From Anaerolineae bacterium (GTDB taxonomy: Bacteria; Chloroflexota; Anaerolineae; UBA1429): DNA of 64,000 nt. This document shows, piece after piece, positions 1 through 64,000 of this stretch (position 1 is its first letter; each line of letters starts with the position of its first letter). Location of the stretch: the NCBI GenBank assembly GCA_963675785.1, contig OY776562.1:1440001-1504000 (forward strand), given 5' to 3'. Both the position numbers and the translations under genes were made by a program. The notes under the pieces were generated by a model, which saw only the letters and a program-made list of their open reading frames with translations, made no database searches and was not told the origin of the DNA.

Positions 1-828
1 AGAACCCTGCCCGACGACCTTCCCGAGCTGGGTCGCCTGGTCTGCGCCCAGGTCATCCACCGCGTCACCCTCAAGCAGGGCAACACCAACGCCAACGCCG
101 ATCTTCGCTACGGCGATATGACCCGCTATCCCTGGTATCGGCTCCGTTGCGAGGACGACGTGCTCCTCACCGCCACGGCCATGACCGCCGAACTCTTTCG
201 TCTCGATGAGCGGGGTTTCACCATGGATCGCGCTGCCGAGCACAAGATTGTCGTAACCTGCCGTTACGTCTCTGTGCTCATGTCGGCCATCCTCAAGGCC
301 AAGGGGATACCCTGCCGTTCTCGGTCGGGCTTTGCACCGTACTTTGATTCTGATAAAAGCGGAGATCATTGGATCAACCAATATTGGAACGGGGATCAAT
401 CACGTTGGGTTACGCTGGATGCTGACGGCTTTTTTGATGAGGAGCAACTTGGCTTCAGTCAATACGATATCCCGTCAGAGCGCTTTGATTGGGCCGCCGA
501 TACCTGGCTGGGCATCCGTCAGGGTCAGCTCAATGGCGCCCGCTTTGTCTACGCCGGTGGCCTAAACGCGCTTCAGGCTGCTATCCGCGCCCTCTTTTAC
601 GATTTTCACGCCCTGATGAACGACGAAATCTCTTACCTTTTCCAGCCCGCCTATGTCGCGAACAAGTTCGATCGCCTTACCGAAAGCGATTTCGCCGAAC
701 TCGACGATCTCGCCCGTCTCTTGCAGCACCCCGACGACAACTGGGATGAGCTTACACGCCTCTGGAATGAGGAAGAGAAATTCCGCATCATGAACAGCCC
801 CCTCATCGGCGACGGCGATCATCTCTAA
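1..828 (+). CDS. Transglutaminase-like domain protein (5'-truncated by window edge)
   Basis: Frame 1 is open from base 1. Cys-His-Asp triad motifs VTCRY, DHWINQYW and LDAD. Confidence 0.75.
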   Translation, partial: RTLPDDLPELGRLVCAQVIHRVTLKQGNTNANADLRYGDMTRYPWYRLRCEDDVLLTATAMTAELFRLDERGFTMDRAAEHKIVVTCRYVSVLMSAILKAKGIPCRSRSGFAPYFDSDKSGDHWINQYWNGDQSRWVTLDADGFFDEEQLGFSQYDIPSERFDWAADTWLGIRQGQLNGARFVYAGGLNALQAAIRALFYDFHALMNDEISYLFQPAYVANKFDRLTESDFAELDDLARLLQHPDDNWDELTRLWNEEEKFRIMNSPLIGDGDHL

Positions 829-895
829 TACAGTCGAACTATAGGCCCAATCTTGCCTTGCATCATTCACACTTTCCTCACTACTTACTGTTCTG

Positions 896-1070
896 AGCCT
901 CCGGCGAGTAGCCGGAGGGTTTGCTGCCATAGCACTGGGGTTCAGCCCAGTGCGCTCTCAAATCTCCATCTGCCATCTACGATGGCAGACCTTACTAAGC
1001 CCGGGGCTTTAGCCCCGGGTCCTCCCCCGATTCTCCTAAATCAAACCGAAAATTCGATCATCAGCCCCGG
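896..1070. repeat. Two adjacent bipartite REP-like palindromes plus shared tail
   Basis: 896-954: cctccggc/gccggagg followed by gcactggg-gttcag-cccagtgc. 969-1020: tctgccatc/gatggcaga followed by cccggggct-tt-agccccggg. The ccgattctcctaaa tail is also found at 6006, 6421 and, as a variant, at 7091. Confidence 0.8.
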
Positions 1071-1147
1071 GTTTCTTCTCCCCCCCCTTGCACTCCCCCG
1101 TCTCGCGCACTAGAATCCTCCGGCTGTATTCAACTGGAGGCGTATGT

Positions 1148-3088
1148 ATGTCCCTATCCCAATGGAACCCTACCCATATCGAATTCATCCTCGATCAAAC
1201 CGGCCAGGTCGAGCTTCTGCCGCCCATCGCCAACCGCGCTGCTTGGGAAGCCCGCGCGCGTGCCCTTGGCCCCGAACGCGTACAAGCTATCATGCAAGAG
1301 GCTGAAAAGGCACTCGCCGCCCCTATCCCGGCGCTCACTGCCAATCTCTACCTGGACTTTCAGCGCAGCGGCGACCGCAAGTCGTACGAGACGCCCTACT
1401 TTGACCGACGCGCCATGCTCATCTACCTGACCATTGCCGAAGCCCTGGAGAACAAGGGGCGCTTTCTCAACAAGTGCCTCGATGTCGCCTGGGCCATCAC
1501 CGAAGAGGCCTCATGGTGCCTGCCCGCCCATGAATCACGTCTGGCCGATACCGACGATCCCATGGTCGACCTGTTCGCCTCCGAGACGGCCTTTGCCTTG
1601 GCCGAATTCGACGCCATCCTCGGTCAAGAACTCGATCCTTACCTAAGCAAGCGCATCCGCGATGAGGCCGAAGAGCGCATCATCACGCCCTACCTCACCC
1701 GCCACGACTATCCTTGGATGTTCAACGTCCCCGGAACCCAGGTCAACAACTGGAACGCCGTCTGCAACTGTAGTTGCATGGGCGCCGCCATGTACCTGCT
1801 CAACGATAACGCCCGCCTCGCCGAGGTATTGGCCCGCGGCTTGCGTTCTCTGGACGATTTTCTCGCCGGTTTTGGCCAAGATGGCGGTTGTAGCGAAGGC
1901 CCCGGCTATTGGAACTATGGCTTTGGTCATTATGTCGTCATTGCCGATCTGGTGGAGCGCCGTACCAAGAGGGCCATCCCCATGTTCGATGCCGACAAGG
2001 TGCGCGCTATTGCCCAGTTCCCCTTGCGCACCCGCCTCGCCGACAACGAATATGCTTCTTTTTCCGATTGTCCAACGGTCGTCTCGCTCTCCCCGGCTCT
2101 GCTGATGCTTCTCGGCAAGCGACTCGATATCCCCCGTCTGGAGCTCATGGCCGCCCACGAACCCGACTTAGGCCTCTCTCGCAAGATGCAGTACGCCTTG
2201 CTAGAGACCGAATGGCTGCCCAAATCGCAAGACACCGCTCAACCGCTCGTGCTGGACAAGCACAACTGGTTTGGCGATATGGCCTGGATGATCGCCCGCC
2301 TCGATCCCACCGATCCCGAGGCTATGGTGCTGGCCTGCAAGGGCGGCCATAACGGCGAATTCCACAACCAGAACGATGTGGGCAGCTTTATCGTCAACGT
2401 TGGTGGCGAATCTCTCATCAGCGATATCGGCAGCGGACGCTACACCCGCCAGTATTTCGGACCCGAACGCTACACCTATTGGGTAGTATCCTCAAAGGCC
2501 CATTCGGTGCCCCTGCCCAACGGCATCGCCCAAAGCATCAACGAGCAGGATACCGTGCGCCTGGCCGATAAGCTGGAGCACGACGACCCCGGCAAGGATA
2601 TGGCCGCCGCGGGCAAACTGGGCAAGCACGTCGTGCCCAACCCCGATAAGGTCAACGGCGTCGGCTACGCTTCCACCGTGCTGGAACACGTGGAAAAGGA
2701 TAAAGAAGACCGCCTGACCCTTGATATGACTCAAGTCTATAACGAGGACGCCGACCTGGAGAGCTTGCAGCGCAGCACCGCTCTGCTGCGTACCGTACCC
2801 GGCGGATGCGTCACCGTCACCGACACCTATCGCTTCAAGAACGGCGCTCATCCCTTTGAGAACGCCATCATCACCCTCGTCAAGCCTGAGCTTACCGCCG
2901 ACGCCGTCGTCCTCCGCGGCGAAAAGGCCGCTCTGCGCATCACCTGGCAGGGCGCCGAGAGCGTCGATGTCGAGCTTCATTCGGGTGTGCAAATGCAGCA
3001 TGGCCCCGACCTCGACGTCTACCGCATCGCCTTCCGCGCCCCCGAGCAACAAGAAGGGGAGATCAAGCTGGTGGTGGAGAGGGCATAG
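1148..3088 (+). CDS. Heparinase II/III-family polysaccharide lyase-like protein
   Basis: GGAGG RBS before ATG 1148. Motifs NNWNAVC, DGGCSEGPGYWNYG, KGGHNGEFHNQNDVGSF and DIGSGRYTRQYF. Paralogous to 34861-36744. Confidence 0.8.
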   Translation: MSLSQWNPTHIEFILDQTGQVELLPPIANRAAWEARARALGPERVQAIMQEAEKALAAPIPALTANLYLDFQRSGDRKSYETPYFDRRAMLIYLTIAEALENKGRFLNKCLDVAWAITEEASWCLPAHESRLADTDDPMVDLFASETAFALAEFDAILGQELDPYLSKRIRDEAEERIITPYLTRHDYPWMFNVPGTQVNNWNAVCNCSCMGAAMYLLNDNARLAEVLARGLRSLDDFLAGFGQDGGCSEGPGYWNYGFGHYVVIADLVERRTKRAIPMFDADKVRAIAQFPLRTRLADNEYASFSDCPTVVSLSPALLMLLGKRLDIPRLELMAAHEPDLGLSRKMQYALLETEWLPKSQDTAQPLVLDKHNWFGDMAWMIARLDPTDPEAMVLACKGGHNGEFHNQNDVGSFIVNVGGESLISDIGSGRYTRQYFGPERYTYWVVSSKAHSVPLPNGIAQSINEQDTVRLADKLEHDDPGKDMAAAGKLGKHVVPNPDKVNGVGYASTVLEHVEKDKEDRLTLDMTQVYNEDADLESLQRSTALLRTVPGGCVTVTDTYRFKNGAHPFENAIITLVKPELTADAVVLRGEKAALRITWQGAESVDVELHSGVQMQHGPDLDVYRIAFRAPEQQEGEIKLVVERA

Positions 3089-3097
3089 AACATTGGC

Positions 3098-3451
3098 CAC
3101 CGGACTAAAGTCCGGTGCAACGTTAGCAAAGCCTCCGACTGATGGTCGGAGGCTTGCATTTGAATGATACGCATTAAAAAACCAATCGGATTTGTGTAGA
3201 ACCTTACACATAGTCTCCGCAGAAGCCTTGACTCCTGCAGCGCACAGCTTTGCTTATAAGGCACTTTATAGCGGGTACATACCCCTTTGCCCACCGGAAA
3301 ATCCGATGAGGTATCACCAAAACCTTCGACTGATGATCGAAGGCCCATATCGGAATAACGCATGTGCAACGACAATTGGGTTTGTGTAGAACCTTATGCA
3401 GCAGTCTCCGTAGGAGACTTGGCTCCCGCAGCGCCAGACTTTAGTCTGGCG
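3098..3451. repeat. Inverted pair of bipartite REP-like palindromes downstream of tnpA
   Basis: 3098-3155 (minus orientation: caccggact/agtccggtg and aagcctccgac/gtcggaggctt) and 3403-3451 (agtctcc/ggagact and cgccagact/agtctggcg). A degenerate direct copy lies at 3191-3243. Confidence 0.75.
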
Positions 3452-3483
3452 TGTACTACAAAAGTTCTCCCTATCAAATCAAT

Positions 3484-3855
3484 TTATCCACTATGATGGT
3501 CCTTCTGCTGTCTGATATACTCAATCACCCGTGGTGCATCATCAGCCGATACAGAGGCCGCATAATAATCAGACTGCCAAGCAAAAGGATAGCCCGGACA
3601 TATCTCATGGTTCACAAAATGCGATGAGGCGCCCTTGAGTTGTTTGATCAACGTGGGCAAAAAGACAGCAAAACCATATTCTACCAAAATATGCACATGA
3701 TCCACCATACCGCCCACGGCCAGAACACGTGCCTTGTTCTCAAGTGCTATCTGCCCCAGGCACGCGTATAGCCGTTGCTCCCAATCCGAACCAATCAGCG
3801 CCTCACGACCACGTGTAGACCACACTACATGCACATAGAGCTTACCACGCGGCAT
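3484..3855 (-). mobile_element. tnpA: IS200/IS605-type Y1 (HUH) transposase, stand-alone (REP-associated-like)
   Basis: LYVHVVWSTRGR, HUH motif DHVH, KQLKGASS, WQSDYY and catalytic Tyr in YIRQQ. No tnpB adjacent. Confidence 0.88.
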
Positions 3856-3865
3856 AGCATCCCCC

Positions 3866-4819
3866 TCACTCCACCTGCCTCACCCCTCGGCAGCGCGGAT
3901 AATTGGGGCATCCCCAGAACTCCCCTCCCTTGTTGTCCCCCTGCCTAGCTACACGCTTTACCATCACCGAACTGCACTTGGGGCAAAGCGGCACTGCCAC
4001 TTGCATCTTTTCTTCTTCAGCCTCTGTAGATTGCTCAGGCACCACCGATTCACAAGCCGCAGCATCAGCATACAGCGCCCACTCCGGCGCGGGTTCCTTC
4101 GGCTGGATTTCCTCGGGCAAAGTTTCTGCCTCAACAGCACAAACTATGCCTGCGTTTCGCGTAACTGGTACAAATTCAGATAAGGGAGAGTCAGCGGATG
4201 TTGTCTTTGGCAGAGTCACTATCTCACCAACAGTCAACTCCGACTCAGATGAATCGACAGGAATCACAGTAGTAGGCCAAAGGGTTCGAGCGAATGTTTT
4301 GCGGATTGTCGTTACATCGTCATCCATGTTTGGATGAAAGCGAAACACCAGCAGCCCAGCTCCTCGAAGCACCTCATCAACAAAAACATCGCGCTCTTGG
4401 CGATCAGGGCGCTGATGTGAATGATCATCCAATTCTATGGCAGCAATGGGCTCAAGAGAATTGGGTTTACAAAGTACATAATCCACATGTTTTCGATTGA
4501 TGCGCTGCCAGGCGATATAACGCTCTCGGTTCGTACCCTTCGCCGCATACACCAGATCCGCCAGATTTACTTTTGTAAGTATGACAGCCCGCTCATTAAC
4601 AACAGCTTTCAAGGTATGGTAAAAGGCTGTCTCGGTATGAGAGAGAAAATCATCCCGCACTCGATAAGTGGGTGTAATTCGAGTCGCCAATGGCTCTTTA
4701 ATCAGAGGCCTTGATATGCTACTTGTAGGGTGACCAATCAGTTTATTGAGGACTAGACCCAGTCCCCCCAGAAATAACCCTAGTACCAGCAACCCTAATA
4801 ATTCTGTTATTCCTTCCAC
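3866..4819 (-). CDS. DUF2726 (PD-(D/E)xK-like) protein with N-terminal TM and C-terminal topoisomerase-type C4 zinc ribbon
   Basis: FLSHTE...KVNLADL...KHVDYV...AIELDDHSH...RDVF. C-terminal CPKCSS...FWGCPNYPRC. Confidence 0.8.
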   Translation of the reverse strand: MEGITELLGLLVLGLFLGGLGLVLNKLIGHPTSSISRPLIKEPLATRITPTYRVRDDFLSHTETAFYHTLKAVVNERAVILTKVNLADLVYAAKGTNRERYIAWQRINRKHVDYVLCKPNSLEPIAAIELDDHSHQRPDRQERDVFVDEVLRGAGLLVFRFHPNMDDDVTTIRKTFARTLWPTTVIPVDSSESELTVGEIVTLPKTTSADSPLSEFVPVTRNAGIVCAVEAETLPEEIQPKEPAPEWALYADAAACESVVPEQSTEAEEEKMQVAVPLCPKCSSVMVKRVARQGDNKGGEFWGCPNYPRCRGVRQVE

Positions 4820-4933
4820 ATCTCTTCCCCTCGAACGTCTATACCCTGGTATTATATCGTATTCTTTTCAAAAAATGCTCCTGCTTGCACCCTGAAGCAA
4901 AACACCCCATACTATCTACCAGGAGGCACTACC

Positions 4934-5692
4934 ATGCCCATCACCCACCACACCCATTTCGATGCCGCCGGCGAGGCCAATCCTCACACCATCGTCCTGC
5001 TGCATGGCCTTTGCTGCACCCGCACCTACTGGCGTCTACAGGTCGAGGCCCTCTCCAGCGCCTACCACCTGCTCATGCCCGATCTGCCCGGCCATGGCAG
5101 CCGCTGGCACGAACCTTTCTCTCTCGACCGCGCCGTACAACAATTACACGCTCTCATCCAGCAGCAGGCCCACGGCCCTGTGCTTCTCGTGGGGCACTCC
5201 CTTGGTGGCTATCTGGCTCAGCGTTATATCGCCGCCCACCCCGAAGCCACCTGTGCCGTCGTTCTGCAGGATTGCACCGCCAAAACGCGTTCGCTGCTCT
5301 TGCTGCCCTACCAACTCTATGCTGGCATATGCATCGTCATGCCCGATCCCCTGCTCTGCGGCATCGAAACGGCTCTTGGCTCACTACGCTTTCTCCCGAA
5401 AGCCTCTGCTGCCCTGCGTCAAGGTGGCCTTTATCACGATTGCGTACCCCAGGCCATCCATGAACTGCGCAATACCGCTTTTCTTCCCCCTCTGGCCCAC
5501 TATGAAAAACCAACACTCATCCTCAACGGCACCAACGATTTCATCTTTCGGCAGGATGAAACCCGTTATTGCCGTACCCTGCCCAACGCCCGCCTGCAGA
5601 TCATTCCCAACGCCCGCCACACCAGCAACCTCGATCAGCCCGCCGCCTTCAATCAGGCCGTGCTCGCCTTCGCCCAGTCCATCTCTTGGTAG
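4934..5692 (+). CDS. Alpha/beta hydrolase
   Basis: AGGAGG RBS. LLHG, PDLPGHG, nucleophile motif GHSLGG, NGTND and ARH. Confidence 0.88.
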   Translation: MPITHHTHFDAAGEANPHTIVLLHGLCCTRTYWRLQVEALSSAYHLLMPDLPGHGSRWHEPFSLDRAVQQLHALIQQQAHGPVLLVGHSLGGYLAQRYIAAHPEATCAVVLQDCTAKTRSLLLLPYQLYAGICIVMPDPLLCGIETALGSLRFLPKASAALRQGGLYHDCVPQAIHELRNTAFLPPLAHYEKPTLILNGTNDFIFRQDETRYCRTLPNARLQIIPNARHTSNLDQPAAFNQAVLAFAQSISW

Positions 5693-5858
5693 TCCCTCCC
5701 AAGCTTCTGCCCCCAAACACAACTGATCACTGGGTAATATCTCATTAAGATGACCTAAAGCCTTCATCGCCACATAAAACATGATACAATAACTAAGCAA
5801 AACTCAATTCCATGCTCAACGAACTATTCGTTTGAACAAAAAATAAACACACTGAATC

Positions 5859-6465
5859 CTGCCCACTATGTGGGCAGATCTTGCTAAGCCTCTGTCGTGG
5901 AGAATCGGACCATACATTCACTCATTAGCCCGAACTATCCACTCCCTCTCTTGCCCGCATAGCGGGCAGACCTTACTGAGCCCAGGGCTTCAGCCCTGGG
6001 TCATCCCGATTCTCCTAAACCGAACCGTAGGTTTTGTCATTAGCTCCGAGTGTCCCCTTTCTCAATCGCAAGACATTACCCTGGAACGTCAATCACCACA
6101 TTCTGCCCCTGCCCACTATGTGGGCAGATATTGCTAAGCCCAGGGCTTTAGCCCTGGGTATTGTTTCCTGAGTTTCTGGCATCGAACCTGAGGTTCGATC
6201 ATCAGCCCTGCGTCTTCCCTACATCATTCCCTTGCCAAACCCGAGACTTTGACCCAAAATGACCACAGACACTTTTTTCTTGCATGCCCAGCGTGCATAC
6301 CTTACCAAGCCTCTGAACCGAACCGTAGATTCGATTACTAGCACTAGATTTCCTTTTCACATCTCCTGCCCGCATAGCGGGCAGACCTTACTGAGCCCAG
6401 GGCTTCAGCCCTGGATCATTCCGATTCTCCTAAACCGATCCTGCGATTCGGTCATTAGCCCTGAT
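5859..6465 (+). repeat. Cluster of bipartite REP-like units upstream of tnpA
   Basis: Unit: ctgccc(gcatagcg/actatgtg)ggcaga-N~9-gcccagggctt(c/t)agccctggg. Copies at 5859 (partial), 5952, 6109 and 6366, mostly followed by a related tail. Confidence 0.85.
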
Positions 6466-6499
6466 TATCTCGCTGAAACACAAATACCTGGGAGAAACC

Positions 6500-6910
6500 A
6501 TGAGCTACTGGCGCCTCTACTATCATGCCGTCTGGTCCACAGAATCTAGAGAGCCCCTATTGAATCCAAACCTGCTCAAGCGCACTTGTAGCTCCATCCT
6601 AGATACCGCCAAACGCTCTGGCATCATCGTCCATGCGGTCGGCGGCGTCCAAGACCATATTCACGTCGCCTTTTCTGCCCCTCCCACAGCGCGCCTATCT
6701 GAAATCATCGGCCACTTTAAAGGCCAGAGCTCCTACATACTCAACCACTTTGCCGACATCGACTACCACTTTGCTTGGCAAAACGACTACTCAATCCACA
6801 GCTTTAGCCCTCAAGCCCTGCCAACCATCATCACCTACATCCAAAACCAGCAGCAACACCACAACAACGGCACCATTGAACAAGACTGGGAACGCACACA
6901 ACAATCCTAA
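6500..6910 (+). mobile_element. tnpA: IS200/IS605-type Y1 (HUH) transposase, stand-alone (REP-associated-like)
   Basis: GGAG RBS. LYYHAVWST, DHIH, HFKGQSS, WQNDYS and YIQNQ. No tnpB. Flanked on both sides by REP-like units. Confidence 0.88.
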
Positions 6911-6942
6911 ACATCCCCTATCTCATTTTATTTGCATATAAA

Positions 6943-7198
6943 CCTTGCCAAGCCCGGGGCTTTACCAGGTGCTCCCAAATCTTCCAAATCGACCCGCAGT
7001 AGCGACCTTCAACCCTAGGTCGCCACACTCTGCCCCTGCCCGCATAGCGGGCATATCTTACTGAGCCCGGGGCTTTAGCCCTGGGTTCTCCCGATTCCCC
7101 TAACCAAACCATAGCTTTAACCATTAGCCCGAACTATCCACTCTGCCCCTGCCCGCATAGCGGGCAGATCTTGCTGAGCCCGGGGCTTTAGCCCCGGG
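6943..7198 (+). repeat. REP-like units downstream of tnpA (113-bp period)
   Basis: Partial copy at 6943. Full copies start at 7036 and 7149. Confidence 0.85.
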
Positions 7199-7248
7199 TA
7201 TTTCCTCCCTCTCACTCTGTACAACAAGGACACCTTTATAATTCTCTC

Positions 7249-7277
7249 TTGACATCATAAGGTTATCCTTATACAAT
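7249..7277 (+). promoter_or_regulatory. Sigma70-type promoter of the feo operon with overlapping DtxR-like operator
   Basis: TTGACA (7249-7254), 17-bp spacer, TACAAT (7272-7277). The palindrome ATAAGG-TTAT-CCTTAT (7257-7272) lies in the spacer. Confidence 0.7.
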
Positions 7278-7340
7278 GACGCCAGATTCGAATGATGCTG
7301 TCCTCTGGGCCCGGCAGCATCTCGGCAACAGGAGATGTTC

Positions 7341-7598
7341 ATGAGCAATAAAACCCGAATCCCCCTCAACAAGCTGCAGGTGGGGCAAACTGGCGTCCTG
7401 GTAGAAACCGCCTCCCCTGATGGCAACCAGGCCGCAGCACGACGGCGCATGCTTGATATGGGCCTCGTTCGCGGCGCCCACATCAAACTACTCCGCAAAG
7501 CCCCCTTAGGCGACCCGCTAGAGTACCAAGTGCGCGGCTACAGCCTCAGCCTGCGCAAATCCGAGGCTGAAGCCATTACCGTAGAGGTCGAATCATGA
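7341..7598 (+). CDS. feoA: Ferrous iron transport protein A
   Basis: RRRMLDMGLVRG...KAPLGDPLEYQVRGYSLSLRKSEA. GGAG RBS. Confidence 0.92.
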   Translation: MSNKTRIPLNKLQVGQTGVLVETASPDGNQAAARRRMLDMGLVRGAHIKLLRKAPLGDPLEYQVRGYSLSLRKSEAEAITVEVES

Positions 7599-7831
7599 TG
7601 CCGCTCACCATGGCCTCCATCGGAGAAATAGTCACCCTAGAGTCAATCCGTGGTGGGCGCGGCCTTCGTGCTCGACTGGCCGATCTTGGCCTTTGTCCTG
7701 GGGTTACCGTACGTGTCGTTCAAACGGGCGCTGGCGGCCCCGTCATCGTGGCTTTTCGAGATGACGCTCGCCTCGCCCTAGGCCGTGGTATGGCGCATCA
7801 CATTCAGGTCGTACCTACTACCGGGTACTAA
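7595..7831 (+). CDS. feoA: Second FeoA-family protein
   Basis: RARLADLGLCPG...GPVIV...RLALGRGMA. ATGA overlap with the upstream gene. Confidence 0.88.
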   Translation: MMPLTMASIGEIVTLESIRGGRGLRARLADLGLCPGVTVRVVQTGAGGPVIVAFRDDARLALGRGMAHHIQVVPTTGY

Positions 7832-7846
7832 CATTAGGAGTACAAC

Positions 7847-8359
7847 ATGCCAGATATTACCGTTGCTCTGGCCGGCAACCCCAACTGCGGCAAGAGCACC
7901 CTATTTAATGCCCTCACCGGCTCTCGTCAGCACGTGGGCAACTGGCCGGGCAAAACTGTCGAGCAAAAATCGGGCCACTGCACCCTGGATGGCCGCGACA
8001 TCGAGGTCGTCGATCTGCCCGGTACCTATAGTCTCACCGCCTTTTCAGCCGAAGAGGTCATTACCCGAGACTATATCATCAACGACCACCCCGACGTGGT
8101 CATTGACGTCATTGATTCCACCAACCTGGAACGCAATCTCTATCTCACCCTGCAGATCATGGAGCTGGGCGTGCCCGTCGTGCTGGCCCTCAACATGACC
8201 GACCTGTCCGAAGAACGCGGGCTGCGTATCGACCAAAAACTGCTCTCGCGCGGCTTGATGGACGCTCCGATCATTACGACCACGGCCAGCAAAAAGCAGG
8301 GTGTCCAAGAGGTCATTCGCGCAGCCGTCGAGCTGGCAAATAGAAAAAAGGGAGCCTGA
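7847..8359 (+). CDS. feoB: FeoB N-terminal GTPase domain (stand-alone ORF)
   Basis: G1 GNPNCGKS, GNWPGKTVE, G3 DLPGTYSL, LERNLYL and G4 NMTD. Confidence 0.9.
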   Translation: MPDITVALAGNPNCGKSTLFNALTGSRQHVGNWPGKTVEQKSGHCTLDGRDIEVVDLPGTYSLTAFSAEEVITRDYIINDHPDVVIDVIDSTNLERNLYLTLQIMELGVPVVLALNMTDLSEERGLRIDQKLLSRGLMDAPIITTTASKKQGVQEVIRAAVELANRKKGA

Positions 8360-8362
8360 GCC

Positions 8363-10063
8363 ATGTCCATGCATGAACTGGCCTACACCAAAGGAGGGGC
8401 TCTGGTAGATTACGGGCGCGAGATCGAACAAGAGATCGCCACTCTGCAAGAGCTGATCGAGCAGGCCCCGGATCTGTCCACCTATCCCCCACGCTGGCTG
8501 GCCATCAAGCTGCTAGAGCAAGATGCCGATATCCTAGAAAAACTGGAAAAACTCGGCGATCATGCCGCTCTCATCCAGGCCAGCCAAATTTCAGTTGAGC
8601 ACCTCACCACCGTCCTTGGCGACGATGTCGACGTACTCATCGCCGATCGCCGTTATGGCTATATCGCCGGTCTGGTCAAAGAAGCCGTCAAGCGGCCCAA
8701 TGTCGATCGCGTCACCAAATCCGACAGAATCGACCGCATCGTCACCAATCGCTGGTTGGGTATTCCCATCTTTTTGCTCGCCATGTGGATCGTCTTCCAA
8801 ATGACAGCCAACGTCTCGGCCTATTACCTCGATTGGGTCGAAGGCGTCATCGGCGGCCCCATCACCAACTGGATCGTCGCCCTTCTCGGCTGGCTTGGTA
8901 TCGGTGGCGGATGGTTCGAATCCCTCATGGTCGATGGCATCATCGCCGGTGTGGGCGGCGTGCTCGTCTTTGTGCCCGTCCTCATGTTCCTCTACTTTTT
9001 CCTGGCTCTTCTAGAGGACTCGGGTTACATGGCTCGCGCCGCCTTTGTCATGGATCGCGCCATGCACGCTTTGGGTCTCCACGGCAAGAGCTTTTTGCCC
9101 ATGCTGGTGGGCTTTGGCTGCACTGTACCCGCCATCTATGCCACCCGCACCTTGGAAAATGAAGACGACCGCAAACTGACCGGCTTTTTGGTGCCCATGA
9201 TGAGCTGTGGCGCACGATTGCCGGTCTATACTATTTTTGCGGCAGCCTTCTTCCCAAAAAACCCCGGTGGCCTCGTCTTTGCCATGTACATCGTCGGTAT
9301 CGCCTTGGCCGTCATCACCGGTATGGTCATGAAGCGTACCGTCTACAAGAACAAGCCAGCCGCTCCCTTTGTTATGGAGTTGCCGCCTTATCGTATGCCC
9401 ACCTTGCGTAGCGTTTGGACCCACATGTGGGAACGCTCGGCCGCTTTTGTTCGCAAGGCCGGCACCATCATCCTAGCTGTCTCCATCGTGCTTTGGTTCC
9501 TCATGAGCCTGCCTTGGGGTGTTGAGGATCCCGCCGATAGCTACTTTGGCAAGGCTAGTGCCGCCATCGCGCCCATTTTCGCCCCAGCTGGCTTTGATAC
9601 CTGGCAAGCCGCGGGCTCGTTAGTCACGGGTTTCTTGGCCAAAGAGGTGGTCGTCTCCACCATGAGCCAGGCCTACGCCATCGAAGAAGAAGAGGAAGCG
9701 GAAGAACCAACCACCTTCCTGCGAGATGTCGGCGGCATCGTAACCAGCTTTGGTCTGGCCACTTGGGATACCGTCAAGGCCACCATCAGCCTGGTTCCAG
9801 GGGTCAACTTGATGGGCGAGGCCGAAGAGGAAGCCGAGGATCCGGCTCTCGTCAAGGCATTGCAAAATAGCTTTACGCCGCTCGCAGCCGTGGCCTTCAA
9901 TCTCTTTGTGCTCCTCTATGCGCCTTGTATGGTCGCCATCGCCGCCTTTCGCCAAGAGTTCGGTACACGCTACATGCTCATCAATACCGTATTCCTTACC
10001 GTACTCGCTTACATCGTTGCCGTACTGGTCTACCAGGGTGGCATGTTATTGGGCTTTGTCTAA
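8363..10063 (+). CDS. feoB: FeoB GDI and membrane domains
   Basis: RWLAIKLLE, ADRRY, LEDSGYMARAAF, GFGCTVPA, MSCGARLP, FVMELPPY, AKEVVV and LLYAPC. Confidence 0.92.
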   Translation: MSMHELAYTKGGALVDYGREIEQEIATLQELIEQAPDLSTYPPRWLAIKLLEQDADILEKLEKLGDHAALIQASQISVEHLTTVLGDDVDVLIADRRYGYIAGLVKEAVKRPNVDRVTKSDRIDRIVTNRWLGIPIFLLAMWIVFQMTANVSAYYLDWVEGVIGGPITNWIVALLGWLGIGGGWFESLMVDGIIAGVGGVLVFVPVLMFLYFFLALLEDSGYMARAAFVMDRAMHALGLHGKSFLPMLVGFGCTVPAIYATRTLENEDDRKLTGFLVPMMSCGARLPVYTIFAAAFFPKNPGGLVFAMYIVGIALAVITGMVMKRTVYKNKPAAPFVMELPPYRMPTLRSVWTHMWERSAAFVRKAGTIILAVSIVLWFLMSLPWGVEDPADSYFGKASAAIAPIFAPAGFDTWQAAGSLVTGFLAKEVVVSTMSQAYAIEEEEEAEEPTTFLRDVGGIVTSFGLATWDTVKATISLVPGVNLMGEAEEEAEDPALVKALQNSFTPLAAVAFNLFVLLYAPCMVAIAAFRQEFGTRYMLINTVFLTVLAYIVAVLVYQGGMLLGFV

Positions 10064-10120
10064 TACCTCTGTAACCAAACGACCGCCAGCACAAGCTGGC
10101 GGTCGTCAAGGAGAAAATCA

Positions 10121-10402
10121 TTGTTGAGAAAACTGTTAGCGTATATCGCTCAGGGTAAACTCACCTATCAAGAGATCATGCAGCGTTTGGAAATCAGCAC
10201 CGAATTGATGGGCGCCCTGTTGGCTGAACTGGTGCGCAAGGGCTATTTGGAAATCGTCGAGTCCAGTAGCTGTTCATCATGTTCCACCTGCCCTGGCTGC
10301 TCTGCAGGTACTTTCTGCGGCAGTTCCGCCGAGGTGGCCAACTCTTGGCAGCTTACGGATAGTGGACGTGCCTACCTAGAACGGGCACGTAGCGCCGCTT
10401 GA
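10121..10402 (+). CDS. feoC: FeoC-like winged-helix protein with Cys cluster
   Basis: AAGGAG RBS and TTG start. wHTH ending in LVRKGYL, then CSSCSTCPGC. Lies directly after feoB. Confidence 0.7.
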   Translation: MLRKLLAYIAQGKLTYQEIMQRLEISTELMGALLAELVRKGYLEIVESSSCSSCSTCPGCSAGTFCGSSAEVANSWQLTDSGRAYLERARSAA

Positions 10403-10409
10403 CTGTATC

Positions 10410-11105
10410 CTAGCTCAGCACGCTGCCCAGTATCTGCCGTCCCGGCTCATAGCTCGCCCGTACTTCGTGCAGCATGGCCTCGTAAAAAGCTACGGCTAAA
10501 GCACGGCGTTCTTGGGCGATCTCGCGGCCTCTGGCCGTATAAAAACGATCGTACAATTTGATGAGCTTGAACTGATACTCTTGGAAAAATGAGGCGGGCG
10601 CGTTGCCAGTCCCATCTTGCACCTGCCCCTGCTCATCCAGGGTGTAAATCGGTTCGCGCACCTGCCCTTTGTAAAGCAGCGTTCGAGCGATGCCCAATGT
10701 GCCGGTCACGTCTAGCTTGTCGGCATCGAACAGAACGCGTGCTTCGATGCTCTGTGGCAGATTACTACTGCGGTGTAGTTTACCGTCACGGTACCGATGG
10801 CTGGCGATGCAATCACGTACCCGCCCGGCTCGCTCGTCCGACCAACCGTTGGCTGTCAGATAATCGTAGGCCATGGCCGCCCCTTCTTGGGCGTGACAGA
10901 GCTGCGGATTCTGGAATTGTCGCTCTCGGCCAATGTCGTGCAGCAAACAGGCGGCCAGTAGGATATCCATATCCACCGTTGGCTCGCTCTGGGCAATTTC
11001 CAGCGCCATATACAGCACCCGATAAACGTGCTCCTTATCGTGAGCGCTGTCATTCATGCAAGCCAGCATATAGCCCTCGATTTTGTCGTATTCCGTCTTT
11101 AGCAT
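10410..11105 (-). CDS. HD-domain phosphohydrolase
   Basis: AHDKEHVYRV, LLHDIGR, H...SH and DADKLD. Confidence 0.88.
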   Translation of the reverse strand: MLKTEYDKIEGYMLACMNDSAHDKEHVYRVLYMALEIAQSEPTVDMDILLAACLLHDIGRERQFQNPQLCHAQEGAAMAYDYLTANGWSDERAGRVRDCIASHRYRDGKLHRSSNLPQSIEARVLFDADKLDVTGTLGIARTLLYKGQVREPIYTLDEQGQVQDGTGNAPASFFQEYQFKLIKLYDRFYTARGREIAQERRALAVAFYEAMLHEVRASYEPGRQILGSVLS

Positions 11106-11292
11106 GTCACTTGCTTTCTACTGAGGGAATGCTTGGTTTTACCACACAAGCCATCCGCCAAGCCAAAACAGCATCGTTTGCTTTTTCAACCCGGCGTTCA
11201 GTAAACTGCTTATTGTGCTAGAATAGCAAGCAGAATCAGTGCAACAACCCTTGGTGAGCCCTCAAGGTTTCCTAGTCGTAAGAGGTCGAACA

Positions 11293-12237
11293 ATGGCCCA
11301 GTGCCGAGAAGAACCCATGGATCAGATCAGCCGCACCGTCCAGGAATACCTGGTGGCCGTGGCGCGCCTTCGCGTGGGTCAGGCACCGGTGCCCCTTTCA
11401 CAATTGGCCTCCGAGCTGCAGGTCTCGCCGGTCAGCGTCAACGAGATGTGCCGTCGCCTGCAGGATCAGGACCTGGCCGAATACCGCCCCTACAAGGGCG
11501 TCAGCCTCACCGAACATGGCGAGCGCATTGCCACCTACATCATCCGGCGGCACCGTCTGTGGGAGGTCTTTCTCGTCGAGAGGCTGGGCCTGGATATGGA
11601 TCAGGCTCACACCTCTGCCTGCGGCTTGGAGCATGAAACCAGCCAGGAGGTCGCCGCTCGGCTCAGTGCCTTTTTGGGGAACCCGCGGGTCAATCCCCAG
11701 GGCCTGCCCATTCCTGCCTTTGATCAGGAATCCACCGCCAGCACCGGCGTCCCGCTTGATACCATGGAGGCAGGCACCACCGCCGCAGTGCTCGCCATCG
11801 ACGCCGACGAAGAAACGCGCGAATTACTCGCTACGCAGGGGCTCCATCCTGGTTCGCGCCTTAACATTATGACGCGTACCGGCTCGACGCTCCTCGTCCA
11901 CACCGAACACGGTTCCCTCAGCCTCTCGACCCAAATGGCCGCCGACATCATCGCCGTCGTTGAGCAGGATCAAGAGGATGAGCAACTCAAATCCGAGCCC
12001 GAACAAGTACTCCCTCTGGCCTCGCTGGAACCCGGCCAAAGCGGCCTAGTATTGCGCGTCAATGGGCGTGGCCCTGCTGCACGTCGCATCATTGAGATGG
12101 GCTTTTCGTCCGGCGCCGAGGTCAAGGTGCTCAAACGCGCCCCGTTGGGCGGCCCCGTCGAATACGAGGTGCGCGGCTATCACGTCAGTCTGCGCCGTAG
12201 CGAGGCCGAGGCTGTCATCGTCGAACTCTCTGAATAA
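11293..12237 (+). CDS. DtxR/MntR-family metal-dependent repressor with two C-terminal FeoA domains
   Basis: QEYL...VSPVSVNEM HTH, RRHRLWEVFL and ACGLEH, followed by two FeoA-like segments. Start could also be 11317. Confidence 0.88.
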   Translation: MAQCREEPMDQISRTVQEYLVAVARLRVGQAPVPLSQLASELQVSPVSVNEMCRRLQDQDLAEYRPYKGVSLTEHGERIATYIIRRHRLWEVFLVERLGLDMDQAHTSACGLEHETSQEVAARLSAFLGNPRVNPQGLPIPAFDQESTASTGVPLDTMEAGTTAAVLAIDADEETRELLATQGLHPGSRLNIMTRTGSTLLVHTEHGSLSLSTQMAADIIAVVEQDQEDEQLKSEPEQVLPLASLEPGQSGLVLRVNGRGPAARRIIEMGFSSGAEVKVLKRAPLGGPVEYEVRGYHVSLRRSEAEAVIVELSE

Positions 12238-12276
12238 CGCTCTCACGTTACCAAAACCTTAGAATGCAGGTTCCTT

Positions 12277-12915
12277 ATGGCTTCACCATCGTCCGCTCGC
12301 AGCTTTTGGGATGATTTCGCCCCGCGCTACGACCGTTTCATGAGCCACTTTTCGCCGGGCTATCCAGCCCTCATCCTTCACCTCGATGCCGACCTTCGCG
12401 CTCAAGGCGCAGCCGACATCCTCGAGATCGCCACAGGCACCGGCCAAATCGCGCTCGAGCTAACCCAGCGCGATGCCCACCGCCGCATCTCCGCCATCGA
12501 TTATGCTCCCGAGATGATTGCCCTGGCTCAGGCCAAAGCGCAAACCTTATGTCAAGCGCCAACCTTTAGCACTGCTGATGCCTGCGATCTGCCCTTTCCC
12601 GACCATAGCTTTGATGCCGTCATCTGCGCTAATGCCCTGCATCTCTTGCCCCAGCCAGAGCTGGCTTTAGCCGAGATACACCGCGTGCTGCGCCCTGCGG
12701 GCCTGGCTTATCTGCCCACCTATTGCCACGGCCAAACGCTCCGCGCCCAGATTCTCTCGCGCTGTATGGGCTTGTTCGGTTTCCCTGGCAAGCAGCGCTT
12801 CAAGCAATCAACCCTGCGCAATCTGGTAGAAAGCAGCGGCCTGCAAGTTGTCGCCTCTCACCTGAACTATGAATCCATCCCCCTCTGCTACCTCCGGGCG
12901 CAACTACCTGCCTAA
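12277..12915 (+). CDS. Class I SAM-dependent methyltransferase
   Basis: ILEIATGTG, DACDLPFPDHSFD and EIHRVLRPAG. Confidence 0.88.
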   Translation: MASPSSARSFWDDFAPRYDRFMSHFSPGYPALILHLDADLRAQGAADILEIATGTGQIALELTQRDAHRRISAIDYAPEMIALAQAKAQTLCQAPTFSTADACDLPFPDHSFDAVICANALHLLPQPELALAEIHRVLRPAGLAYLPTYCHGQTLRAQILSRCMGLFGFPGKQRFKQSTLRNLVESSGLQVVASHLNYESIPLCYLRAQLPA

Positions 12916-12926
12916 CCCAATGTCAT

Positions 12927-12960
12927 AAAAAGGGCTGCCGCTTGGCAGCCCTTCACTTTC
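12927..12960. terminator. Bidirectional intrinsic terminator
   Basis: aagggctgcc/ggcagccctt stem between convergent genes, with A/T tails. Confidence 0.7.
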
Positions 12961-12968
12961 TTACATCC

Positions 12969-15536
12969 TTACAGGTTCAAGTGGATATCGTACATCTCGC
13001 CGTGATAGCGAACACGAATCTCGCCCGACCCAAACTCGCTGTGCGCCCAGGCGCTGTCCACCAGCGGATACCCTCGCGTAGCCAGAGGCTCTCCTTCCAC
13101 GCTGGATCGGTCGATCCACCCCGTCACAAAGGTGCCAATCGAGGGCGAATGATAGGTGACCTTCTCCCCCTCACAAACGACGCTGGCTGTGGTAACGGCC
13201 TGCACAAAGGCATCGAAATTGTCCCAATCCGCCTCGCGCCCACACTCCACCAGCCACACGTTCTGGGGCGCCGAGCATTGCAGCTCCCTGCCCTGATACT
13301 GGCCATAGCCATCATTGTCATAGCCGTGCTGCGAATAGATCGCCGCATAGCCCTTGCCCTTACGCACCACCACCCACTTGCCCAACTCACGCACCTCGTC
13401 AAAACGCGCTCGCTCGATCCAGCAGTGGCTCATCCAGTTGAACTTGTCCATCCGCCAGCTCAGCGACATCACGTTCTTGTGCTGAATGATGCGCGGCAGT
13501 GTCGCGCTTCCGCCCCAATAATCGGGGCGCAATCCGCCGCCTTCGCCGCTGGTGCTCGGGCACGTCCAAAACAGCGAAATACCCTCGTCAAAGGTCGCCT
13601 GTGCCGGATGCACCGTCACGTTGTTGGTCCGCAACTGATCCTGCATACTGGCGATGGTGTAATCCGGTGTGCGGTGCACGATGATGTTCGCATCGCGCAT
13701 CGGCTCGCCCTGCCAGCCCTGCAGCAGACCCTGGCGAATATGCGAAGTCACCGTAGCCTGGTCGTCGTGGGCGATATCGTAGAACATCTCGGGCGGCCGA
13801 TAGCGGCTGGTGGCAATGGCCACAGCACCGCTGTTCATGCGCGTCAGATACCCTCTGCCGTAGAGCAGCCAGGTCAACGCCGAGGTGGGGGCAATCTCTG
13901 GATATTTGTTGGGATCGCCATAGCTGCGACCGTGCGGCGTACCCAATACTCCCTTATGGCTGTCGGCGGCCAGGCTAAAGGCCATGTAATCGATCAACCC
14001 CTCGGCCAACTGCCGTAGCTTGTGGTCTTCGTACAAAGCGAAATCCACCACATTGGTCAGCGGCATAATCGAGGCCGCCATATAGGTGTTGGAATGGAAC
14101 TCGTCAAACCCGTAATGCCCCCGCTGCCGAATCCACTCCGCCAAGTACATCCGCCCCTTAGTGGCGTGGTACAGCCCCGGCAACCCCGAGTTGGTGAATA
14201 TCTCCGTGGGGTACAACTGCCCCGCCAGCCACTCGGCCGTGTGGAACAACATGCGGTGGTTCTCCGAATCCATCCACATCACCGTGTCGCCCGGCTCATC
14301 CACCCAATACTTGAATCCCACCACCGCCGACTTGATGCGTTCCTTGATGGCCGGAGACAGCCTGTTCGCCTCTCGATCCATGTACATCAACCGCAACAGG
14401 CCGTTCATCATAAAATCGGCGCAGTCGAAACGGGCGTCGATGAAATCGCAATTGTCGGCCAGTGCCTGCTCGTCGATCTCCTCATAACGCCCCAACGCGT
14501 AACGCGCCACCTGCACCGTCGGGTCGCTCAACCGCGGGTCGGCATGGTCGGCAACATAGGTCAGCAGCGCTTTTCTGCGAGCCTCATACGCATCGGCCCC
14601 CTGCGGCGCCGGTACTAGCTCCAAATTCTGCACACTAAACGCGGTCGCGGCGATGGCCCGCACCGGGCCGTGCCACACACAGCGGATGGTATAGCTCCCC
14701 AAAAGCAATTCCTTTGCCTCTGCCAACGTAACAAACCCAGCCTGCTTTGGGTTGACCTGCGCCACAACCTCGCCGCGCTCATTCTCCAGGCTGACCTGCA
14801 AGTCACCGCCGGGCTCCACACCCAGCTCGATCCCCAGGGTGTCCCCAACCCGAAAGATGTCCCGTTGCAGCGAAATCGAGTTCAGTTCGGCCTCCACCTG
14901 TAAGCGGCGTTCCAGGCTGACCTCCGCACTGGGCCGTACATGGGCGCTCAGCTCCACATCCAGCGGCTCCAGCGAAAAGCCCACCCGCGAGGTACGCCCG
15001 ATGTCGTACATCAGCATACCCAGCTCGTTGTCGCCCTCGGCCAGCTCCATGCTGAACTCCCATTCGGATTTGTTCTTTTCCACCACCGGCTCGGCCCAAT
15101 CGCTGTCAAAGGCCACCTTGCCGTTGAGCCCCACCAAAACCCGCTCGCTGAGAAATCGCGTCAGCCGAAAGCGTGCTGTACCGGCCTTTGCTGCCGTCAC
15201 CACCGTGCTCATGTACATGCAGCACAGCGTGTTGCTGCGGAAATACTTGCCATACGAGAGATAGCGATCGGGCAACCGTACCAGCTCGTGATGTAGCCTT
15301 TGCCCGCGCCAAACAGTCTCCTGCCCCTCGTGGAATCCGCCAGCCAGCAGCGGCAGGCTCTCCTCCATGGCCTGCGCCAAACACTCGGCCCCCACCGTAG
15401 AACCCGGCCGCTCGAAAAGCGTCAACCCCTGCACCGTCGCCGAAACATCCTCATACATCGGCCCCAGAGCCAACCAGGGCTTGATCGCCTCATTCGCCTT
15501 TATCGTGGATGAAAACACACTCTTCTCAGCGCTCAC
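12969..15536 (-). CDS. Large hypothetical protein, possibly an alpha/alpha-toroid carbohydrate-active enzyme
   Basis: AAGGAG RBS before GTG 15536. Host-like codon usage. Motifs RFDCADF, FKYWVDEPG, SENH, GFDEFHSNTY and HGRSY. Confidence 0.6.
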   Translation of the reverse strand: MSAEKSVFSSTIKANEAIKPWLALGPMYEDVSATVQGLTLFERPGSTVGAECLAQAMEESLPLLAGGFHEGQETVWRGQRLHHELVRLPDRYLSYGKYFRSNTLCCMYMSTVVTAAKAGTARFRLTRFLSERVLVGLNGKVAFDSDWAEPVVEKNKSEWEFSMELAEGDNELGMLMYDIGRTSRVGFSLEPLDVELSAHVRPSAEVSLERRLQVEAELNSISLQRDIFRVGDTLGIELGVEPGGDLQVSLENERGEVVAQVNPKQAGFVTLAEAKELLLGSYTIRCVWHGPVRAIAATAFSVQNLELVPAPQGADAYEARRKALLTYVADHADPRLSDPTVQVARYALGRYEEIDEQALADNCDFIDARFDCADFMMNGLLRLMYMDREANRLSPAIKERIKSAVVGFKYWVDEPGDTVMWMDSENHRMLFHTAEWLAGQLYPTEIFTNSGLPGLYHATKGRMYLAEWIRQRGHYGFDEFHSNTYMAASIMPLTNVVDFALYEDHKLRQLAEGLIDYMAFSLAADSHKGVLGTPHGRSYGDPNKYPEIAPTSALTWLLYGRGYLTRMNSGAVAIATSRYRPPEMFYDIAHDDQATVTSHIRQGLLQGWQGEPMRDANIIVHRTPDYTIASMQDQLRTNNVTVHPAQATFDEGISLFWTCPSTSGEGGGLRPDYWGGSATLPRIIQHKNVMSLSWRMDKFNWMSHCWIERARFDEVRELGKWVVVRKGKGYAAIYSQHGYDNDGYGQYQGRELQCSAPQNVWLVECGREADWDNFDAFVQAVTTASVVCEGEKVTYHSPSIGTFVTGWIDRSSVEGEPLATRGYPLVDSAWAHSEFGSGEIRVRYHGEMYDIHLNL

Positions 15537-15639
15537 AGCATCTCCTTTGACCTTCAAACAAAACGCCCAAACGCGCCCATTCTATGCCGAAACCCCCGCT
15601 CGCGCCAGCGTACAAAGAGCATCCCCTCAACTCGCTCAT

Positions 15640-16580
15640 GCCTTACCTCCGCAGGACGCCTAACATAGGTCTCGCGCAGCACTTTACGTCCGTAGGACGC
15701 CTTAACCTAGGCCGGAGACGTCAGCGAACGCAGATCGCCAGTCCCGGCCATACGCCCAATCTGCTCATCCCCACACTGGCCCCACCTCCGCAGACCGCCC
15801 TTACCCTAGACCTCGCACACGTGCTCCACGTCTGCAAGCCGCCTTTACCTAGGCCCCGCACCGCAGGTGCGGCCGCATCATAGGTGCGACGAGATGTCAG
15901 CCGTCGGAAGCGACGGCAAATCCCGGCCATACGCACATCTCCATCCCTCTTTTCCACCCGCTCCACATCCGCAACACGTGCATCCCTAGGCCCCGCACCG
16001 TAGGTGCGGCCGCATCGCAAATGCGGCGAGACCCCTATCAGCAAAGTACGAACTCTGGCTCAAGAGCCTCGACGGAATCCAGTGGATCCCGTCGAGGGTT
16101 TGCAGATGGTAGCACTAGGGTTTAGCCTAGTGCGCCAAAACAAACAATTACCACCTCTCTAAACCTCTTTCACACCCGCCTTACCTCCACAGACCGCCCT
16201 CCCCTAGACCTCGCGCACCTGCTTTACGTCCGTAGGACGCCTATCCCTAGGCCGGAGACGTCAGCGGTTGGTACAACCGCCAGTCCCGGCCATACGCATA
16301 TCTCCCCCCCTCTCTCCCGCTCTACGTCCGCAACACGTGCCTTCCCTAGACCCCGCACCATCGCCAAAGCACGAACTCTGGCTCAAGAGCCTCGACGGAA
16401 TCCAGTGGATCCCGTCGAGGCTCTTGCAGATGGTAGCACTAGGGTTTAGCCTAGTGCGTCAAAACAAACAATTACCACCTCTCTAAACCTCTTTCCCAAA
16501 CGCCTTACGTCCGCAGGACGTGCCCTTCCTAGGCCGGAGACGCAAGACGCTGCTTTTCAGCGTCCAGTCCCGGCCACACC
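15640..16580. repeat. Composite intergenic repeat block of nested palindromes
   Basis: Recurring ttacgtccg(c/t)aggacgcc, ctaggccggagacg...gtcccggccatacg and cctaggccccgcacc. A ~130-bp unit occurs at 16042-16170 and 16365-16494. Confidence 0.85.
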
Positions 16581-16673
16581 TTATCTCCCACCCACAAAAA
16601 AGAGAAAAGAGCCCCGCTCTTTCCTCCACATATCTCACTCTCCGCAGCATGGGGTAAACCCCGCACGCGTAGA

Positions 16674-17375
16674 TTATTCTTTCAGCGCCTTCAAAATATC
16701 CCCTAGCTCCCTCGCTGCTTGTCGTGCTTGTTCTTCCCTTTGATCGTAGACACGCAAAAGCACCTTTTCGACAGCATTGAGCATGGTTTCAGCATCTTCA
16801 CTGCGCACGACATCAAAAACTAGATAGAAATCACCGTGAACAACGCCATTTCCAACTTCCCGAAGAGCTTCTAAAGCTTCTTTGTATGGTTCCTCAAGGG
16901 CCTCCTGGACTAAAAGCTTCTTTATCTTCTCTTTAAGATTATACTCATTTATTCCCCTGTCGCGACACATCTCTTCAATGATTGCTCTGCCGAGTATGAC
17001 AGCAGCCTGAGGTGAGCTATCTACAATAGATCTAGCTTCACCAAGCTTTTGAGACAAACGAGGAGGGACATCGTCTAGTCGAGGTTCTGCAGCCGAGTAC
17101 AGTACGCGACGAATCCAATCACAATAAGGATCATAGGGATCTACCATGTCTTCAGACATGCCCCAGCTGTATTCTACAATCGTCACAGCATGGCAAGCGG
17201 GACACCGAAAGACCTTATACAACTCTCGGCCAGTCCACTCTGAGTCACTCTCACTGTACGGCAACGAACAGGCATTGTAACAAATCATCTCGATCGATGA
17301 GGAATTGCCGCATCCACAGCGTTCGCCACAATCTTTGAGTTGCTCTTCAGTAGCATAACGGATAGCCTGCGCCAT
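16674..17375 (-). CDS. DUF4145 (HEPN-like) protein with N-terminal Cys-rich zinc ribbon
   Basis: CGERCGC and CPAC. SPQAAVILGRAIIE, NLKEKI and LREVGNGVVH. AT-richer than the flanks. Confidence 0.75.
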   Translation of the reverse strand: MAQAIRYATEEQLKDCGERCGCGNSSSIEMICYNACSLPYSESDSEWTGRELYKVFRCPACHAVTIVEYSWGMSEDMVDPYDPYCDWIRRVLYSAAEPRLDDVPPRLSQKLGEARSIVDSSPQAAVILGRAIIEEMCRDRGINEYNLKEKIKKLLVQEALEEPYKEALEALREVGNGVVHGDFYLVFDVVRSEDAETMLNAVEKVLLRVYDQREEQARQAARELGDILKALKE

Positions 17376-17390
17376 GAATCCCCTCCGTTT

Positions 17391-19001
17391 TTACAACAAC
17401 CTATCCTGCTGAGCCTCGTCCTTCACGCGCTCCGCCTGAGCCAGCGTCACATTCGCCTGCGGATAATCGAACCACTCCTCACCCAAAAGCTGCTCAATTG
17501 TCCGAATCTGCACCTTTTGGTAATCCCGCCCCCAGGCATCCGAATGATAATACCCCTCGCCCAGAGCCTCCACGTCCATCGGCTTGCTGGGCCGTTCCAG
17601 CGTGATGAAAAAGCCCATTACCGCCTTTTCCCGATCCACCACGTGGGCCAGATCGCGGATATAGGCCGCTTGCACATGCCCGCTCTTGACCTGCACCACC
17701 ACCTTCTTGGCGCTGCCCCTGGCCGTATCGCGGAAATAGAGCACCCCGTCGATCCCCTGGTCGGCGCCCTTTTTTTGATTGTTGGCCGGTTGAGCCTTGA
17801 TCAAACTCAGCGCCCACCACTCGAACTGGTGCCGATCCACGCGGGCCAAATGCTCCGCCGAGGCCAGATCCGCCGGTTGCCCCACCACCTCGTATTTACA
17901 CGTATCGCCAAACATATCGTCCAACCGCTGGCGCATCAGCGCGATGGAGAGATGGGTGATATCGATCCCCAGCCACTTGCGTCCCAGCTTTTGGGCCGCA
18001 GCCACCGCCGTGCCGCAACCGCAGAACGGGTCTAGTACCACATCGCCCGGGTTGGACGAGGCTTCGATGATGCGCTCCAGCAGGGACAGCGGCTTTTGCG
18101 TGGGGTAGCCAAGACGCTCATTGCCACCCGCAGGCGTAATATCCGTCCAAAGGTCCTGGAGGGGAATCCCCGGCATCTCATCGAGATATTGCTTCAATCT
18201 AGGCATTCCACTGCTCGTGTAGTACAGTAGCCCCTTTCGTTCAAACTCTTGCATATTCTCTTTAGAATAAGCCCAATAACGCCCTTTATATGGCAGGACA
18301 CCTTTCCATTCATAAGATGTTTCCCCGCCGGGCTTTGCCGCAGTTAGATCAGTTGTCTTGTAATATCTACCCGTAGTATCTTCAATTTTACCATAATTAC
18401 TTTCAATATAGTCATCATCGTAATCTGAATAAACTGTATTCCAAGTATAGAACTGTTCCTTACTATAAAATAAGATTATGTCATGAACCCGGCCATGCTG
18501 CCTTCGCCCCTGCTTGGCGTCACTGTGAGCACTGGTGCGCTTCCAGACTATCTCCGTGCGGAAATTCTCTTTGCCAAACACTGTGTCCATCACTATCTTC
18601 AAATAGTGGCTGGCCGTGGGGTCGCAGTGCAGGTAAATGGAACCGGTGTCTTTGAGCACGCGGTGCAGCTCGATCAGGCGCAGGGTCATCATCACCAGGT
18701 AAGCGGTCATGTCGTTGCGCCCCACAAAACCCACAATGGCGTCCATCATCTCCACCACGTGGGGCGCCGCCGTCATCTCGATCTCCCGCAGCGTCTCTTC
18801 GGCGCTGGCGTTCCAGTGCCAGCTGTCGTCAAAAGCCGTAATCTGCGATTCGGCAGACGTGCCATTAGACTCTTTGAACAGCACATTGTACGAGCGGTTC
18901 GAATTGAACGGTGGGTCGAGGTAAATCAAATCCACCGACTCGTCGGCAACGTATTCGCGGAGAATATCCAGGTTGTCGCCGTAATAAAGAGTGTTCTTCA
19001 T
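17391..19001 (-). CDS. Beta-class N6/N4 DNA methyltransferase fused to a C-terminal Mrr-like endonuclease domain
   Basis: AGGAG RBS. YGDNL, motif IV IYLDPPF, YPTQKP and motif I DPFCGCGT, then GADQGIDG...VVQVKSG. Confidence 0.88.
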
Positions 19002-19104
19002 AAACTCCTGCCCTGCGCGGGTGATGGATTCTTTTATCGTGGTTTCAACCATATTATGCTGTAGCCTCAAGCCCTGTCAAGAGATCAACCTGGAACCCCT
19101 CATG

Positions 19105-19425
19105 CACCTGCTTTACGTCCGCAGACCGCCCTCCCCTAGACCTCGCGCACCTGTTTTACGTCCGCAGGACGCCTATCCCTAGGCCGGAGACGTCAGCGGT
19201 TGGTACAACCGCAAGTCCCGGCCATACGCCAACCCGCCACCTCCTCACACAAACCCGCTCTACGTCCGCAACACGTACCTTCCCTAGACCCCGCACCATC
19301 GCCAAAGTACGAACTCTGGCTCAAGAGCCTCGACGGAATCCAGTGGATCCCGTCGAGGGTTTGCAGATGGTAGCACTAGGGTTTAGCCTAGTGCGTCAAA
19401 ACAATTACCACCTCTCTAAACCTCT
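19105..19425. repeat. ~300-bp direct repeat of 16190-16494
   Basis: Near-identical run from agaccgccctcccctagacc through gcactagggtttagcctagtgc to ccacctctctaaacctct. Confidence 0.88.
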
Positions 19426-19529
19426 CTCACACCCGCTCTAGGTCGCAGAACGTGTCTTCCCCTCTCCCTCACTCGCCTTTGCCATCACCTTATGCTATAC
19501 TCCGCGCCTCACCAGCAAGAGGGGGCAAA

Positions 19530-20654
19530 ATGAAAACGCGCATTCTGGGACGTACCGGCATCGAGGTGGGCGCCATCGGCCTCGGCACTGAATATCTCAT
19601 CAGCAGCACACAAGACGACATGCGCCAGGTGCTGGAGGCGGCCGTAGCCGCACATCCGGCCAGTGCCAAGTGTTATGTCGACCTGCTCTACAACGGTGAC
19701 CTCTTTTGGACTCGCTTTGCGCCTGTCGCAGAGCCCCTCCGCGACCGCCTGGTCATGAGCACCCACTGGGGCTGTGCCATCGTCGATGGCCACTGCGTCA
19801 ACATCCGCGACGATGCTGACTGTCAGGTCGAATTCGACAGCACCCTGGCCCGCATCGGCGGCTATACCGAAGTCGGCATGTTGATGATGGTCGACCACAT
19901 CGACCTCTGGAAACGCTGGGGCTTGCCCGCGCTGGATCGGCTGTTGGCCTACAAAGCCGCCGGCAAAGTAGGCAGCATTGGCCTTAGCTGCCACGCCCCC
20001 GACGTAGCCCTGCCCATCATCGAGAGTGGCGCCATCGACGTGCTCATGTACCCCGTCAACTTTACCACCCGCGCCGTCGCTGGTAACCAGGAACTCTACG
20101 CCGCCTGCCAAAAACTCGGCGTGGGCCTTGTAGCCATGAAACCTTACGCCGGGGGTATGCTCCTCAGCGAGCAGGAGCGTTCTCGGCTGTGGTATGTGCA
20201 TACCGGCGGTAGCGCTGCCTCGCTAGAGACGGGAACCCAGGTCACCACCGCCCAGTGCTTGCAGTATGTGCTCGATCAAGGCGTCTCCACCATAGTGCCG
20301 GGCGTGCGCAATCTGGACGAATACCAGGCTGCCCTTGATTTCTGGCAGCAGTCCGAAAACGCCCGCGATTACAGTGGTGTATTAGAGCACATCACCACCG
20401 ATGTCATGGGCTCTTGCGTCTATTGCAACCATTGCCAGCCCTGCGCCGTAAGCATCGATATTGGCGAAGTCATGCGTCTGCTCACCCTCATGACCGGCGG
20501 CGGCACCGTGGATCCCTTCATCCAGGCTACCTACGATGCACTCGATGTACACGCCAGCGATTGCATCGCCTGTGGCGATTGTGAGCCGCGTTGCCCCTAC
20601 CAGGTGCCCATCATCGAGCGCATGGAATACACCGTTGAGGTCTTTGGCAGCTAA
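19530..20654 (+). CDS. Aldo/keto reductase with C-terminal 4Fe-4S dicluster
   Basis: RILGRTG...IGLG, GKVGSIGLSCH and AMKPYAGG. CVYCNHCQPC and CIACGDCEPRCP. Confidence 0.88.
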   Translation: MKTRILGRTGIEVGAIGLGTEYLISSTQDDMRQVLEAAVAAHPASAKCYVDLLYNGDLFWTRFAPVAEPLRDRLVMSTHWGCAIVDGHCVNIRDDADCQVEFDSTLARIGGYTEVGMLMMVDHIDLWKRWGLPALDRLLAYKAAGKVGSIGLSCHAPDVALPIIESGAIDVLMYPVNFTTRAVAGNQELYAACQKLGVGLVAMKPYAGGMLLSEQERSRLWYVHTGGSAASLETGTQVTTAQCLQYVLDQGVSTIVPGVRNLDEYQAALDFWQQSENARDYSGVLEHITTDVMGSCVYCNHCQPCAVSIDIGEVMRLLTLMTGGGTVDPFIQATYDALDVHASDCIACGDCEPRCPYQVPIIERMEYTVEVFGS

Positions 20655-20749
20655 AGGCTGCAAAAACAGTCTAAACGGCTCTATATACTCATCATGCTCA
20701 GTATACCAAGATTCTTGTCATTTTTCCGGTAGCTCGTACTTTATGTAAA

Positions 20750-20772
20750 GAAGGCGCCCCAAGGGCGCCTTC
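20750..20772. terminator. Probable terminator hairpin
   Basis: gaaggcgccc/gggcgccttc between convergent genes. Confidence 0.55.
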
Positions 20773-20801
20773 CTCATCCGTTAGTTCCCCACGACCGAGC
20801 A

Positions 20802-21311
20802 TCATCTCTTTTTGCAGGGCACATAGTAATCGAGAATCGCCTCGCCCTTGCCTTCTTGCATCGGCTGAACAAAGCGCTCCTCAGCGTACACCTCCATTGA
20901 ATAGCCGTAGCTATAATCGGGAGCATAATCGCTTTCAGCCAGCGCCTCTTCCGTCAAGCCATGGGCGTTGGTGTAGATGTCCGGCTCCACCCCTTGGATG
21001 TAGCCAATGCCCATCACACAGGGCGCCAAATCGCGATAGTCATACCCCTCCGGAACCGCCGTCCCCCTCGGGAACAACATGCCCGCAATATAGGTGAACA
21101 TCTTGGTTTCAGCGTTCCATTCGCCCATCCAACCTACATAAGCGTCGTTACTAGGTCCTAATGCCTCTAGCACTTGAAAGATACCTTCGTTCATACACGT
21201 TTCCCAGTACGCCGGCACAGGATTCTCCGCCCCCATTTGAACGACGATCGACTTGCCAATGACCCTCGTCGCGGCAAAATCCTCGAATAGCAGTTCCACC
21301 AGCTTTGCCAT
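20802..21311 (-). CDS. GyrI-like small-molecule-binding domain protein
   Basis: GAGG RBS. VIGK, YIAGM...VPEGY, MEVY and DYYVP patterns. Confidence 0.65.
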   Translation of the reverse strand: MAKLVELLFEDFAATRVIGKSIVVQMGAENPVPAYWETCMNEGIFQVLEALGPSNDAYVGWMGEWNAETKMFTYIAGMLFPRGTAVPEGYDYRDLAPCVMGIGYIQGVEPDIYTNAHGLTEEALAESDYAPDYSYGYSMEVYAEERFVQPMQEGKGEAILDYYVPCKKR

Positions 21312-21488
21312 GATACCTCACCTCCCTGCTGAACACCCACCTTTGAAATTGTAGCAGGCGCGAGGTCTCATCCGCAAGCTCTACATATTTTCTAGGCCAT
21401 ATTCTACGTTGCGTTTCCTTGCAGTTCGCGTTAAGCAGAGTACAATACACGCGTTCCATACACCACACCCCACCCGGAGGACACTTGC

Positions 21489-22568
21489 ATGCAAGCTATC
21501 GTTCGTATTCTGTCTGTCCTGGTCATTCTGGCCGCTGTTCTATTGGTCCCTGCGGGCACTGTTCAAGCTGACGATACAACGCACGACGTTGAAATTGGTG
21601 CCTATGTTTACCCCGTAACAGCCGAAAGCCTGCGCAACTGGGAGAGCCTTGTTGACCGCCATGTAGCTACTGTCAACATATTCATCGGCTGGGGAGACGA
21701 CCAAGCGTTGGCTTTTCCCACCGAAACAGCTACCAATGTGATCCTGCAGCATGACCACGGCTGTACCCACACCATCCCCATGATCACGGTGGAACCCTGG
21801 CTTTCTTTGGAAGCCATCACCAATGGCAATTATGATGCCCAGCTCATCGCCTTTGCCCAAGATGCCGCAGCCTACTCAAACCGCTATGGCGACCCTGTGC
21901 GCATACGCTTTGCCCATGAAATGATCCAGGATGATGTAGCTAGTAATGGCGGCGAATGGTATCCTTGGCAAGACCAGCCCGCAGCTTATGTGGCTGCCTG
22001 GCAGCATGTCTATACCGTAATCACCAACGCTGGGGCGACTGATATCGAATGGGTTTGGTGCCCCAATAACTGGCCCTTTGACAATACCATTGTTAGCAAG
22101 TATTTCCCCGGTGTCGATTATGTGGACTGGCTGGGCATGGATGGCTATAACTGGACCAATACCGATAATGCTCCCGGCTATCCCGATTGGCAGTGGTTCG
22201 ACGATATCTTTTATTGCCTCTATCATACCTTTGTTGATAATCCAGGGACCTATGGCAATTTGCCAGTCATGATCGGCGAAACTGCCTCTGCCGAGGCAAG
22301 TATCTACGAAGAAGCTGGGCAAACCAAGGCACTGTGGATTACGAACACTCTGGCTCGCATCGGATCGAGCGATTACAGCCGTATTAGCGCGTTCTACTGG
22401 TTCGATGAGGACAAGGAAAACGATTGGCGCGTTAGTTCGAGCTCGGAAGCAACCACCGCGTTTAAAAATGGCGTCAGTGGCGACGGCTGGCTCTCTCATC
22501 CAGAGCTCAACAATGTAGCCGTACCACTGGTTGTGAAAAACAAACATTGGACGGATCGTAATGCCTAG
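21489..22568 (+). CDS. Secreted glycoside hydrolase family 26 (beta-mannanase-like)
   Basis: Signal peptide. IRFAHEM, WYPW, YVAAW, WVWCPN, YFPG.DYVDWLGMDGYN and MIGETA. C-terminal VAVPLVVK. Confidence 0.85.
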   Translation: MQAIVRILSVLVILAAVLLVPAGTVQADDTTHDVEIGAYVYPVTAESLRNWESLVDRHVATVNIFIGWGDDQALAFPTETATNVILQHDHGCTHTIPMITVEPWLSLEAITNGNYDAQLIAFAQDAAAYSNRYGDPVRIRFAHEMIQDDVASNGGEWYPWQDQPAAYVAAWQHVYTVITNAGATDIEWVWCPNNWPFDNTIVSKYFPGVDYVDWLGMDGYNWTNTDNAPGYPDWQWFDDIFYCLYHTFVDNPGTYGNLPVMIGETASAEASIYEEAGQTKALWITNTLARIGSSDYSRISAFYWFDEDKENDWRVSSSSEATTAFKNGVSGDGWLSHPELNNVAVPLVVKNKHWTDRNA

Positions 22569-22602
22569 GATTAACCATGGCTAGTGATAGTTGGAGGTAA
22601 GC

Positions 22603-23655
22603 ATGAGCGAAAATGAGGTGGGGCGTTATTGGCCCCGCAGTGAACTGGTGGTCAAAGAGACGTATGTGCCCCGGGCCAAATACCCGGCTATTGACGCCCA
22701 CAACCACCTGACCAACGATTGCTGCACTGCGTGGGAACGACCCTTTGGCGAATACATCGAGGCCATGGACGCCGCCAATGTCGAGGCTGTGGTCAACCTC
22801 TCTGGCGGCTGGGATGATACCCTCAAGCACAACATCGAGCGGCTGGAAGGCGCTTATCCGGGCAGGTTCCACACCTTTTGCACCCTGGATTGGAACGGCG
22901 TGGGCGCACCGGGCTGGCTCGAAACCACTCTTGCCCGCCTGGAGACCGCCAAATCCGCCGGTGCCCTGGGGCTCAAAGTGTACAAAGAGCTGGGGCTGGG
23001 CTGGCGCGATGTGGATAACAAGCTGTTTATGGCTTCCGATTCACGTATCAGCGAGGTCTGGCAGGCCTGCGGAGAGCTGGGCTTGCCGGTGCTCATTCAC
23101 TCAGCGGACCCGCGCGCGTTCTTTAGGCCCATCACACCCGAAAACGAGCGCTGGGACGAGCTCCACAAAAAGCCCGAATGGGCCTTTACCCCTGGTGGCA
23201 AGCCACCGCGTGACTTTCCCGAATTCGAAGCGCTGATCGAGGCCCTATACAGCACCATCGAGGCCCACCCGCGCACCACATTCATTACTGCTCACGTGGG
23301 CTGCTACCCCGAGAATTTGGGCTTTGTGAGCCAGATGCTGGACAAGTTGCCCAACATGTACACAGACATCTCGGCACGCATGGCTGAGCTGGGTCGCGCA
23401 CCCTACTCGGCACGGCGTTTCTTTATCAAACACGCCGACCACATCCTCTTTGGTACCGATAACTCGCCTAGAACCGAGGTGTACCGCCTGCACTGGCGCT
23501 TTTTAGAGACCGATGACGAGTATTTCAGCTACAACTCGCGCGAGGGCATCCCTCCCCAAGGGCGCTGGCGAGTCTATGGCCTCTACCTGCCAGACGATGT
23601 CCTGAAAAAGATCTGTCGCGACAACTGGCTGCGGGTAGTTGGTAAAACGGATTAA
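22603..23655 (+). CDS. Amidohydrolase family 2 protein
   Basis: GGAGG RBS. IDAHNH, GLKVYK, LIHSAD, AHVG and LFGTD. Confidence 0.88.
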   Translation: MSENEVGRYWPRSELVVKETYVPRAKYPAIDAHNHLTNDCCTAWERPFGEYIEAMDAANVEAVVNLSGGWDDTLKHNIERLEGAYPGRFHTFCTLDWNGVGAPGWLETTLARLETAKSAGALGLKVYKELGLGWRDVDNKLFMASDSRISEVWQACGELGLPVLIHSADPRAFFRPITPENERWDELHKKPEWAFTPGGKPPRDFPEFEALIEALYSTIEAHPRTTFITAHVGCYPENLGFVSQMLDKLPNMYTDISARMAELGRAPYSARRFFIKHADHILFGTDNSPRTEVYRLHWRFLETDDEYFSYNSREGIPPQGRWRVYGLYLPDDVLKKICRDNWLRVVGKTD

Positions 23656-23658
23656 GTT

Positions 23659-23688
23659 AAAGGCCCTGAGCATACGCTCAGGGCCTTT
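23659..23688. terminator. Bidirectional intrinsic terminator
   Basis: aaaggccctgagc/gctcagggccttt between convergent genes. Confidence 0.8.
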
Positions 23689-23702
23689 CTAGTCTTTCCT
23701 GA

Positions 23703-24485
23703 TCAGAGTTTGTAATTAGTCCAGTTCTCCAGCGCAGCACGAATAGAGCGCTCCATCTCCTTGGAAAAGTCCGAGCCCGTCTTGCCAGCATAGTGCTGCT
23801 GACCGTAATTCTCGGCGCCGAACTTGTTCTCCACACTAAAAGAGGCCGTGCGTTCCTTGATGAGCTCGGCGAATTCCTCGCCCGTAGTCACCCGGTAGGT
23901 GTTCTCAGAGACAATGTTCTCTATGGGCAGGCGTTCCCGCGTCTTGGGGCGACGCCCATTGGGGAAATAGCCGTAGCAGAGCATACACACGGGGAAGGTC
24001 CACTCGGGCAACTTGAAGAGATCGCGATGGGTCTCGTAATTCTCCATGATGTCGCCAATGTAGCAAGAGCCAATGCCCAACGACTCGGCGGCAATGACGG
24101 TGTTCTGGGCAGCGATAATGGCATCGTTGGCGCCCAACATGAACTCGGAATAGCCCGGGGACAGAAAAGCCTCGCCCCTGCCCTCCATGAACTCTTTGAC
24201 GCCCGAATAGGCATAGTAATCATACCAGCGTTGATAGTCGGCCAGAAACACCAACACCATGGGCGCCGTGGTGATAAAAGGCTGATTATCGCAAGTGTGC
24301 GAAAGGGTTTCTTTCATTTCCTGGTCGGTCACATCGATGATAGAGTAGAGCATCATGTTGCCCGCCGTGGGGGCACGCAGGGCGCTCTGCAGAATGAGGT
24401 TCTTGTCTTCGACCGTGATGGGCCGCTCGTCGTATTTGCGCAGCGAAGCACGCTGAAAGATCAATTCCAGGGTTTCATTCATCAT
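23703..24485 (-). CDS. Nitroreductase-family (NfsA/Frp-like) flavin reductase
   Basis: RASLRKY, APTAGNMM, AAQN...AAESLGIGSCYIG and RERLP. Confidence 0.88.
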   Translation of the reverse strand: MMNETLELIFQRASLRKYDERPITVEDKNLILQSALRAPTAGNMMLYSIIDVTDQEMKETLSHTCDNQPFITTAPMVLVFLADYQRWYDYYAYSGVKEFMEGRGEAFLSPGYSEFMLGANDAIIAAQNTVIAAESLGIGSCYIGDIMENYETHRDLFKLPEWTFPVCMLCYGYFPNGRRPKTRERLPIENIVSENTYRVTTGEEFAELIKERTASFSVENKFGAENYGQQHYAGKTGSDFSKEMERSIRAALENWTNYKL

Positions 24486-24559
24486 GATCACACTTTCTGG
24501 CTAGGAGAGGCTTGATCAAGGATACCGCACCGGGGTAAAAGGTCAAAACACATGCAGTA

Positions 24560-24597
24560 AAACAAAGGGAGGAGTATTCTCACCCCTCCCTTTGTTT
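24560..24597 (-). terminator. Terminator after LVIVD gene
   Basis: aaacaaagggagg/cctccctttgttt stem immediately after the stop. Confidence 0.7.
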
Positions 24598-24603
24598 AGT
24601 CAA

Positions 24604-26577
24604 TCAGTTCAGAATATAGAGACCGTTAACATCGCTGGGAAAATAGACATAGCCATCAGCGGCAAAGGTATCATAAACTGCCCCATAGAAATTGCTATAG
24701 CTGGCCGCAATGAAAGGATTCAATGGATTGGTTACATCCACCACTACGAGCCCCGGACCATCGACCGCCACATAGGCGTACTCACCATCACTGTAAACAC
24801 CCCGTGCTGTGCCAGGCAGTTCGCAAGCAGCCAATCTATAAGGATACCCCGTATGCGCAGCCAGGACAGTCCATAGATAGTTGCCATCGGCAAAATAGCA
24901 GAAATCGCCATAGCCAGCGACATCTAAGGAATCAGTAGCCTGCCAATAGCCAGCCTCCGTTGGTGCCGTCGGATCGGTTACATCGGCCACCAACCAATAA
25001 TACTGACAAGCAAGATAAGCGTATCCTTCAGCAACATAGACTCGCTTGATGGTCAAGCCATATTCATTCCAGGTCGTCGCGACCTCCACAGGTGAGGAGG
25101 CATTGCTCACGTCCACAATGCGCAACCCTCCAGTGCCATCGGCTACATAAGCATAGTTCCCTACAACATCCACATCATAGACTTCATTGGGGCTATCCCA
25201 TACCGAGGCGACGACAGGATTACTTGGTGTGCGCACATCAACAACAGTAAGACCATCCCTACCGCAAGCCAGATAGGCATAACCGTTAGCCACATCCACG
25301 CATTTGGCATCTAGATGAGAAACACCATCAGACGGTGAGAAAATGCCCGTAAGCCCAACACGATAGGCCTCAGTCGGATGGCTTACATCCCATATCTCCA
25401 GCCCACTGAACCCCGCAGCAACATAGGCCAAATCGTTTGCCACATAAACGTCAAAGGCCCCCACACTCAAGTTGTTGACATACTCATCGCCAGGAATCTC
25501 TGGCCGCCCCATGATATATGGAAGATCAATACGACCCACTACAGGCCGCGGCGTAGGCGTTAAGGTAGGCGTGTGGGTTGCCGTGGGCGTAGGAGTAGGG
25601 TCATTACCTGTGTAGCGAAGGATGCAAAGTCCGCTATATAAATCCAGTGCATAGATATATCCGCCAGAGGAAGCAACAGATACACAATCTGGCAAGTCAT
25701 ACTGGCCTAACTCGCTGAGCTCTTGAGGATTAGAAACGTCTAAAAGCCTAACGCCATTTGTATTATTAGCAACAATCGCATATTCATCAGCAATACAAAC
25801 GTCTAGGCAAGTATCAGAAAAAGCGTATGCACCTACTTGAGTCAAACTTGATGGAGCACTAATATCAATGATGCAGAGTCCGCCGTAAGAATCTGCAACA
25901 TAGGCATAGTTCTCAGACACAATAACATTTTCAACCCAGTTTTCTGTTTCCCAATGACCTGCTTTACTGAGATTTGTAACATCACTTATATCATATGCAC
26001 AAAGTCCATAAAGACCCCTAGCTACCCAGGCATATCCGTCACTCACATAAATACCACAAGCATAGACTGGGGAATCAGATATGCCAACAGTAGCTGCTGC
26101 TGTTGGGTCACTCACATCCGCAACAACCAAACCATCTCCTCCCGCGATGTAGACATATTGTCCTACAGCACACGCGTCATAGTAGACTGAATCGGATGGA
26201 TTCCATGTCCCTATCTGAGTAGGTGATGTGGGGTCAGTCACATCAATTATACTGATCCCCAGGTTACCCCGAGCTACATATGCATAGCCCTCCGCAGTGG
26301 AGACAGACAGAGCATGAGTCGATGAGATACAAGAGCCAACTTCTACAGGATTGGCCGCATTACTCACATCAATAACTGAAAGGCCCTTAGTACCCGAAAC
26401 ATAAGCGTAATCTCCTATAACACAAACATCAGATGCACCTCGCGGTGTTTCAACATACCCCACCAATTCTATGTTCCAAGTACTGGCGTCTTCGGCATCA
26501 GCTATTGCTCCCGGCAGCAAAGGTGCCACCAACAAAAGAGCTAGAAGCGGAAACAGCAACCTGTAACTCTTGGACAT
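24604..26577 (-). CDS. Secreted LVIVD-repeat protein (two repeat blocks joined by a PT linker)
   Basis: Signal peptide. Repeats of YAYVA...GLxIxDVSxPxxP. PTPTPTATHTP linker followed by IDLPYIM. Confidence 0.88.
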   Translation of the reverse strand: MSKSYRLLFPLLALLLVAPLLPGAIADAEDASTWNIELVGYVETPRGASDVCVIGDYAYVSGTKGLSVIDVSNAANPVEVGSCISSTHALSVSTAEGYAYVARGNLGISIIDVTDPTSPTQIGTWNPSDSVYYDACAVGQYVYIAGGDGLVVADVSDPTAAATVGISDSPVYACGIYVSDGYAWVARGLYGLCAYDISDVTNLSKAGHWETENWVENVIVSENYAYVADSYGGLCIIDISAPSSLTQVGAYAFSDTCLDVCIADEYAIVANNTNGVRLLDVSNPQELSELGQYDLPDCVSVASSGGYIYALDLYSGLCILRYTGNDPTPTPTATHTPTLTPTPRPVVGRIDLPYIMGRPEIPGDEYVNNLSVGAFDVYVANDLAYVAAGFSGLEIWDVSHPTEAYRVGLTGIFSPSDGVSHLDAKCVDVANGYAYLACGRDGLTVVDVRTPSNPVVASVWDSPNEVYDVDVVGNYAYVADGTGGLRIVDVSNASSPVEVATTWNEYGLTIKRVYVAEGYAYLACQYYWLVADVTDPTAPTEAGYWQATDSLDVAGYGDFCYFADGNYLWTVLAAHTGYPYRLAACELPGTARGVYSDGEYAYVAVDGPGLVVVDVTNPLNPFIAASYSNFYGAVYDTFAADGYVYFPSDVNGLYILN

Positions 26578-26711
26578 CTTACAGCTCTCCCGATGCAATC
26601 CAACTTCGAAGCCAAATGAGACCTAACAATATAAGGAGTAATCTACGGTATCTTATGCTAATCTGATTTGTCAGGGCAGCCAGTTTAGTCAACCATGTAT
26701 AATTGGAGAAA

Positions 26712-27797
26712 TTATCGGAAAATCTTAAAGCCACTACCCTCTGCCAAATACATATACTCCTCCTCAATGAATATATTGTTAGGTCCACACATATAAAGCT
26801 CAAACTCAGTTTCAATGTACGGGCGCTCAGGCATATGGATATCAATAACTGTTATAATCCAGTTGCCATTACTCGCATATAGATAGCCATTCTTGGCAAA
26901 AAGATCAACTGGCTCATAATCCAGTTCAATTCCAGCGATAATAGCCGGTTCTCCGCGACTAGCGGGGCTCACAACCAACAAGTTGGCTCCATCAGCAAAA
27001 TAGCAATAACCGTCACAGGCATACAACACATTACAGCTCTGTAATGGCGCCCAATATCCTAAGGGATTGGGATTATATGGATCATTGACGTCAATTACTA
27101 GCCATCCTACATAACTTGCTAAATAAGCATAACCTTCGTAGACAAAAACCCGAGTACTATATAGATTGTAACCTGCTAGTGGAGAAGAAATCCAGCGTGG
27201 TGCTGTAGGATCAGAAACATCCAAAATGCAAAGACCATGATAACTATCAGCGACAACATAGGCATAATCCCCAACTACTTGTACATCACGAGCAAAGCCA
27301 GTCTGGGTCCAAACAGAAGCTACTTTGGGATCGTACGGATCACGCACATCAAAAATAACAAGTCCTAGATTGCCGCACGAGCGATAGGCAAAGCCATCAG
27401 ACACATCAATCTTGACATTTCCACTTTGAAACGCTAGCCCAACTGGATCTGCAAAGGATCTAGCACTCGAAATCTGGACAGGTAATTCTGAATCCGACAC
27501 ATCGAAAATCGTTATGCCACCCCACCCTGAGGCACAATAAGCATAGTCTCCTTGAACATATATATCAGTAGCGCCCGTTTCATCTATATAGGTACAGGAG
27601 ATATATTCATCTCCCAGAAAATTTGCCTTTCCTCGCAAAAAAGGAAGGAAAACCGGCGCCACAGATTGCACGGGCACAGGCGTCGCTCCTAGTGTAGGAT
27701 TGGGTTCCGCTGCTTGCACTGAATGCTCACCCGGCAGCAAAGCAGCCACCAACAAAAGAGCTAGAAGCGGAAACAGCAACCTGTAACTCTTGGACAT
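26712..27797 (-). CDS. Secreted LVIVD-repeat protein
   Basis: Same leader as 24604-26577. VFLPFLRG, then LVIFD/LCILD repeats. Confidence 0.85.
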   Translation of the reverse strand: MSKSYRLLFPLLALLLVAALLPGEHSVQAAEPNPTLGATPVPVQSVAPVFLPFLRGKANFLGDEYISCTYIDETGATDIYVQGDYAYCASGWGGITIFDVSDSELPVQISSARSFADPVGLAFQSGNVKIDVSDGFAYRSCGNLGLVIFDVRDPYDPKVASVWTQTGFARDVQVVGDYAYVVADSYHGLCILDVSDPTAPRWISSPLAGYNLYSTRVFVYEGYAYLASYVGWLVIDVNDPYNPNPLGYWAPLQSCNVLYACDGYCYFADGANLLVVSPASRGEPAIIAGIELDYEPVDLFAKNGYLYASNGNWIITVIDIHMPERPYIETEFELYMCGPNNIFIEEEYMYLAEGSGFKIFR

Positions 27798-28044
27798 CTA
27801 CAGCTCTCCTTGTTTACAACAGCCTGTGAAAAACCAGAGAGCCCCATTGCCCTCTGGTAATAGACACACAAGCCCCCTCGCATCATGCGGTGCGAGTCAG
27901 CCAGCATCAATGCAGTCTATCCAAATTGTTAAGGGCTTTCCAATGCGAGGGGGTGTTCTAGAGGGGTGATTTATAACAGTTTGCATAGAATTGACACGCA
28001 AACTCGAAACGATTGAGCTCCTGACCGAGGAGGAGATGTAAACA

Positions 28045-28073
28045 AAGAGGGGGAGCATAAAGCTCCCCCTCTT
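28045..28073 (-). terminator. Terminator
   Basis: aagagggggagc/gctccccctctt with a U-run on the minus strand. Confidence 0.75.
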
Positions 28074-28102
28074 GATATGTTGCTAGAGCAAATCGTCAAG
28101 GC

Positions 28103-30118
28103 TTAGCGCATGACCAAGGGAACGAACACATGAGCAGCCGGTGTCGGCGTTACCCCTACCGTCGGCGTCACTCCCACTGTTGGCGTTACTCCCACCGTCG
28201 GCGTTACGCCAACTGTAGAAGTTGCTGTGGGCGTCGGTGAGGTCGTCACAAAGCGAAGGATGTACATGCCACCGTTCTGGTTGGCTGTATAGATATAGTC
28301 ACCAACACAGCACACGCCTCGGACTGACCCACCCATGCCGAATGTCTCGACTTCGGTAATATCCGTCGGATCACTGACATCCAGAACGACCAATCCCGAT
28401 TGATCAAAGGCGACAAAGGCATAGCCGTCATCGACAACTACATCCCACGCCGCATCTTCTGTATCCGTCGTATTATAAGAATCTGCCAAAGTCGGATGAG
28501 CTGGATCACTTATATTGAGAACAACAAAACCAGCTTCGCGGTTGGCCACATAAGCATAGTTTCCAACCACATAGACGCCACAAGCTGAATCCAGAACGTA
28601 ATATCCAACCTCGGAAGGACTAGCAGGATTATTCACATTGATGATTCGCAAACCATAACTGCCATCTGTCACATAGGCATAGTCATCGGCCACGTAAACA
28701 CTACTAGCCTCTCCTTGGGTATCATAGTTCCCAACCAAGGTAGCCGTTATCGATTCGGTCGTCGTAACCGGCATGGTTATCTGAAAGATATCCAAACCGC
28801 CCTCAGCCGCCGCTACATAGGCGTAATCTCCCGCCACATATACACCAAGAGCACGCCCCGTTGTAGCCAAAAGGCCTCTATCTTGAGGATCACCCAACTC
28901 GTTGTAGGCCATAATCCTCAGTCCGTCGCCATTTTCCGCCAAGTATAGATAATCACCAGAGCTATAAACATCCCGCACTGCGTCGGACATGGGATAAAGG
29001 CCGTTTTCTTGAGGATCATCGATCGTATCAGTTTGCACACAATGCAAACCACCATATTCAGCAGCCTCGTAAGCGTGAGCGTCATCCGCAGCGCAAACGC
29101 TGAGTACATTCCCAGCGGAGATAGATTCCCACACCGAGCTCATGTTCTCCAGATCACTCATGTCCACAATCTGGAATCCGTAATTGGAATCAGCGATAAA
29201 AGCATAGTTTCCGCTGACAGCCAACTCAGTTGCATAAGGCAATCCAGAATAAGTCCCCGCATCCGTAGGTATTGACGGGTTACTGACATCGACAACCTGC
29301 AAGCCGGTTCCGGAATAATCCGCCACATAAGCATGATTGCTTGAAACAGTCACGCCACAAGCCATACCCGATGTAGAAAAATCCCCTGTGTAAGACAGGG
29401 TTGGCGTCACAATAGCCGTGATTGTCAGAATCTGCAAGCCGTTGTTGCCATCAGCGACGTAGGCAGTAGGGCCTGCAATACATATATCTATCGCTTCGCC
29501 ATCCGTATCATAGCTATTAACCTCTACAGGAGCAGTTGGCGTGCTGATATCAATGATGCGCACGCCTTGATCGCCATCGGCCACATAGGCATAGTTACCT
29601 GAGACATAGACATTCTGCGCATAACCATCTGTATCAAACGAGCCAACCTCAGATGGAGACGACGGAGTGCTCACATCGAACACTGTCAAACCGGCATCCC
29701 CATCAGCGACATAGGCATAGTCCCCCACCACATAAACGCCCTGTGCCTCTCCAGGGGTGACAGCACTGGCAATGTACTCGATCGATGAAGGATCAACCAC
29801 ATCGAGCATGAGCAACCCATTTGCGCCAAGGGTTGCAAATAATGTGTCGCCGCTGATAAAGATATCCGTCACCACATTGTCAAAGAGCCCTGTCCGATTG
29901 ACAGGTGACGCCGAAGCGGGGTCAGAGACATCAATGACTACGATGCGCGCCCCCGTGCCTACATAGGCATAATCACCAGACAAGAAGACGGTATTGACCG
30001 CACCGCCGACTTGCCCGACATATTCTCCTGCCTCGATACCGGCTTGGCTGACCATTGCACCTACACCAAGCGTAAGCACGAGTAAGACTACCAAAACGAC
30101 GCTTGTAATTCGCTTCAT
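28103..30118 (-). CDS. Secreted LVIVD-repeat protein
   Basis: Signal peptide and many YAYVAD...GL repeats. VGVTPT x4 (18-bp tandem repeat at ~28140-28215). C-terminal VFVPLVMR. Confidence 0.9.
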   Translation of the reverse strand: MKRITSVVLVVLLVLTLGVGAMVSQAGIEAGEYVGQVGGAVNTVFLSGDYAYVGTGARIVVIDVSDPASASPVNRTGLFDNVVTDIFISGDTLFATLGANGLLMLDVVDPSSIEYIASAVTPGEAQGVYVVGDYAYVADGDAGLTVFDVSTPSSPSEVGSFDTDGYAQNVYVSGNYAYVADGDQGVRIIDISTPTAPVEVNSYDTDGEAIDICIAGPTAYVADGNNGLQILTITAIVTPTLSYTGDFSTSGMACGVTVSSNHAYVADYSGTGLQVVDVSNPSIPTDAGTYSGLPYATELAVSGNYAFIADSNYGFQIVDMSDLENMSSVWESISAGNVLSVCAADDAHAYEAAEYGGLHCVQTDTIDDPQENGLYPMSDAVRDVYSSGDYLYLAENGDGLRIMAYNELGDPQDRGLLATTGRALGVYVAGDYAYVAAAEGGLDIFQITMPVTTTESITATLVGNYDTQGEASSVYVADDYAYVTDGSYGLRIINVNNPASPSEVGYYVLDSACGVYVVGNYAYVANREAGFVVLNISDPAHPTLADSYNTTDTEDAAWDVVVDDGYAFVAFDQSGLVVLDVSDPTDITEVETFGMGGSVRGVCCVGDYIYTANQNGGMYILRFVTTSPTPTATSTVGVTPTVGVTPTVGVTPTVGVTPTPAAHVFVPLVMR

Positions 30119-30242
30119 CGATGAAACCTCCTCAACAGGGAGAAAACGGTTCGAATCGGCGCATTATATCCAAATCAAATAATACAAGCGAGTTTTAGGC
30201 CATTTTTGATAAAAGCTGACACATTCTTTACGCAAAACAAAG

Positions 30243-30279
30243 AATACGGCAGGGGATAAGAATACCCCTCAGCCGTATT
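30243..30279 (-). terminator. Probable terminator
   Basis: aatacggc..gggg/cccc..gccgtatt stem after the stop. Confidence 0.55.
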
Positions 30280-30306
30280 GATTTAATAGTTAAAAAACAG
30301 AATAGA

Positions 30307-32220
30307 TTAGCGCAGGATCAATGGGATGAACACCTGCGGTCCTGGTGTAGGACCCGTGTAGTTCAGAATGTAGAGACCACCATCTCCATTTGCCAGATAG
30401 ATGTACTCCCCATTCACATACACGTCATCGGCAGAGCCTGGTGTATCATAGCTGCCAACCAGTTTCGGATTAGCCAGATTATATACATCAATAACTTGCA
30501 AATCCCCATTAGAATCCGTCACATAGGCACGGTTTCCACTCACATACACGCCTTGGGCGTCTCCCAGCATATCGTAGCTGCCAGCCAGTGCAGGCAGAGT
30601 CGGGTCGCTTATATCGATAACTTGCAAACCGCTACTTCCATCCGCCACATAGGCATAGCTTCCATTCACATATATGCCTTGAGCATCTCCTGGTGTATCA
30701 TAGCTGCCAACCAGTTCCGGATTAGCCGGATCGCTTACATCAATGACCTGCAGTCCCTCCAGACCATCCGCTACATAGGCATAGCTTCCCCTTACATACA
30801 CGCCGCGGACAGAGCCTGGTGTATCGTTATTGCAAACCGATTCCGGATCAGTCGGATCGCTTACATCGATAATCCGCAATCCGCCATTATCCACTACATA
30901 GGCATAATTCCCGCTCGCGTATACACCACCGGCATGTCCTGACATCCCATAGCTGCCAATCAACGTCGGTGAGGTTGGATCGCTTATATCAACAATCTGA
31001 AGACCGCCAATATAACTGTGATCCGCCACATAGGCATAACCCTCACTCACCCATACATTATCGGCGTAACCTACAGAATCACAGCTGCCAACCAACGTCG
31101 GTGAGGTTGGATCGCTTACATCAAAGACCCGCAAACCCGCCCAACCATTTGCCACATAAGCATAGTTTCCAGTCGCATACACACCTCGCATGACACCTAA
31201 TGTATCATAGCTACCAGCCAGCGCAGGCAAAGTCGGGTCACTTATATCGACAATCCGCAAACCCGCCCCACCACTCACCACATAGGCATAGTCTCCACTC
31301 GTATATACACCATCTCCTGGTGTTATATAGCTGCCGACCAGCGCCGGATTGGCCGGATCACTTATGTCAATAACACCCAAGCGGCCATAATTCGCCAGAT
31401 AGGCATAGTTTCCACTCACATATACGTCATAGGTCCATAGATCCATGCTATAACCACCAGCCAGCGTCGGCTCGGTCGGAACGCTTACGTCGATAACTTG
31501 CAAACCCTTGTCATTATCCGCCACATAGGCATAGTTTCCGCTCACATACACACTATAGGCAATTCCTGGTGTCTCATAACTGCCAGCCAGCTCTGGCAAA
31601 GCTGGATCGCTTGTATCGATGATCAGTAAACTGAATGCTTCCGTTATGTAGGCATAACTCTCACTCACATACACGTCATAGGCATAGCTTAGCGTATCAT
31701 AGCTGCCAGCCAGCGTCGGCTCGGCCGGGTTGGTAACATCGAGAATCTGCAAGCCAGAACCCATAGCTGCCACGTATGCATAGTTCCCACTCACATACAC
31801 GTTGTTGGGATTCCCTGGTAGGTCATAGCTGCTAACGAGCGTTGGCCTAGTCGGTTCGCGCACATCAATGACCTGAAGCGCGCCACCATAATCATAGCCA
31901 TAGTTTTCCCCTACATAGACGCCCGTTACATAGGCATAGTCCCCACTCACATACACGCCTGTTACAAAAACGGGCATCACCGCAGATTGCCCCACTATCA
32001 TCGGCGAGGTTGAATCGGAAATGTTCAAAATCACCAATCGCGGACCTACGCCTAAATAGGCATAGTTTCCTTCCACAAATACCCCAGACGAAGACCCCCC
32101 TATTTGCCCTACTAGCTCTACATTCTCAGTCTCTTCTGCCACACTGACGCCGGGCAGCAGAGCAAAGAACAAAGCCATAGTAGCTATCACAAAGAACAAT
32201 CGTCGGGTTGGGGTCATCAT
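30307..32220 (-). CDS. Secreted LVIVD-repeat protein
   Basis: Very regular ~42-aa repeats GSYDTPG..VYVSGNYAYVA..GLQVIDVSDP. C-terminal VFIPLILR. Confidence 0.9.
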   Translation of the reverse strand: MMTPTRRLFFVIATMALFFALLPGVSVAEETENVELVGQIGGSSSGVFVEGNYAYLGVGPRLVILNISDSTSPMIVGQSAVMPVFVTGVYVSGDYAYVTGVYVGENYGYDYGGALQVIDVREPTRPTLVSSYDLPGNPNNVYVSGNYAYVAAMGSGLQILDVTNPAEPTLAGSYDTLSYAYDVYVSESYAYITEAFSLLIIDTSDPALPELAGSYETPGIAYSVYVSGNYAYVADNDKGLQVIDVSVPTEPTLAGGYSMDLWTYDVYVSGNYAYLANYGRLGVIDISDPANPALVGSYITPGDGVYTSGDYAYVVSGGAGLRIVDISDPTLPALAGSYDTLGVMRGVYATGNYAYVANGWAGLRVFDVSDPTSPTLVGSCDSVGYADNVWVSEGYAYVADHSYIGGLQIVDISDPTSPTLIGSYGMSGHAGGVYASGNYAYVVDNGGLRIIDVSDPTDPESVCNNDTPGSVRGVYVRGSYAYVADGLEGLQVIDVSDPANPELVGSYDTPGDAQGIYVNGSYAYVADGSSGLQVIDISDPTLPALAGSYDMLGDAQGVYVSGNRAYVTDSNGDLQVIDVYNLANPKLVGSYDTPGSADDVYVNGEYIYLANGDGGLYILNYTGPTPGPQVFIPLILR

Positions 32221-32435
32221 GTCCCTTTCACTGCCTATTGAGTAAAATCGTTACTCTATTATCCTTATTATAGTCGTCTTTTAACGTATTACACGCTAAA
32301 GAGCTAAAGGGGGCCTCTATTGAGCACTTTTTCCCCGATGTATATGCTTTTTGATAACAAAAAAGAGGAGGAGCGTCAGCTCCTCCAGGGGCCTTGGCTC
32401 CTCCTCTAAATACTGCCACCCTATCAGCGCTTCAC

Positions 32436-34637
32436 TCAGCGCAGAATCAGCGGGATAAACGCCTGTGATCCTGGCGTGGGTGTAGCCGTCGGTCTAAATA
32501 TACTCGTCGCGGTAGCATTGGGCATAGTCGTAACATTTGGCATAACCGTGGGTGCAAAAGTAGCTGTAGGTACAAATGCCTCAGTAGCAGTTGCTGTAGC
32601 TGTAGCAGTAGCAGTTGCTGTAAATGTGGCAGCAGTCGTCGCTGTGGCCGTTGCTGTAGACGTAAGTGTAAATGTAGCAGTAGACGTTGCTGTGGCAGTC
32701 GACGTTGCCGTAGCAGTTGATGTAGCCGTAGGCGTAGGCTCATCCTCAGCCAAACGCAGAATCACCAAGCCTCCATCATAATCTAGCACATAGGCATAGT
32801 TATCTAAAACCACCACGTCCATCGCGTATCCCGGTGTATCGCATACCGTTACTCGCGATGGGCGATAAGGATTGTTTACATCTATAACCACTAATCCCTC
32901 GTGCCCATCAGCAACATAAGCGTATCCATCCGAAACAGCAACACCTTGAGCATCACCTTGAGTATCATAACGGCCGGTAAGTACGGGACTGTCCGGATGG
33001 CTCACATCACTTACGTCAACAATTATAAGGCCTGTGGAAATATCCGCCACATAAGCAAAATCCCCTTGTACGACGATATCCTTTGCCGCTCCCTCCGTAG
33101 CATACGTGCTTTTCCAACGCGGTGTAGTTGGATCGTTTATATCATAGATCCCAAATCCGCTTATCTGCGCAGCGCCATAGAGGTATCCGTTACTAATATC
33201 TAAACAACAACCACGAAATGAAGTCGGTGAATCTACAAAAACTGGCAAAGTCGGTTCACGTACATCTATAATCTCGGAAGCTTCTCCATAGGGGTCGTTA
33301 TATCCTGTTGCATAGATATAACCTTCAAACAGCCCAATTTCGCGTATAGGAAATGATGTACTATATACGCCCATCTGAGTTATCTCATTCGGATTACTTA
33401 TATCAAGTATCTCAAGATTAGAATCCTCACCAACATAAGCTCTAGTTTCATCTACTATTACGCAGGCAGCATATCCCAATGTATCGTAAGTTCCTAAAGT
33501 AAGAGGCATACTCAGGTCGCTCAAATCCATGATTTCAAGGCCATCGTAGCCCCTGGCAATATACATTCTATCTGCTGTACAAAATACACTCTGGGCACGC
33601 GATTTTGCTTCATAGCTTCCGACCAGCAAGGGTGTAACTGGATCATGTAAATCCACGACCTCAAGTCCCTGAAACAACCTAGCATCAGGATAAAGATCAG
33701 CAATTGCCACATACGCATGGTTATCTGAGTATGCCAACTCCCTTGCTGTACCAAAAGTAGAATAAAGTCCTATAGAAACAGGCATTGTTGGATCACTAAT
33801 ATCAATAATCTCAAAGCCATCTTGTCCCTCGACAACATAAGCATAGCTTCCGGCAATCGTTACATTGCTTGCCTTCCCCTCTGTATCACATGTCCCAACT
33901 ACATTTGAATAGTTATTAACATCAATTATACCCAAACCATCCTCGCCAAGAGCCAAATACGCGTAATTCTCATCAACAGTAACACTGCAAACGTTGTCCC
34001 AATTCGTCAGGTATGTAGGCCCAGATAGATTGGTCAAATCATACAAACCGATAACACAAAGTCCATATTGACCATCCACAACATACGCATGATAACCATT
34101 TACCGCGACATTTACTGCATAGCCTGATACTTCACGCGATCCTAGCTTGACCAAGTAATTTGGATTCCGAGCATTGAAAACCGAGAAACCCTGTCGCCCT
34201 TCCGCTATATAGACATAGTCATTTGCCACGAACACATCGTTAACTCCTACAGCAGTATCTGAGGTGGCATAATTACTGATAAAAGCCGGCTGACTTTTAT
34301 CGCTCACATCAAGAACGAAAAGTCCATCATATTCAGCAGCTATATATGCATAATCTCCACTCACTTGGATACTTATTCCCACACCCGGCAAAACTGGGGA
34401 TTCTCCTACTAGATAGGGTGAAGAAGGGTCAGAAATATCAAGGATAATTAGCCGAGGGCCTTTACAAACAAAAGCATAGTTCCCCACTACAGAAACGGCG
34501 TTAATATTCCCTCCCATCTGTCCCACTATTTCTACACTTCCGGCAGATGGTTCTGCGGCTGTCATCCCCTCTGGCAACAAAGTTGTTAGCAACATCCCAA
34601 GCAACAAGATAACTCCAATTTTTTGCCAGCTTGACAT
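32436..34637 (-). CDS. Secreted LVIVD-repeat protein with long Thr/Ala linker
   Basis: GAGGGG RBS, signal peptide and LVIVD repeats. TATA-rich low-complexity tail ending AFIPLILR. Confidence 0.9.
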   Translation of the reverse strand: MSSWQKIGVILLLGMLLTTLLPEGMTAAEPSAGSVEIVGQMGGNINAVSVVGNYAFVCKGPRLIILDISDPSSPYLVGESPVLPGVGISIQVSGDYAYIAAEYDGLFVLDVSDKSQPAFISNYATSDTAVGVNDVFVANDYVYIAEGRQGFSVFNARNPNYLVKLGSREVSGYAVNVAVNGYHAYVVDGQYGLCVIGLYDLTNLSGPTYLTNWDNVCSVTVDENYAYLALGEDGLGIIDVNNYSNVVGTCDTEGKASNVTIAGSYAYVVEGQDGFEIIDISDPTMPVSIGLYSTFGTARELAYSDNHAYVAIADLYPDARLFQGLEVVDLHDPVTPLLVGSYEAKSRAQSVFCTADRMYIARGYDGLEIMDLSDLSMPLTLGTYDTLGYAACVIVDETRAYVGEDSNLEILDISNPNEITQMGVYSTSFPIREIGLFEGYIYATGYNDPYGEASEIIDVREPTLPVFVDSPTSFRGCCLDISNGYLYGAAQISGFGIYDINDPTTPRWKSTYATEGAAKDIVVQGDFAYVADISTGLIIVDVSDVSHPDSPVLTGRYDTQGDAQGVAVSDGYAYVADGHEGLVVIDVNNPYRPSRVTVCDTPGYAMDVVVLDNYAYVLDYDGGLVILRLAEDEPTPTATSTATATSTATATSTATFTLTSTATATATTAATFTATATATATATATEAFVPTATFAPTVMPNVTTMPNATATSIFRPTATPTPGSQAFIPLILR

Positions 34638-34860
34638 GAAAGCTCCCCTCACCTGAATATGTGCCTTCGCAAACACCCTGATCAGATAGTGAAACGCAAG
34701 TATTATACTGCTTATCGTATTCTAAACAATGCTGTTGCTTAAATTTGCCTTAGTTATTTCAATTTGCATATAATTACTTTTTATCTGGTATTGCCCACAA
34801 AAAAGGAGGAGCTTGCGCTCCTCCAAGAGCCTGCACCCCTCCTCTCTCCTGCCATTCCCC

Positions 34861-36744
34861 CTACGCCGGACGAACCACCAGCGTATAGGCCGCAGTATCC
34901 GCTTCTGTGTGCAGCGAGAACACCGCGCGATAGAGCGTATCGCCCCAGTCGTTGCGCATGATGGGGTCAACCAATGGCAAAGCCTCCAGGCGCACGTCCA
35001 GCAGAGCAGCGTCATAGCAGATGCGGCCGAATTCGCTGAGGGCCAGCACGCCAGGCTCCGCGACGGTCATGGGCAGTGGCGAATGCAGCCAGACATCCAA
35101 GTCGATACCCGACTGGCTACAGGCGATGGCATCGGTGATCGAAACAGAACGCGCCTCCCAATCGACCACCGCCGTGCGCACCAGCTTTTTCAGGTCCGCC
35201 TCAGCAGGGTACGCGCCAGCGATATCCTCGCTAAAGGTGTACACGCGCCCCCGGGGGTCATACACCACCTGGCTGGCGGCGTGCTCCGCGCCGGGGGCCT
35301 GCTCGCAGCCGTTCACCATGGGCACATTGTGGCCGCGCGAGCCGATATACCAGTGGGTATACCGCTCAGGGCCAAAGGTCGAGCGGGTGTAGGTTTCACT
35401 GCCGGGATCCACAATCAGGGGACGACTATCACTCATGACGATGAACTGGCCCACGTCGTTATGGTTGTGGTTTTCGCCGTTGTGGCCCCCCTTGATCGCA
35501 AAAACCAGCCCCTTGCCCCACTGCTCGAATTCGCGCAGCACCGCCACCTGCAGATCGGGCAGGTAGCGCTCGGTGGGCCGAGGCAGGCCCTGCGGTGCGG
35601 CATCGCCGGGTACCCAAAAGAGCTCTTGCAGGTGGAAAAGCAGGTCGCCGCCGTTAATGTTCTCCTGCAGTAGAGGCGAGACCTCGCCCTTGGGATCGCC
35701 TCCGCGCAGCACCATGCCAACCAGCTCTTGCATGAGGGCATTGCCGGTGCGGGTGCCAAAGTGGTACACGTTGCCCTCGCGAAAGCGTGGCTTGATGGGC
35801 GCATCGGCAAAGTTCACAAAGTAATCGGCATCCAGGTTGACGGTGACCATGTAATCGCCCATGGCCACGATAAGTGGTTCGCTATAAATATCGACGGCCC
35901 CATCCGTGGCGACGTACATGAACTCGAGCAGGTTGAACATGGCGCCAGCGGCCACGCCCCAATAGCGCGGTCCTTCATTGCAGCCGCCGTCGGGCGGATA
36001 GCGATCGATAAAGCGATCAGTGATGGTCATGAGCTTGCGCGCCATAGCCGCCACACGGTCGGCGTCCTCCCAAATGGCCAAGGCAGCGATGAGCGTGTTC
36101 GAGCAGCACCAGGGCGTCCAGTTGCCATTGCCGCTCATCCAGTGAATGTCCTCCCGTGCCTCGATGGGTTCCAACACTTGGACGTTCATCTGCTGGCGCA
36201 TACGCTCGGTAACCACCGGCGAAACCGCATCCAGTTGTGGCCCTACCAAGCGGTAGATCAACCCCAGGATCGCGGCAGTCTCGCAGGCAAAGAGATCCAC
36301 CGCTTGATTGGCCGTATCCAGGCTGGGCAGCACACCCTCGGACCCCTTGGTGCTGTGCGCCGGAATGATCCAGGTGGTCTCTTCACAAATAACCCAAATG
36401 CCGTTGATGATCTCGTCGATAAAGCGACCCTTCATCTCAAAAGCTTCGGCCAGCACCAGTACTGCCAAGCGCTGTCGCCGCTCAAAATAGGGCTCTTCAT
36501 AATCGCGACGGTTGCCGTTGCGCCCGAAATCCATATAGCGTTCGGCGGGCAAGAACGGCCAGGGCTGCCCCAGGGCGGCTTCGGCACGGGCCACCAACCG
36601 CGCCTTGCGCGCCTGATTCAGTGGATGAGCCAGCAGCCCCTCCCAGGCAGCGCGGTCAGCGGCCGGCGGAAAGGCAAACCAATCCTGCGGACTGCGCAGG
36701 CTGGCACAGATGTCATCGACAGTGTAACGCTCAAGCAGTTTCAT
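34861..36744 (-). CDS. Heparinase II/III-family protein
   Basis: GAGGAGG RBS. VDLFACET, NWTPWC, DGGCNEGPRYW, KGGHNGENHNHNDVGQF and DPGSETY. Confidence 0.8.
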   Translation of the reverse strand: MKLLERYTVDDICASLRSPQDWFAFPPAADRAAWEGLLAHPLNQARKARLVARAEAALGQPWPFLPAERYMDFGRNGNRRDYEEPYFERRQRLAVLVLAEAFEMKGRFIDEIINGIWVICEETTWIIPAHSTKGSEGVLPSLDTANQAVDLFACETAAILGLIYRLVGPQLDAVSPVVTERMRQQMNVQVLEPIEAREDIHWMSGNGNWTPWCCSNTLIAALAIWEDADRVAAMARKLMTITDRFIDRYPPDGGCNEGPRYWGVAAGAMFNLLEFMYVATDGAVDIYSEPLIVAMGDYMVTVNLDADYFVNFADAPIKPRFREGNVYHFGTRTGNALMQELVGMVLRGGDPKGEVSPLLQENINGGDLLFHLQELFWVPGDAAPQGLPRPTERYLPDLQVAVLREFEQWGKGLVFAIKGGHNGENHNHNDVGQFIVMSDSRPLIVDPGSETYTRSTFGPERYTHWYIGSRGHNVPMVNGCEQAPGAEHAASQVVYDPRGRVYTFSEDIAGAYPAEADLKKLVRTAVVDWEARSVSITDAIACSQSGIDLDVWLHSPLPMTVAEPGVLALSEFGRICYDAALLDVRLEALPLVDPIMRNDWGDTLYRAVFSLHTEADTAAYTLVVRPA

Positions 36745-36948
36745 GCTCTTATTCCTCCTCGGTTCCAGCAGACGGGGGCATTGTGCACGGGGTTTGTGGC
36801 GGGGTCAAGGGGAAAACAAAATTTACGCAAAAGCCTTTCCTTGACGTTTTTTTACGCTATCTGACTTGAAATGTTTAGATATATCGAATAAATTCGTTTT
36901 ATCAGGGATATTTAACAATATGCTACATACATCGCCAAAGGGGGCATT

Positions 36949-39900
36949 ATGTCACTTCAAAGAGTTCTTTTATCTCTCGTGCTCATCCTCTCTTTCCTAG
37001 TAAACCCCATATCCGTGATTGCTGATAATAACCAACCTTCTGAAGAATCTATGAGTATTGCAAGCCCGACTGTGGATCCACAAGATACAGAAACCGCCCC
37101 TGAGCAAATACCCGCAGAATTCGATGACCTACCAGAGGATATAATAGCTCCTACTGATCAATCCTCATGCGACGCGACCCTCAAGCTAGAAGCCTCTAGC
37201 ACCACGGTAACGCCAGGAGATACCATCGAACTTTCTTTTGGCCTCTCCTTTGTAACCGAAACCACCCCTGGACAACTAGAAATTGTGCTTCCTAAGGGTG
37301 TATCTGCGAAAGAGCCCTTGATATGGGACATCTCGGAAGATTACGCGCAAACGGTTCAAGTCCAGATAACTGAGGATATCCTCGATCTTGACGAGTTATC
37401 GCTTACCTTTACCCCCAACGACTATGCCTGGCAGCTCGAAGAATCGATCTATTTGACCTGCCTAGGTGAACGTCAGAGTTACATCTTGCAGGATCAAAAG
37501 TCAGTCACCACATCCAATGATCGTTTGGGCGTAGATTTTGGCAAAGCCGATCTTGCCGACTTGTACGTAGAGGTACAGCCTCTTTCCATCGCTCCCTATT
37601 CGGCGCAAACCTCTGATGAAATGCTCTATACCGTAGAGGTAGATGCCTGGTCGTCGGGAGAAAAGGACGCTGCGCTGACCTCTTTTGAGACACCCGTCAC
37701 AATGCGCATCAATATGGATGGCATTGTCGATATTGCCGATTTGCCCACTTATCAGGCCATATTCGCTGGCTATCTCGATGAGGAAACGGGTAAATGGGAG
37801 ATCCTTCCTGCCCACCGCGAGGGCAATACAGTCACCTTTGAGACTAACCACTTTTCGATTTTTGGCGTGGGTACGGTGGACGTGCCAACTACGGGCTGGG
37901 CTCTGGCTTATAACGAGCCTCAGGTCTCGTTGTTCAGCGGCGGCATGACCTATTCCTATCCCATTGAGCTAGTAGCAGGCCGCAACGGCGCCACACCGGA
38001 TGTAACCCTCACCTACAACAGCCGACGTGTCGATGGCATCCTCACCTGGGTGCAGAGCGACTGGGTGGGCATGGGCTGGACGCTCGATACGATGGAGATC
38101 GTGCGCAAGATCACGCCAGACTATGCGCCCGCTTCTTCCAACTATATGGATTATTCCTGGTTGTGGGGCTACACCTACTGGGAAAACGAGTTCGTGCTGA
38201 TGTACCAGGGTACGGCGTACACCTTGATACCACAACAAAGTAATCGTGCTTACGGATTGTACTCTTGCGAAGACGAACAGTTCCTCAGGATTCAGCGCTT
38301 TAGCAACGTTACCGGATGTACTGGAAGCTCGGCTAACGCAACCGGTGAATACTGGATCGTTACGACAAAAGATGGCACTCAGTACCAATTGGGATACAAC
38401 GCTGACTCTGAACAAACAGTGAGCATGAACTCCAGCATCTATCAAGTACCCGCCAACCCCAACGAAAGCAACTATGCTGGCCAGGTTAGCGGCAAAGTGA
38501 CCTATCGCTGGCGGCTGGACAAGATAACCTATCTCAATGGAGAACGCATCACTTACGAGTACGCCGAATCAGCTATTACCAGCGGCAGCGCCCAGCGTGA
38601 ATACGCCAGCTATTTGACTGCGATTCGCTACAACTATACGAACTCTACCAGCTACAACAACAGCGTGCTCTTTGACCGCGCCCTGCGCAGCAGCGATAGC
38701 GTTGGCGATACCGATACCAGCACCGATTACTACTATCAGGATTACTATTTACGGGGCATCCGGGTGCAATCTTGGAATACCAGCACCCAGGGCTATGAAA
38801 CGATACGTGAATACCGCCTCAGCTATCAAAAGCAGGCCGTCAACTCGGGAGAGCACGATCCCCATCTGCGCCTGCTGACCAGCATCCAGGAATACGGACG
38901 CGGCGGATATGGAAGCAGTTCGTCTTTGCCCGCCACAACCTTTAGCTACACGCGATACGAGAACAAGACAGCCTGTTCCACCTGTACCCACTGGTTCGTG
39001 CCCACGCAGGAATGGCAACAAGAGTGTTTCCGCTATAGTCGACTGACTGCCATCAACAACGGCTATCATGGGACGACAGAGCTTGGCTATGAAACACCCG
39101 ATAGTGGTTGGTGGCATGCCCAAAACTATCGTGTCATAACGACGACCGTTAGCGACGGTCAGGGGGGCGGCTATCGGTACGCCTACTGCTATCCCTCCGC
39201 GCTGACTGACAGAGGTTACGACCTCGATGATACCTATGGATGTGACTATTACTCCTCCGGTGAGGAAACAGGAGACACACTCGTAGGTTATCATTGGGTA
39301 ATAGTGGATACGCAAGATATCAGTGGAAATACTTTGAGTAAATCCTCAACCGAATTCCGTATGAACTCTACGGCGAATCCAGATCGTTCAGTAGGAAGAG
39401 TTTATGTACTTATCGACTATGTTGAGACTGCTACAGGCTGGCTGACCTACAACAAGCAGATCAACACTTACACGACAAATACAACAACTTTCTCGAGCGG
39501 TGCCAGCTCATATTTCGTTGGACAATCCCAAGCAACGTATTATCGCTATGACGATGGATCTGAAAGGCACTGGGCCACACAATACTGGTACGACAATTAC
39601 GGAAATGTATCACAAATCCGCGAGTACAGCGACTTTGACGTCGAAACCCTCTATCGGTGCACGTATATCAATTATGCCTATAACACGGGCAGTTGGATCG
39701 TCTCGCTACCCTGTTCAACCGAAGTGTTCAACGGTTTCATGTCCCAGATCAGTGGCACCTATATCTATTATGACAACACTACCACTCTAGGTGCTGCTCC
39801 TAGTCAGGGTTTGGTAACCAAGACCGCTCGCTGGAATGGTACAGTACAACAGCAAACTACTGAACAGATACGCTACATTACCGTAGCTGGAGGCATCTCG

Positions 39901-42900
39901 GTTCCAGACCGTACGACAGATGCCCATGATAAACACACCACCGTAACCTACGCCCGCGACGGGTTAATCGTCACCAGCATCACCAACTCGGAAGGGCACG
40001 TCACAACTTATTCGTACGATCCAGGCACCATGCAAGTGACGAGGGTCAACGGGCCCAATACCGATGACAGCAACTGGGAAGCCAATCGCACTACCGCGCA
40101 TCTCCATGATATCACCGACTATCAATACGATGTCTTTGGACGACTGACGGCCATTATCGAACCTGGTGATACGCCATCCTACCCGACAAAGGTTATTACC
40201 TATAACGACACTGCGAACCCCTTGACGATTCGCACCTATCAGCGCATTGATTCCAACAGCTCTGCCACTTATAGCACCATCAGCGTCTACGATGGCCTGG
40301 GGAGGCTCATTCAGGAAAACAGCATCCCCTCAGATAACTCTAGTGCCATTGTTCATGCCTACACCTACTCACCCCTCGGGGTTGCCCGAGAATACGAACC
40401 TTTTTCCGCCAGTTACTCCACTGGCAAGATCACCATTCCCTCTGGCACGGCCTATACCTCGTACACGTATGATGATCTAGGACGGGTGACGGAGATCGCG
40501 TCTCCAGACGGCACCTCCACCACCTATGCTTACAAATCGACGAACACCACTTTCAAGACCATCTGCATCGATGCCAACGGCCATCAAACCATGACCGAAC
40601 AGGACATCTGGGGACACACAGTAGCCAGTCATGAGTATGAGGGAACATTCTCCACCCCTAACTGGAGCGCTAGCGCCTACAATACTGTGACCTATACCTA
40701 CGATGCGCTCGACCACCTTCTCAGTTCCGATGATGGCCCATCGGAAACGACCATGGAATATGATGATCTGGGGCGCAAAATCATGCTAGTCGATCCCGAT
40801 TTGGGGACATGGTACTATGCCTATGACACAATGGATCGCCTTATTGGCCAAGAGGATGCTCGAAATCAATGGACCTATTACTATTACGATGATCTAGGGC
40901 GTTTGATAGGGGAATATTGTCCACCTAGTACGCCGTCTCCCACTCTATTCAATCAAGGGAACTACAGCAATTCGCAGAGTCTCTGCACTGTAACATACCA
41001 TTACGACAACAATGATCCCGGGAATATGGGTGTGGGGCAATTACACTATGTAGAAAATGGGGATGGCTCTCACAGCTATGAATACGATGGCCGTGGTCGA
41101 GTGCTTACTGAGACAAGAGTCACTTACGACAGTAATCATAATGACGAATCTTCTCTATCTCTTAGAAGATTGCTTAACTCGGCTAACCAAATAACTTGCA
41201 AGCTGTTCACTGATCACTTTGATAGTCGTGCTTATATTTTTAACTTGTTCTACACCTATGATAACTACGGTCGTCTGGACACCATGGCGGACTCACAGTC
41301 AACCCCGGGTACCTCCAGCGCCGCCTACAATGCTTACGGACTCTTGGATACCCTTTCGGATTCGAAGACAATCTCTATCTCCAGCACCGATGATTACGAC
41401 GCTTACGCACGCCTAGTTCCCCCCCAACCGACTTCGACAATCTATGTCTCCAATGCTGATTATGACGTTTACGGACGCCTGACCAGCCTAGTCTACGGCA
41501 ACGGTACCAGTACAACATACACCTACAACAGCCCAACGGTAGACGGCGGACGACTGGCCTCCATCACCAGTGTCAAATACTTCCCAAGCACTTCCATTCA
41601 AAATCTAGTCTACGACTATGACAACGTCGGCAACGTCACCCAGATCATCAATCATTGTGCGCCCGGCGGTACCCAAACCACCAACTACACCTACGATGAA
41701 CTGGATCGACTATCAAGCGCCGTAGCTACCGGTGGCAGCAATACTTATAGTTATGCATGGACCTACGAACAGAACGGCAATATTGCCTCTCTGAATAGCA
41801 GTGCATGGAGCTACAACGCTGACCCTGACCACGGTGTCTCCACAGCCCAGGCAAGTAGTGCCAATTTTTCTCAGATCAATTATGGCTATGATCTGAACGG
41901 TAACGTAGTTTCCAGAAGTGTCCTTGCGACTTTGGGTGGAACAACTACCACCTACCAGTACAGCTATGACGAACAGAACGAGCTGGAGAGTATAACACGT
42001 AACAGTGCTTCTCTTGCCGCCTTTGGGGTGTTGGAGGGCGAATTACTCAAGAGTACTGTCAATGGCACCACCACCTACTATATCGGCAGCGATGCCGAAT
42101 ACAGCCAAGGCAGTAGCCTTGTTCGAACATACAATTGCTACTTTGGCGACCAGCTGGTGGCTGTGCAAGAGGTGGTCGGAAATCCTATATTCCCAAGTAG
42201 CACCAACCTCACCTATCTCTACCATGATCACCTGGGCTCCACCACTGTAGCCATCGACGCCACCACCAGCAAGGCCCAATACCTACCTTACGGCGGCCGC
42301 CTGGACAGCGTCGACCTGGGAACCAGCTACACCTACACCGGTCAACAAGCCCTCGACGGCCTGGACATCCTCAACTATGGTGCCCGCTGGTACGATCCCC
42401 TCACCGGCCGCTTTTTGCAGCCCGATACCATTGTGCCCCAGCCCTTCAACCCTCAGAGCTTGAATCGCTATGCGTACTGCTTGAACAACCCAATCAAGTA
42501 CACGGATCCTACGGGGCATGGTCCCTTCGAGGTGCTTGAGACTTTGGTGGGTGAGATAAACTACCTTGGAGTCGAAGAATATGAGATATTTGACATTATG
42601 AGTGATGGTGATCTTGCACTGGCTTCTCAGATCTTCTCTCTAGTAGAAGCCGCCGGCCTTGAGCAAATGACAAACTGGTACCTATCTAGAGATAGTTTAG
42701 CACGATCCCAATTGGGATGTGCCCTGTTTACCTACATCGCTTTCGGAGAAATGGGGAAACGAGCATCTTCTGCCAGTTTAGTATTCTGTGGCTCATTGGT
42801 CAGAGGTGCCGATGGTGGGCGGATTGCTGAAGAAAACCCCTGGGTTCCTGTGGGCACAATTGCGTTTAACGACAGATTGATTGAAGGAGAATTAGCCTCT

Positions 42901-43146
42901 GGTGCTTTCGAAACTCTGTTTAGAACGATCGCACACGAGTTGCAGCACTTAGCAGATTGGACGTTCATTGTTCCTTCCAAAAAGACCGGGTATATTTCGG
43001 ATGAGAATATGGAAATCTATTCGGGATTGCGAGAATCCTATGTAAATCCTAATGAGCAGCCATATGAGGCATATCGGACACAATTAGTCGAATCTAGAGC
43101 CTGGGATAACGAAGATATCTGGATGGAAAGTACCTTTGGTCACTAA
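36949..43146 (+). CDS. Sec-exported RHS/YD-repeat polymorphic toxin with SpvB-like domain and C-terminal HExxH metallopeptidase
   Basis: Signal peptide and NHFS motif. SpvB/TcB-like YSYPIELVAGRNGATPDVTLTYNS...GMGW. Many YD repeats. RHS core YTGQ..YGARWYDP..GRFLQPD..LNRYAYCLNNPIKYTDPTG. Tip contains AHELQH. Confidence 0.9.
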   Translation: MSLQRVLLSLVLILSFLVNPISVIADNNQPSEESMSIASPTVDPQDTETAPEQIPAEFDDLPEDIIAPTDQSSCDATLKLEASSTTVTPGDTIELSFGLSFVTETTPGQLEIVLPKGVSAKEPLIWDISEDYAQTVQVQITEDILDLDELSLTFTPNDYAWQLEESIYLTCLGERQSYILQDQKSVTTSNDRLGVDFGKADLADLYVEVQPLSIAPYSAQTSDEMLYTVEVDAWSSGEKDAALTSFETPVTMRINMDGIVDIADLPTYQAIFAGYLDEETGKWEILPAHREGNTVTFETNHFSIFGVGTVDVPTTGWALAYNEPQVSLFSGGMTYSYPIELVAGRNGATPDVTLTYNSRRVDGILTWVQSDWVGMGWTLDTMEIVRKITPDYAPASSNYMDYSWLWGYTYWENEFVLMYQGTAYTLIPQQSNRAYGLYSCEDEQFLRIQRFSNVTGCTGSSANATGEYWIVTTKDGTQYQLGYNADSEQTVSMNSSIYQVPANPNESNYAGQVSGKVTYRWRLDKITYLNGERITYEYAESAITSGSAQREYASYLTAIRYNYTNSTSYNNSVLFDRALRSSDSVGDTDTSTDYYYQDYYLRGIRVQSWNTSTQGYETIREYRLSYQKQAVNSGEHDPHLRLLTSIQEYGRGGYGSSSSLPATTFSYTRYENKTACSTCTHWFVPTQEWQQECFRYSRLTAINNGYHGTTELGYETPDSGWWHAQNYRVITTTVSDGQGGGYRYAYCYPSALTDRGYDLDDTYGCDYYSSGEETGDTLVGYHWVIVDTQDISGNTLSKSSTEFRMNSTANPDRSVGRVYVLIDYVETATGWLTYNKQINTYTTNTTTFSSGASSYFVGQSQATYYRYDDGSERHWATQYWYDNYGNVSQIREYSDFDVETLYRCTYINYAYNTGSWIVSLPCSTEVFNGFMSQISGTYIYYDNTTTLGAAPSQGLVTKTARWNGTVQQQTTEQIRYITVAGGISVPDRTTDAHDKHTTVTYARDGLIVTSITNSEGHVTTYSYDPGTMQVTRVNGPNTDDSNWEANRTTAHLHDITDYQYDVFGRLTAIIEPGDTPSYPTKVITYNDTANPLTIRTYQRIDSNSSATYSTISVYDGLGRLIQENSIPSDNSSAIVHAYTYSPLGVAREYEPFSASYSTGKITIPSGTAYTSYTYDDLGRVTEIASPDGTSTTYAYKSTNTTFKTICIDANGHQTMTEQDIWGHTVASHEYEGTFSTPNWSASAYNTVTYTYDALDHLLSSDDGPSETTMEYDDLGRKIMLVDPDLGTWYYAYDTMDRLIGQEDARNQWTYYYYDDLGRLIGEYCPPSTPSPTLFNQGNYSNSQSLCTVTYHYDNNDPGNMGVGQLHYVENGDGSHSYEYDGRGRVLTETRVTYDSNHNDESSLSLRRLLNSANQITCKLFTDHFDSRAYIFNLFYTYDNYGRLDTMADSQSTPGTSSAAYNAYGLLDTLSDSKTISISSTDDYDAYARLVPPQPTSTIYVSNADYDVYGRLTSLVYGNGTSTTYTYNSPTVDGGRLASITSVKYFPSTSIQNLVYDYDNVGNVTQIINHCAPGGTQTTNYTYDELDRLSSAVATGGSNTYSYAWTYEQNGNIASLNSSAWSYNADPDHGVSTAQASSANFSQINYGYDLNGNVVSRSVLATLGGTTTTYQYSYDEQNELESITRNSASLAAFGVLEGELLKSTVNGTTTYYIGSDAEYSQGSSLVRTYNCYFGDQLVAVQEVVGNPIFPSSTNLTYLYHDHLGSTTVAIDATTSKAQYLPYGGRLDSVDLGTSYTYTGQQALDGLDILNYGARWYDPLTGRFLQPDTIVPQPFNPQSLNRYAYCLNNPIKYTDPTGHGPFEVLETLVGEINYLGVEEYEIFDIMSDGDLALASQIFSLVEAAGLEQMTNWYLSRDSLARSQLGCALFTYIAFGEMGKRASSASLVFCGSLVRGADGGRIAEENPWVPVGTIAFNDRLIEGELASGAFETLFRTIAHELQHLADWTFIVPSKKTGYISDENMEIYSGLRESYVNPNEQPYEAYRTQLVESRAWDNEDIWMESTFGH

Positions 43147-43161
43147 CAGGCCTGAAGGAGA

Positions 43162-44331
43162 GTGGAAGTGAAAACGAGAAGAATCTTACTCGTTCTAGTG
43201 CCACTAGTATTTGTTATCCTTATTACTCTCAATTTCAATATCGGAAAACTGAGCTGGAAGCTGGCCTCGCGCAATTTCGATGGCTGGGATATCGACGCCA
43301 CCAGCGAAGACAACATCGTTCTGGTAGGCAACCGCATCTTGCACTACAACGGCCTCTTTTGGTATAGAGGTCGCTCCCTCTCTGGTCGTGCTATTGGCCA
43401 TAAACCTGTTCTTTCTGAGTATGCTCAAGAAATGAATTTTGATTGGCCTACCGTACAGTGGTTTGAGCCCTATCTGAATGATGTTGATACATATGATAAC
43501 AATCATATCTATGCCGTAGGTAAAGCGGGTATCCTGCGCTACAACGGCTTCTGGTGGTCGTCTATGCCCGTCGCTGAAGGTCTTGATCCTCATCCTTACG
43601 AGATTTGGGCACAGAGTCCCGATAGCATCTATGCTCTCGATGAAGAACTGGGTGCCCTTTATTGGGATGGAAAGCAATGGGATACGCTGTCCTTTCCCAT
43701 CCAAGGTGAAATCGACATCGCCGCCATAGGCGGTACAGACGAGTGTATGATCATCACCGGTAGCTACAAGGCTTTAGAAAACTCGGATAGTTTTGTCCTG
43801 ATCCGGGAGAACGACATCTGGCATAGCGCGAATATCTCTTCACTGGAGGCTGGAATTGAGCTGAGTTCCTACAACGATGGCTCTTTGGAATTTGATCATG
43901 TTTGGGGGCTGGAAGATGGAAGAATCGTCGTCAGCCTTGCTGAGCCTCTCCGATTCCCTCCATTTTTGGATCTATCCTGTAGGAGACTGCTGTGCTACGA
44001 CCAAGGTGTGTGGTCTTTCTTTGAAGCGCCAGACAAGACCTTCTATAGCGCCTGGTGGTTTAGGCCCTTATATGTGTCTACTGACGAACAAGATTGTTTG
44101 CTCGTCTGCACGGATTACAGCGAACGAATGCGCCAGATCACGGACGAAAATGGCAATCTCGTCTGGCAGTCCATTGATGATGAGAACACTCTTTTTAGCG
44201 GCGTAGGCACACTACTGGATAATGAGAATTTACTCATCTATGGAGGAGAATCGGAAAGAGTCATAAGCACGGCGGGGACTCGCCTAATCGAGCCTCCTTG
44301 TTATGTAAATCACATTGAGCTAGCCTGGTGA
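43162..44331 (+). CDS. Membrane-anchored beta-propeller-like protein, paralog 1 (candidate cognate immunity)
   Basis: AAGGAG RBS, 15 bp after the toxin. N-terminal TM. Repeats of IYAVG..GILxYNG..W. Ends ELAW. Confidence 0.75.
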   Translation: MEVKTRRILLVLVPLVFVILITLNFNIGKLSWKLASRNFDGWDIDATSEDNIVLVGNRILHYNGLFWYRGRSLSGRAIGHKPVLSEYAQEMNFDWPTVQWFEPYLNDVDTYDNNHIYAVGKAGILRYNGFWWSSMPVAEGLDPHPYEIWAQSPDSIYALDEELGALYWDGKQWDTLSFPIQGEIDIAAIGGTDECMIITGSYKALENSDSFVLIRENDIWHSANISSLEAGIELSSYNDGSLEFDHVWGLEDGRIVVSLAEPLRFPPFLDLSCRRLLCYDQGVWSFFEAPDKTFYSAWWFRPLYVSTDEQDCLLVCTDYSERMRQITDENGNLVWQSIDDENTLFSGVGTLLDNENLLIYGGESERVISTAGTRLIEPPCYVNHIELAW

Positions 44332-44356
44332 TAAGGGGCACTCTCTTTTACCAAAT

Positions 44357-44389
44357 CAAAGGGCAGCCATGAATTGTGGCTGCCCTTTG
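44357..44389 (+). terminator. Hairpin; intergenic segment homologous to 47119-47215
   Basis: caaagggcagccat/gtggctgccctttg. The related hairpin aaggggcaaccata/tatggttgcccctt is at 47119-47149, with similar downstream sequence. Confidence 0.65.
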
Positions 44390-44476
44390 GCTATTCGCAA
44401 TCATTGAAGCCACGCCCCACAAGGGAACCAATAAAACCATAATCTCATCCCAAAATACCATAGTAAAAGGAGGCAT

Positions 44477-44815
44477 TTGATGATTGATCCATATGAGAAG
44501 GCACTCGCAGCGCTGAATACCCTGGGCGAAAGCTTGTTCTATGATCAATCGATCGAAGAAGCAATTGAGAGCCTCAAGCATCTCTGTGCCGATGAGAGTG
44601 ATCCGGTTCACGCAATGAGACGAACCTCCTGGGATGACCTCGTCGATCACATGGACTATGTACTCAAGAACTGTGATGATGCGACTCTGAATGAGCTTAT
44701 GGAAAAATACTTTGGTCTCTACTCCAATCGTTACATAGGGGGCGGGCGGGCGTTTTTCCAAATGGTCCAACAGGTCATGATTGATGCCTTGGCGGATAGG
44801 CGAAGCAAATTCTAG
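44477..44815 (+). CDS. Small acidic helical hypothetical protein (candidate orphan immunity protein)
   Basis: Strong AAGGAGG RBS. 112 aa. Located in the toxin locus. Confidence 0.65.
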   Translation: MMIDPYEKALAALNTLGESLFYDQSIEEAIESLKHLCADESDPVHAMRRTSWDDLVDHMDYVLKNCDDATLNELMEKYFGLYSNRYIGGGRAFFQMVQQVMIDALADRRSKF

Positions 44816-45076
44816 CGTTGCCGTCTGTGCCTGAGCCATGACGGTGAATCGTTTGTGATTCGCCGTCTGGTGCAAAGCTCAGTTATAGTGTGCCCGAGGG
44901 CTAGTTGTCTATATCGCTGGCCCTCTCTAGTCATCACGTTTCGGAAACAGCATGGAGGACCTTCGCCTAAGTGTTCGTGGATGGCGTCTAGGGAATATGA
45001 TCGCATCTGGTCAGTTGAGTTCCAACAAAGAATTGGCTAATTGGATGGCCTTCAACGTGGCGGGAGATTGATTTCG

Positions 45077-45625
45077 ATGAGAATCAAGTTAGATACTCAA
45101 ATTGAGAAGCAGAAGTTGCCTACATGGCGTATTGTGTTACAAGGCGCCTGGCTAGGTGTAGTTGGCGGAATAGTCGCATCACTTTTGATCTCAATCGCAG
45201 TGCTAGCCTGGGAAAGCTTGGGGCTGAAGGGAGATTCTAATTTTTTAGATATAATAGAGTCGATACTTGTTTTTACTGTTATCTTTTCCTTTCCCATCGC
45301 GTTCATTATCATCTCGCCCTTTTCATTATGTGCAGGAATTACCATCGCTTTGTTGCTTGAAAAAAAACCTCTAGAGAACCTACACAAGATTGGAATCCGA
45401 ATCGGAGCCATCGTCGGAGCTGTATTCGGTTTAGTCAGCTTTGGCACTGTAGAAGCTGGATTATGGAAGGATCAGGTTCTTAGCTTTACGGCCGGAACTT
45501 GGTATTCATTCTTTTCGCCTCTCTCGTTGTTGATTTTCATAATCGGAGCATTGACAGGAGGAGCTCACGGTTGGCTTACTGCTCGCTGGCTAGAGAAGAA
45601 ACGTGCTTTGCAAGAGCCTACATAA
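45077..45625 (+). CDS. Hypothetical four-TM membrane protein
   Basis: GGGAG RBS. Four hydrophobic Gly-rich segments. AT-rich. Confidence 0.65.
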   Translation: MRIKLDTQIEKQKLPTWRIVLQGAWLGVVGGIVASLLISIAVLAWESLGLKGDSNFLDIIESILVFTVIFSFPIAFIIISPFSLCAGITIALLLEKKPLENLHKIGIRIGAIVGAVFGLVSFGTVEAGLWKDQVLSFTAGTWYSFFSPLSLLIFIIGALTGGAHGWLTARWLEKKRALQEPT

Positions 45626-45648
45626 ACCAATACCCTTGTACCATGAGC

Positions 45649-45704
45649 AACTCATATAGAGCACAGTCCTCAGCTAACGCTGAGGACTGTGCTCTATATG
45701 AGTT
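45649..45704. repeat. Perfect 26-bp inverted repeat with 4-nt loop
   Basis: aactcatatagagcacagtcctcagc-taac-gctgaggactgtgctctatatgagtt. Confidence 0.95.
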
Positions 45705-45801
45705 TATCTATACAAAATACATATTATGCTTGCTAGCTCAATACAACTATGTTAACATTTCACATCACGCTAAAAATATGCTCAAAGAGGAGCCTCCTCT
45801 C

Positions 45802-47007
45802 ATGGCAGACACATCCACACCTAACAAACGCCACTGGTGGTTGGTGCCGCTTGCTTTAGTAATGCTTGCCGCCCTACTTGTGGCAGATATCTATCTCCTC
45901 AAGCCAACTATCGAAAAGCTGAGCTGGAAGCTGGCCTCGCGCAATTTCGATGGCTGGGATATCACTTCCACCAGCGAAGACAACATCGTGCTGGTAGGAA
46001 GTCACATTCTGCACTACAACGGCCTATTCTGGTATCGCGCACCTTTTCCTTTGCGCCTTGTCACAGGAGAACGTCGCGGGCAAGTGTATGAGTACGAAAA
46101 CCCTGATGAAATAGAATGGCCTACATTTCGAGCCTATTCTCCCTATCTTGAAACCGTTACTGCGTATGATAACACGCATATTTATGCCGTTGGCGCCGCA
46201 GGTATTTTACGCTACAACGGACTTTGGTGGGCCTCTATGCCAGTTGTCAAAGGGCTCGATCCTCACCCTTACGAGATCTGGGTGCAAAATCCAGATAATA
46301 TCTATGCTCTCGATATAGAACTCGGTGTACTCTACTGGAACGGTCAACAGTGGAATACCCTATCATTGCCGGTTCCGGAGAGTTTCCAAGCTTATGCCAT
46401 CGGAGGTACTGAGGAGACTCCCGTGATTACCGGCCTTTCTGGCACATACTCATACGGAAAAGCTGATGAACGCGTACAAGCCATACTGATCAAGGAAGGA
46501 GATACTTGGAGCAGCATAGATATCACGTCCTTCTTTGAGGATTTTGAACCCGATGATGATGGCAGCGCTCTAGTACCTCTTTACGTGTGGGGACAAGACG
46601 ATGGGAGAATCATCATCGGCATTTACGAACCTATCCATATAACACCCTATATATATCGGTTATGCAGATACATGCTCTGCTACAATGAAGGAATGTGGAC
46701 AGATATCGAACCACCAGACCTAACTCTCTATAATAGCTACCTTGCAACACTTACACATGTCTCTAGTGATCAAGAAGGATATCTGCTAGCCTATACCAAT
46801 TACAGAGAGCAAATGCGGCAAGTTCCGGATCTGGCCGCAGATAGCGAGATTTACTGGGAGTCGACTACAGAGTCCATTCAAAATAACCTGGGGGCATATG
46901 TTTTTTTGAACAACGAACAAATGATCATGTACGGTGGTGAGATTGATCCGCAAGGATTGTATTCGCACGGCCCTTGTGCAGTTTATTCCTATGAACTAGC
47001 CTGGTGA
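45802..47007 (+). CDS. Beta-propeller-like paralog 2
   Basis: MADTSTPNKRHWWLVPL leader, KLSWKLASRNFDGWDI. Ends YELAW. Confidence 0.8.
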   Translation: MADTSTPNKRHWWLVPLALVMLAALLVADIYLLKPTIEKLSWKLASRNFDGWDITSTSEDNIVLVGSHILHYNGLFWYRAPFPLRLVTGERRGQVYEYENPDEIEWPTFRAYSPYLETVTAYDNTHIYAVGAAGILRYNGLWWASMPVVKGLDPHPYEIWVQNPDNIYALDIELGVLYWNGQQWNTLSLPVPESFQAYAIGGTEETPVITGLSGTYSYGKADERVQAILIKEGDTWSSIDITSFFEDFEPDDDGSALVPLYVWGQDDGRIIIGIYEPIHITPYIYRLCRYMLCYNEGMWTDIEPPDLTLYNSYLATLTHVSSDQEGYLLAYTNYREQMRQVPDLAADSEIYWESTTESIQNNLGAYVFLNNEQMIMYGGEIDPQGLYSHGPCAVYSYELAW

Positions 47008-47239
47008 AAGCCACAGAAGCCCCAATCACCAAATCCGCCCGCCTGATCATCATCAAGGGTTGACAGAGGGAGGATCAACCTAAAGGCGGTAGAGTTAGTG
47101 TAGTTCGAGCAAAACCTAAAGGGGCAACCATAAAATATGGTTGCCCCTTGCTATTAACAATATTGAAGCCATATCTCACACGATAACTGATCAAACCATA
47201 ATATAGCTATAAAAATAGTTCACCAACTCAGGGGGAAAC

Positions 47240-48181
47240 CTGCCTTACGGCGGCCGACTGGACAGCGTCGACCTGGGCACCAGCTACACCTACACCGGCC
47301 AACAGGCTCCTGATGGCTTGGACATACTCAACTATGGCGCCCGCTGGTACGATCCTCTTACTGGCCGCTTTCTGCAGCCTGATACCATCGTGCCCGAGCC
47401 CTTTAATCCTCAGAGTCTGAACCGCTATTCGTACTGCTTGAACAACCCAATCAAGTATACGGATCCGACGGGACAGGAGTATAGCGAAGATGTAGGAAGT
47501 CCATCAGGAACCACACTTGATGATCTCTACAGATTGACAGACACATTCGAAGTAACAGGTATGTTGATGGCCGGAGGAACTTCGTCTTTGGCGCAGTTGC
47601 GGGCAGCTCAGAATCTTGTAGGAGCATTTAGAAACATGGGTTATGGTACTGCACTTGATTGGTATATGAACACAACCGATCACTACAGGGATATGCTTGC
47701 AGGAGCTCTATTAGTATGCTTCACATATTCATCATGCGGAGATGCCGTATTCGACATTCACCTTCAAAGTCAGAACCCTAGGCCTACTCACCTTTGCTCG
47801 GGACTTTACTCTCACGAAGGAGACCCTACGAATGGAATCGGACCTCGAACCTTTCGATTATCAGCTTATCTCACCCAAGGTGATCTCACTGGTACAATCA
47901 GCAATCCATCATACTCTATCAGCCCCTCGTATCTTGAAGAGCTCGTACGTACTACGAGCCACGAGCCATCACATATGGCAGATTGGTTATCAGTAGAAAA
48001 CAGCATCCAGATAGCCGGCAGTGTAGAAAATATGAATTCTAATGATATCTCACTGTGGGAATCGCTCCAAACACAGGGCGGTAACAACAATGAAAACTAT
48101 GACGCGTATCGCGCCTCGATCACCGAGGAAAGAGCTTTCGCGCGAGAAGATTCGTGTTGGCATTCATTTTTCTATCGCTAG
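47240..48181 (+). CDS. Orphan RHS core fragment with alternative HExxH toxin tip
   Basis: DNA ~47239-47473 closely matches main RHS ~42280-42516. DPTG, then a different tip containing SHEPSHMADW. No ATG start. Confidence 0.85.
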   Translation: MPYGGRLDSVDLGTSYTYTGQQAPDGLDILNYGARWYDPLTGRFLQPDTIVPEPFNPQSLNRYSYCLNNPIKYTDPTGQEYSEDVGSPSGTTLDDLYRLTDTFEVTGMLMAGGTSSLAQLRAAQNLVGAFRNMGYGTALDWYMNTTDHYRDMLAGALLVCFTYSSCGDAVFDIHLQSQNPRPTHLCSGLYSHEGDPTNGIGPRTFRLSAYLTQGDLTGTISNPSYSISPSYLEELVRTTSHEPSHMADWLSVENSIQIAGSVENMNSNDISLWESLQTQGGNNNENYDAYRASITEERAFAREDSCWHSFFYR

Positions 48182-48197
48182 AGAAGTGGAGTAATTT

Positions 48198-49355
48198 ATG
48201 AACCGACACAGATTTTTCCGTTTCCTATTTCTTTTTATTTTACTATCTTCTTTTTTCTTCCTTGTTACGCAACTAGATAGATTAACCTGGTTCTGGGCTT
48301 CGCGTGATTTCGTAGGCTGGGACATCAGTGCAACTAGTCAAGACGATATCTATGTCGTAGGCAGCCATATCCTGCATTACGATGGGAAATGCTGGTATAG
48401 AATGGATTATGACGCTGTCGATCGAGTCTTTTCAGAGAATGAGGAAGAGAGCCACTCTTTTCTAGGGCTTTTCGAACTGCCTACTGCTTGGGGGTGGGCA
48501 CCTCCTGATTTTTATGACGTCGAGGCATATGATGCAAAGCATATCTATGCGGGTGGCGCAGCAGGCATTTTGCAGTGTGATGGCGAGAGATGGTCTGCGA
48601 TGCCAGTGCTCGATGAACTTGAGCTTTATCCATACGACATCTGGGTACAGAACCCAGATAGTATCTATGCTGTAGATGGTACACACGGCTTATTCTCCTG
48701 GGATGGACAATCATGGCGTCTTGAATCCCAGGATGTAACTTTTAACAGGCGTACCATAGAGACCTTGCATGTAGGGCTATTAGGCGGAAACGATGAATCT
48801 GTAGTAGCAATAGGTGATGGGCTGACGCTTTTGCTCAACTCGGGAGATGGTTGGCAGCAGGTTGACATCGCCCCACTGCTCGAAAACATCGAACTGCACG
48901 AACGCGCCAATGATAGCTATGGGTTGCAGCTCAACGGCGTGTGGGGACTCGACGATGGCAGGATTCTCGTTGGAGTTTGGGAGAACGTCTTTCTCACACC
49001 AAGAGTTCTATACAACTGCAAGTGCCTATTGTGCTACCAAGACGGTACTTGGACGGTGATTCCCACGCCCGACTATTGGCATCCATGGGAGATCCTCATC
49101 GATAGCCACGGCAACCTCGCTTCTCTCAATGAGTACGGTGAGCGTTATCAATATGTAACGAATGAGAACGAAGCAAACCCGATCTGGCAGCATATTGATG
49201 AAGAAATGAATCGTTATTGGGGACCATTTATCTTCTTGGATAATTCTAGCCTGCTGGTCTATGGTGGTGAGCTCTATACTTATGCGAGTTGTTCAGACTG
49301 CCCTGCAATGGTGAGCATCCCCTGTCGCGTAGAGTCATATGAGCTAACGTGGTGA
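48198..49355 (+). CDS. Beta-propeller-like paralog 3 (candidate immunity for the orphan tip)
   Basis: GGAG RBS, 16 bp after the orphan. N-terminal TM, LTWFWASRDF and CSDC. Ends YELTW. Confidence 0.8.
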   Translation: MNRHRFFRFLFLFILLSSFFFLVTQLDRLTWFWASRDFVGWDISATSQDDIYVVGSHILHYDGKCWYRMDYDAVDRVFSENEEESHSFLGLFELPTAWGWAPPDFYDVEAYDAKHIYAGGAAGILQCDGERWSAMPVLDELELYPYDIWVQNPDSIYAVDGTHGLFSWDGQSWRLESQDVTFNRRTIETLHVGLLGGNDESVVAIGDGLTLLLNSGDGWQQVDIAPLLENIELHERANDSYGLQLNGVWGLDDGRILVGVWENVFLTPRVLYNCKCLLCYQDGTWTVIPTPDYWHPWEILIDSHGNLASLNEYGERYQYVTNENEANPIWQHIDEEMNRYWGPFIFLDNSSLLVYGGELYTYASCSDCPAMVSIPCRVESYELTW

Positions 49356-49369
49356 AAGGATTCCACACC

Positions 49370-50524
49370 ATGACAGATACATCAACACCTCGCAGACACC
49401 GCTGGTGGCTGGTGCCGCTTGCTTTGGTCGTACTGTCTAGCCTACTCGTAGCAGATACCTATCTCCTCAAACCAACTATCGAACAACTGAGCTGGAAACT
49501 GGCCTCGTGCAATTTCGATGGCTGGGATATTGCAGCCACTAGCGAAAATAACATCGTTCTGGTAGGCAACCGCATCTTACATTACAACGGCCTCTTTTGG
49601 TATCGCGCGCCCTTTTCCTTCTTTCTCGCCGATGAGGAGGATCAGGCACTACAAGGCAAGCAAAACTCAGAACCCACTCTGCGGCGGAGCTATGAACCTC
49701 CTTTATCCGTTGTTGTGGCCTATGATGCCACCCATATTTACGCAGCAGGAACAACCGGCATCTTGCGCTTCAACGGCCTATGGTGGTCGCAAATGCCTGC
49801 TGCCAATGGACTAGATGCCTTTGCAAGAATGCTTTACGTTCAGAATCCCGACAGTATCTACGCTATCACGCGAGACAATGAGGTGCTTTATTGGAACGGT
49901 CGGCTCTGGGACAACTTGGTTTTGCCAGAACAATTCCATGCTTCTGCCGTAAGCGGCACAGATGACCACGTCGTTATAGTCGGGCGAAATCAAAAGGCCT
50001 TCATCCTAACAAATGGTATCTGGCAAGAGGTAAACATTCCCGAACTCGTCTCTGCTCTAGAACTTTCACAGTACGCCGATCCAGATTTTGGTCTTCAGCC
50101 CTTAACAGTCTACGGCCTAGATGATGGCCGGATTATCATTGGCATTTATGAGTACATTGATTTAGGAGTGATCGAGGCTAGCGTCAGTCGGCTTTTGCTT
50201 TGCTATAACGGCGGAGATTGGTTCACTGTTGATGTGCCCGAGGGCCAAACTCTGCTTGATATCAATGTGGATGATACAGGACTTTTGATTGCCTTTGATG
50301 TTTTCGGCAATAGATACAAGCAAATCCACACTGGTGAGAGCCTATCCTGGGAAAGAATCGATGATTCGGCGGCTCCATACTTTTGGGGGGCCTATACTTT
50401 CCTTGATTCTGGAGAAATGTTTGTGTACGGTCAAATACCCACTCGCATAGAACAACCCTGTTTCGACTGCTTGCCCGAGATCAAGCCGCCCTGTTCTGTA
50501 GAGCATTACGAATTGGCCTGGTAG
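49370..50524 (+). CDS. Beta-propeller-like paralog 4
   Basis: MTDTSTPRRHRWWLVPL, LSWKLAS and CFDC. Ends YELAW. Confidence 0.8.
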   Translation: MTDTSTPRRHRWWLVPLALVVLSSLLVADTYLLKPTIEQLSWKLASCNFDGWDIAATSENNIVLVGNRILHYNGLFWYRAPFSFFLADEEDQALQGKQNSEPTLRRSYEPPLSVVVAYDATHIYAAGTTGILRFNGLWWSQMPAANGLDAFARMLYVQNPDSIYAITRDNEVLYWNGRLWDNLVLPEQFHASAVSGTDDHVVIVGRNQKAFILTNGIWQEVNIPELVSALELSQYADPDFGLQPLTVYGLDDGRIIIGIYEYIDLGVIEASVSRLLLCYNGGDWFTVDVPEGQTLLDINVDDTGLLIAFDVFGNRYKQIHTGESLSWERIDDSAAPYFWGAYTFLDSGEMFVYGQIPTRIEQPCFDCLPEIKPPCSVEHYELAW

Positions 50525-50536
50525 AAAAGAGGGCAC

Positions 50537-51751
50537 ATGGCAGACACATCCACACCTCGCAAACGCCGCTGGTGGCTGGTGCCGCTTGTTTTCGTAATGC
50601 TTGCCGCCCTACTCATGGCAGATACCTATCTCCTCAAACCGGTCATCGAAAAGCTGAGCTGGAAGCTAGCCTCACGCAATTTCGATGGCTGGGATATCGC
50701 TGCCACCAGCGAAAACAACATTGTGCTAGTGGGAAGCCACATTCTGCACTACAACGGCCTATTCTGGTATCAAGGGCGCTCTTTCTTTGGCCATGCCGTT
50801 GGCCAAAATCCTGAAATACCTGAATACGCCCAAGAGCGAAATATCGATTGGCCAACCATGCAGTGGTTTGATACCTATCCGAATGGTATCTATACCGATG
50901 TCTATGCTTATGATTCAAGACACATCTACGCTGTAGGGACCGCGGGTATTTTGCACTACAACGGCTTGTGGTGGTCATCTATGCCTACTGCCTGGAGACT
51001 TGATCCTCATCCTTATCAGATTTGGGCACAGAGTCCTCGCAGTATTTATGCACTAGATCGGCAATTGGGTGTGCTTTACTGGAATGGGTGGCGCTGGAAC
51101 ACACTATCGTTGCCCATTCAGGGAGAACTCGAGTTCTATGCCGTAGGTGGCACCGAAGAACATGCCGTCATCACAGGCGCCTATGAAACAGCAGCAGACC
51201 GGGGACGTTTCCTGCTCATACAAGAGGGCGATAAGTGGATCAACGTCGATACCTTGCCGCTTGCAGCCGGCATCCCCCCCGATCCAGACAAGAGTGGCCC
51301 TTTACAGCTCGATCATATTTGGGGGTTGGATGATGGAAGAATCCTCGCCAGCCTCTCCGAACCAATATCATTCAGCATTTCCCAGTTTTCATCCTGCAGG
51401 CGACTTTTGTGCTACGAACAGGGCGAATGGTCCGCGATCGAGGTGCCTGATAGCAGCCTTTATACTCTTGAGTATTGGGAGCCTCGTGACATCCTTGCTG
51501 ATGAACAGGGGAACCTGCTCGTTTGTACGGCTTTCGATGACCGGATGCGCCAAACGCGAGATGAAAGCGGTGCTCTAGTGTGGCAGGCAGTAGATGAAAC
51601 AGATGACATCAATAGCGGGCTCTATACCTGGATAGATGCTCAGAACCTACTCGTCTATGGCGGAAAACCTGTCCGTCAAACGGGCTGCCTGGATTGCTGG
51701 CCTATTGTCAAGCCGCCTTGCTCACTGGAAAGATACGAATTGGCCTGGTAG
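50537..51751 (+). CDS. Beta-propeller-like paralog 5
   Basis: MADTSTPRKRRWWLVPL. Central region closest to paralog 1. CLDC. Ends YELAW. Confidence 0.8.
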   Translation: MADTSTPRKRRWWLVPLVFVMLAALLMADTYLLKPVIEKLSWKLASRNFDGWDIAATSENNIVLVGSHILHYNGLFWYQGRSFFGHAVGQNPEIPEYAQERNIDWPTMQWFDTYPNGIYTDVYAYDSRHIYAVGTAGILHYNGLWWSSMPTAWRLDPHPYQIWAQSPRSIYALDRQLGVLYWNGWRWNTLSLPIQGELEFYAVGGTEEHAVITGAYETAADRGRFLLIQEGDKWINVDTLPLAAGIPPDPDKSGPLQLDHIWGLDDGRILASLSEPISFSISQFSSCRRLLCYEQGEWSAIEVPDSSLYTLEYWEPRDILADEQGNLLVCTAFDDRMRQTRDESGALVWQAVDETDDINSGLYTWIDAQNLLVYGGKPVRQTGCLDCWPIVKPPCSLERYELAW

Positions 51752-51763
51752 AAAAGAGGGCAC

Positions 51764-52944
51764 ATGGCAGACACACCCACACCTCGCAAACGCCGCTGGT
51801 GGCTGGTACCGCTTGTTCTCGTGGTGCTGCTAATCGCTGGCGTGTTGATCTACCGTACCACACACCTAGAGCAGTGGAGTTGGTTTTGGGCTTCACGCAA
51901 CTTCATCGGTAATGACATTGATGCCATCGACGAAAACAATATCTATGTTGTGGGTAACTTTATCCTACACTACGATGGCATGCGCTGGTCACGTGTTGAT
52001 TACATTTTTGAAGATGGTATCTCGGGTGGCACAGGTGCCTCGCTAATACCCGCAAACGCTGGAAAATTCCTGGGACTGTTCTACAGACCAAGGCTCGCCT
52101 ATAGTTCGCAGAGTTTCAACTTGAACGACGTGCAAGCTTTCGATGTCAAGCATGTCTATGCTGTAGGCAAAGCCGGTATCTTTCAGTGCGATGGGGAGAA
52201 CTGGTCAGTCATGCCTATCGCCAACGGATTGACGCCGCAACCCGACAAAGTCTGGGTGCAAAATCCCACCAGCATCTACGCATTAGATGACGAATGGGGA
52301 GTGCTGCATTGGGATGGCCAGATTTGGGACGTATTGCCCTTACCCGCTAGTTTCAAAGCCAATGACATCGGCGGTACCACGGAGCATGCCATCATTACTG
52401 GCGATGGTCCTACATTATTGATGGAAACAGACGGTGTATGGGAACAAATCGATATCACCCCTCTTATCAGCGACATAGATTTGCATGAGCAGGCTGATGC
52501 AAGCTATGGTCTTCAGCCACGCAGAATATGGGCCCTATATTACGATGAGATAGCAGTCGAAATCTGTGAATACACTGTAGGCTCCCCTTTATCCCTCGAG
52601 GCAGAATAGGCTACAACACTAGAGCCTTGCTTCTGTACAATGATGGCGAATGGAACAGAATCGATGCCCCCGAGTGGTGGCAACCAGATGAAATACTATC
52701 TTGCCCTGGCTCCTGTCTGACCGCCTATGACTTTGGTGGAATATGGTACCAATACGTTGAAAAAAGTGACGGCAATGGTCGAACCTGGCAGATAACGTAT
52801 CCGTGGTTATGCACAGTGTTTGGCGGATATACTGCTTTTATAGACAGCGATCATCTTGTTGTCTATGGCGCAAATCTCGATATCTATGGCAACTTTGTGT
52901 CTCATTGTAGGGTTGAATATCTGGAAATCACACATTGGCAATAA
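51764..52944 (+). pseudogene. Beta-propeller-like paralog 6, frameshifted
   Basis: ORF stops at 52609. Another frame continues IGYNTRALLLYND, matching YNTRALLLYQND of paralog 7, to 52944. Confidence 0.8.
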
Positions 52945-53020
52945 GAAGTATGTCAGCTCATGGACGCAAGTGAACCTTTTCGTGATCGAGTAAAACATGC
53001 TCAAAGAGGAGCACCCTCCC

Positions 53021-54202
53021 ATGGCAAACACATCCACACCTCGCAAACGCCGCTGGTGGCTGGTGCCGCTTGCTTTCGTGCTACTGCTAACCACTGGTGT
53101 GCTAGCTTACCGCTCTACACACTTAGAGCAGTGGAGTTGGTTCTGGGCTTCGCGCAACTTCATCGGTGCAGATATTGATGCAACCAGCGAGGATAACATC
53201 TATGTCGCAGGCAACTTTATCCTACATTATGACGGCACGCGCTGGTCGCGTGCCGTCTACCCTTTTGAAAAGTATGACCTTGATAAAACACTGGAGCTTT
53301 GTTGCCCCAGGGGATATCGCAGTTTCGCAGGGCTTTTCGTGAGACCTTGGCAAGAATTTTACTGCACCTCTCAAGTCAACGATATCGAAATTTACGACGA
53401 AACTCATGTCTATGCTGTAGGACGTGCAGGTATTCTCCAAAGCGACGGCGTAACGTGGTCGGCCATGCCCATTGCCGAAGGGCTAGTGCCTTCTCCCTAT
53501 GGGTTGTGGGTGCAGAACCCTAACAGCATCTACGCCCTAGATAGCGATCTGGGCCTCCTGTACTGGGATGGCCAGATTTGGGACGTATTGACCCTGCCTT
53601 TCAGCTTCAAAGTCAATAGCGTCGGTGGCACAACGGAACATGCCGTCATCACCGGTGAAGGCCCGACCTTATTGATACAGAAAGACGGGAGCTGGGAGCT
53701 GGTAGATATTACCCCATTCATCGACGACATTGAGCTCCATCAAACTGTCGAAGAAGACTACGGCCTTCAACCCTATATGGTTTGGGCACTAGAAAGCGGC
53801 GATATTATTGTAGAGATCAGGGAGCAAGTTTATTATTCTCCTCTGTGGATTGGATATCGTATGACTACCTATAATACGAGAGCATTGCTTCTCTACCAGA
53901 ATGACGAGTGGTCTAGGATCAATACGCCAGAATGGTGGCAACCGCTAGAGATTCAATCCTACGATGGAGATACCTTTATAGCGTACCAAAATGTCGGCAA
54001 TATCTGGTACTACTTTAGCAAAGCCGCGGGAACTAGCTATCAAAACTGGACTGCTTGCAGCCCTAGAATATATCCAGAGCTTTATGGATTTCTGCGTTTC
54101 GTCGAACAGGGTCATCTTGTAGTATATGGCGGTGAAATAGATGCTTATGGTAACGGAACAACTCCTTGTCGCGTAGAGTACTATGATAGACTGCTATGGT
54201 GA
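53021..54202 (+). CDS. Beta-propeller-like paralog 7
   Basis: MANTSTPRKRRWWLVPL and THLEQWSWFWASRNFIG. Ends CRVEYYDRLLW. Confidence 0.8.
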   Translation: MANTSTPRKRRWWLVPLAFVLLLTTGVLAYRSTHLEQWSWFWASRNFIGADIDATSEDNIYVAGNFILHYDGTRWSRAVYPFEKYDLDKTLELCCPRGYRSFAGLFVRPWQEFYCTSQVNDIEIYDETHVYAVGRAGILQSDGVTWSAMPIAEGLVPSPYGLWVQNPNSIYALDSDLGLLYWDGQIWDVLTLPFSFKVNSVGGTTEHAVITGEGPTLLIQKDGSWELVDITPFIDDIELHQTVEEDYGLQPYMVWALESGDIIVEIREQVYYSPLWIGYRMTTYNTRALLLYQNDEWSRINTPEWWQPLEIQSYDGDTFIAYQNVGNIWYYFSKAAGTSYQNWTACSPRIYPELYGFLRFVEQGHLVVYGGEIDAYGNGTTPCRVEYYDRLLW

Positions 54203-54205
54203 AAT

Positions 54206-54242
54206 GCCAGGCCCTCGGTTATATCGAGGGCCTGGCTTGTTT
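54206..54242 (+). terminator. Intrinsic terminator
   Basis: gccaggccctcg/cgagggcctggc followed by ttgttt. Confidence 0.75.
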
Positions 54243-54271
54243 ACGAATCGCTCAAAGAGGAGCATCCTCTC

Positions 54272-55420
54272 ATGGCAAACACGTTCACACCTCACAAACG
54301 CCGCTGGTGGCTGCTGCCGCTTGTTCTCGTGGTGCTGGCCGGCCTCGTCATTGTCCTGCGTCCCACCATCACCCAGTGGAGCTGGGAGCGAGCTTCTTCG
54401 CGTGAGTTTTCTATTTATGACATGGATGCCACCAGCGAAAATAACATCGTCCTCGCCGGGGCAGGTATCCTGCGTTACAACGGCCTTTGGTGGCAACACA
54501 TCACTTATCCCCAGTGCCAGGAAGTTACCCAGGCAGAGGAAAACGTCTCTGCCGATCCTATCATAGTGGTTGAGGATATCGAGATTTGGAATCGTACCCA
54601 CATCTATGCTGCCTGCGGAACGCAAGGTATTCTGCGTTACAATGGTCTGTGGTGGCAGTTTATGCCCATCGCCAGAAACTATAGCACACACTGCTATCAA
54701 CTTTGGACTCAAAGTTCAAAGAGCATTTACGCCATTGACGAGATGCTAGGGTTATTGCATTCCGACGGTCGGATATGGAACAAGGTCTCACTCCCTGATG
54801 GCTTCAATCCCAGCTACGTGGGCGGAAACGATGAATACGTCGTGGTCCTCGAAGAAAATCAGGAAGGACTACAAGACATCCTAGTCCAATCAGATGACGT
54901 CTGGAATCTTGTAGATATCCAGCCACTTCTCATGGATGTTGAACCAGACAATGACTGTATCAACGCATCTTATTGCGAATACAGTCTATATCCCAACAAG
55001 GTATGGGCGCTCGAAGATGGCAGAATTATTGTGAGAGTATGCCAAGAAATTAGGCTAGGCGTCGTAACTCTCCGCTCCTGTCCCCTCTTGCTCTGTTACC
55101 AGGATGAAGATTGGTCAACGATTGAATCCCCTAATGATTCCTTTTATCCGACGCACATCATGGCAGATGATCAAAGAGGCTTGCTAGTGTACGGGGCAGA
55201 GGGAGACCGCTATCGTCAGATAGTTGCAGAGGAAGGCAGTGGCTGGGCGTGGCAAGAGATCGAAGGTAAGTGGCCAGGACGTATTCTGGGGTTCTCCACA
55301 CTCCTCGATACCTCCAACTTGTTGGTATACGGTGGCGAACCCATCCCAACTGACGCAATAGATATCCCATACACACTAGAAAAACCCTTTGAATTAGAAC
55401 ACTATGAACTAACTTGGTGA
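54272..55420 (+). CDS. Beta-propeller-like paralog 8
   Basis: MANTFTPHKRRWWLLPL and GILRYNGLWW x2. Ends YELTW. Confidence 0.8.
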   Translation: MANTFTPHKRRWWLLPLVLVVLAGLVIVLRPTITQWSWERASSREFSIYDMDATSENNIVLAGAGILRYNGLWWQHITYPQCQEVTQAEENVSADPIIVVEDIEIWNRTHIYAACGTQGILRYNGLWWQFMPIARNYSTHCYQLWTQSSKSIYAIDEMLGLLHSDGRIWNKVSLPDGFNPSYVGGNDEYVVVLEENQEGLQDILVQSDDVWNLVDIQPLLMDVEPDNDCINASYCEYSLYPNKVWALEDGRIIVRVCQEIRLGVVTLRSCPLLLCYQDEDWSTIESPNDSFYPTHIMADDQRGLLVYGAEGDRYRQIVAEEGSGWAWQEIEGKWPGRILGFSTLLDTSNLLVYGGEPIPTDAIDIPYTLEKPFELEHYELTW

Positions 55421-55478
55421 TAAGGGGCACTCTCTTCAACCAATCCAACTGGCAGACAGGTGTATCTCGGGGAGAAAC

Positions 55479-55949
55479 GTGCTCAACGGCACCACCACCT
55501 ACTATCGCGGCAACGATGCCGAATACGACGGCACCAATTGGTCGTACTATTACTACTTTGGTAGCCAGCAGGTGGCCGTGCGTGAGGGTTCCAACCTCAC
55601 CTATCTCTATCAGGATCACCTGGGCTCCACCACTGTGGCCATCGACGCCACCACTAGTAAAGCCCAGTATTTGCCCTACGGCAGCCGCCTGGACAGCGCC
55701 GACCTGGGCACCAGCTATACCTACACCGGTCAACAAGCCCTTGACGGCCGGGATATCCTCAACTATGGCGCTCGCTGGTACGATCCCCTCACTGGCCGCT
55801 TTTTGCAACATGATGGTATCATGCCTGATACCATCGTGCCCGAACCCTTCAATCCCCAGAGTCTCAATCGCTATTCGTACTGCTTGAATAACCCATTGCG
55901 CTATACTATCCCAAGGCAAATGCCCACTTGGGTCAGTAGTAGGGGGTGA
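55479..55949 (+). pseudogene. Orphan RHS core fragment lacking the toxin tip
   Basis: Matches main RHS from NGTTTYY through DHLGST and YGARWYDP to NNPLRYT, then loses DPxG and stops 13 codons later. Confidence 0.8.
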
Positions 55950-55954
55950 TCGTC

Positions 55955-56416
55955 ATGACTAGAAAAATTTCCTTAATATCTATCATATTCATCCTTATTT
56001 TAATAGCCATTCTATCGTACTGTTCTAAAGGAGACAATCAACAAGATAGAGAGGAGACAAATGATATGCTTGAAAGCCAATTAGTTACTGAGAATAATGC
56101 GGTTGTATCTCCGTCAGGACTGTATGTTCTTGAAATGATAGTCGGCAAAGTAGATGATGTATCCTCATTTAGTTTTTGTATCAAAGATGTAAAAGATAGC
56201 TCAGAAGTTTTCGTAAGCAATGATTATTACAGATTAAGAGATACTACTTATCTTTTATGGGGAGAAGATGATACCGTATGGGTATACAGTGGCGATCTAG
56301 GGACATTTTATTGGGAAAAAGAATCTGATAGCTGGCAAAAGAAAACTTATGCCGATAATATAGGCAAAGAAGTTCCACAAGCGCTAGAAGAATTAAGGCC
56401 TGATTATTTTAATTAG
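55955..56416 (+). CDS. AT-rich exported or lipoprotein-like hypothetical protein (candidate immunity)
   Basis: Hydrophobic N-terminus followed by LSYC. Acidic. Markedly AT-rich. Directly follows the RHS fragment. Confidence 0.65.
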   Translation: MTRKISLISIIFILILIAILSYCSKGDNQQDREETNDMLESQLVTENNAVVSPSGLYVLEMIVGKVDDVSSFSFCIKDVKDSSEVFVSNDYYRLRDTTYLLWGEDDTVWVYSGDLGTFYWEKESDSWQKKTYADNIGKEVPQALEELRPDYFN

Positions 56417-56544
56417 TTATAGTCAAAAAAACAGCCGTCAAAAGTATACCTAGACGACTGCTTTTGCTTCTTTAAATGCGTCTGGTGCACATTATCAATA
56501 TGTAGCAAGTAAAACGGAGCAGATCCGTTGTTCTGCCAATACAT

Positions 56545-56832
56545 TGACAAGACGACGAATCGCTATTGGGGACCGTTTGTTTTCTCGGATACTTCTAACT
56601 TGTTGATCTATGGCAGAGAACTTTGCACCTATGCGCGCTATTCAGACTGCCCTGCAATGGTGAGCATCCCCTGTCATGTAGAATCTTTCGATCTAGCATA
56701 GTGAAAGGATTCCACACCATGGCGGACACATCCACATCTCGCAAATGCCGCTGGTGGCTGGTGCCACTCATCCTGGTGGCGTTCGCCACCCTGCTTGTCG
56801 CAGATGCCTATCTCCTCAAGCCAGTTCAATAG
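56545..56832 (+). pseudogene. Remnant of a paralog 3-end/paralog 4-start junction
   Basis: Degenerate copy of ~49195-49475. Shares ttcagactgccctgcaatggtgagcatcccctgtc and gtgaaaggattccacaccatg. The leader ORF 56719-56832 stops after 37 aa. Confidence 0.8.
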
Positions 56833-56893
56833 CCCGACCGACCAGTGACGCTGAAGAAGAGCCAATCGAGGTACCTCGTCCAGTTCCTGCTTT

Positions 56894-58009
56894 TCAATCA
56901 AGGGCCAATAACACTGCCGCCAGCACCACTAACGCCGCCAAGTTGGTGAGCGAGAACCAAAGCATAAAAGTGCGCGAAGGATACTCGCGGGCATAGAGTC
57001 GGTAAGAGATGAGGCTCGCCAATGAAGCAACGAGCGTGCCCAATCCCCCGACCGAGACCCCCAGCAGCAGTTCCCGATAGAACGAGGTAAAGCCAGACAG
57101 GAGCACAGCCGCCGGCACATTGCTGATGACCTGCGACAATCCCGCCGAGATCAGCAGTACACTTTGCGGGGTGTTTAGCAGTGCGGAAAAGAACGCCTGG
57201 ACCTGTTCCATACCAGTGAGTCCATCCACCGCTAAAAAGAACAACACAAAAGTGCCCAGCAGGTAGAAATCAACTCGCAGTAAAAGGCGGGGCGCCAGCA
57301 GGCCAAAGACAACCAGCGTGATAATTAGTACCAGGCGATAGTCCACCACGCGCAGCACTGCAAGAACGTTCAAGGCAAAGACCAGGAGCGCTCCCCACAG
57401 CAAACGCCGGTTGGTGATGGTCGGCACATCTGGCTTTAAGCTGTATGCCTCGCCTCTCACCAGTAACAGCGTCATCATGATCAACAACCCTGCTCCCAAC
57501 AAGCCAAAAGGCAGCATTGTCTCAAAGAACTCGGCAGTGGGTATGTCGTAATAGCTAAAGAGGTATAGGTTCTGGGGATTACCAAAGGGCGTAAGGGCCG
57601 AAAACACGTTCGCAGAGATGGTCTCTAGAATCACTAGAATGGCTGGATCGCGATCGCTGGCCCGAGCCATGAGGAGCGTCAGCGGCACCATGGTCAACAG
57701 GGCCACATCGTTGGTAATGAACATGGAAAGCAGCCCCGTCACGCCAACCATGGCAAAAGCGAGGCGACGAGGTGTCTTAAAAGCCCCCAAAGCCAGGGCC
57801 GCCAGCCGTGAAAGAAGCTGGCACTGCTCCCAAGCACGGCAAACCGCCATCAGCGAAAAAAGCGTGCTGATGACGCTCCAGCGTACCGCCGAAAGATGCG
57901 GCAGCGAAAAGATGGAAACGCCTGCCGTAACCAACAGCGATAGCGCAAAAAGGGGTTCTTTGGCAAAAAAAGAGGCGGCTCGATGAGCCGCGGACCGCGC
58001 CAATGCCAT
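56894..58009 (-). CDS. SLC13/CitMHS/ArsB-NhaD-type ion transporter permease
   Basis: FITNDVAL, LTPFGNPQNLY, SQVISNVPA and GGLGTLVASLA. Multiple TMs. Confidence 0.85.
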   Translation of the reverse strand: MALARSAAHRAASFFAKEPLFALSLLVTAGVSIFSLPHLSAVRWSVISTLFSLMAVCRAWEQCQLLSRLAALALGAFKTPRRLAFAMVGVTGLLSMFITNDVALLTMVPLTLLMARASDRDPAILVILETISANVFSALTPFGNPQNLYLFSYYDIPTAEFFETMLPFGLLGAGLLIMMTLLLVRGEAYSLKPDVPTITNRRLLWGALLVFALNVLAVLRVVDYRLVLIITLVVFGLLAPRLLLRVDFYLLGTFVLFFLAVDGLTGMEQVQAFFSALLNTPQSVLLISAGLSQVISNVPAAVLLSGFTSFYRELLLGVSVGGLGTLVASLASLISYRLYAREYPSRTFMLWFSLTNLAALVVLAAVLLALD

Positions 58010-58151
58010 AATCCCATTGTCCCCAATGTTCAGCCAAATGCGATAGCTTCCATTATATGCACTCGCACCTGGCTGCCAACGCAAACACTCCTTTATGCAA
58101 AAGAACAAGCCGAACAGCTAAAGACTGCTCGGCTTGTTTGAAGTCAACACT

Positions 58152-58529
58152 CTACGCCAGCTTGTTAGCCCCGCTGTACACCGCCTTGACCTTGAGCACC
58201 GCCACGGCCTCGCGCGGCAGGGTGTCTTTGACCCAGGTCTTCATGGTTTCAAAGATGGGCCCCTCGGTCACATAGTCAATCTCACCCTTGAACTGGAAGG
58301 ACTTGCCTTCTTTGGTGATAAAGACGATAGCGCCCTTGGAGCCAGACATGATGTTAGCACGGGTCTTGTTGAAAAAGTTGTCGCAAACGGCGACGCTCTC
58401 GTCGTCCAACATATTGACGCAGGTAGCGTAAATGGCGTTGGGCATGCCCTCGGCATCCACTGTGGTCAGAACCACAGCGCCATTACGATTCTCCCAAGCC
58501 TGTTTGACCTCTGCAGGAATGATAGCCAT
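58152..58529 (-). CDS. Pyridoxamine 5'-phosphate oxidase-like FMN-binding protein
   Basis: VLTTVDAEGMPN, DNFFNKTRANI and SFQFKG. Confidence 0.85.
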   Translation of the reverse strand: MAIIPAEVKQAWENRNGAVVLTTVDAEGMPNAIYATCVNMLDDESVAVCDNFFNKTRANIMSGSKGAIVFITKEGKSFQFKGEIDYVTEGPIFETMKTWVKDTLPREAVAVLKVKAVYSGANKLA

Positions 58530-58619
58530 GATGCAGCTCCTATCTATGTGTATTGCGCCGTCAACAAAAACGGCACAGCCTCAACGACTGTGCCATTCTA
58601 TCCCCCCTGAGCAGATGCG

Positions 58620-58898
58620 TCAACGTGTAGGCAGTGTTTCCTTGTCCTCTTTTTCGGCTTCGGGTTCTTGAACTTCCCACACCACCGGGCGCGTATCCAC
58701 GCCGCCGTGAGTTTCAACGCGCTCATAATGCCGCGAAAGCAAGTCCCAGCCAGCAGCGGTAAGCAATCCAAAAGCAAAAGCGGATACCACCAACTGCATC
58801 TCGCGCGTTGTTTGCACAAAAACGCCCGAGACGATAATTAAAAACATTGTAATGAGCATGGCATAAGCCACGAGTCGCAAGGCGTGCATCTTTTTCAT
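58620..58898 (-). CDS. Small two-TM hypothetical protein
   Basis: AGGAG RBS. Two hydrophobic segments and a charged tail. Confidence 0.5.
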   Translation of the reverse strand: MKKMHALRLVAYAMLITMFLIIVSGVFVQTTREMQLVVSAFAFGLLTAAGWDLLSRHYERVETHGGVDTRPVVWEVQEPEAEKEDKETLPTR

Positions 58899-59073
58899 CG
58901 TTAGGCTCTCTCCTACCAACAATCCCCAAACCATGATAGGCGGTTATGGTATATAGAAAGTAACAGAGAGATTACTAATACATAGCTAGCTTCTCTTGTG
59001 CAGAGCTTGACGGCCGCTGCAGGAAAAGTCAGAATGCGCTCAGACTGATTGTACAAGCTTATGGAGGAGACCC

Positions 59074-60483
59074 GTGCCAGACAGCAGACCCAATATCCTG
59101 TTCATCATGTCCGACGATCACGCGGCCCACGCCATGAGCTGCTACAACAGCCGCATCAACACCACGCCCAACCTCGACCGCATCGCTAACGAGGGTATGC
59201 GTTTCGATAATTGTTTCTGTACCAATTCCATCTGCACCCCCAGCCGCGCCGTAATTTTAGCCGGTACTTACAACCATGTGAACGGCGTGACCACCCTGGC
59301 TTCCCGATTGGACGGTCGGCAGGATAACGTGGCCAAGCAGCTTCGGTCCGCCGGTTATCAAACGGCTGTCATCGGCAAGTGGCACCTGGGGCACGGCGGC
59401 AATGCCAACCCCACAGGCTTTGATTATTGGAGCGTGCTGCCCGGGCAAGGCCTCTATTACCACCCCATTTTCATCGAGGAGGACGGTGAGCATCGCGAGG
59501 CCGGTTACGTCACCGACCTCATTACCGACAAGAGCATTGACTGGCTGGAACAGCGCGATCCAGACAAGCCTTTCTTTTTGATGTGCCACCACAAGGCGCC
59601 CCATCGCCCCTGGGAACCCGACGCCGCGCATCTGCACATGTACGATGAGGTGGACATTCCCGAGCCAGAGACGTTTGAGGACGATTACAGCAATCGCGCC
59701 GCTGCCGCTGCCGCGGCCAAAATGCGGGTCAGCCGAGACCTGACGGCCACTGACTTGAAATTTGATCCCCCCGAGGGCCTCAGCGAGCGCGAACTGCTGC
59801 ACTGGAAATATGAGCGCTATATCAAGGATTACTTGGCCTGTGTGGCCTCAGTGGACGACAACGTGGGGCGCCTGCTGGATTACCTCGATGAGCAGGGCCT
59901 GACCGAGAATACAATCGTTATGTATACTTCTGACCAGGGCTTTTTCCTCGGCGACCACGGTTGGTACGACAAGCGTTTCATGTACGAGGAGTCGCTGCGT
60001 ATGCCCTTTGTGATTCGCTACCCGCGCGAGATCGCGGCTGGCTCGGTGTGCCAGGACATGATCCTCAACGTGGACTTTCCCGCTACCTGGCTGGATTACG
60101 CCAATGTCGCTCTGCCCGACCGCTTTCAGGGCACCTCGTTCCGCGAATTGCTCAACGGCCGCCTGCCCGAGGATTGGCAGACCAGCATGTACTATCGCTA
60201 CTGGATGCACCTCGCGCATCACCACGTCTATGCCCATTACGGCCTGCGCACACTGCATTACAAGCTCATCTATTACTATGGCGATGCCCTGGGCCAACCC
60301 GGCGCCATCGACGACCCGCGTGACCCCGAGTGGGAGCTGTTCGATCTGGACCAGGATCCCCACGAGCTAATGAACGTCTACGACGACCCCACTTATGCCG
60401 AGGTAGTCAAGGAACTGACAGACGAGCTGCATCGCCTGCAGGCCCAACTCGGCGATGAACGCTATTGTCTGGATGTAGAGTAA
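59074..60483 (+). CDS. Cys-type sulfatase (S1 family)
   Basis: PNILFIMSDD, formylglycine motif CTPSR, GKWHLG, HKAPHRPW and SDQGFFLGDHGWYDKR. Confidence 0.92.
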   Translation: MPDSRPNILFIMSDDHAAHAMSCYNSRINTTPNLDRIANEGMRFDNCFCTNSICTPSRAVILAGTYNHVNGVTTLASRLDGRQDNVAKQLRSAGYQTAVIGKWHLGHGGNANPTGFDYWSVLPGQGLYYHPIFIEEDGEHREAGYVTDLITDKSIDWLEQRDPDKPFFLMCHHKAPHRPWEPDAAHLHMYDEVDIPEPETFEDDYSNRAAAAAAAKMRVSRDLTATDLKFDPPEGLSERELLHWKYERYIKDYLACVASVDDNVGRLLDYLDEQGLTENTIVMYTSDQGFFLGDHGWYDKRFMYEESLRMPFVIRYPREIAAGSVCQDMILNVDFPATWLDYANVALPDRFQGTSFRELLNGRLPEDWQTSMYYRYWMHLAHHHVYAHYGLRTLHYKLIYYYGDALGQPGAIDDPRDPEWELFDLDQDPHELMNVYDDPTYAEVVKELTDELHRLQAQLGDERYCLDVE

Positions 60484-60488
60484 AAGAT

Positions 60489-60519
60489 AAAGGGCCTCGA
60501 CAATATGTCGAGGCCCTTT
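60489..60519. terminator. Bidirectional terminator
   Basis: aaagggcctcgaca/tgtcgaggcccttt. Confidence 0.8.
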
Positions 60520-60565
60520 CTGCATCACAAGCTCCGTCTCACTAACCACGGTCAACCAGAGGTAA

Positions 60566-61006
60566 TCAACTCTCATCCTCAATCAGATAAAATCCCTCAG
60601 AATCACTACCATAAAGAGAAAAATTGTACACCTGCCCATAGTCAGCGTCTATTGCCAGGGGCTCACCAGCAGAACTCTCTTGGCCATCCTCAAGAATCAC
60701 AAAAACTTCTGTTCTAAATGCGGATAAATCCGAGTCTTCCGGAAAGTACGCCGCGATAAAATCTTCTGACAGCACATCGTTTTCCCTGATAGGTTTGTTC
60801 GAGGCATAAGTGACGAATCCTCCGCCAATCGGTTCTTCGCCCAAATAGTACTCATAGTGGAGTCCATAAATCTCGGAATCGCACTGGTTTGCTATCGAGA
60901 CGTAGAACGTATTCTCATCGGGCTGCAACTCACCGCTGCTTCCACAAGCAGCGAGCATAACAGAAGCTAATACAGTAATAAACACACACGCAAATCTTCT
61001 TTTCAT
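60566..61006 (-). CDS. Hypothetical acidic lipoprotein
   Basis: GGAGG RBS. MKRR, hydrophobic stretch and lipobox LAAC. Confidence 0.7.
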   Translation of the reverse strand: MKRRFACVFITVLASVMLAACGSSGELQPDENTFYVSIANQCDSEIYGLHYEYYLGEEPIGGGFVTYASNKPIRENDVLSEDFIAAYFPEDSDLSAFRTEVFVILEDGQESSAGEPLAIDADYGQVYNFSLYGSDSEGFYLIEDES

Positions 61007-61079
61007 TATCATCCTCCATCATGAATTCTGTAAATAATCTTCACTGGAGCATCTATGACGCGTGTGCTTCGGCTTTTGT

Positions 61080-62507
61080 TCAATCAATCCGCTTCAAATC
61101 CCACAAATCCACCTCGCGCCAAGGCTCCCAATTGGGATTGCGCACCGGCATCTTGGCCTGCACCTTCTCTCGCCAATCTGCCAACATCGCCCGTAGCTCC
61201 GCCACCCTCTCGGGTTCACGCTCAGCCAGGTTGTGGTGCTCCCCCGGATCGTCACGTAGGTTGTAAAGCTCCAGCCGACCATCCTCGAAGAACGCGATGA
61301 GCTTCCAATCACCCGCCCGCAGCGAGGACCCCGGCGTGCCGCCCTGATTGCCATAATGGGGATAATGCCAATAGATGGCCTCACGATCGAGCGAATCGCG
61401 CTCTCCCCGTAGCAGCGGCGCCATCGAGAGGCCATCCGTATGCTGTTCGGGGCGCGGCAGTAACCCTGCCATCTCTAGCAGGGTGGGGTAAAAGTCGGGG
61501 CTGGTGACTGGCTCCTCACAAATGGCGCCGGCCTGGGTAACGCCCGGCCAAATGATGAACAGCGGCTCGCGCGTACCGCCCTCGTACATCCAGCCCTTGC
61601 CCTCGGCCAATGGCGTGTTGCAGGTCGGCGAACCTTCGGCAGTAGCCAACCCGCCGTTATCCGAAGTAAAGATGAACACCGTATTCTCAGCCTGGCCCGT
61701 CTCCTGCAGCACCTGCCACAGCCGCCCAATGTTCTCGTCCACGCTGTCGATCATGGCCGCATACACTGCATCCGATTGCAGCAGCCGCCGGCGAATGCGC
61801 TGGTCCTTTTTGTGCTCACAGGGGAAATAGTCGCCCTCCTCAAAGGTAGGCTGCACATCCAGGCCCAACGCATGGGCTTTGCGCTTGTACTTGGCCACCT
61901 TTTCCGGTTTGGCCTGGATGGGAATATGCACCTGGTAATACCACAGATTGAGGAAGAAAGGCCGCTCATCGTCGTGCTGACGAATCAGGCGGATGGCCTC
62001 GTCAGTCAGGTGGTCGGTCAGGTACTCCCCTTTCGGCCTCTCGGGCAGCGTCTCAATGTGCCAAGGGCTGAAATAGCCATCCTTGGGGTGTCCCCAGGCA
62101 CACCCACCGATATTCACCTCAAACCCGTGGCGATCGGGATAATAATCACGCGGCCCCAGGTGCCATTTTCCCACGTGCCAGGTGGCATAGCCGCCCATGG
62201 CCAGTGCCGCAGCCAGCGAGGTCTCTTCCAAAGGCAGGTGATCGATATAGGGCGCATCGATGAGCTTGCCCCGCGCCTTGCCCCCGATATAGTTGGTCAC
62301 CCCCACCGAAGCGGGATATTTGCCGCTCATGATACTGGCGCGAGTAGGCGAACATACCGGACAGGCGGCATACGCGTTGGTAAAACGCACCCCTTGAGCG
62401 CACAGACTGTCGATATTGGGCGTCTCATAGAAGGTGCTGCCGGTGCAGCCCAGGTCTTTCCAGCCCATGTCGTCCATGAGCACGAATACGATATTGGGTT
62501 GAGACAT
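61080..62507 (-). CDS. Cys-type sulfatase (arylsulfatase A-like)
   Basis: PNIVFVLMDD, CSPTRAS, GKWHLG, SDNGG and GKGWMYEGGTREP. Confidence 0.92.
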   Translation of the reverse strand: MSQPNIVFVLMDDMGWKDLGCTGSTFYETPNIDSLCAQGVRFTNAYAACPVCSPTRASIMSGKYPASVGVTNYIGGKARGKLIDAPYIDHLPLEETSLAAALAMGGYATWHVGKWHLGPRDYYPDRHGFEVNIGGCAWGHPKDGYFSPWHIETLPERPKGEYLTDHLTDEAIRLIRQHDDERPFFLNLWYYQVHIPIQAKPEKVAKYKRKAHALGLDVQPTFEEGDYFPCEHKKDQRIRRRLLQSDAVYAAMIDSVDENIGRLWQVLQETGQAENTVFIFTSDNGGLATAEGSPTCNTPLAEGKGWMYEGGTREPLFIIWPGVTQAGAICEEPVTSPDFYPTLLEMAGLLPRPEQHTDGLSMAPLLRGERDSLDREAIYWHYPHYGNQGGTPGSSLRAGDWKLIAFFEDGRLELYNLRDDPGEHHNLAEREPERVAELRAMLADWREKVQAKMPVRNPNWEPWREVDLWDLKRID

Positions 62508-62678
62508 GGCTTACTCCTGCGTTGAAAATGGCTAAAGATGGTATAGCCCAAGCACGGGGTCAGGGCAATCCCTCTAAATAGAGACACCCCGCGTTAGCGG
62601 GGTGCCCCAAAAAGGAGGAGAACAGGAGATGCTGCACAATCCAATGGATCTCTCCTAGGATTGAAGAATGATAGCGGT

Positions 62679-63074
62679 CTATTCGACGCTGACCGCAAGC
62701 GTATAGGTCTCGATAGGAGGCACACTTTCCCAAATGCGCATATAGCCCAATTCGAGATCGACTTGCCCCGCTTCGAGTGCCTCAAAGGTAAAGGTAAAAG
62801 TACCCCCCGAACCCACGATATCCTCATCCGTCTCATCGGCTACGTACTCGGGATCATCCGCATGGCCCAATACCGGCTCAGTGTTCGTCATTAACAGCCA
62901 CTGGTAACCCGTCGTTGGGTTACCCGCTAACGAGATTTCGAGCGTGTCGCCAACGTTGAGGGTAACCTCGCTACCATTGTCATCGGCACCCAAGGTCGTA
63001 GCAGAGGCCCCGCAACCAGCGCACAAGGGCACCAGCAAAGCAACCAATACCACCAACCCTATTGCGCGATTCAT
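62679..63074 (-). CDS. Chagasin-family (I42) cysteine peptidase inhibitor lipoprotein
   Basis: NPTTGYQW, VGSGG and YMRIWE. Lipobox CAGC. Confidence 0.85.
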   Translation of the reverse strand: MNRAIGLVVLVALLVPLCAGCGASATTLGADDNGSEVTLNVGDTLEISLAGNPTTGYQWLLMTNTEPVLGHADDPEYVADETDEDIVGSGGTFTFTFEALEAGQVDLELGYMRIWESVPPIETYTLAVSVE

Positions 63075-63149
63075 ATGATCACCTCAACTGCTTTATGGCT
63101 TCATTCCCAAGAACGGACAAGCTGTCCAAAAAGTTCCCAGAAAGCAGCG

Positions 63150-63476
63150 CTATTTCTTTGCTGTCCCATGCCCCCTATGTTCACTAAGTAATTCATCGGT
63201 CTTCGTTATTATCTCGCCCGTCACTGCATCTTTTACGATTTCAATGTATCTATCATTAGCACGGTCCGTCTTTCGATACACTTCAACCTGCCTGCCATCG
63301 CTTGCATTGAAGCGCTCAATGAATCTAAGCTCTTCGTACTCGGTGGCATGACCTTTTGAATGAAAGGTGGGATCGCGTTTCTTGATCTTTATACACTCTA
63401 ACGCATGGATTTTCTCATCAATAATCACTTGTTTATCACTGGATATTTCAATGTCCTTGTTATCAAAGTCTTTCAT
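63150..63476 (-). CDS. Hypothetical protein
   Basis: GGAGG RBS. Charged 108-aa ORF ending DRYIEIVKDAVTGEII...LSEHRGHGTAKK. Confidence 0.6.
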   Translation of the reverse strand: MKDFDNKDIEISSDKQVIIDEKIHALECIKIKKRDPTFHSKGHATEYEELRFIERFNASDGRQVEVYRKTDRANDRYIEIVKDAVTGEIITKTDELLSEHRGHGTAKK

Positions 63477-63510
63477 GGTGAATAATTCCTCCCCAATAAA
63501 GTGCTGGTTT

Positions 63511-63986
63511 CTAGGAACCGCCTTGCTCCCGCTTTACCGATTCTCCCCTGTGCACAGCTAGGCTTCCTGAAGCAACACCAATGACAGTGCCAAGTACAGC
63601 ACCAACGGCTGTATCAAATCTATCATACAAAGCCAAAACAGCTAGAACATACGCAGCCACTATTGCTATTACTACTCGACCAAGATCACCCTGTTCGAGC
63701 ATACGTTCTTTAATGGAAACTATCCATATCCTTTATGCGCAAGTTAAGTCTCTTACTGCTATCAAACAAGGATCTACTATTGGATTGACTAATCTTTTCC
63801 ATCATTGAAAAAATCCAAGGAAAAGCAGGACAACATAGCAAATAAGAGGTTTGGGCCAAAATTACACACAACATCCCATTGCCTATCAGCAAGATGCGAT
63901 GTCTGGGGAGCGCATAAAACGAGGATTAGAAATATGGCGAAATATACTTTGACAAACCGATAGGGATCACTAGAGCCTTTGTTCAT
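63511..63986 (-). other. Possible degraded AT-rich membrane-protein gene (two short hydrophobic ORFs)
   Basis: GGAGG RBS before ATG 63986. The ORF ends at 63789. A second hydrophobic ORF at 63511-63702 is in another frame. Confidence 0.3.
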
Positions 63987-64000
63987 TATGGACCTCCAAA

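Follow-up and report, generated by a model that had tools for sequence, protein, structure and literature searches.

In RHS and TcB-TcC proteins, a shell encloses the C-terminal part, which is cleaved from the core. The WapA tips studied to date are nucleases, and their immunity proteins are small and cytoplasmic. WapA/WapI of Gram-positive bacteria serves here as a comparison system as presented in the introduction of Koskiniemi et al. 2014 (PMC3967940), a study of enterobacterial rhs loci in which orphan rhs-CT/rhsI modules are activated by recombination. SpvB-RHS ('TcdB/TcaC-type') toxins with metallopeptidase tips (Tox-MPTase1-5, HopH1/M91) are described by Zhang et al. 2012 (PMC3482391), whose entries for Tox-HopH1 and Tox-MPTase1-5 list an immunity family for neither. 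In its passages on polyimmunity, the same survey proposes arrays as pre-emptive protection against non-kin toxins and describes homogeneous polyimmunity loci as never interrupted by toxin cassettes, nearly all immunity proteins as cytoplasmic, and extended polyimmunity loci as present only in Proteobacteria, Bacteroidetes, Firmicutes, and Actinobacteria. Salmonella Dublin SED_RS06335 is described as a periplasm-acting Rhs-M91 effector with a membrane-anchored immunity protein, SED_RS06340 (PMC13556075), and Tsi1, the periplasmic immunity protein of the T6SS amidase Tse1, as a partial beta-propeller of three sheets (PMC3391265). The logic of the locus analyzed here (orphan cassettes, polyimmunity loci, and Rhs-metallopeptidase toxins with membrane-anchored immunity) is thus already known: the locus is an unusual version of a well-known type of bacterial warfare locus.

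The locus and its closest relatives

The window (the whole stretch of DNA that was analyzed, 64,000 nucleotides) contains, at 36949-56823 and with all elements on the + strand, an RHS locus comprising one full RHS protein, two orphan RHS cores (one with a tip), eight paralogs of a single family (P1-P8), one remnant, and three unrelated small genes (Table 1). All three RHS cores of the 3.2-Mb genome, and all 11 genome-wide matches to a profile of the paralogs (E-values of 5e-189 to 8e-158 for the intact copies), lie inside this locus, a clustering far beyond chance. Searches of the genome found no TssC, and found no Omp85, for which seven diderm control genomes gave matches; the closest marker match is to an Anaerolineales genome (FeoB, 68% identity). 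By these markers the host is an Anaerolineae-like bacterium without Omp85. The first-pass annotation had listed the same elements on one strand, all of which are present, and its proposals of T6SS independence and of a probable monoderm host agree with the searches.

Table 1. Features of the RHS locus (window coordinates)
Feature	Position	Strand	Description
Main RHS toxin gene	36949..43146	+	2065 aa
Tip A	42505..43146	+	213 aa, starts after YTDPTGH; HELQH and downstream invariant Glu
P1	43162..44331	+	389 aa, divergent N-terminal anchor
Small gene	44477..44815	+	112 aa, no hydrophobic segments
Small gene	45041..45625	+	194 aa, five hydrophobic segments; no family matches
P2	45802..47007	+	401 aa counted from conserved ATG
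Orphan module 1	47238..48181	+	about 75 codons of RHS core, then tip B; listed ORF 47318-48181
Tip B (orphan 1)	47462-48181	+	HEPSH
P3	48198..49355	+	385 aa
P4	49370..50524	+	384 aa
P5	50537..51751	+	404 aa; copy used for structure model
P6	51764..52944	+	frameshifted: 51764-52609 plus 52627-52944
P7	53021..54202	+	393 aa
P8	54272..55420	+	382 aa
Orphan module 2	55479..55949	+	RHS core only
Small gene	55946..56416	+	156 aa, N-terminal hydrophobic segment
Remnant	56466..56823	+	end of one paralog, then first ~33 codons of next paralog

As in the enterobacterial rhs loci described in PMC3967940, a full RHS gene is followed by core fragments without start and export signals, orphan and main genes share DNA identity up to the tip boundary, a further gene lies downstream of each tip, and a constant body carries strain-variable tips. 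Unlike in those loci, which have small, unrelated cytoplasmic proteins, the genes after the tips here form one large, predicted membrane-anchored family, most paralogs have no preceding tip, and a putative Sec signal is present for export and T6SS is, by the TssC search, absent. Unlike WapA, the present protein has SpvB and an HExxH tip, with a candidate immunity protein that would be membrane-anchored. SpvB-RHS toxins as described in PMC3482391 share its N-terminal SpvB, RHS repeats, and C-terminal HExxH domain; however, neither a TcdB mid-domain nor an integrin-like propeller is detected in the main protein, and its tips match no Pfam model at E<=10, those for Tox-MPTase1-5 and HopH1/M91 included. 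SED_RS06335, in the account given in PMC13556075, differs in its T6SS delivery (PAAR motif), diderm host, recognized M91 domain, and single immunity gene. That account nevertheless documents Rhs-metallopeptidase toxins that act outside the cytoplasm and have membrane-anchored immunity, and the first-pass annotation was in that respect overstated. It also went too far in treating expansion of an immunity family beyond the number of toxins as unusual: 'homogeneous polyimmunity loci' are defined in PMC3482391. Such loci share with the present array tandem, same-strand, closely spaced, strain-variable paralogs of one family; unlike the loci described there, this array lies within a toxin locus of a Chloroflexota-type genome and encodes predicted membrane-anchored proteins. 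Like Tsi1 (PMC3391265), the paralogs would be exported immunity proteins with beta-propeller-type sheets directed against an envelope-acting hydrolase; unlike Tsi1, which is small in that description and has no sequence relationship to them, they are predicted to be complete propellers, about seven-bladed and membrane-anchored.

Toxin tips and their exchange between strains

The main RHS protein consists, in order, of a signal peptide, an N-terminal region without assignment, SpvB (PF03534; E 1e-6 in one search, and E 7.2e-9 with 35.7 bits vs. a cut-off of 22 in another), RHS/YD repeats, an Rhs-associated core (TIGR03696; aa 1778-1857), and tip A. Read from the sequence alone, its N-terminus, MSLQRVLLSLVLILSFLVNPISVIA|DN, resembles a Sec signal peptide. 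A search of the genome for TcA (VRP1) gave no hit, which is weak evidence, because control genomes were equally silent.

Tip A and tip B are homologs, with 26% identity in an alignment of 202 columns (E 1e-9), bearing out the earlier claim that both belong to one family. The sister-strain protein P0169 carries a third member of this HExxH tip family, with HESAH; H144, E145, H148, E196, and E203 are invariant in all three tips, at an overall identity of 23-26%. Comparison with PDB sequences gave no match to the tips, and an AF2 model (pLDDT 37) was unusable. Language-model leads, which score 0.78-0.88 against the tool's own mark of 0.9, point in one direction: for both window tips, every one of the nearest named clusters is a family of zincin effectors or toxins (M91, Tox-MPTase3, M35, M85, M10), and the atlas leads for tip A are to Peptidase_M91 only. 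Because Pfam and PDB gave no match and the model is unusable, the label 'metallopeptidase' rests on the motif and on these sub-0.9 leads. With that basis, tip A is a candidate zincin-like toxin domain, the tips are probably zincin-like metallohydrolases, and the HExxH...E tip family is, to judge by these comparisons, new.

The orphan cores are 88.9% (orphan 1, to 42281-42513) and 84.9% (orphan 2, to 42203-42492) identical in DNA sequence to the main gene, and this identity (84-89%) stops at the DPTG motif. The frame of orphan 2 terminates 13 codons past NPLRYT, its tip having been lost, and the window therefore contains two tips, not three. Comparison between strains shows that tip exchange on a constant RHS body happens: P0169 is identical to the main RHS protein over aa 1-1568 and has a different tip thereafter. 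In contigs from a second study (runs X4 and X6) the arrays are rearranged relative to the window, and an RHS core end (47474) is joined to the start of P6 (51764). In run X6, 761 contig letters precede P6, 94 of them on the RHS core, leaving a tip-sized ~667 nt without a match.

Propeller paralogs

The paralogs (~382-404 aa) have pairwise identities of about 37-56%, with 48 invariant columns, and share a conserved AGGAG-ATG start block (repeat family D5). Both window tips have a paralog 15-16 nt downstream, P1 beginning 15 nt past the main-gene stop and P3 16 nt past the stop of orphan tip B, in line with the placement after tips proposed earlier. The AF2 model of P5 (pLDDT 68, pTM 0.70) places a helix at aa 14-46 ahead of an all-beta domain, and Foldseek with this model returned propellers only (top match Ycf48, E 1.7e-7). 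The paralogs are, on this model, single-helix-anchored beta-propellers of about seven blades. They match nothing in Pfam (Imm families included) or NCBIfam, so that the family remains, as first claimed, outside those described; the putative immunity family of propellers is, by such comparisons, new, as is the host lineage.

Variation is concentrated in one loop. At residues 79-120 the window paralogs share only 5-28% identity with each other (50% in the case of P1/P5), vs. 42-91% for the blade before this segment and 21-57% for the paralog body. Mosaic paralogs of other strains (P0166, P0159, and P0006) join a P1-like body to a different loop.

Full-length relatives of the paralogs occur in this locus and a few near-identical strains only, and at E<=1e-10 the family was found in none of 40 related genomes. 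More distant propeller homologs have RHS cores nearby at one of 80 loci, and when RHS regions were sampled in 18 genomes of the phylum (20 regions, 61 cores), none had such a propeller. Because of these two counts we conclude that it is not a general pattern for a propeller to follow an RHS tip; the linkage to RHS genes that was at issue in the first-pass annotation holds for all close homologs, which are in this locus, and for only one of the 80 loci with distant ones. A Dehalococcoidales MAG (L026) has a related propeller, with a lipoprotein-type signal, directly after an RHS tip, in an array that consists of orphans only and in which the propeller gene has an in-frame stop.

Function of the propeller array

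The explanation we favor, with somewhat better than even confidence, pairs a polymorphic RHS toxin, exported by Sec and acting outside the membrane through a zincin-like tip, with propeller immunity proteins that form a homogeneous polyimmunity array and owe their specificity to one hypervariable loop. Sec would export the main RHS protein, as the signal peptide suggests, and the SpvB/RHS shell would, by analogy, enclose the C-terminal tip, which would be cut off at the DPxG motif of the core. The tip, a putative zincin-like metallohydrolase of the HExxH...E family, would have its target outside the cytoplasmic membrane of neighboring cells. The gene right after each tip would encode a membrane-anchored, ~seven-bladed propeller that neutralizes the cognate tip, with the hypervariable loop between blades one and two as the likely specificity determinant, and the surplus paralogs would form a homogeneous polyimmunity array against tip alleles of other strains. 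The eight propeller copies would probably act as antidotes, and the orphan cores, with their DNA identity up to DPxG, may mediate recombinational tip swaps.

As immunity proteins the paralogs, at ~390 aa, would be large, which counts against an immunity function and suits an alternative in which they are variable surface partners of the RHS toxin (tethers or display partners, receptors or decoys, or agents of homotypic recognition), with immunity coming from elsewhere or being unnecessary. The propeller repeat has distant relatives that occur as domains in surface proteins of very large size, which also carry Calx-beta, Ig-like, and LapA domains, domain searches recognized no wall anchor in the main RHS protein, and the other RHS arrays sampled in the phylum lack such propellers, all of which would fit surface partners. 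So would the finding that strain 211628, which has the third tip as its different main tip, has a P1-type paralog (P0160) that, the anchor apart, matches P1 at 97-100% identity; should P0160 come after tip 3, a position next to a tip could not be taken as a sign of allele specificity. However, a lone tether or receptor needs neither eight diverged copies nor one immediately after each tip, the tip-to-paralog gap is too small for another immunity gene, a tip-sized insert directly precedes P6 in the second-study contigs, and one-loop variation with mosaics is the pattern expected for a specificity determinant. We regard surface partnership as unlikely.

Immunity by the paralogs would also be compatible with tips that are not extracytoplasmic peptidases: the HExxH could belong to another metal-dependent enzyme or be non-catalytic, the toxin could have its site of action in the cytoplasm or at or within the membrane, and the propeller could lie on the cytoplasmic side. 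The lack of detectable kinship between the tips and any peptidase family and the useless tip model leave room for this, as does the charge of the anchor flanks, which is equal in P1 and P5, making their membrane orientation ambiguous, and reversed in P2. The remaining five of the eight anchors are more net positive on the N-terminal side, favoring N-in, C-out, and the lipoprotein signal of the L026 homolog, the invariance of HExxH and the downstream Glu across three such diverged tips, and the all-zincin clusters (as leads only) likewise argue for zincin-like tips acting outside the membrane; we consider the non-peptidase alternative improbable. That the array is a decaying relic, in which drift and gene conversion have preserved remains of earlier cassettes that have little function today, is more improbable again, although it would account for the decay signs at the locus (a P6 frameshift read at full depth in runs X1 and X3 of the window's own study, the tipless orphan 2, remnants at 56466-56823, and a low-GC insertion) and for the state of L026, given that the main gene and seven of the eight paralogs are intact, start regions are conserved, 48 columns are invariant at paralog identities of only 39-56%, and related strains keep intact copies, including P6, for which the second-study contigs (X4, X6) show, at full depth, one additional G following 52597.

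The remnant DNA is 76.6% identical to 49119-49474. The GC content of the 156-aa gene beside it is 34%, vs. about 46-52% in the neighboring genes, and this gene has therefore probably been inserted from a foreign source in place of a tip and the greater part of a paralog. The 112-aa gene is possibly an orphan immunity gene of a lost tip of another kind; in another strain, a joint in run X4 (47464->44447) places an RHS core end upstream of it.

The RHS locus and its host genome

All long ORFs of the locus (36949-56823) lie on the + strand. The N-terminus of the main protein, MSLQRVLLSLVLILSFLVNPISVIA|DN, resembles a Sec signal peptide when read by eye from the sequence rather than with a predictor, and the protein further contains an SpvB domain near its N-terminus (PF03534, E 1e-6; 35.7 bits vs. 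a cut-off of 22) that is single-copy in the genome, RHS/YD repeats (PF05593, E 3.9e-18; TIGR01643, E 6e-15), and an Rhs-associated core (TIGR03696, 75 bits, aa 1778-1857). The core ends in a PxxxxDPxG-type motif, which reads NNPIKYTDPTGH, directly before tip A, a C-terminal domain of 213 aa that follows YTDPTGH and contains HELQH. The genome has three RHS cores, all within this locus, and the cores of orphan 1 and orphan 2, fragments without start and export signals, are 84-89% identical in DNA to the main gene's 3' core region, the identity stopping at the DPTG codons. P0169, from sister strain 211628, and P0155 are identical over aa 1-1568 and have different tips after DPTG; P0169, which matches the window's main protein over those same residues without a difference, has a third tip, of 218 aa with HESAH, after the same DPTG motif. 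Because the two proteins share aa 1-1568 but differ in tip, the tip varies on a constant body, as in RHS toxins, and tip exchange between strains has occurred. We conclude, with near certainty, that the locus encodes a polymorphic toxin of RHS type and carries orphan cassettes.

A main gene with orphans, tip switching and linked immunity is textbook Rhs/WapA biology (PMC3967940), and DNA identity of orphan cores to the main gene up to the tip is the arrangement by which orphan tips recombine onto the main gene in Salmonella Rhs (PMC3967940). SpvB-RHS proteins with metallopeptidase tips are a listed class in Zhang et al. (2012; PMC3482391). With TcB-TcC of Tc toxins the main protein has in common SpvB at the N-terminus of the shell; it differs in that four main-protein segments gave no Pfam match to the TcdB mid domains or the gatekeeper propeller at E<=0.1, and in that no VRP1 domain of a TcA partner was found in the genome, an absence of little weight since the control genomes were silent too.

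The genome is one contig of 3.22 Mb, 94.8% complete, and a FeoB protein encoded in the window shares 68% identity with its counterpart in an uncultured Anaerolineales genome. Omp85/BamA was not found in the genome, and seven diderm control genomes matched; TssC (PF05943), the T6SS marker searched, was not found, and an E. coli control matched. A T6SS-delivered Rhs effector would have a T6SS in its genome, and by this marker none is present. As far as the markers of one genome show, the absence of Omp85 and TssC thus supports the first-pass annotation of a T6SS-independent system in a probable monoderm. The inventory of the locus in that annotation is likewise correct, all listed elements being present, with the refinement that the window holds two tips, not three. 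We know of no characterised RHS system in Chloroflexota.

Features of the window and of loci in other genomes of the phylum, with coordinates where available
Feature	Sequence	Coordinates	Strand	Description
DUF2726 protein	window	3866-4819	-	topoisomerase-type zinc ribbon
862-aa ORF	window	12969-15557	-	overlaps several shorter + strand ORFs
Methylase-Mrr fusion	window	17391-19070	-	N6/N4 DNA methylase fused to Mrr-type restriction endonuclease domain
LVIVD array	window	24604-34676	-	five tandem LVIVD-repeat beta-propeller genes, 361-746 aa
Main gene	window	36949-43146	+	2065 aa; putative signal peptide, SpvB, RHS/YD repeats, Rhs-associated core, tip
P1, first ~45 codons	window	43162-43290	+	MEVKTRRILLVLVPL…
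Hairpin	window	45653-45700		gap before P2; 20 pairs
Hairpin	window	47119-47149		gap before orphan 1; 14 pairs
Orphan 1	window	core from ~47238, tip 47462-48181	+	239-aa tip (tip B), HEPSH
Hairpin	window	54206-54236		gap between P7 and P8; 14 pairs
Orphan 2	window	55479-55949	+	core only, ends 13 codons past NPLRYT, tipless
156-aa gene	window	55946-56416	+	one N-terminal hydrophobic segment; unrelated to the other small genes
112-aa gene	window		+	unrelated to the other small genes
194-aa gene	window		+	five hydrophobic segments; unrelated to the other small genes
Remnant	window	56466-56823	+	end of one paralog and first ~33 codons of another
RHS array	L026	8920-13509		three core+tip fragments
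HExxHxxQ tips, ~245 aa	L138	7459-8190, 11973-12716		one genus with L140 and L141, three genomes
HExxHxxQ tips, ~245 aa	L140	8151-8879, 11711-12448
HExxHxxQ tip, ~245 aa	L141	7808-8551

HExxH tips in the locus and in the phylum

Tip A and tip B are homologous (26% identity over 202 aligned columns, E 1e-9), and H144, E145, H148, E196 and E203 are invariant in all three tips at an overall identity of merely 23-26%. As read from the sequences, HExxH with a downstream Glu is the zincin pattern, and helices are predicted at the HExxH and ligand sites of tip A, though solely in a low-confidence model (AF2, 2-row alignment, pLDDT 36.9) that is unusable as a fold. The tips have no match in Pfam even at E<=10, and none among PDB sequences or PDB profiles. 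In a language-model atlas both window tips lie nearest to clusters of zincin effectors and toxins (Peptidase_M91, 0.85 and 0.88, then Tox-MPTase3, M35, M85 and M10; range 0.78-0.88). Because these scores fall under the tool's 0.9 mark, they are leads only, and we adopt a cautious label: the tips form an unclassified HExxH family that is probably zincin-like. Membership of M91 or of any Tox-MPTase family was tested and was not borne out. Searches for relatives of the tips returned the query itself only in a region search of the protein database, none in a profile search of longer proteins, none in pattern scans of metagenome and genome contigs, and one marginal match (E 0.0026) in 400 other genomes of the phylum.

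RHS-associated cores occur at E<=1e-8 in 164 of 401 sampled genomes of the phylum, a tally that includes four unpublished genomes (G266, G311, G382 and G184), and some genomes have arrays of at least eight cores at 2-2.6 kb spacing (e.g. L138-L141). Among 53 tips of at least 100 aa from sampled arrays, five contain HExxH, in each case as HExxHxxQ at ~70% of tip length. The ORF after each of these five has a hydrophobic N-terminus, with hydropathy maxima of 2.84, 2.33, 2.24, 1.73 and 1.69, as compared with a hydropathy of >=1.8 in 20 of 49 ORFs overall. The HExxHxxQ tips have no Pfam match, DUF4157 included, and hhalign detects no relation between them and the window tips (probability 0.2%). 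Even so, the phylum repeatedly pairs an HExxH RHS tip with a small exported protein behind it, drawn from other protein families, and this recurrence fits such tips acting outside the membrane.

The propeller paralogs as candidate immunity proteins

Eight paralogs of 382-404 aa, P1-P8, occupy most of the locus beyond the RHS genes; P6 is split by a frameshift near 52600. The paralog profile has 11 matches in the one-contig genome, all in this locus. No paralog matches a family of Pfam or NCBIfam, including Imm*, SUKH and SuFu, at E<=0.01, apart from sub-threshold matches between the anchor helix and DUF5989. P5 was modelled with AF2 from an alignment of the seven intact paralogs (pLDDT 68, pTM 0.70): a long helix (aa 14-46) leads into an all-beta domain with about seven sheets of four strands each, and confidence is low for residues 47-118. 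Foldseek comparison of the P5 model with the PDB returned beta-propellers only (Ycf48 at the top, E 1.7e-7, then Kelch and others), at modest TM-scores of 0.4-0.5. The HMM and Foldseek check that the first-pass annotation had proposed for a family it did not recognise therefore yields no described family and a propeller fold.

When 1.84 billion representative proteins were searched exhaustively with the paralog profile, six full-length matches emerged: three proteins identical to those of the window, two near-identical ones from sister strains, and a mosaic fragment of 284 aa. The same search returned thousands of very large proteins in which the repeat region alone (profile positions ~50-230) matches repeatedly. 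Eighteen of these were scanned: several have PSII_BNR, HVO_0234-like, Tectonin or Rax2 propeller matches, which adjoin Calx-beta, Ig-like or LapA domains, and five have no family. From these large repeat proteins we place the paralog fold and repeat in an extensive superfamily of extracellular propellers, whereas the anchored form of ~390 aa is confined to this lineage. In a database of 5.8 billion proteins there are nine paralog matches, eight of them on contigs between 211,628 and 3,217,757 nt in length, the largest of which is the window's genome; none of 40 related genomes (24 of the same family, 16 of the same class) has the family at E<=1e-10, GTDB species representatives give partial matches only, at 24-38% identity, and a metagenome scan with P5 found no paralog relatives.

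P1 and P3 occupy the position of an RHS immunity gene, directly downstream of a tip: P1 starts 15 nt past the main stop codon, P3 starts 16 nt past the stop codon of tip B, and no other ORF fits between tip and paralog in either case, neutralisation by the paralog being putative. An exported location of the paralogs would be favoured by the charge flanking the anchor, with a net positive excess before it in five of eight paralogs (two tied, one reversed), by the extracellular nature of the distant relatives, and by the export signal of a propeller gene at L026, a locus in an uncultured Dehalococcoidales genome. The literature has precedents: a Salmonella Dublin Rhs-M91 toxin is toxic only if exported, and an immunity protein anchored in the membrane neutralises it (PMC13556075); an envelope hydrolase is inhibited by Tsi1, which has the form of a partial propeller (PMC3391265). 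Zhang et al. (2012; PMC3482391) give no immunity family for Tox-HopH1 or Tox-MPTase1-5. A full-text literature search, not aimed at Chloroflexota RHS, turned up no account of full propellers that serve as an RHS immunity family. Complex prediction for tip A (aa 20-213) with the P1 ectodomain (aa 30-389), run without controls, scored 0.00 and counts neither way.

Three results count against an immunity role or limit it. The neighbourhood survey that the first-pass annotation had called for found RHS cores near one of 80 distant-homolog loci, L026, and none in the surrounding DNA examined at the other 79. In 20 RHS regions with 61 cores from 18 other genomes of the phylum, the paralog profile finds no propeller at E<=1e-3, so pairing of propeller and RHS is not a general rule of the phylum. 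Protein comparison shows that P0160, from strain 211628 with the third tip, is of P1 type and is 97-100% identical to P1 outside the anchor. At L026, with three RHS cores nearby, the first orphan tip is followed, after 68 nt, by a 339-codon propeller gene. The signal it encodes is of lipoprotein type (…LVPSC|N), and its seven repeats are of the paralog kind (hhalign probabilities of 97% and 95% for its two halves). The gene is broken by one in-frame stop, and the L026 tips show no relationship to the window tips. Judged by sequence, L026 is one independent case of the tip-then-propeller arrangement, and it counts in favour of the immunity role. Overall, we consider it reasonably probable that the propeller paralogs are the immunity proteins of the locus, and somewhat less probable that the tips are extracytoplasmic zincins.

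L026 is an orphan-only array with no adjoining full-length RHS gene. The genes downstream of its tips encode the lipoprotein propeller, a cytoplasmic protein of 116 aa and, behind a tip ending in HESFH, an exported protein of 199 aa that has two repeats; a transposase fragment comes next.

The first-pass annotation had pointed to a putative immunity family expanded far beyond the number of toxins. This is a known phenomenon, that of homogeneous polyimmunity loci, which in Zhang et al. (2012; PMC3482391) are strain-variable tandem paralogs of one immunity family. P3-P8, six in a row with gaps of 12-76 nt, have the composition of such a locus (at least four tandem same-strand paralogs, short gaps, strain variation), an assignment in which the immunity role of the P1-P8 family is one that we infer. 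The loci of that description, however, are never interrupted by toxin cassettes, come from four phyla and have immunity proteins that are nearly all cytoplasmic, and none of this holds here, the orphans lying between P2 and P3 and after P8. What is new here is the tip family, the large membrane-anchored immunity candidate with its hypervariable loop, and the host lineage. If the immunity reading is true, the locus provides a candidate toxin/immunity pair acting outside the membrane of a Chloroflexota bacterium that lacks an outer membrane, an HExxH toxin family that is new and unclassified, and a beta-propeller fold newly used as an enzyme inhibitor. If the paralogs are not immunity proteins, the locus is still a clear case of RHS tip switching among strains of an uncultured lineage.

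Variation among paralogs and between strains

Residue numbers of loop and blades follow P5. The loop at 79-120, which separates the first blade from the second, is 5-28% identical among window paralogs (50% for P1 and P5), as against 42-91% for the preceding blade and 21-57% for the remaining propeller. Synonymous sites are saturated between paralogs at 37-56% protein identity. P0166, P0159 and P0006, from other strains, are mosaics that combine an anchor like that of P5 or P4, a loop that differs from every window loop (41-44% identical to that of P2), and a P1-like body at residues 121-260 (87-89%). P8-like proteins are 80-91% identical around a loop of just 38%. The first ~45 codons of P1 are only 18-42% identical to the anchors of other paralogs, and sister-strain P1-type proteins, unlike P1, have the usual MxDTSTPRKRRWW anchor; the divergent P1 5' end may mark the right-hand crossover point of tip exchange.

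Logan contigs of four public runs were compared against the locus. X1 and X3, from one study, match the window, the P6 frameshift included; X4 and X6, from a second study, represent a relative that has diverged and is arranged differently. The joint with the best support connects 47474, where an RHS core ends, with 51764, where P6 begins, and has sides of 71 and 94. In the X6 contig 761 letters precede P6, of which 94 fall on the core, and the remaining ~667 nt, which are unmatched, would have the size of a tip plus spacer. X4 and X6 have one extra G after 52597 at full depth, and P6 is therefore intact in both. Weaker joints connect the end of P1 to the start of P5 or P7, put the end of a core ahead of the 112-aa gene, double the 112-aa module, and skip the 194-aa gene and P2. 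Several joints have short sides (19-35 nt) and are possible repeat artefacts, and we rely only on the 47474-to-51764 joint and the extra G at 52597. In X4 and X6 the paralogs have greater depth than the RHS body, but this depth is not a copy number because it sums the contigs of all look-alikes. The joints indicate that the array is plastic between strains and that elsewhere at least one further paralog lies behind a tip-sized cassette.

Since every tip has an RHS core to its left and a paralog to its right, the paralog genes could serve as the right-hand homology arm of tip exchange. This enters a joint reading that we offer tentatively, and that we would sooner expect to fail in some part than to hold entire. 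According to this reading, lineage-restricted, membrane-anchored propellers of about seven blades would be a new extracytoplasmic immunity class against a new zincin-like RHS toxin family; specificity would come from one hypervariable inter-blade loop shuffled by gene conversion among tandem paralogs; the paralog genes would double as the right-hand homology arm for tip-cassette exchange; and the divergent 5' end of P1 and the other-strain mosaics would be traces of exchange. If the paralogs are the immunity proteins, the eight of them and the three tip alleles are a natural series for mapping specificity to one loop.

The 156-aa gene follows the tipless orphan core, has 34% GC vs. ~46-52% in its neighbours and a lipoprotein-like N-terminus (…ILSYCSKG), and resembles foreign DNA whose insertion eliminated a tip together with most of a paralog. 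Three gaps in the locus contain hairpins with perfect or near-perfect stems, which could be terminators, recombination elements or REP-like elements. Elsewhere in the window, the methylase-Mrr fusion and the DUF2726 protein are possible defence genes, and the 862-aa ORF, of ambiguous coding strand, is without a Pfam family at E<=1e-5. The LVIVD array (PF08309, E 7.5e-21 to 2.4e-155), which lies between heparinase II/III-like genes on the opposite strand, immediately upstream of the RHS locus, is a second propeller paralog array of the window, unrelated to P1-P8.
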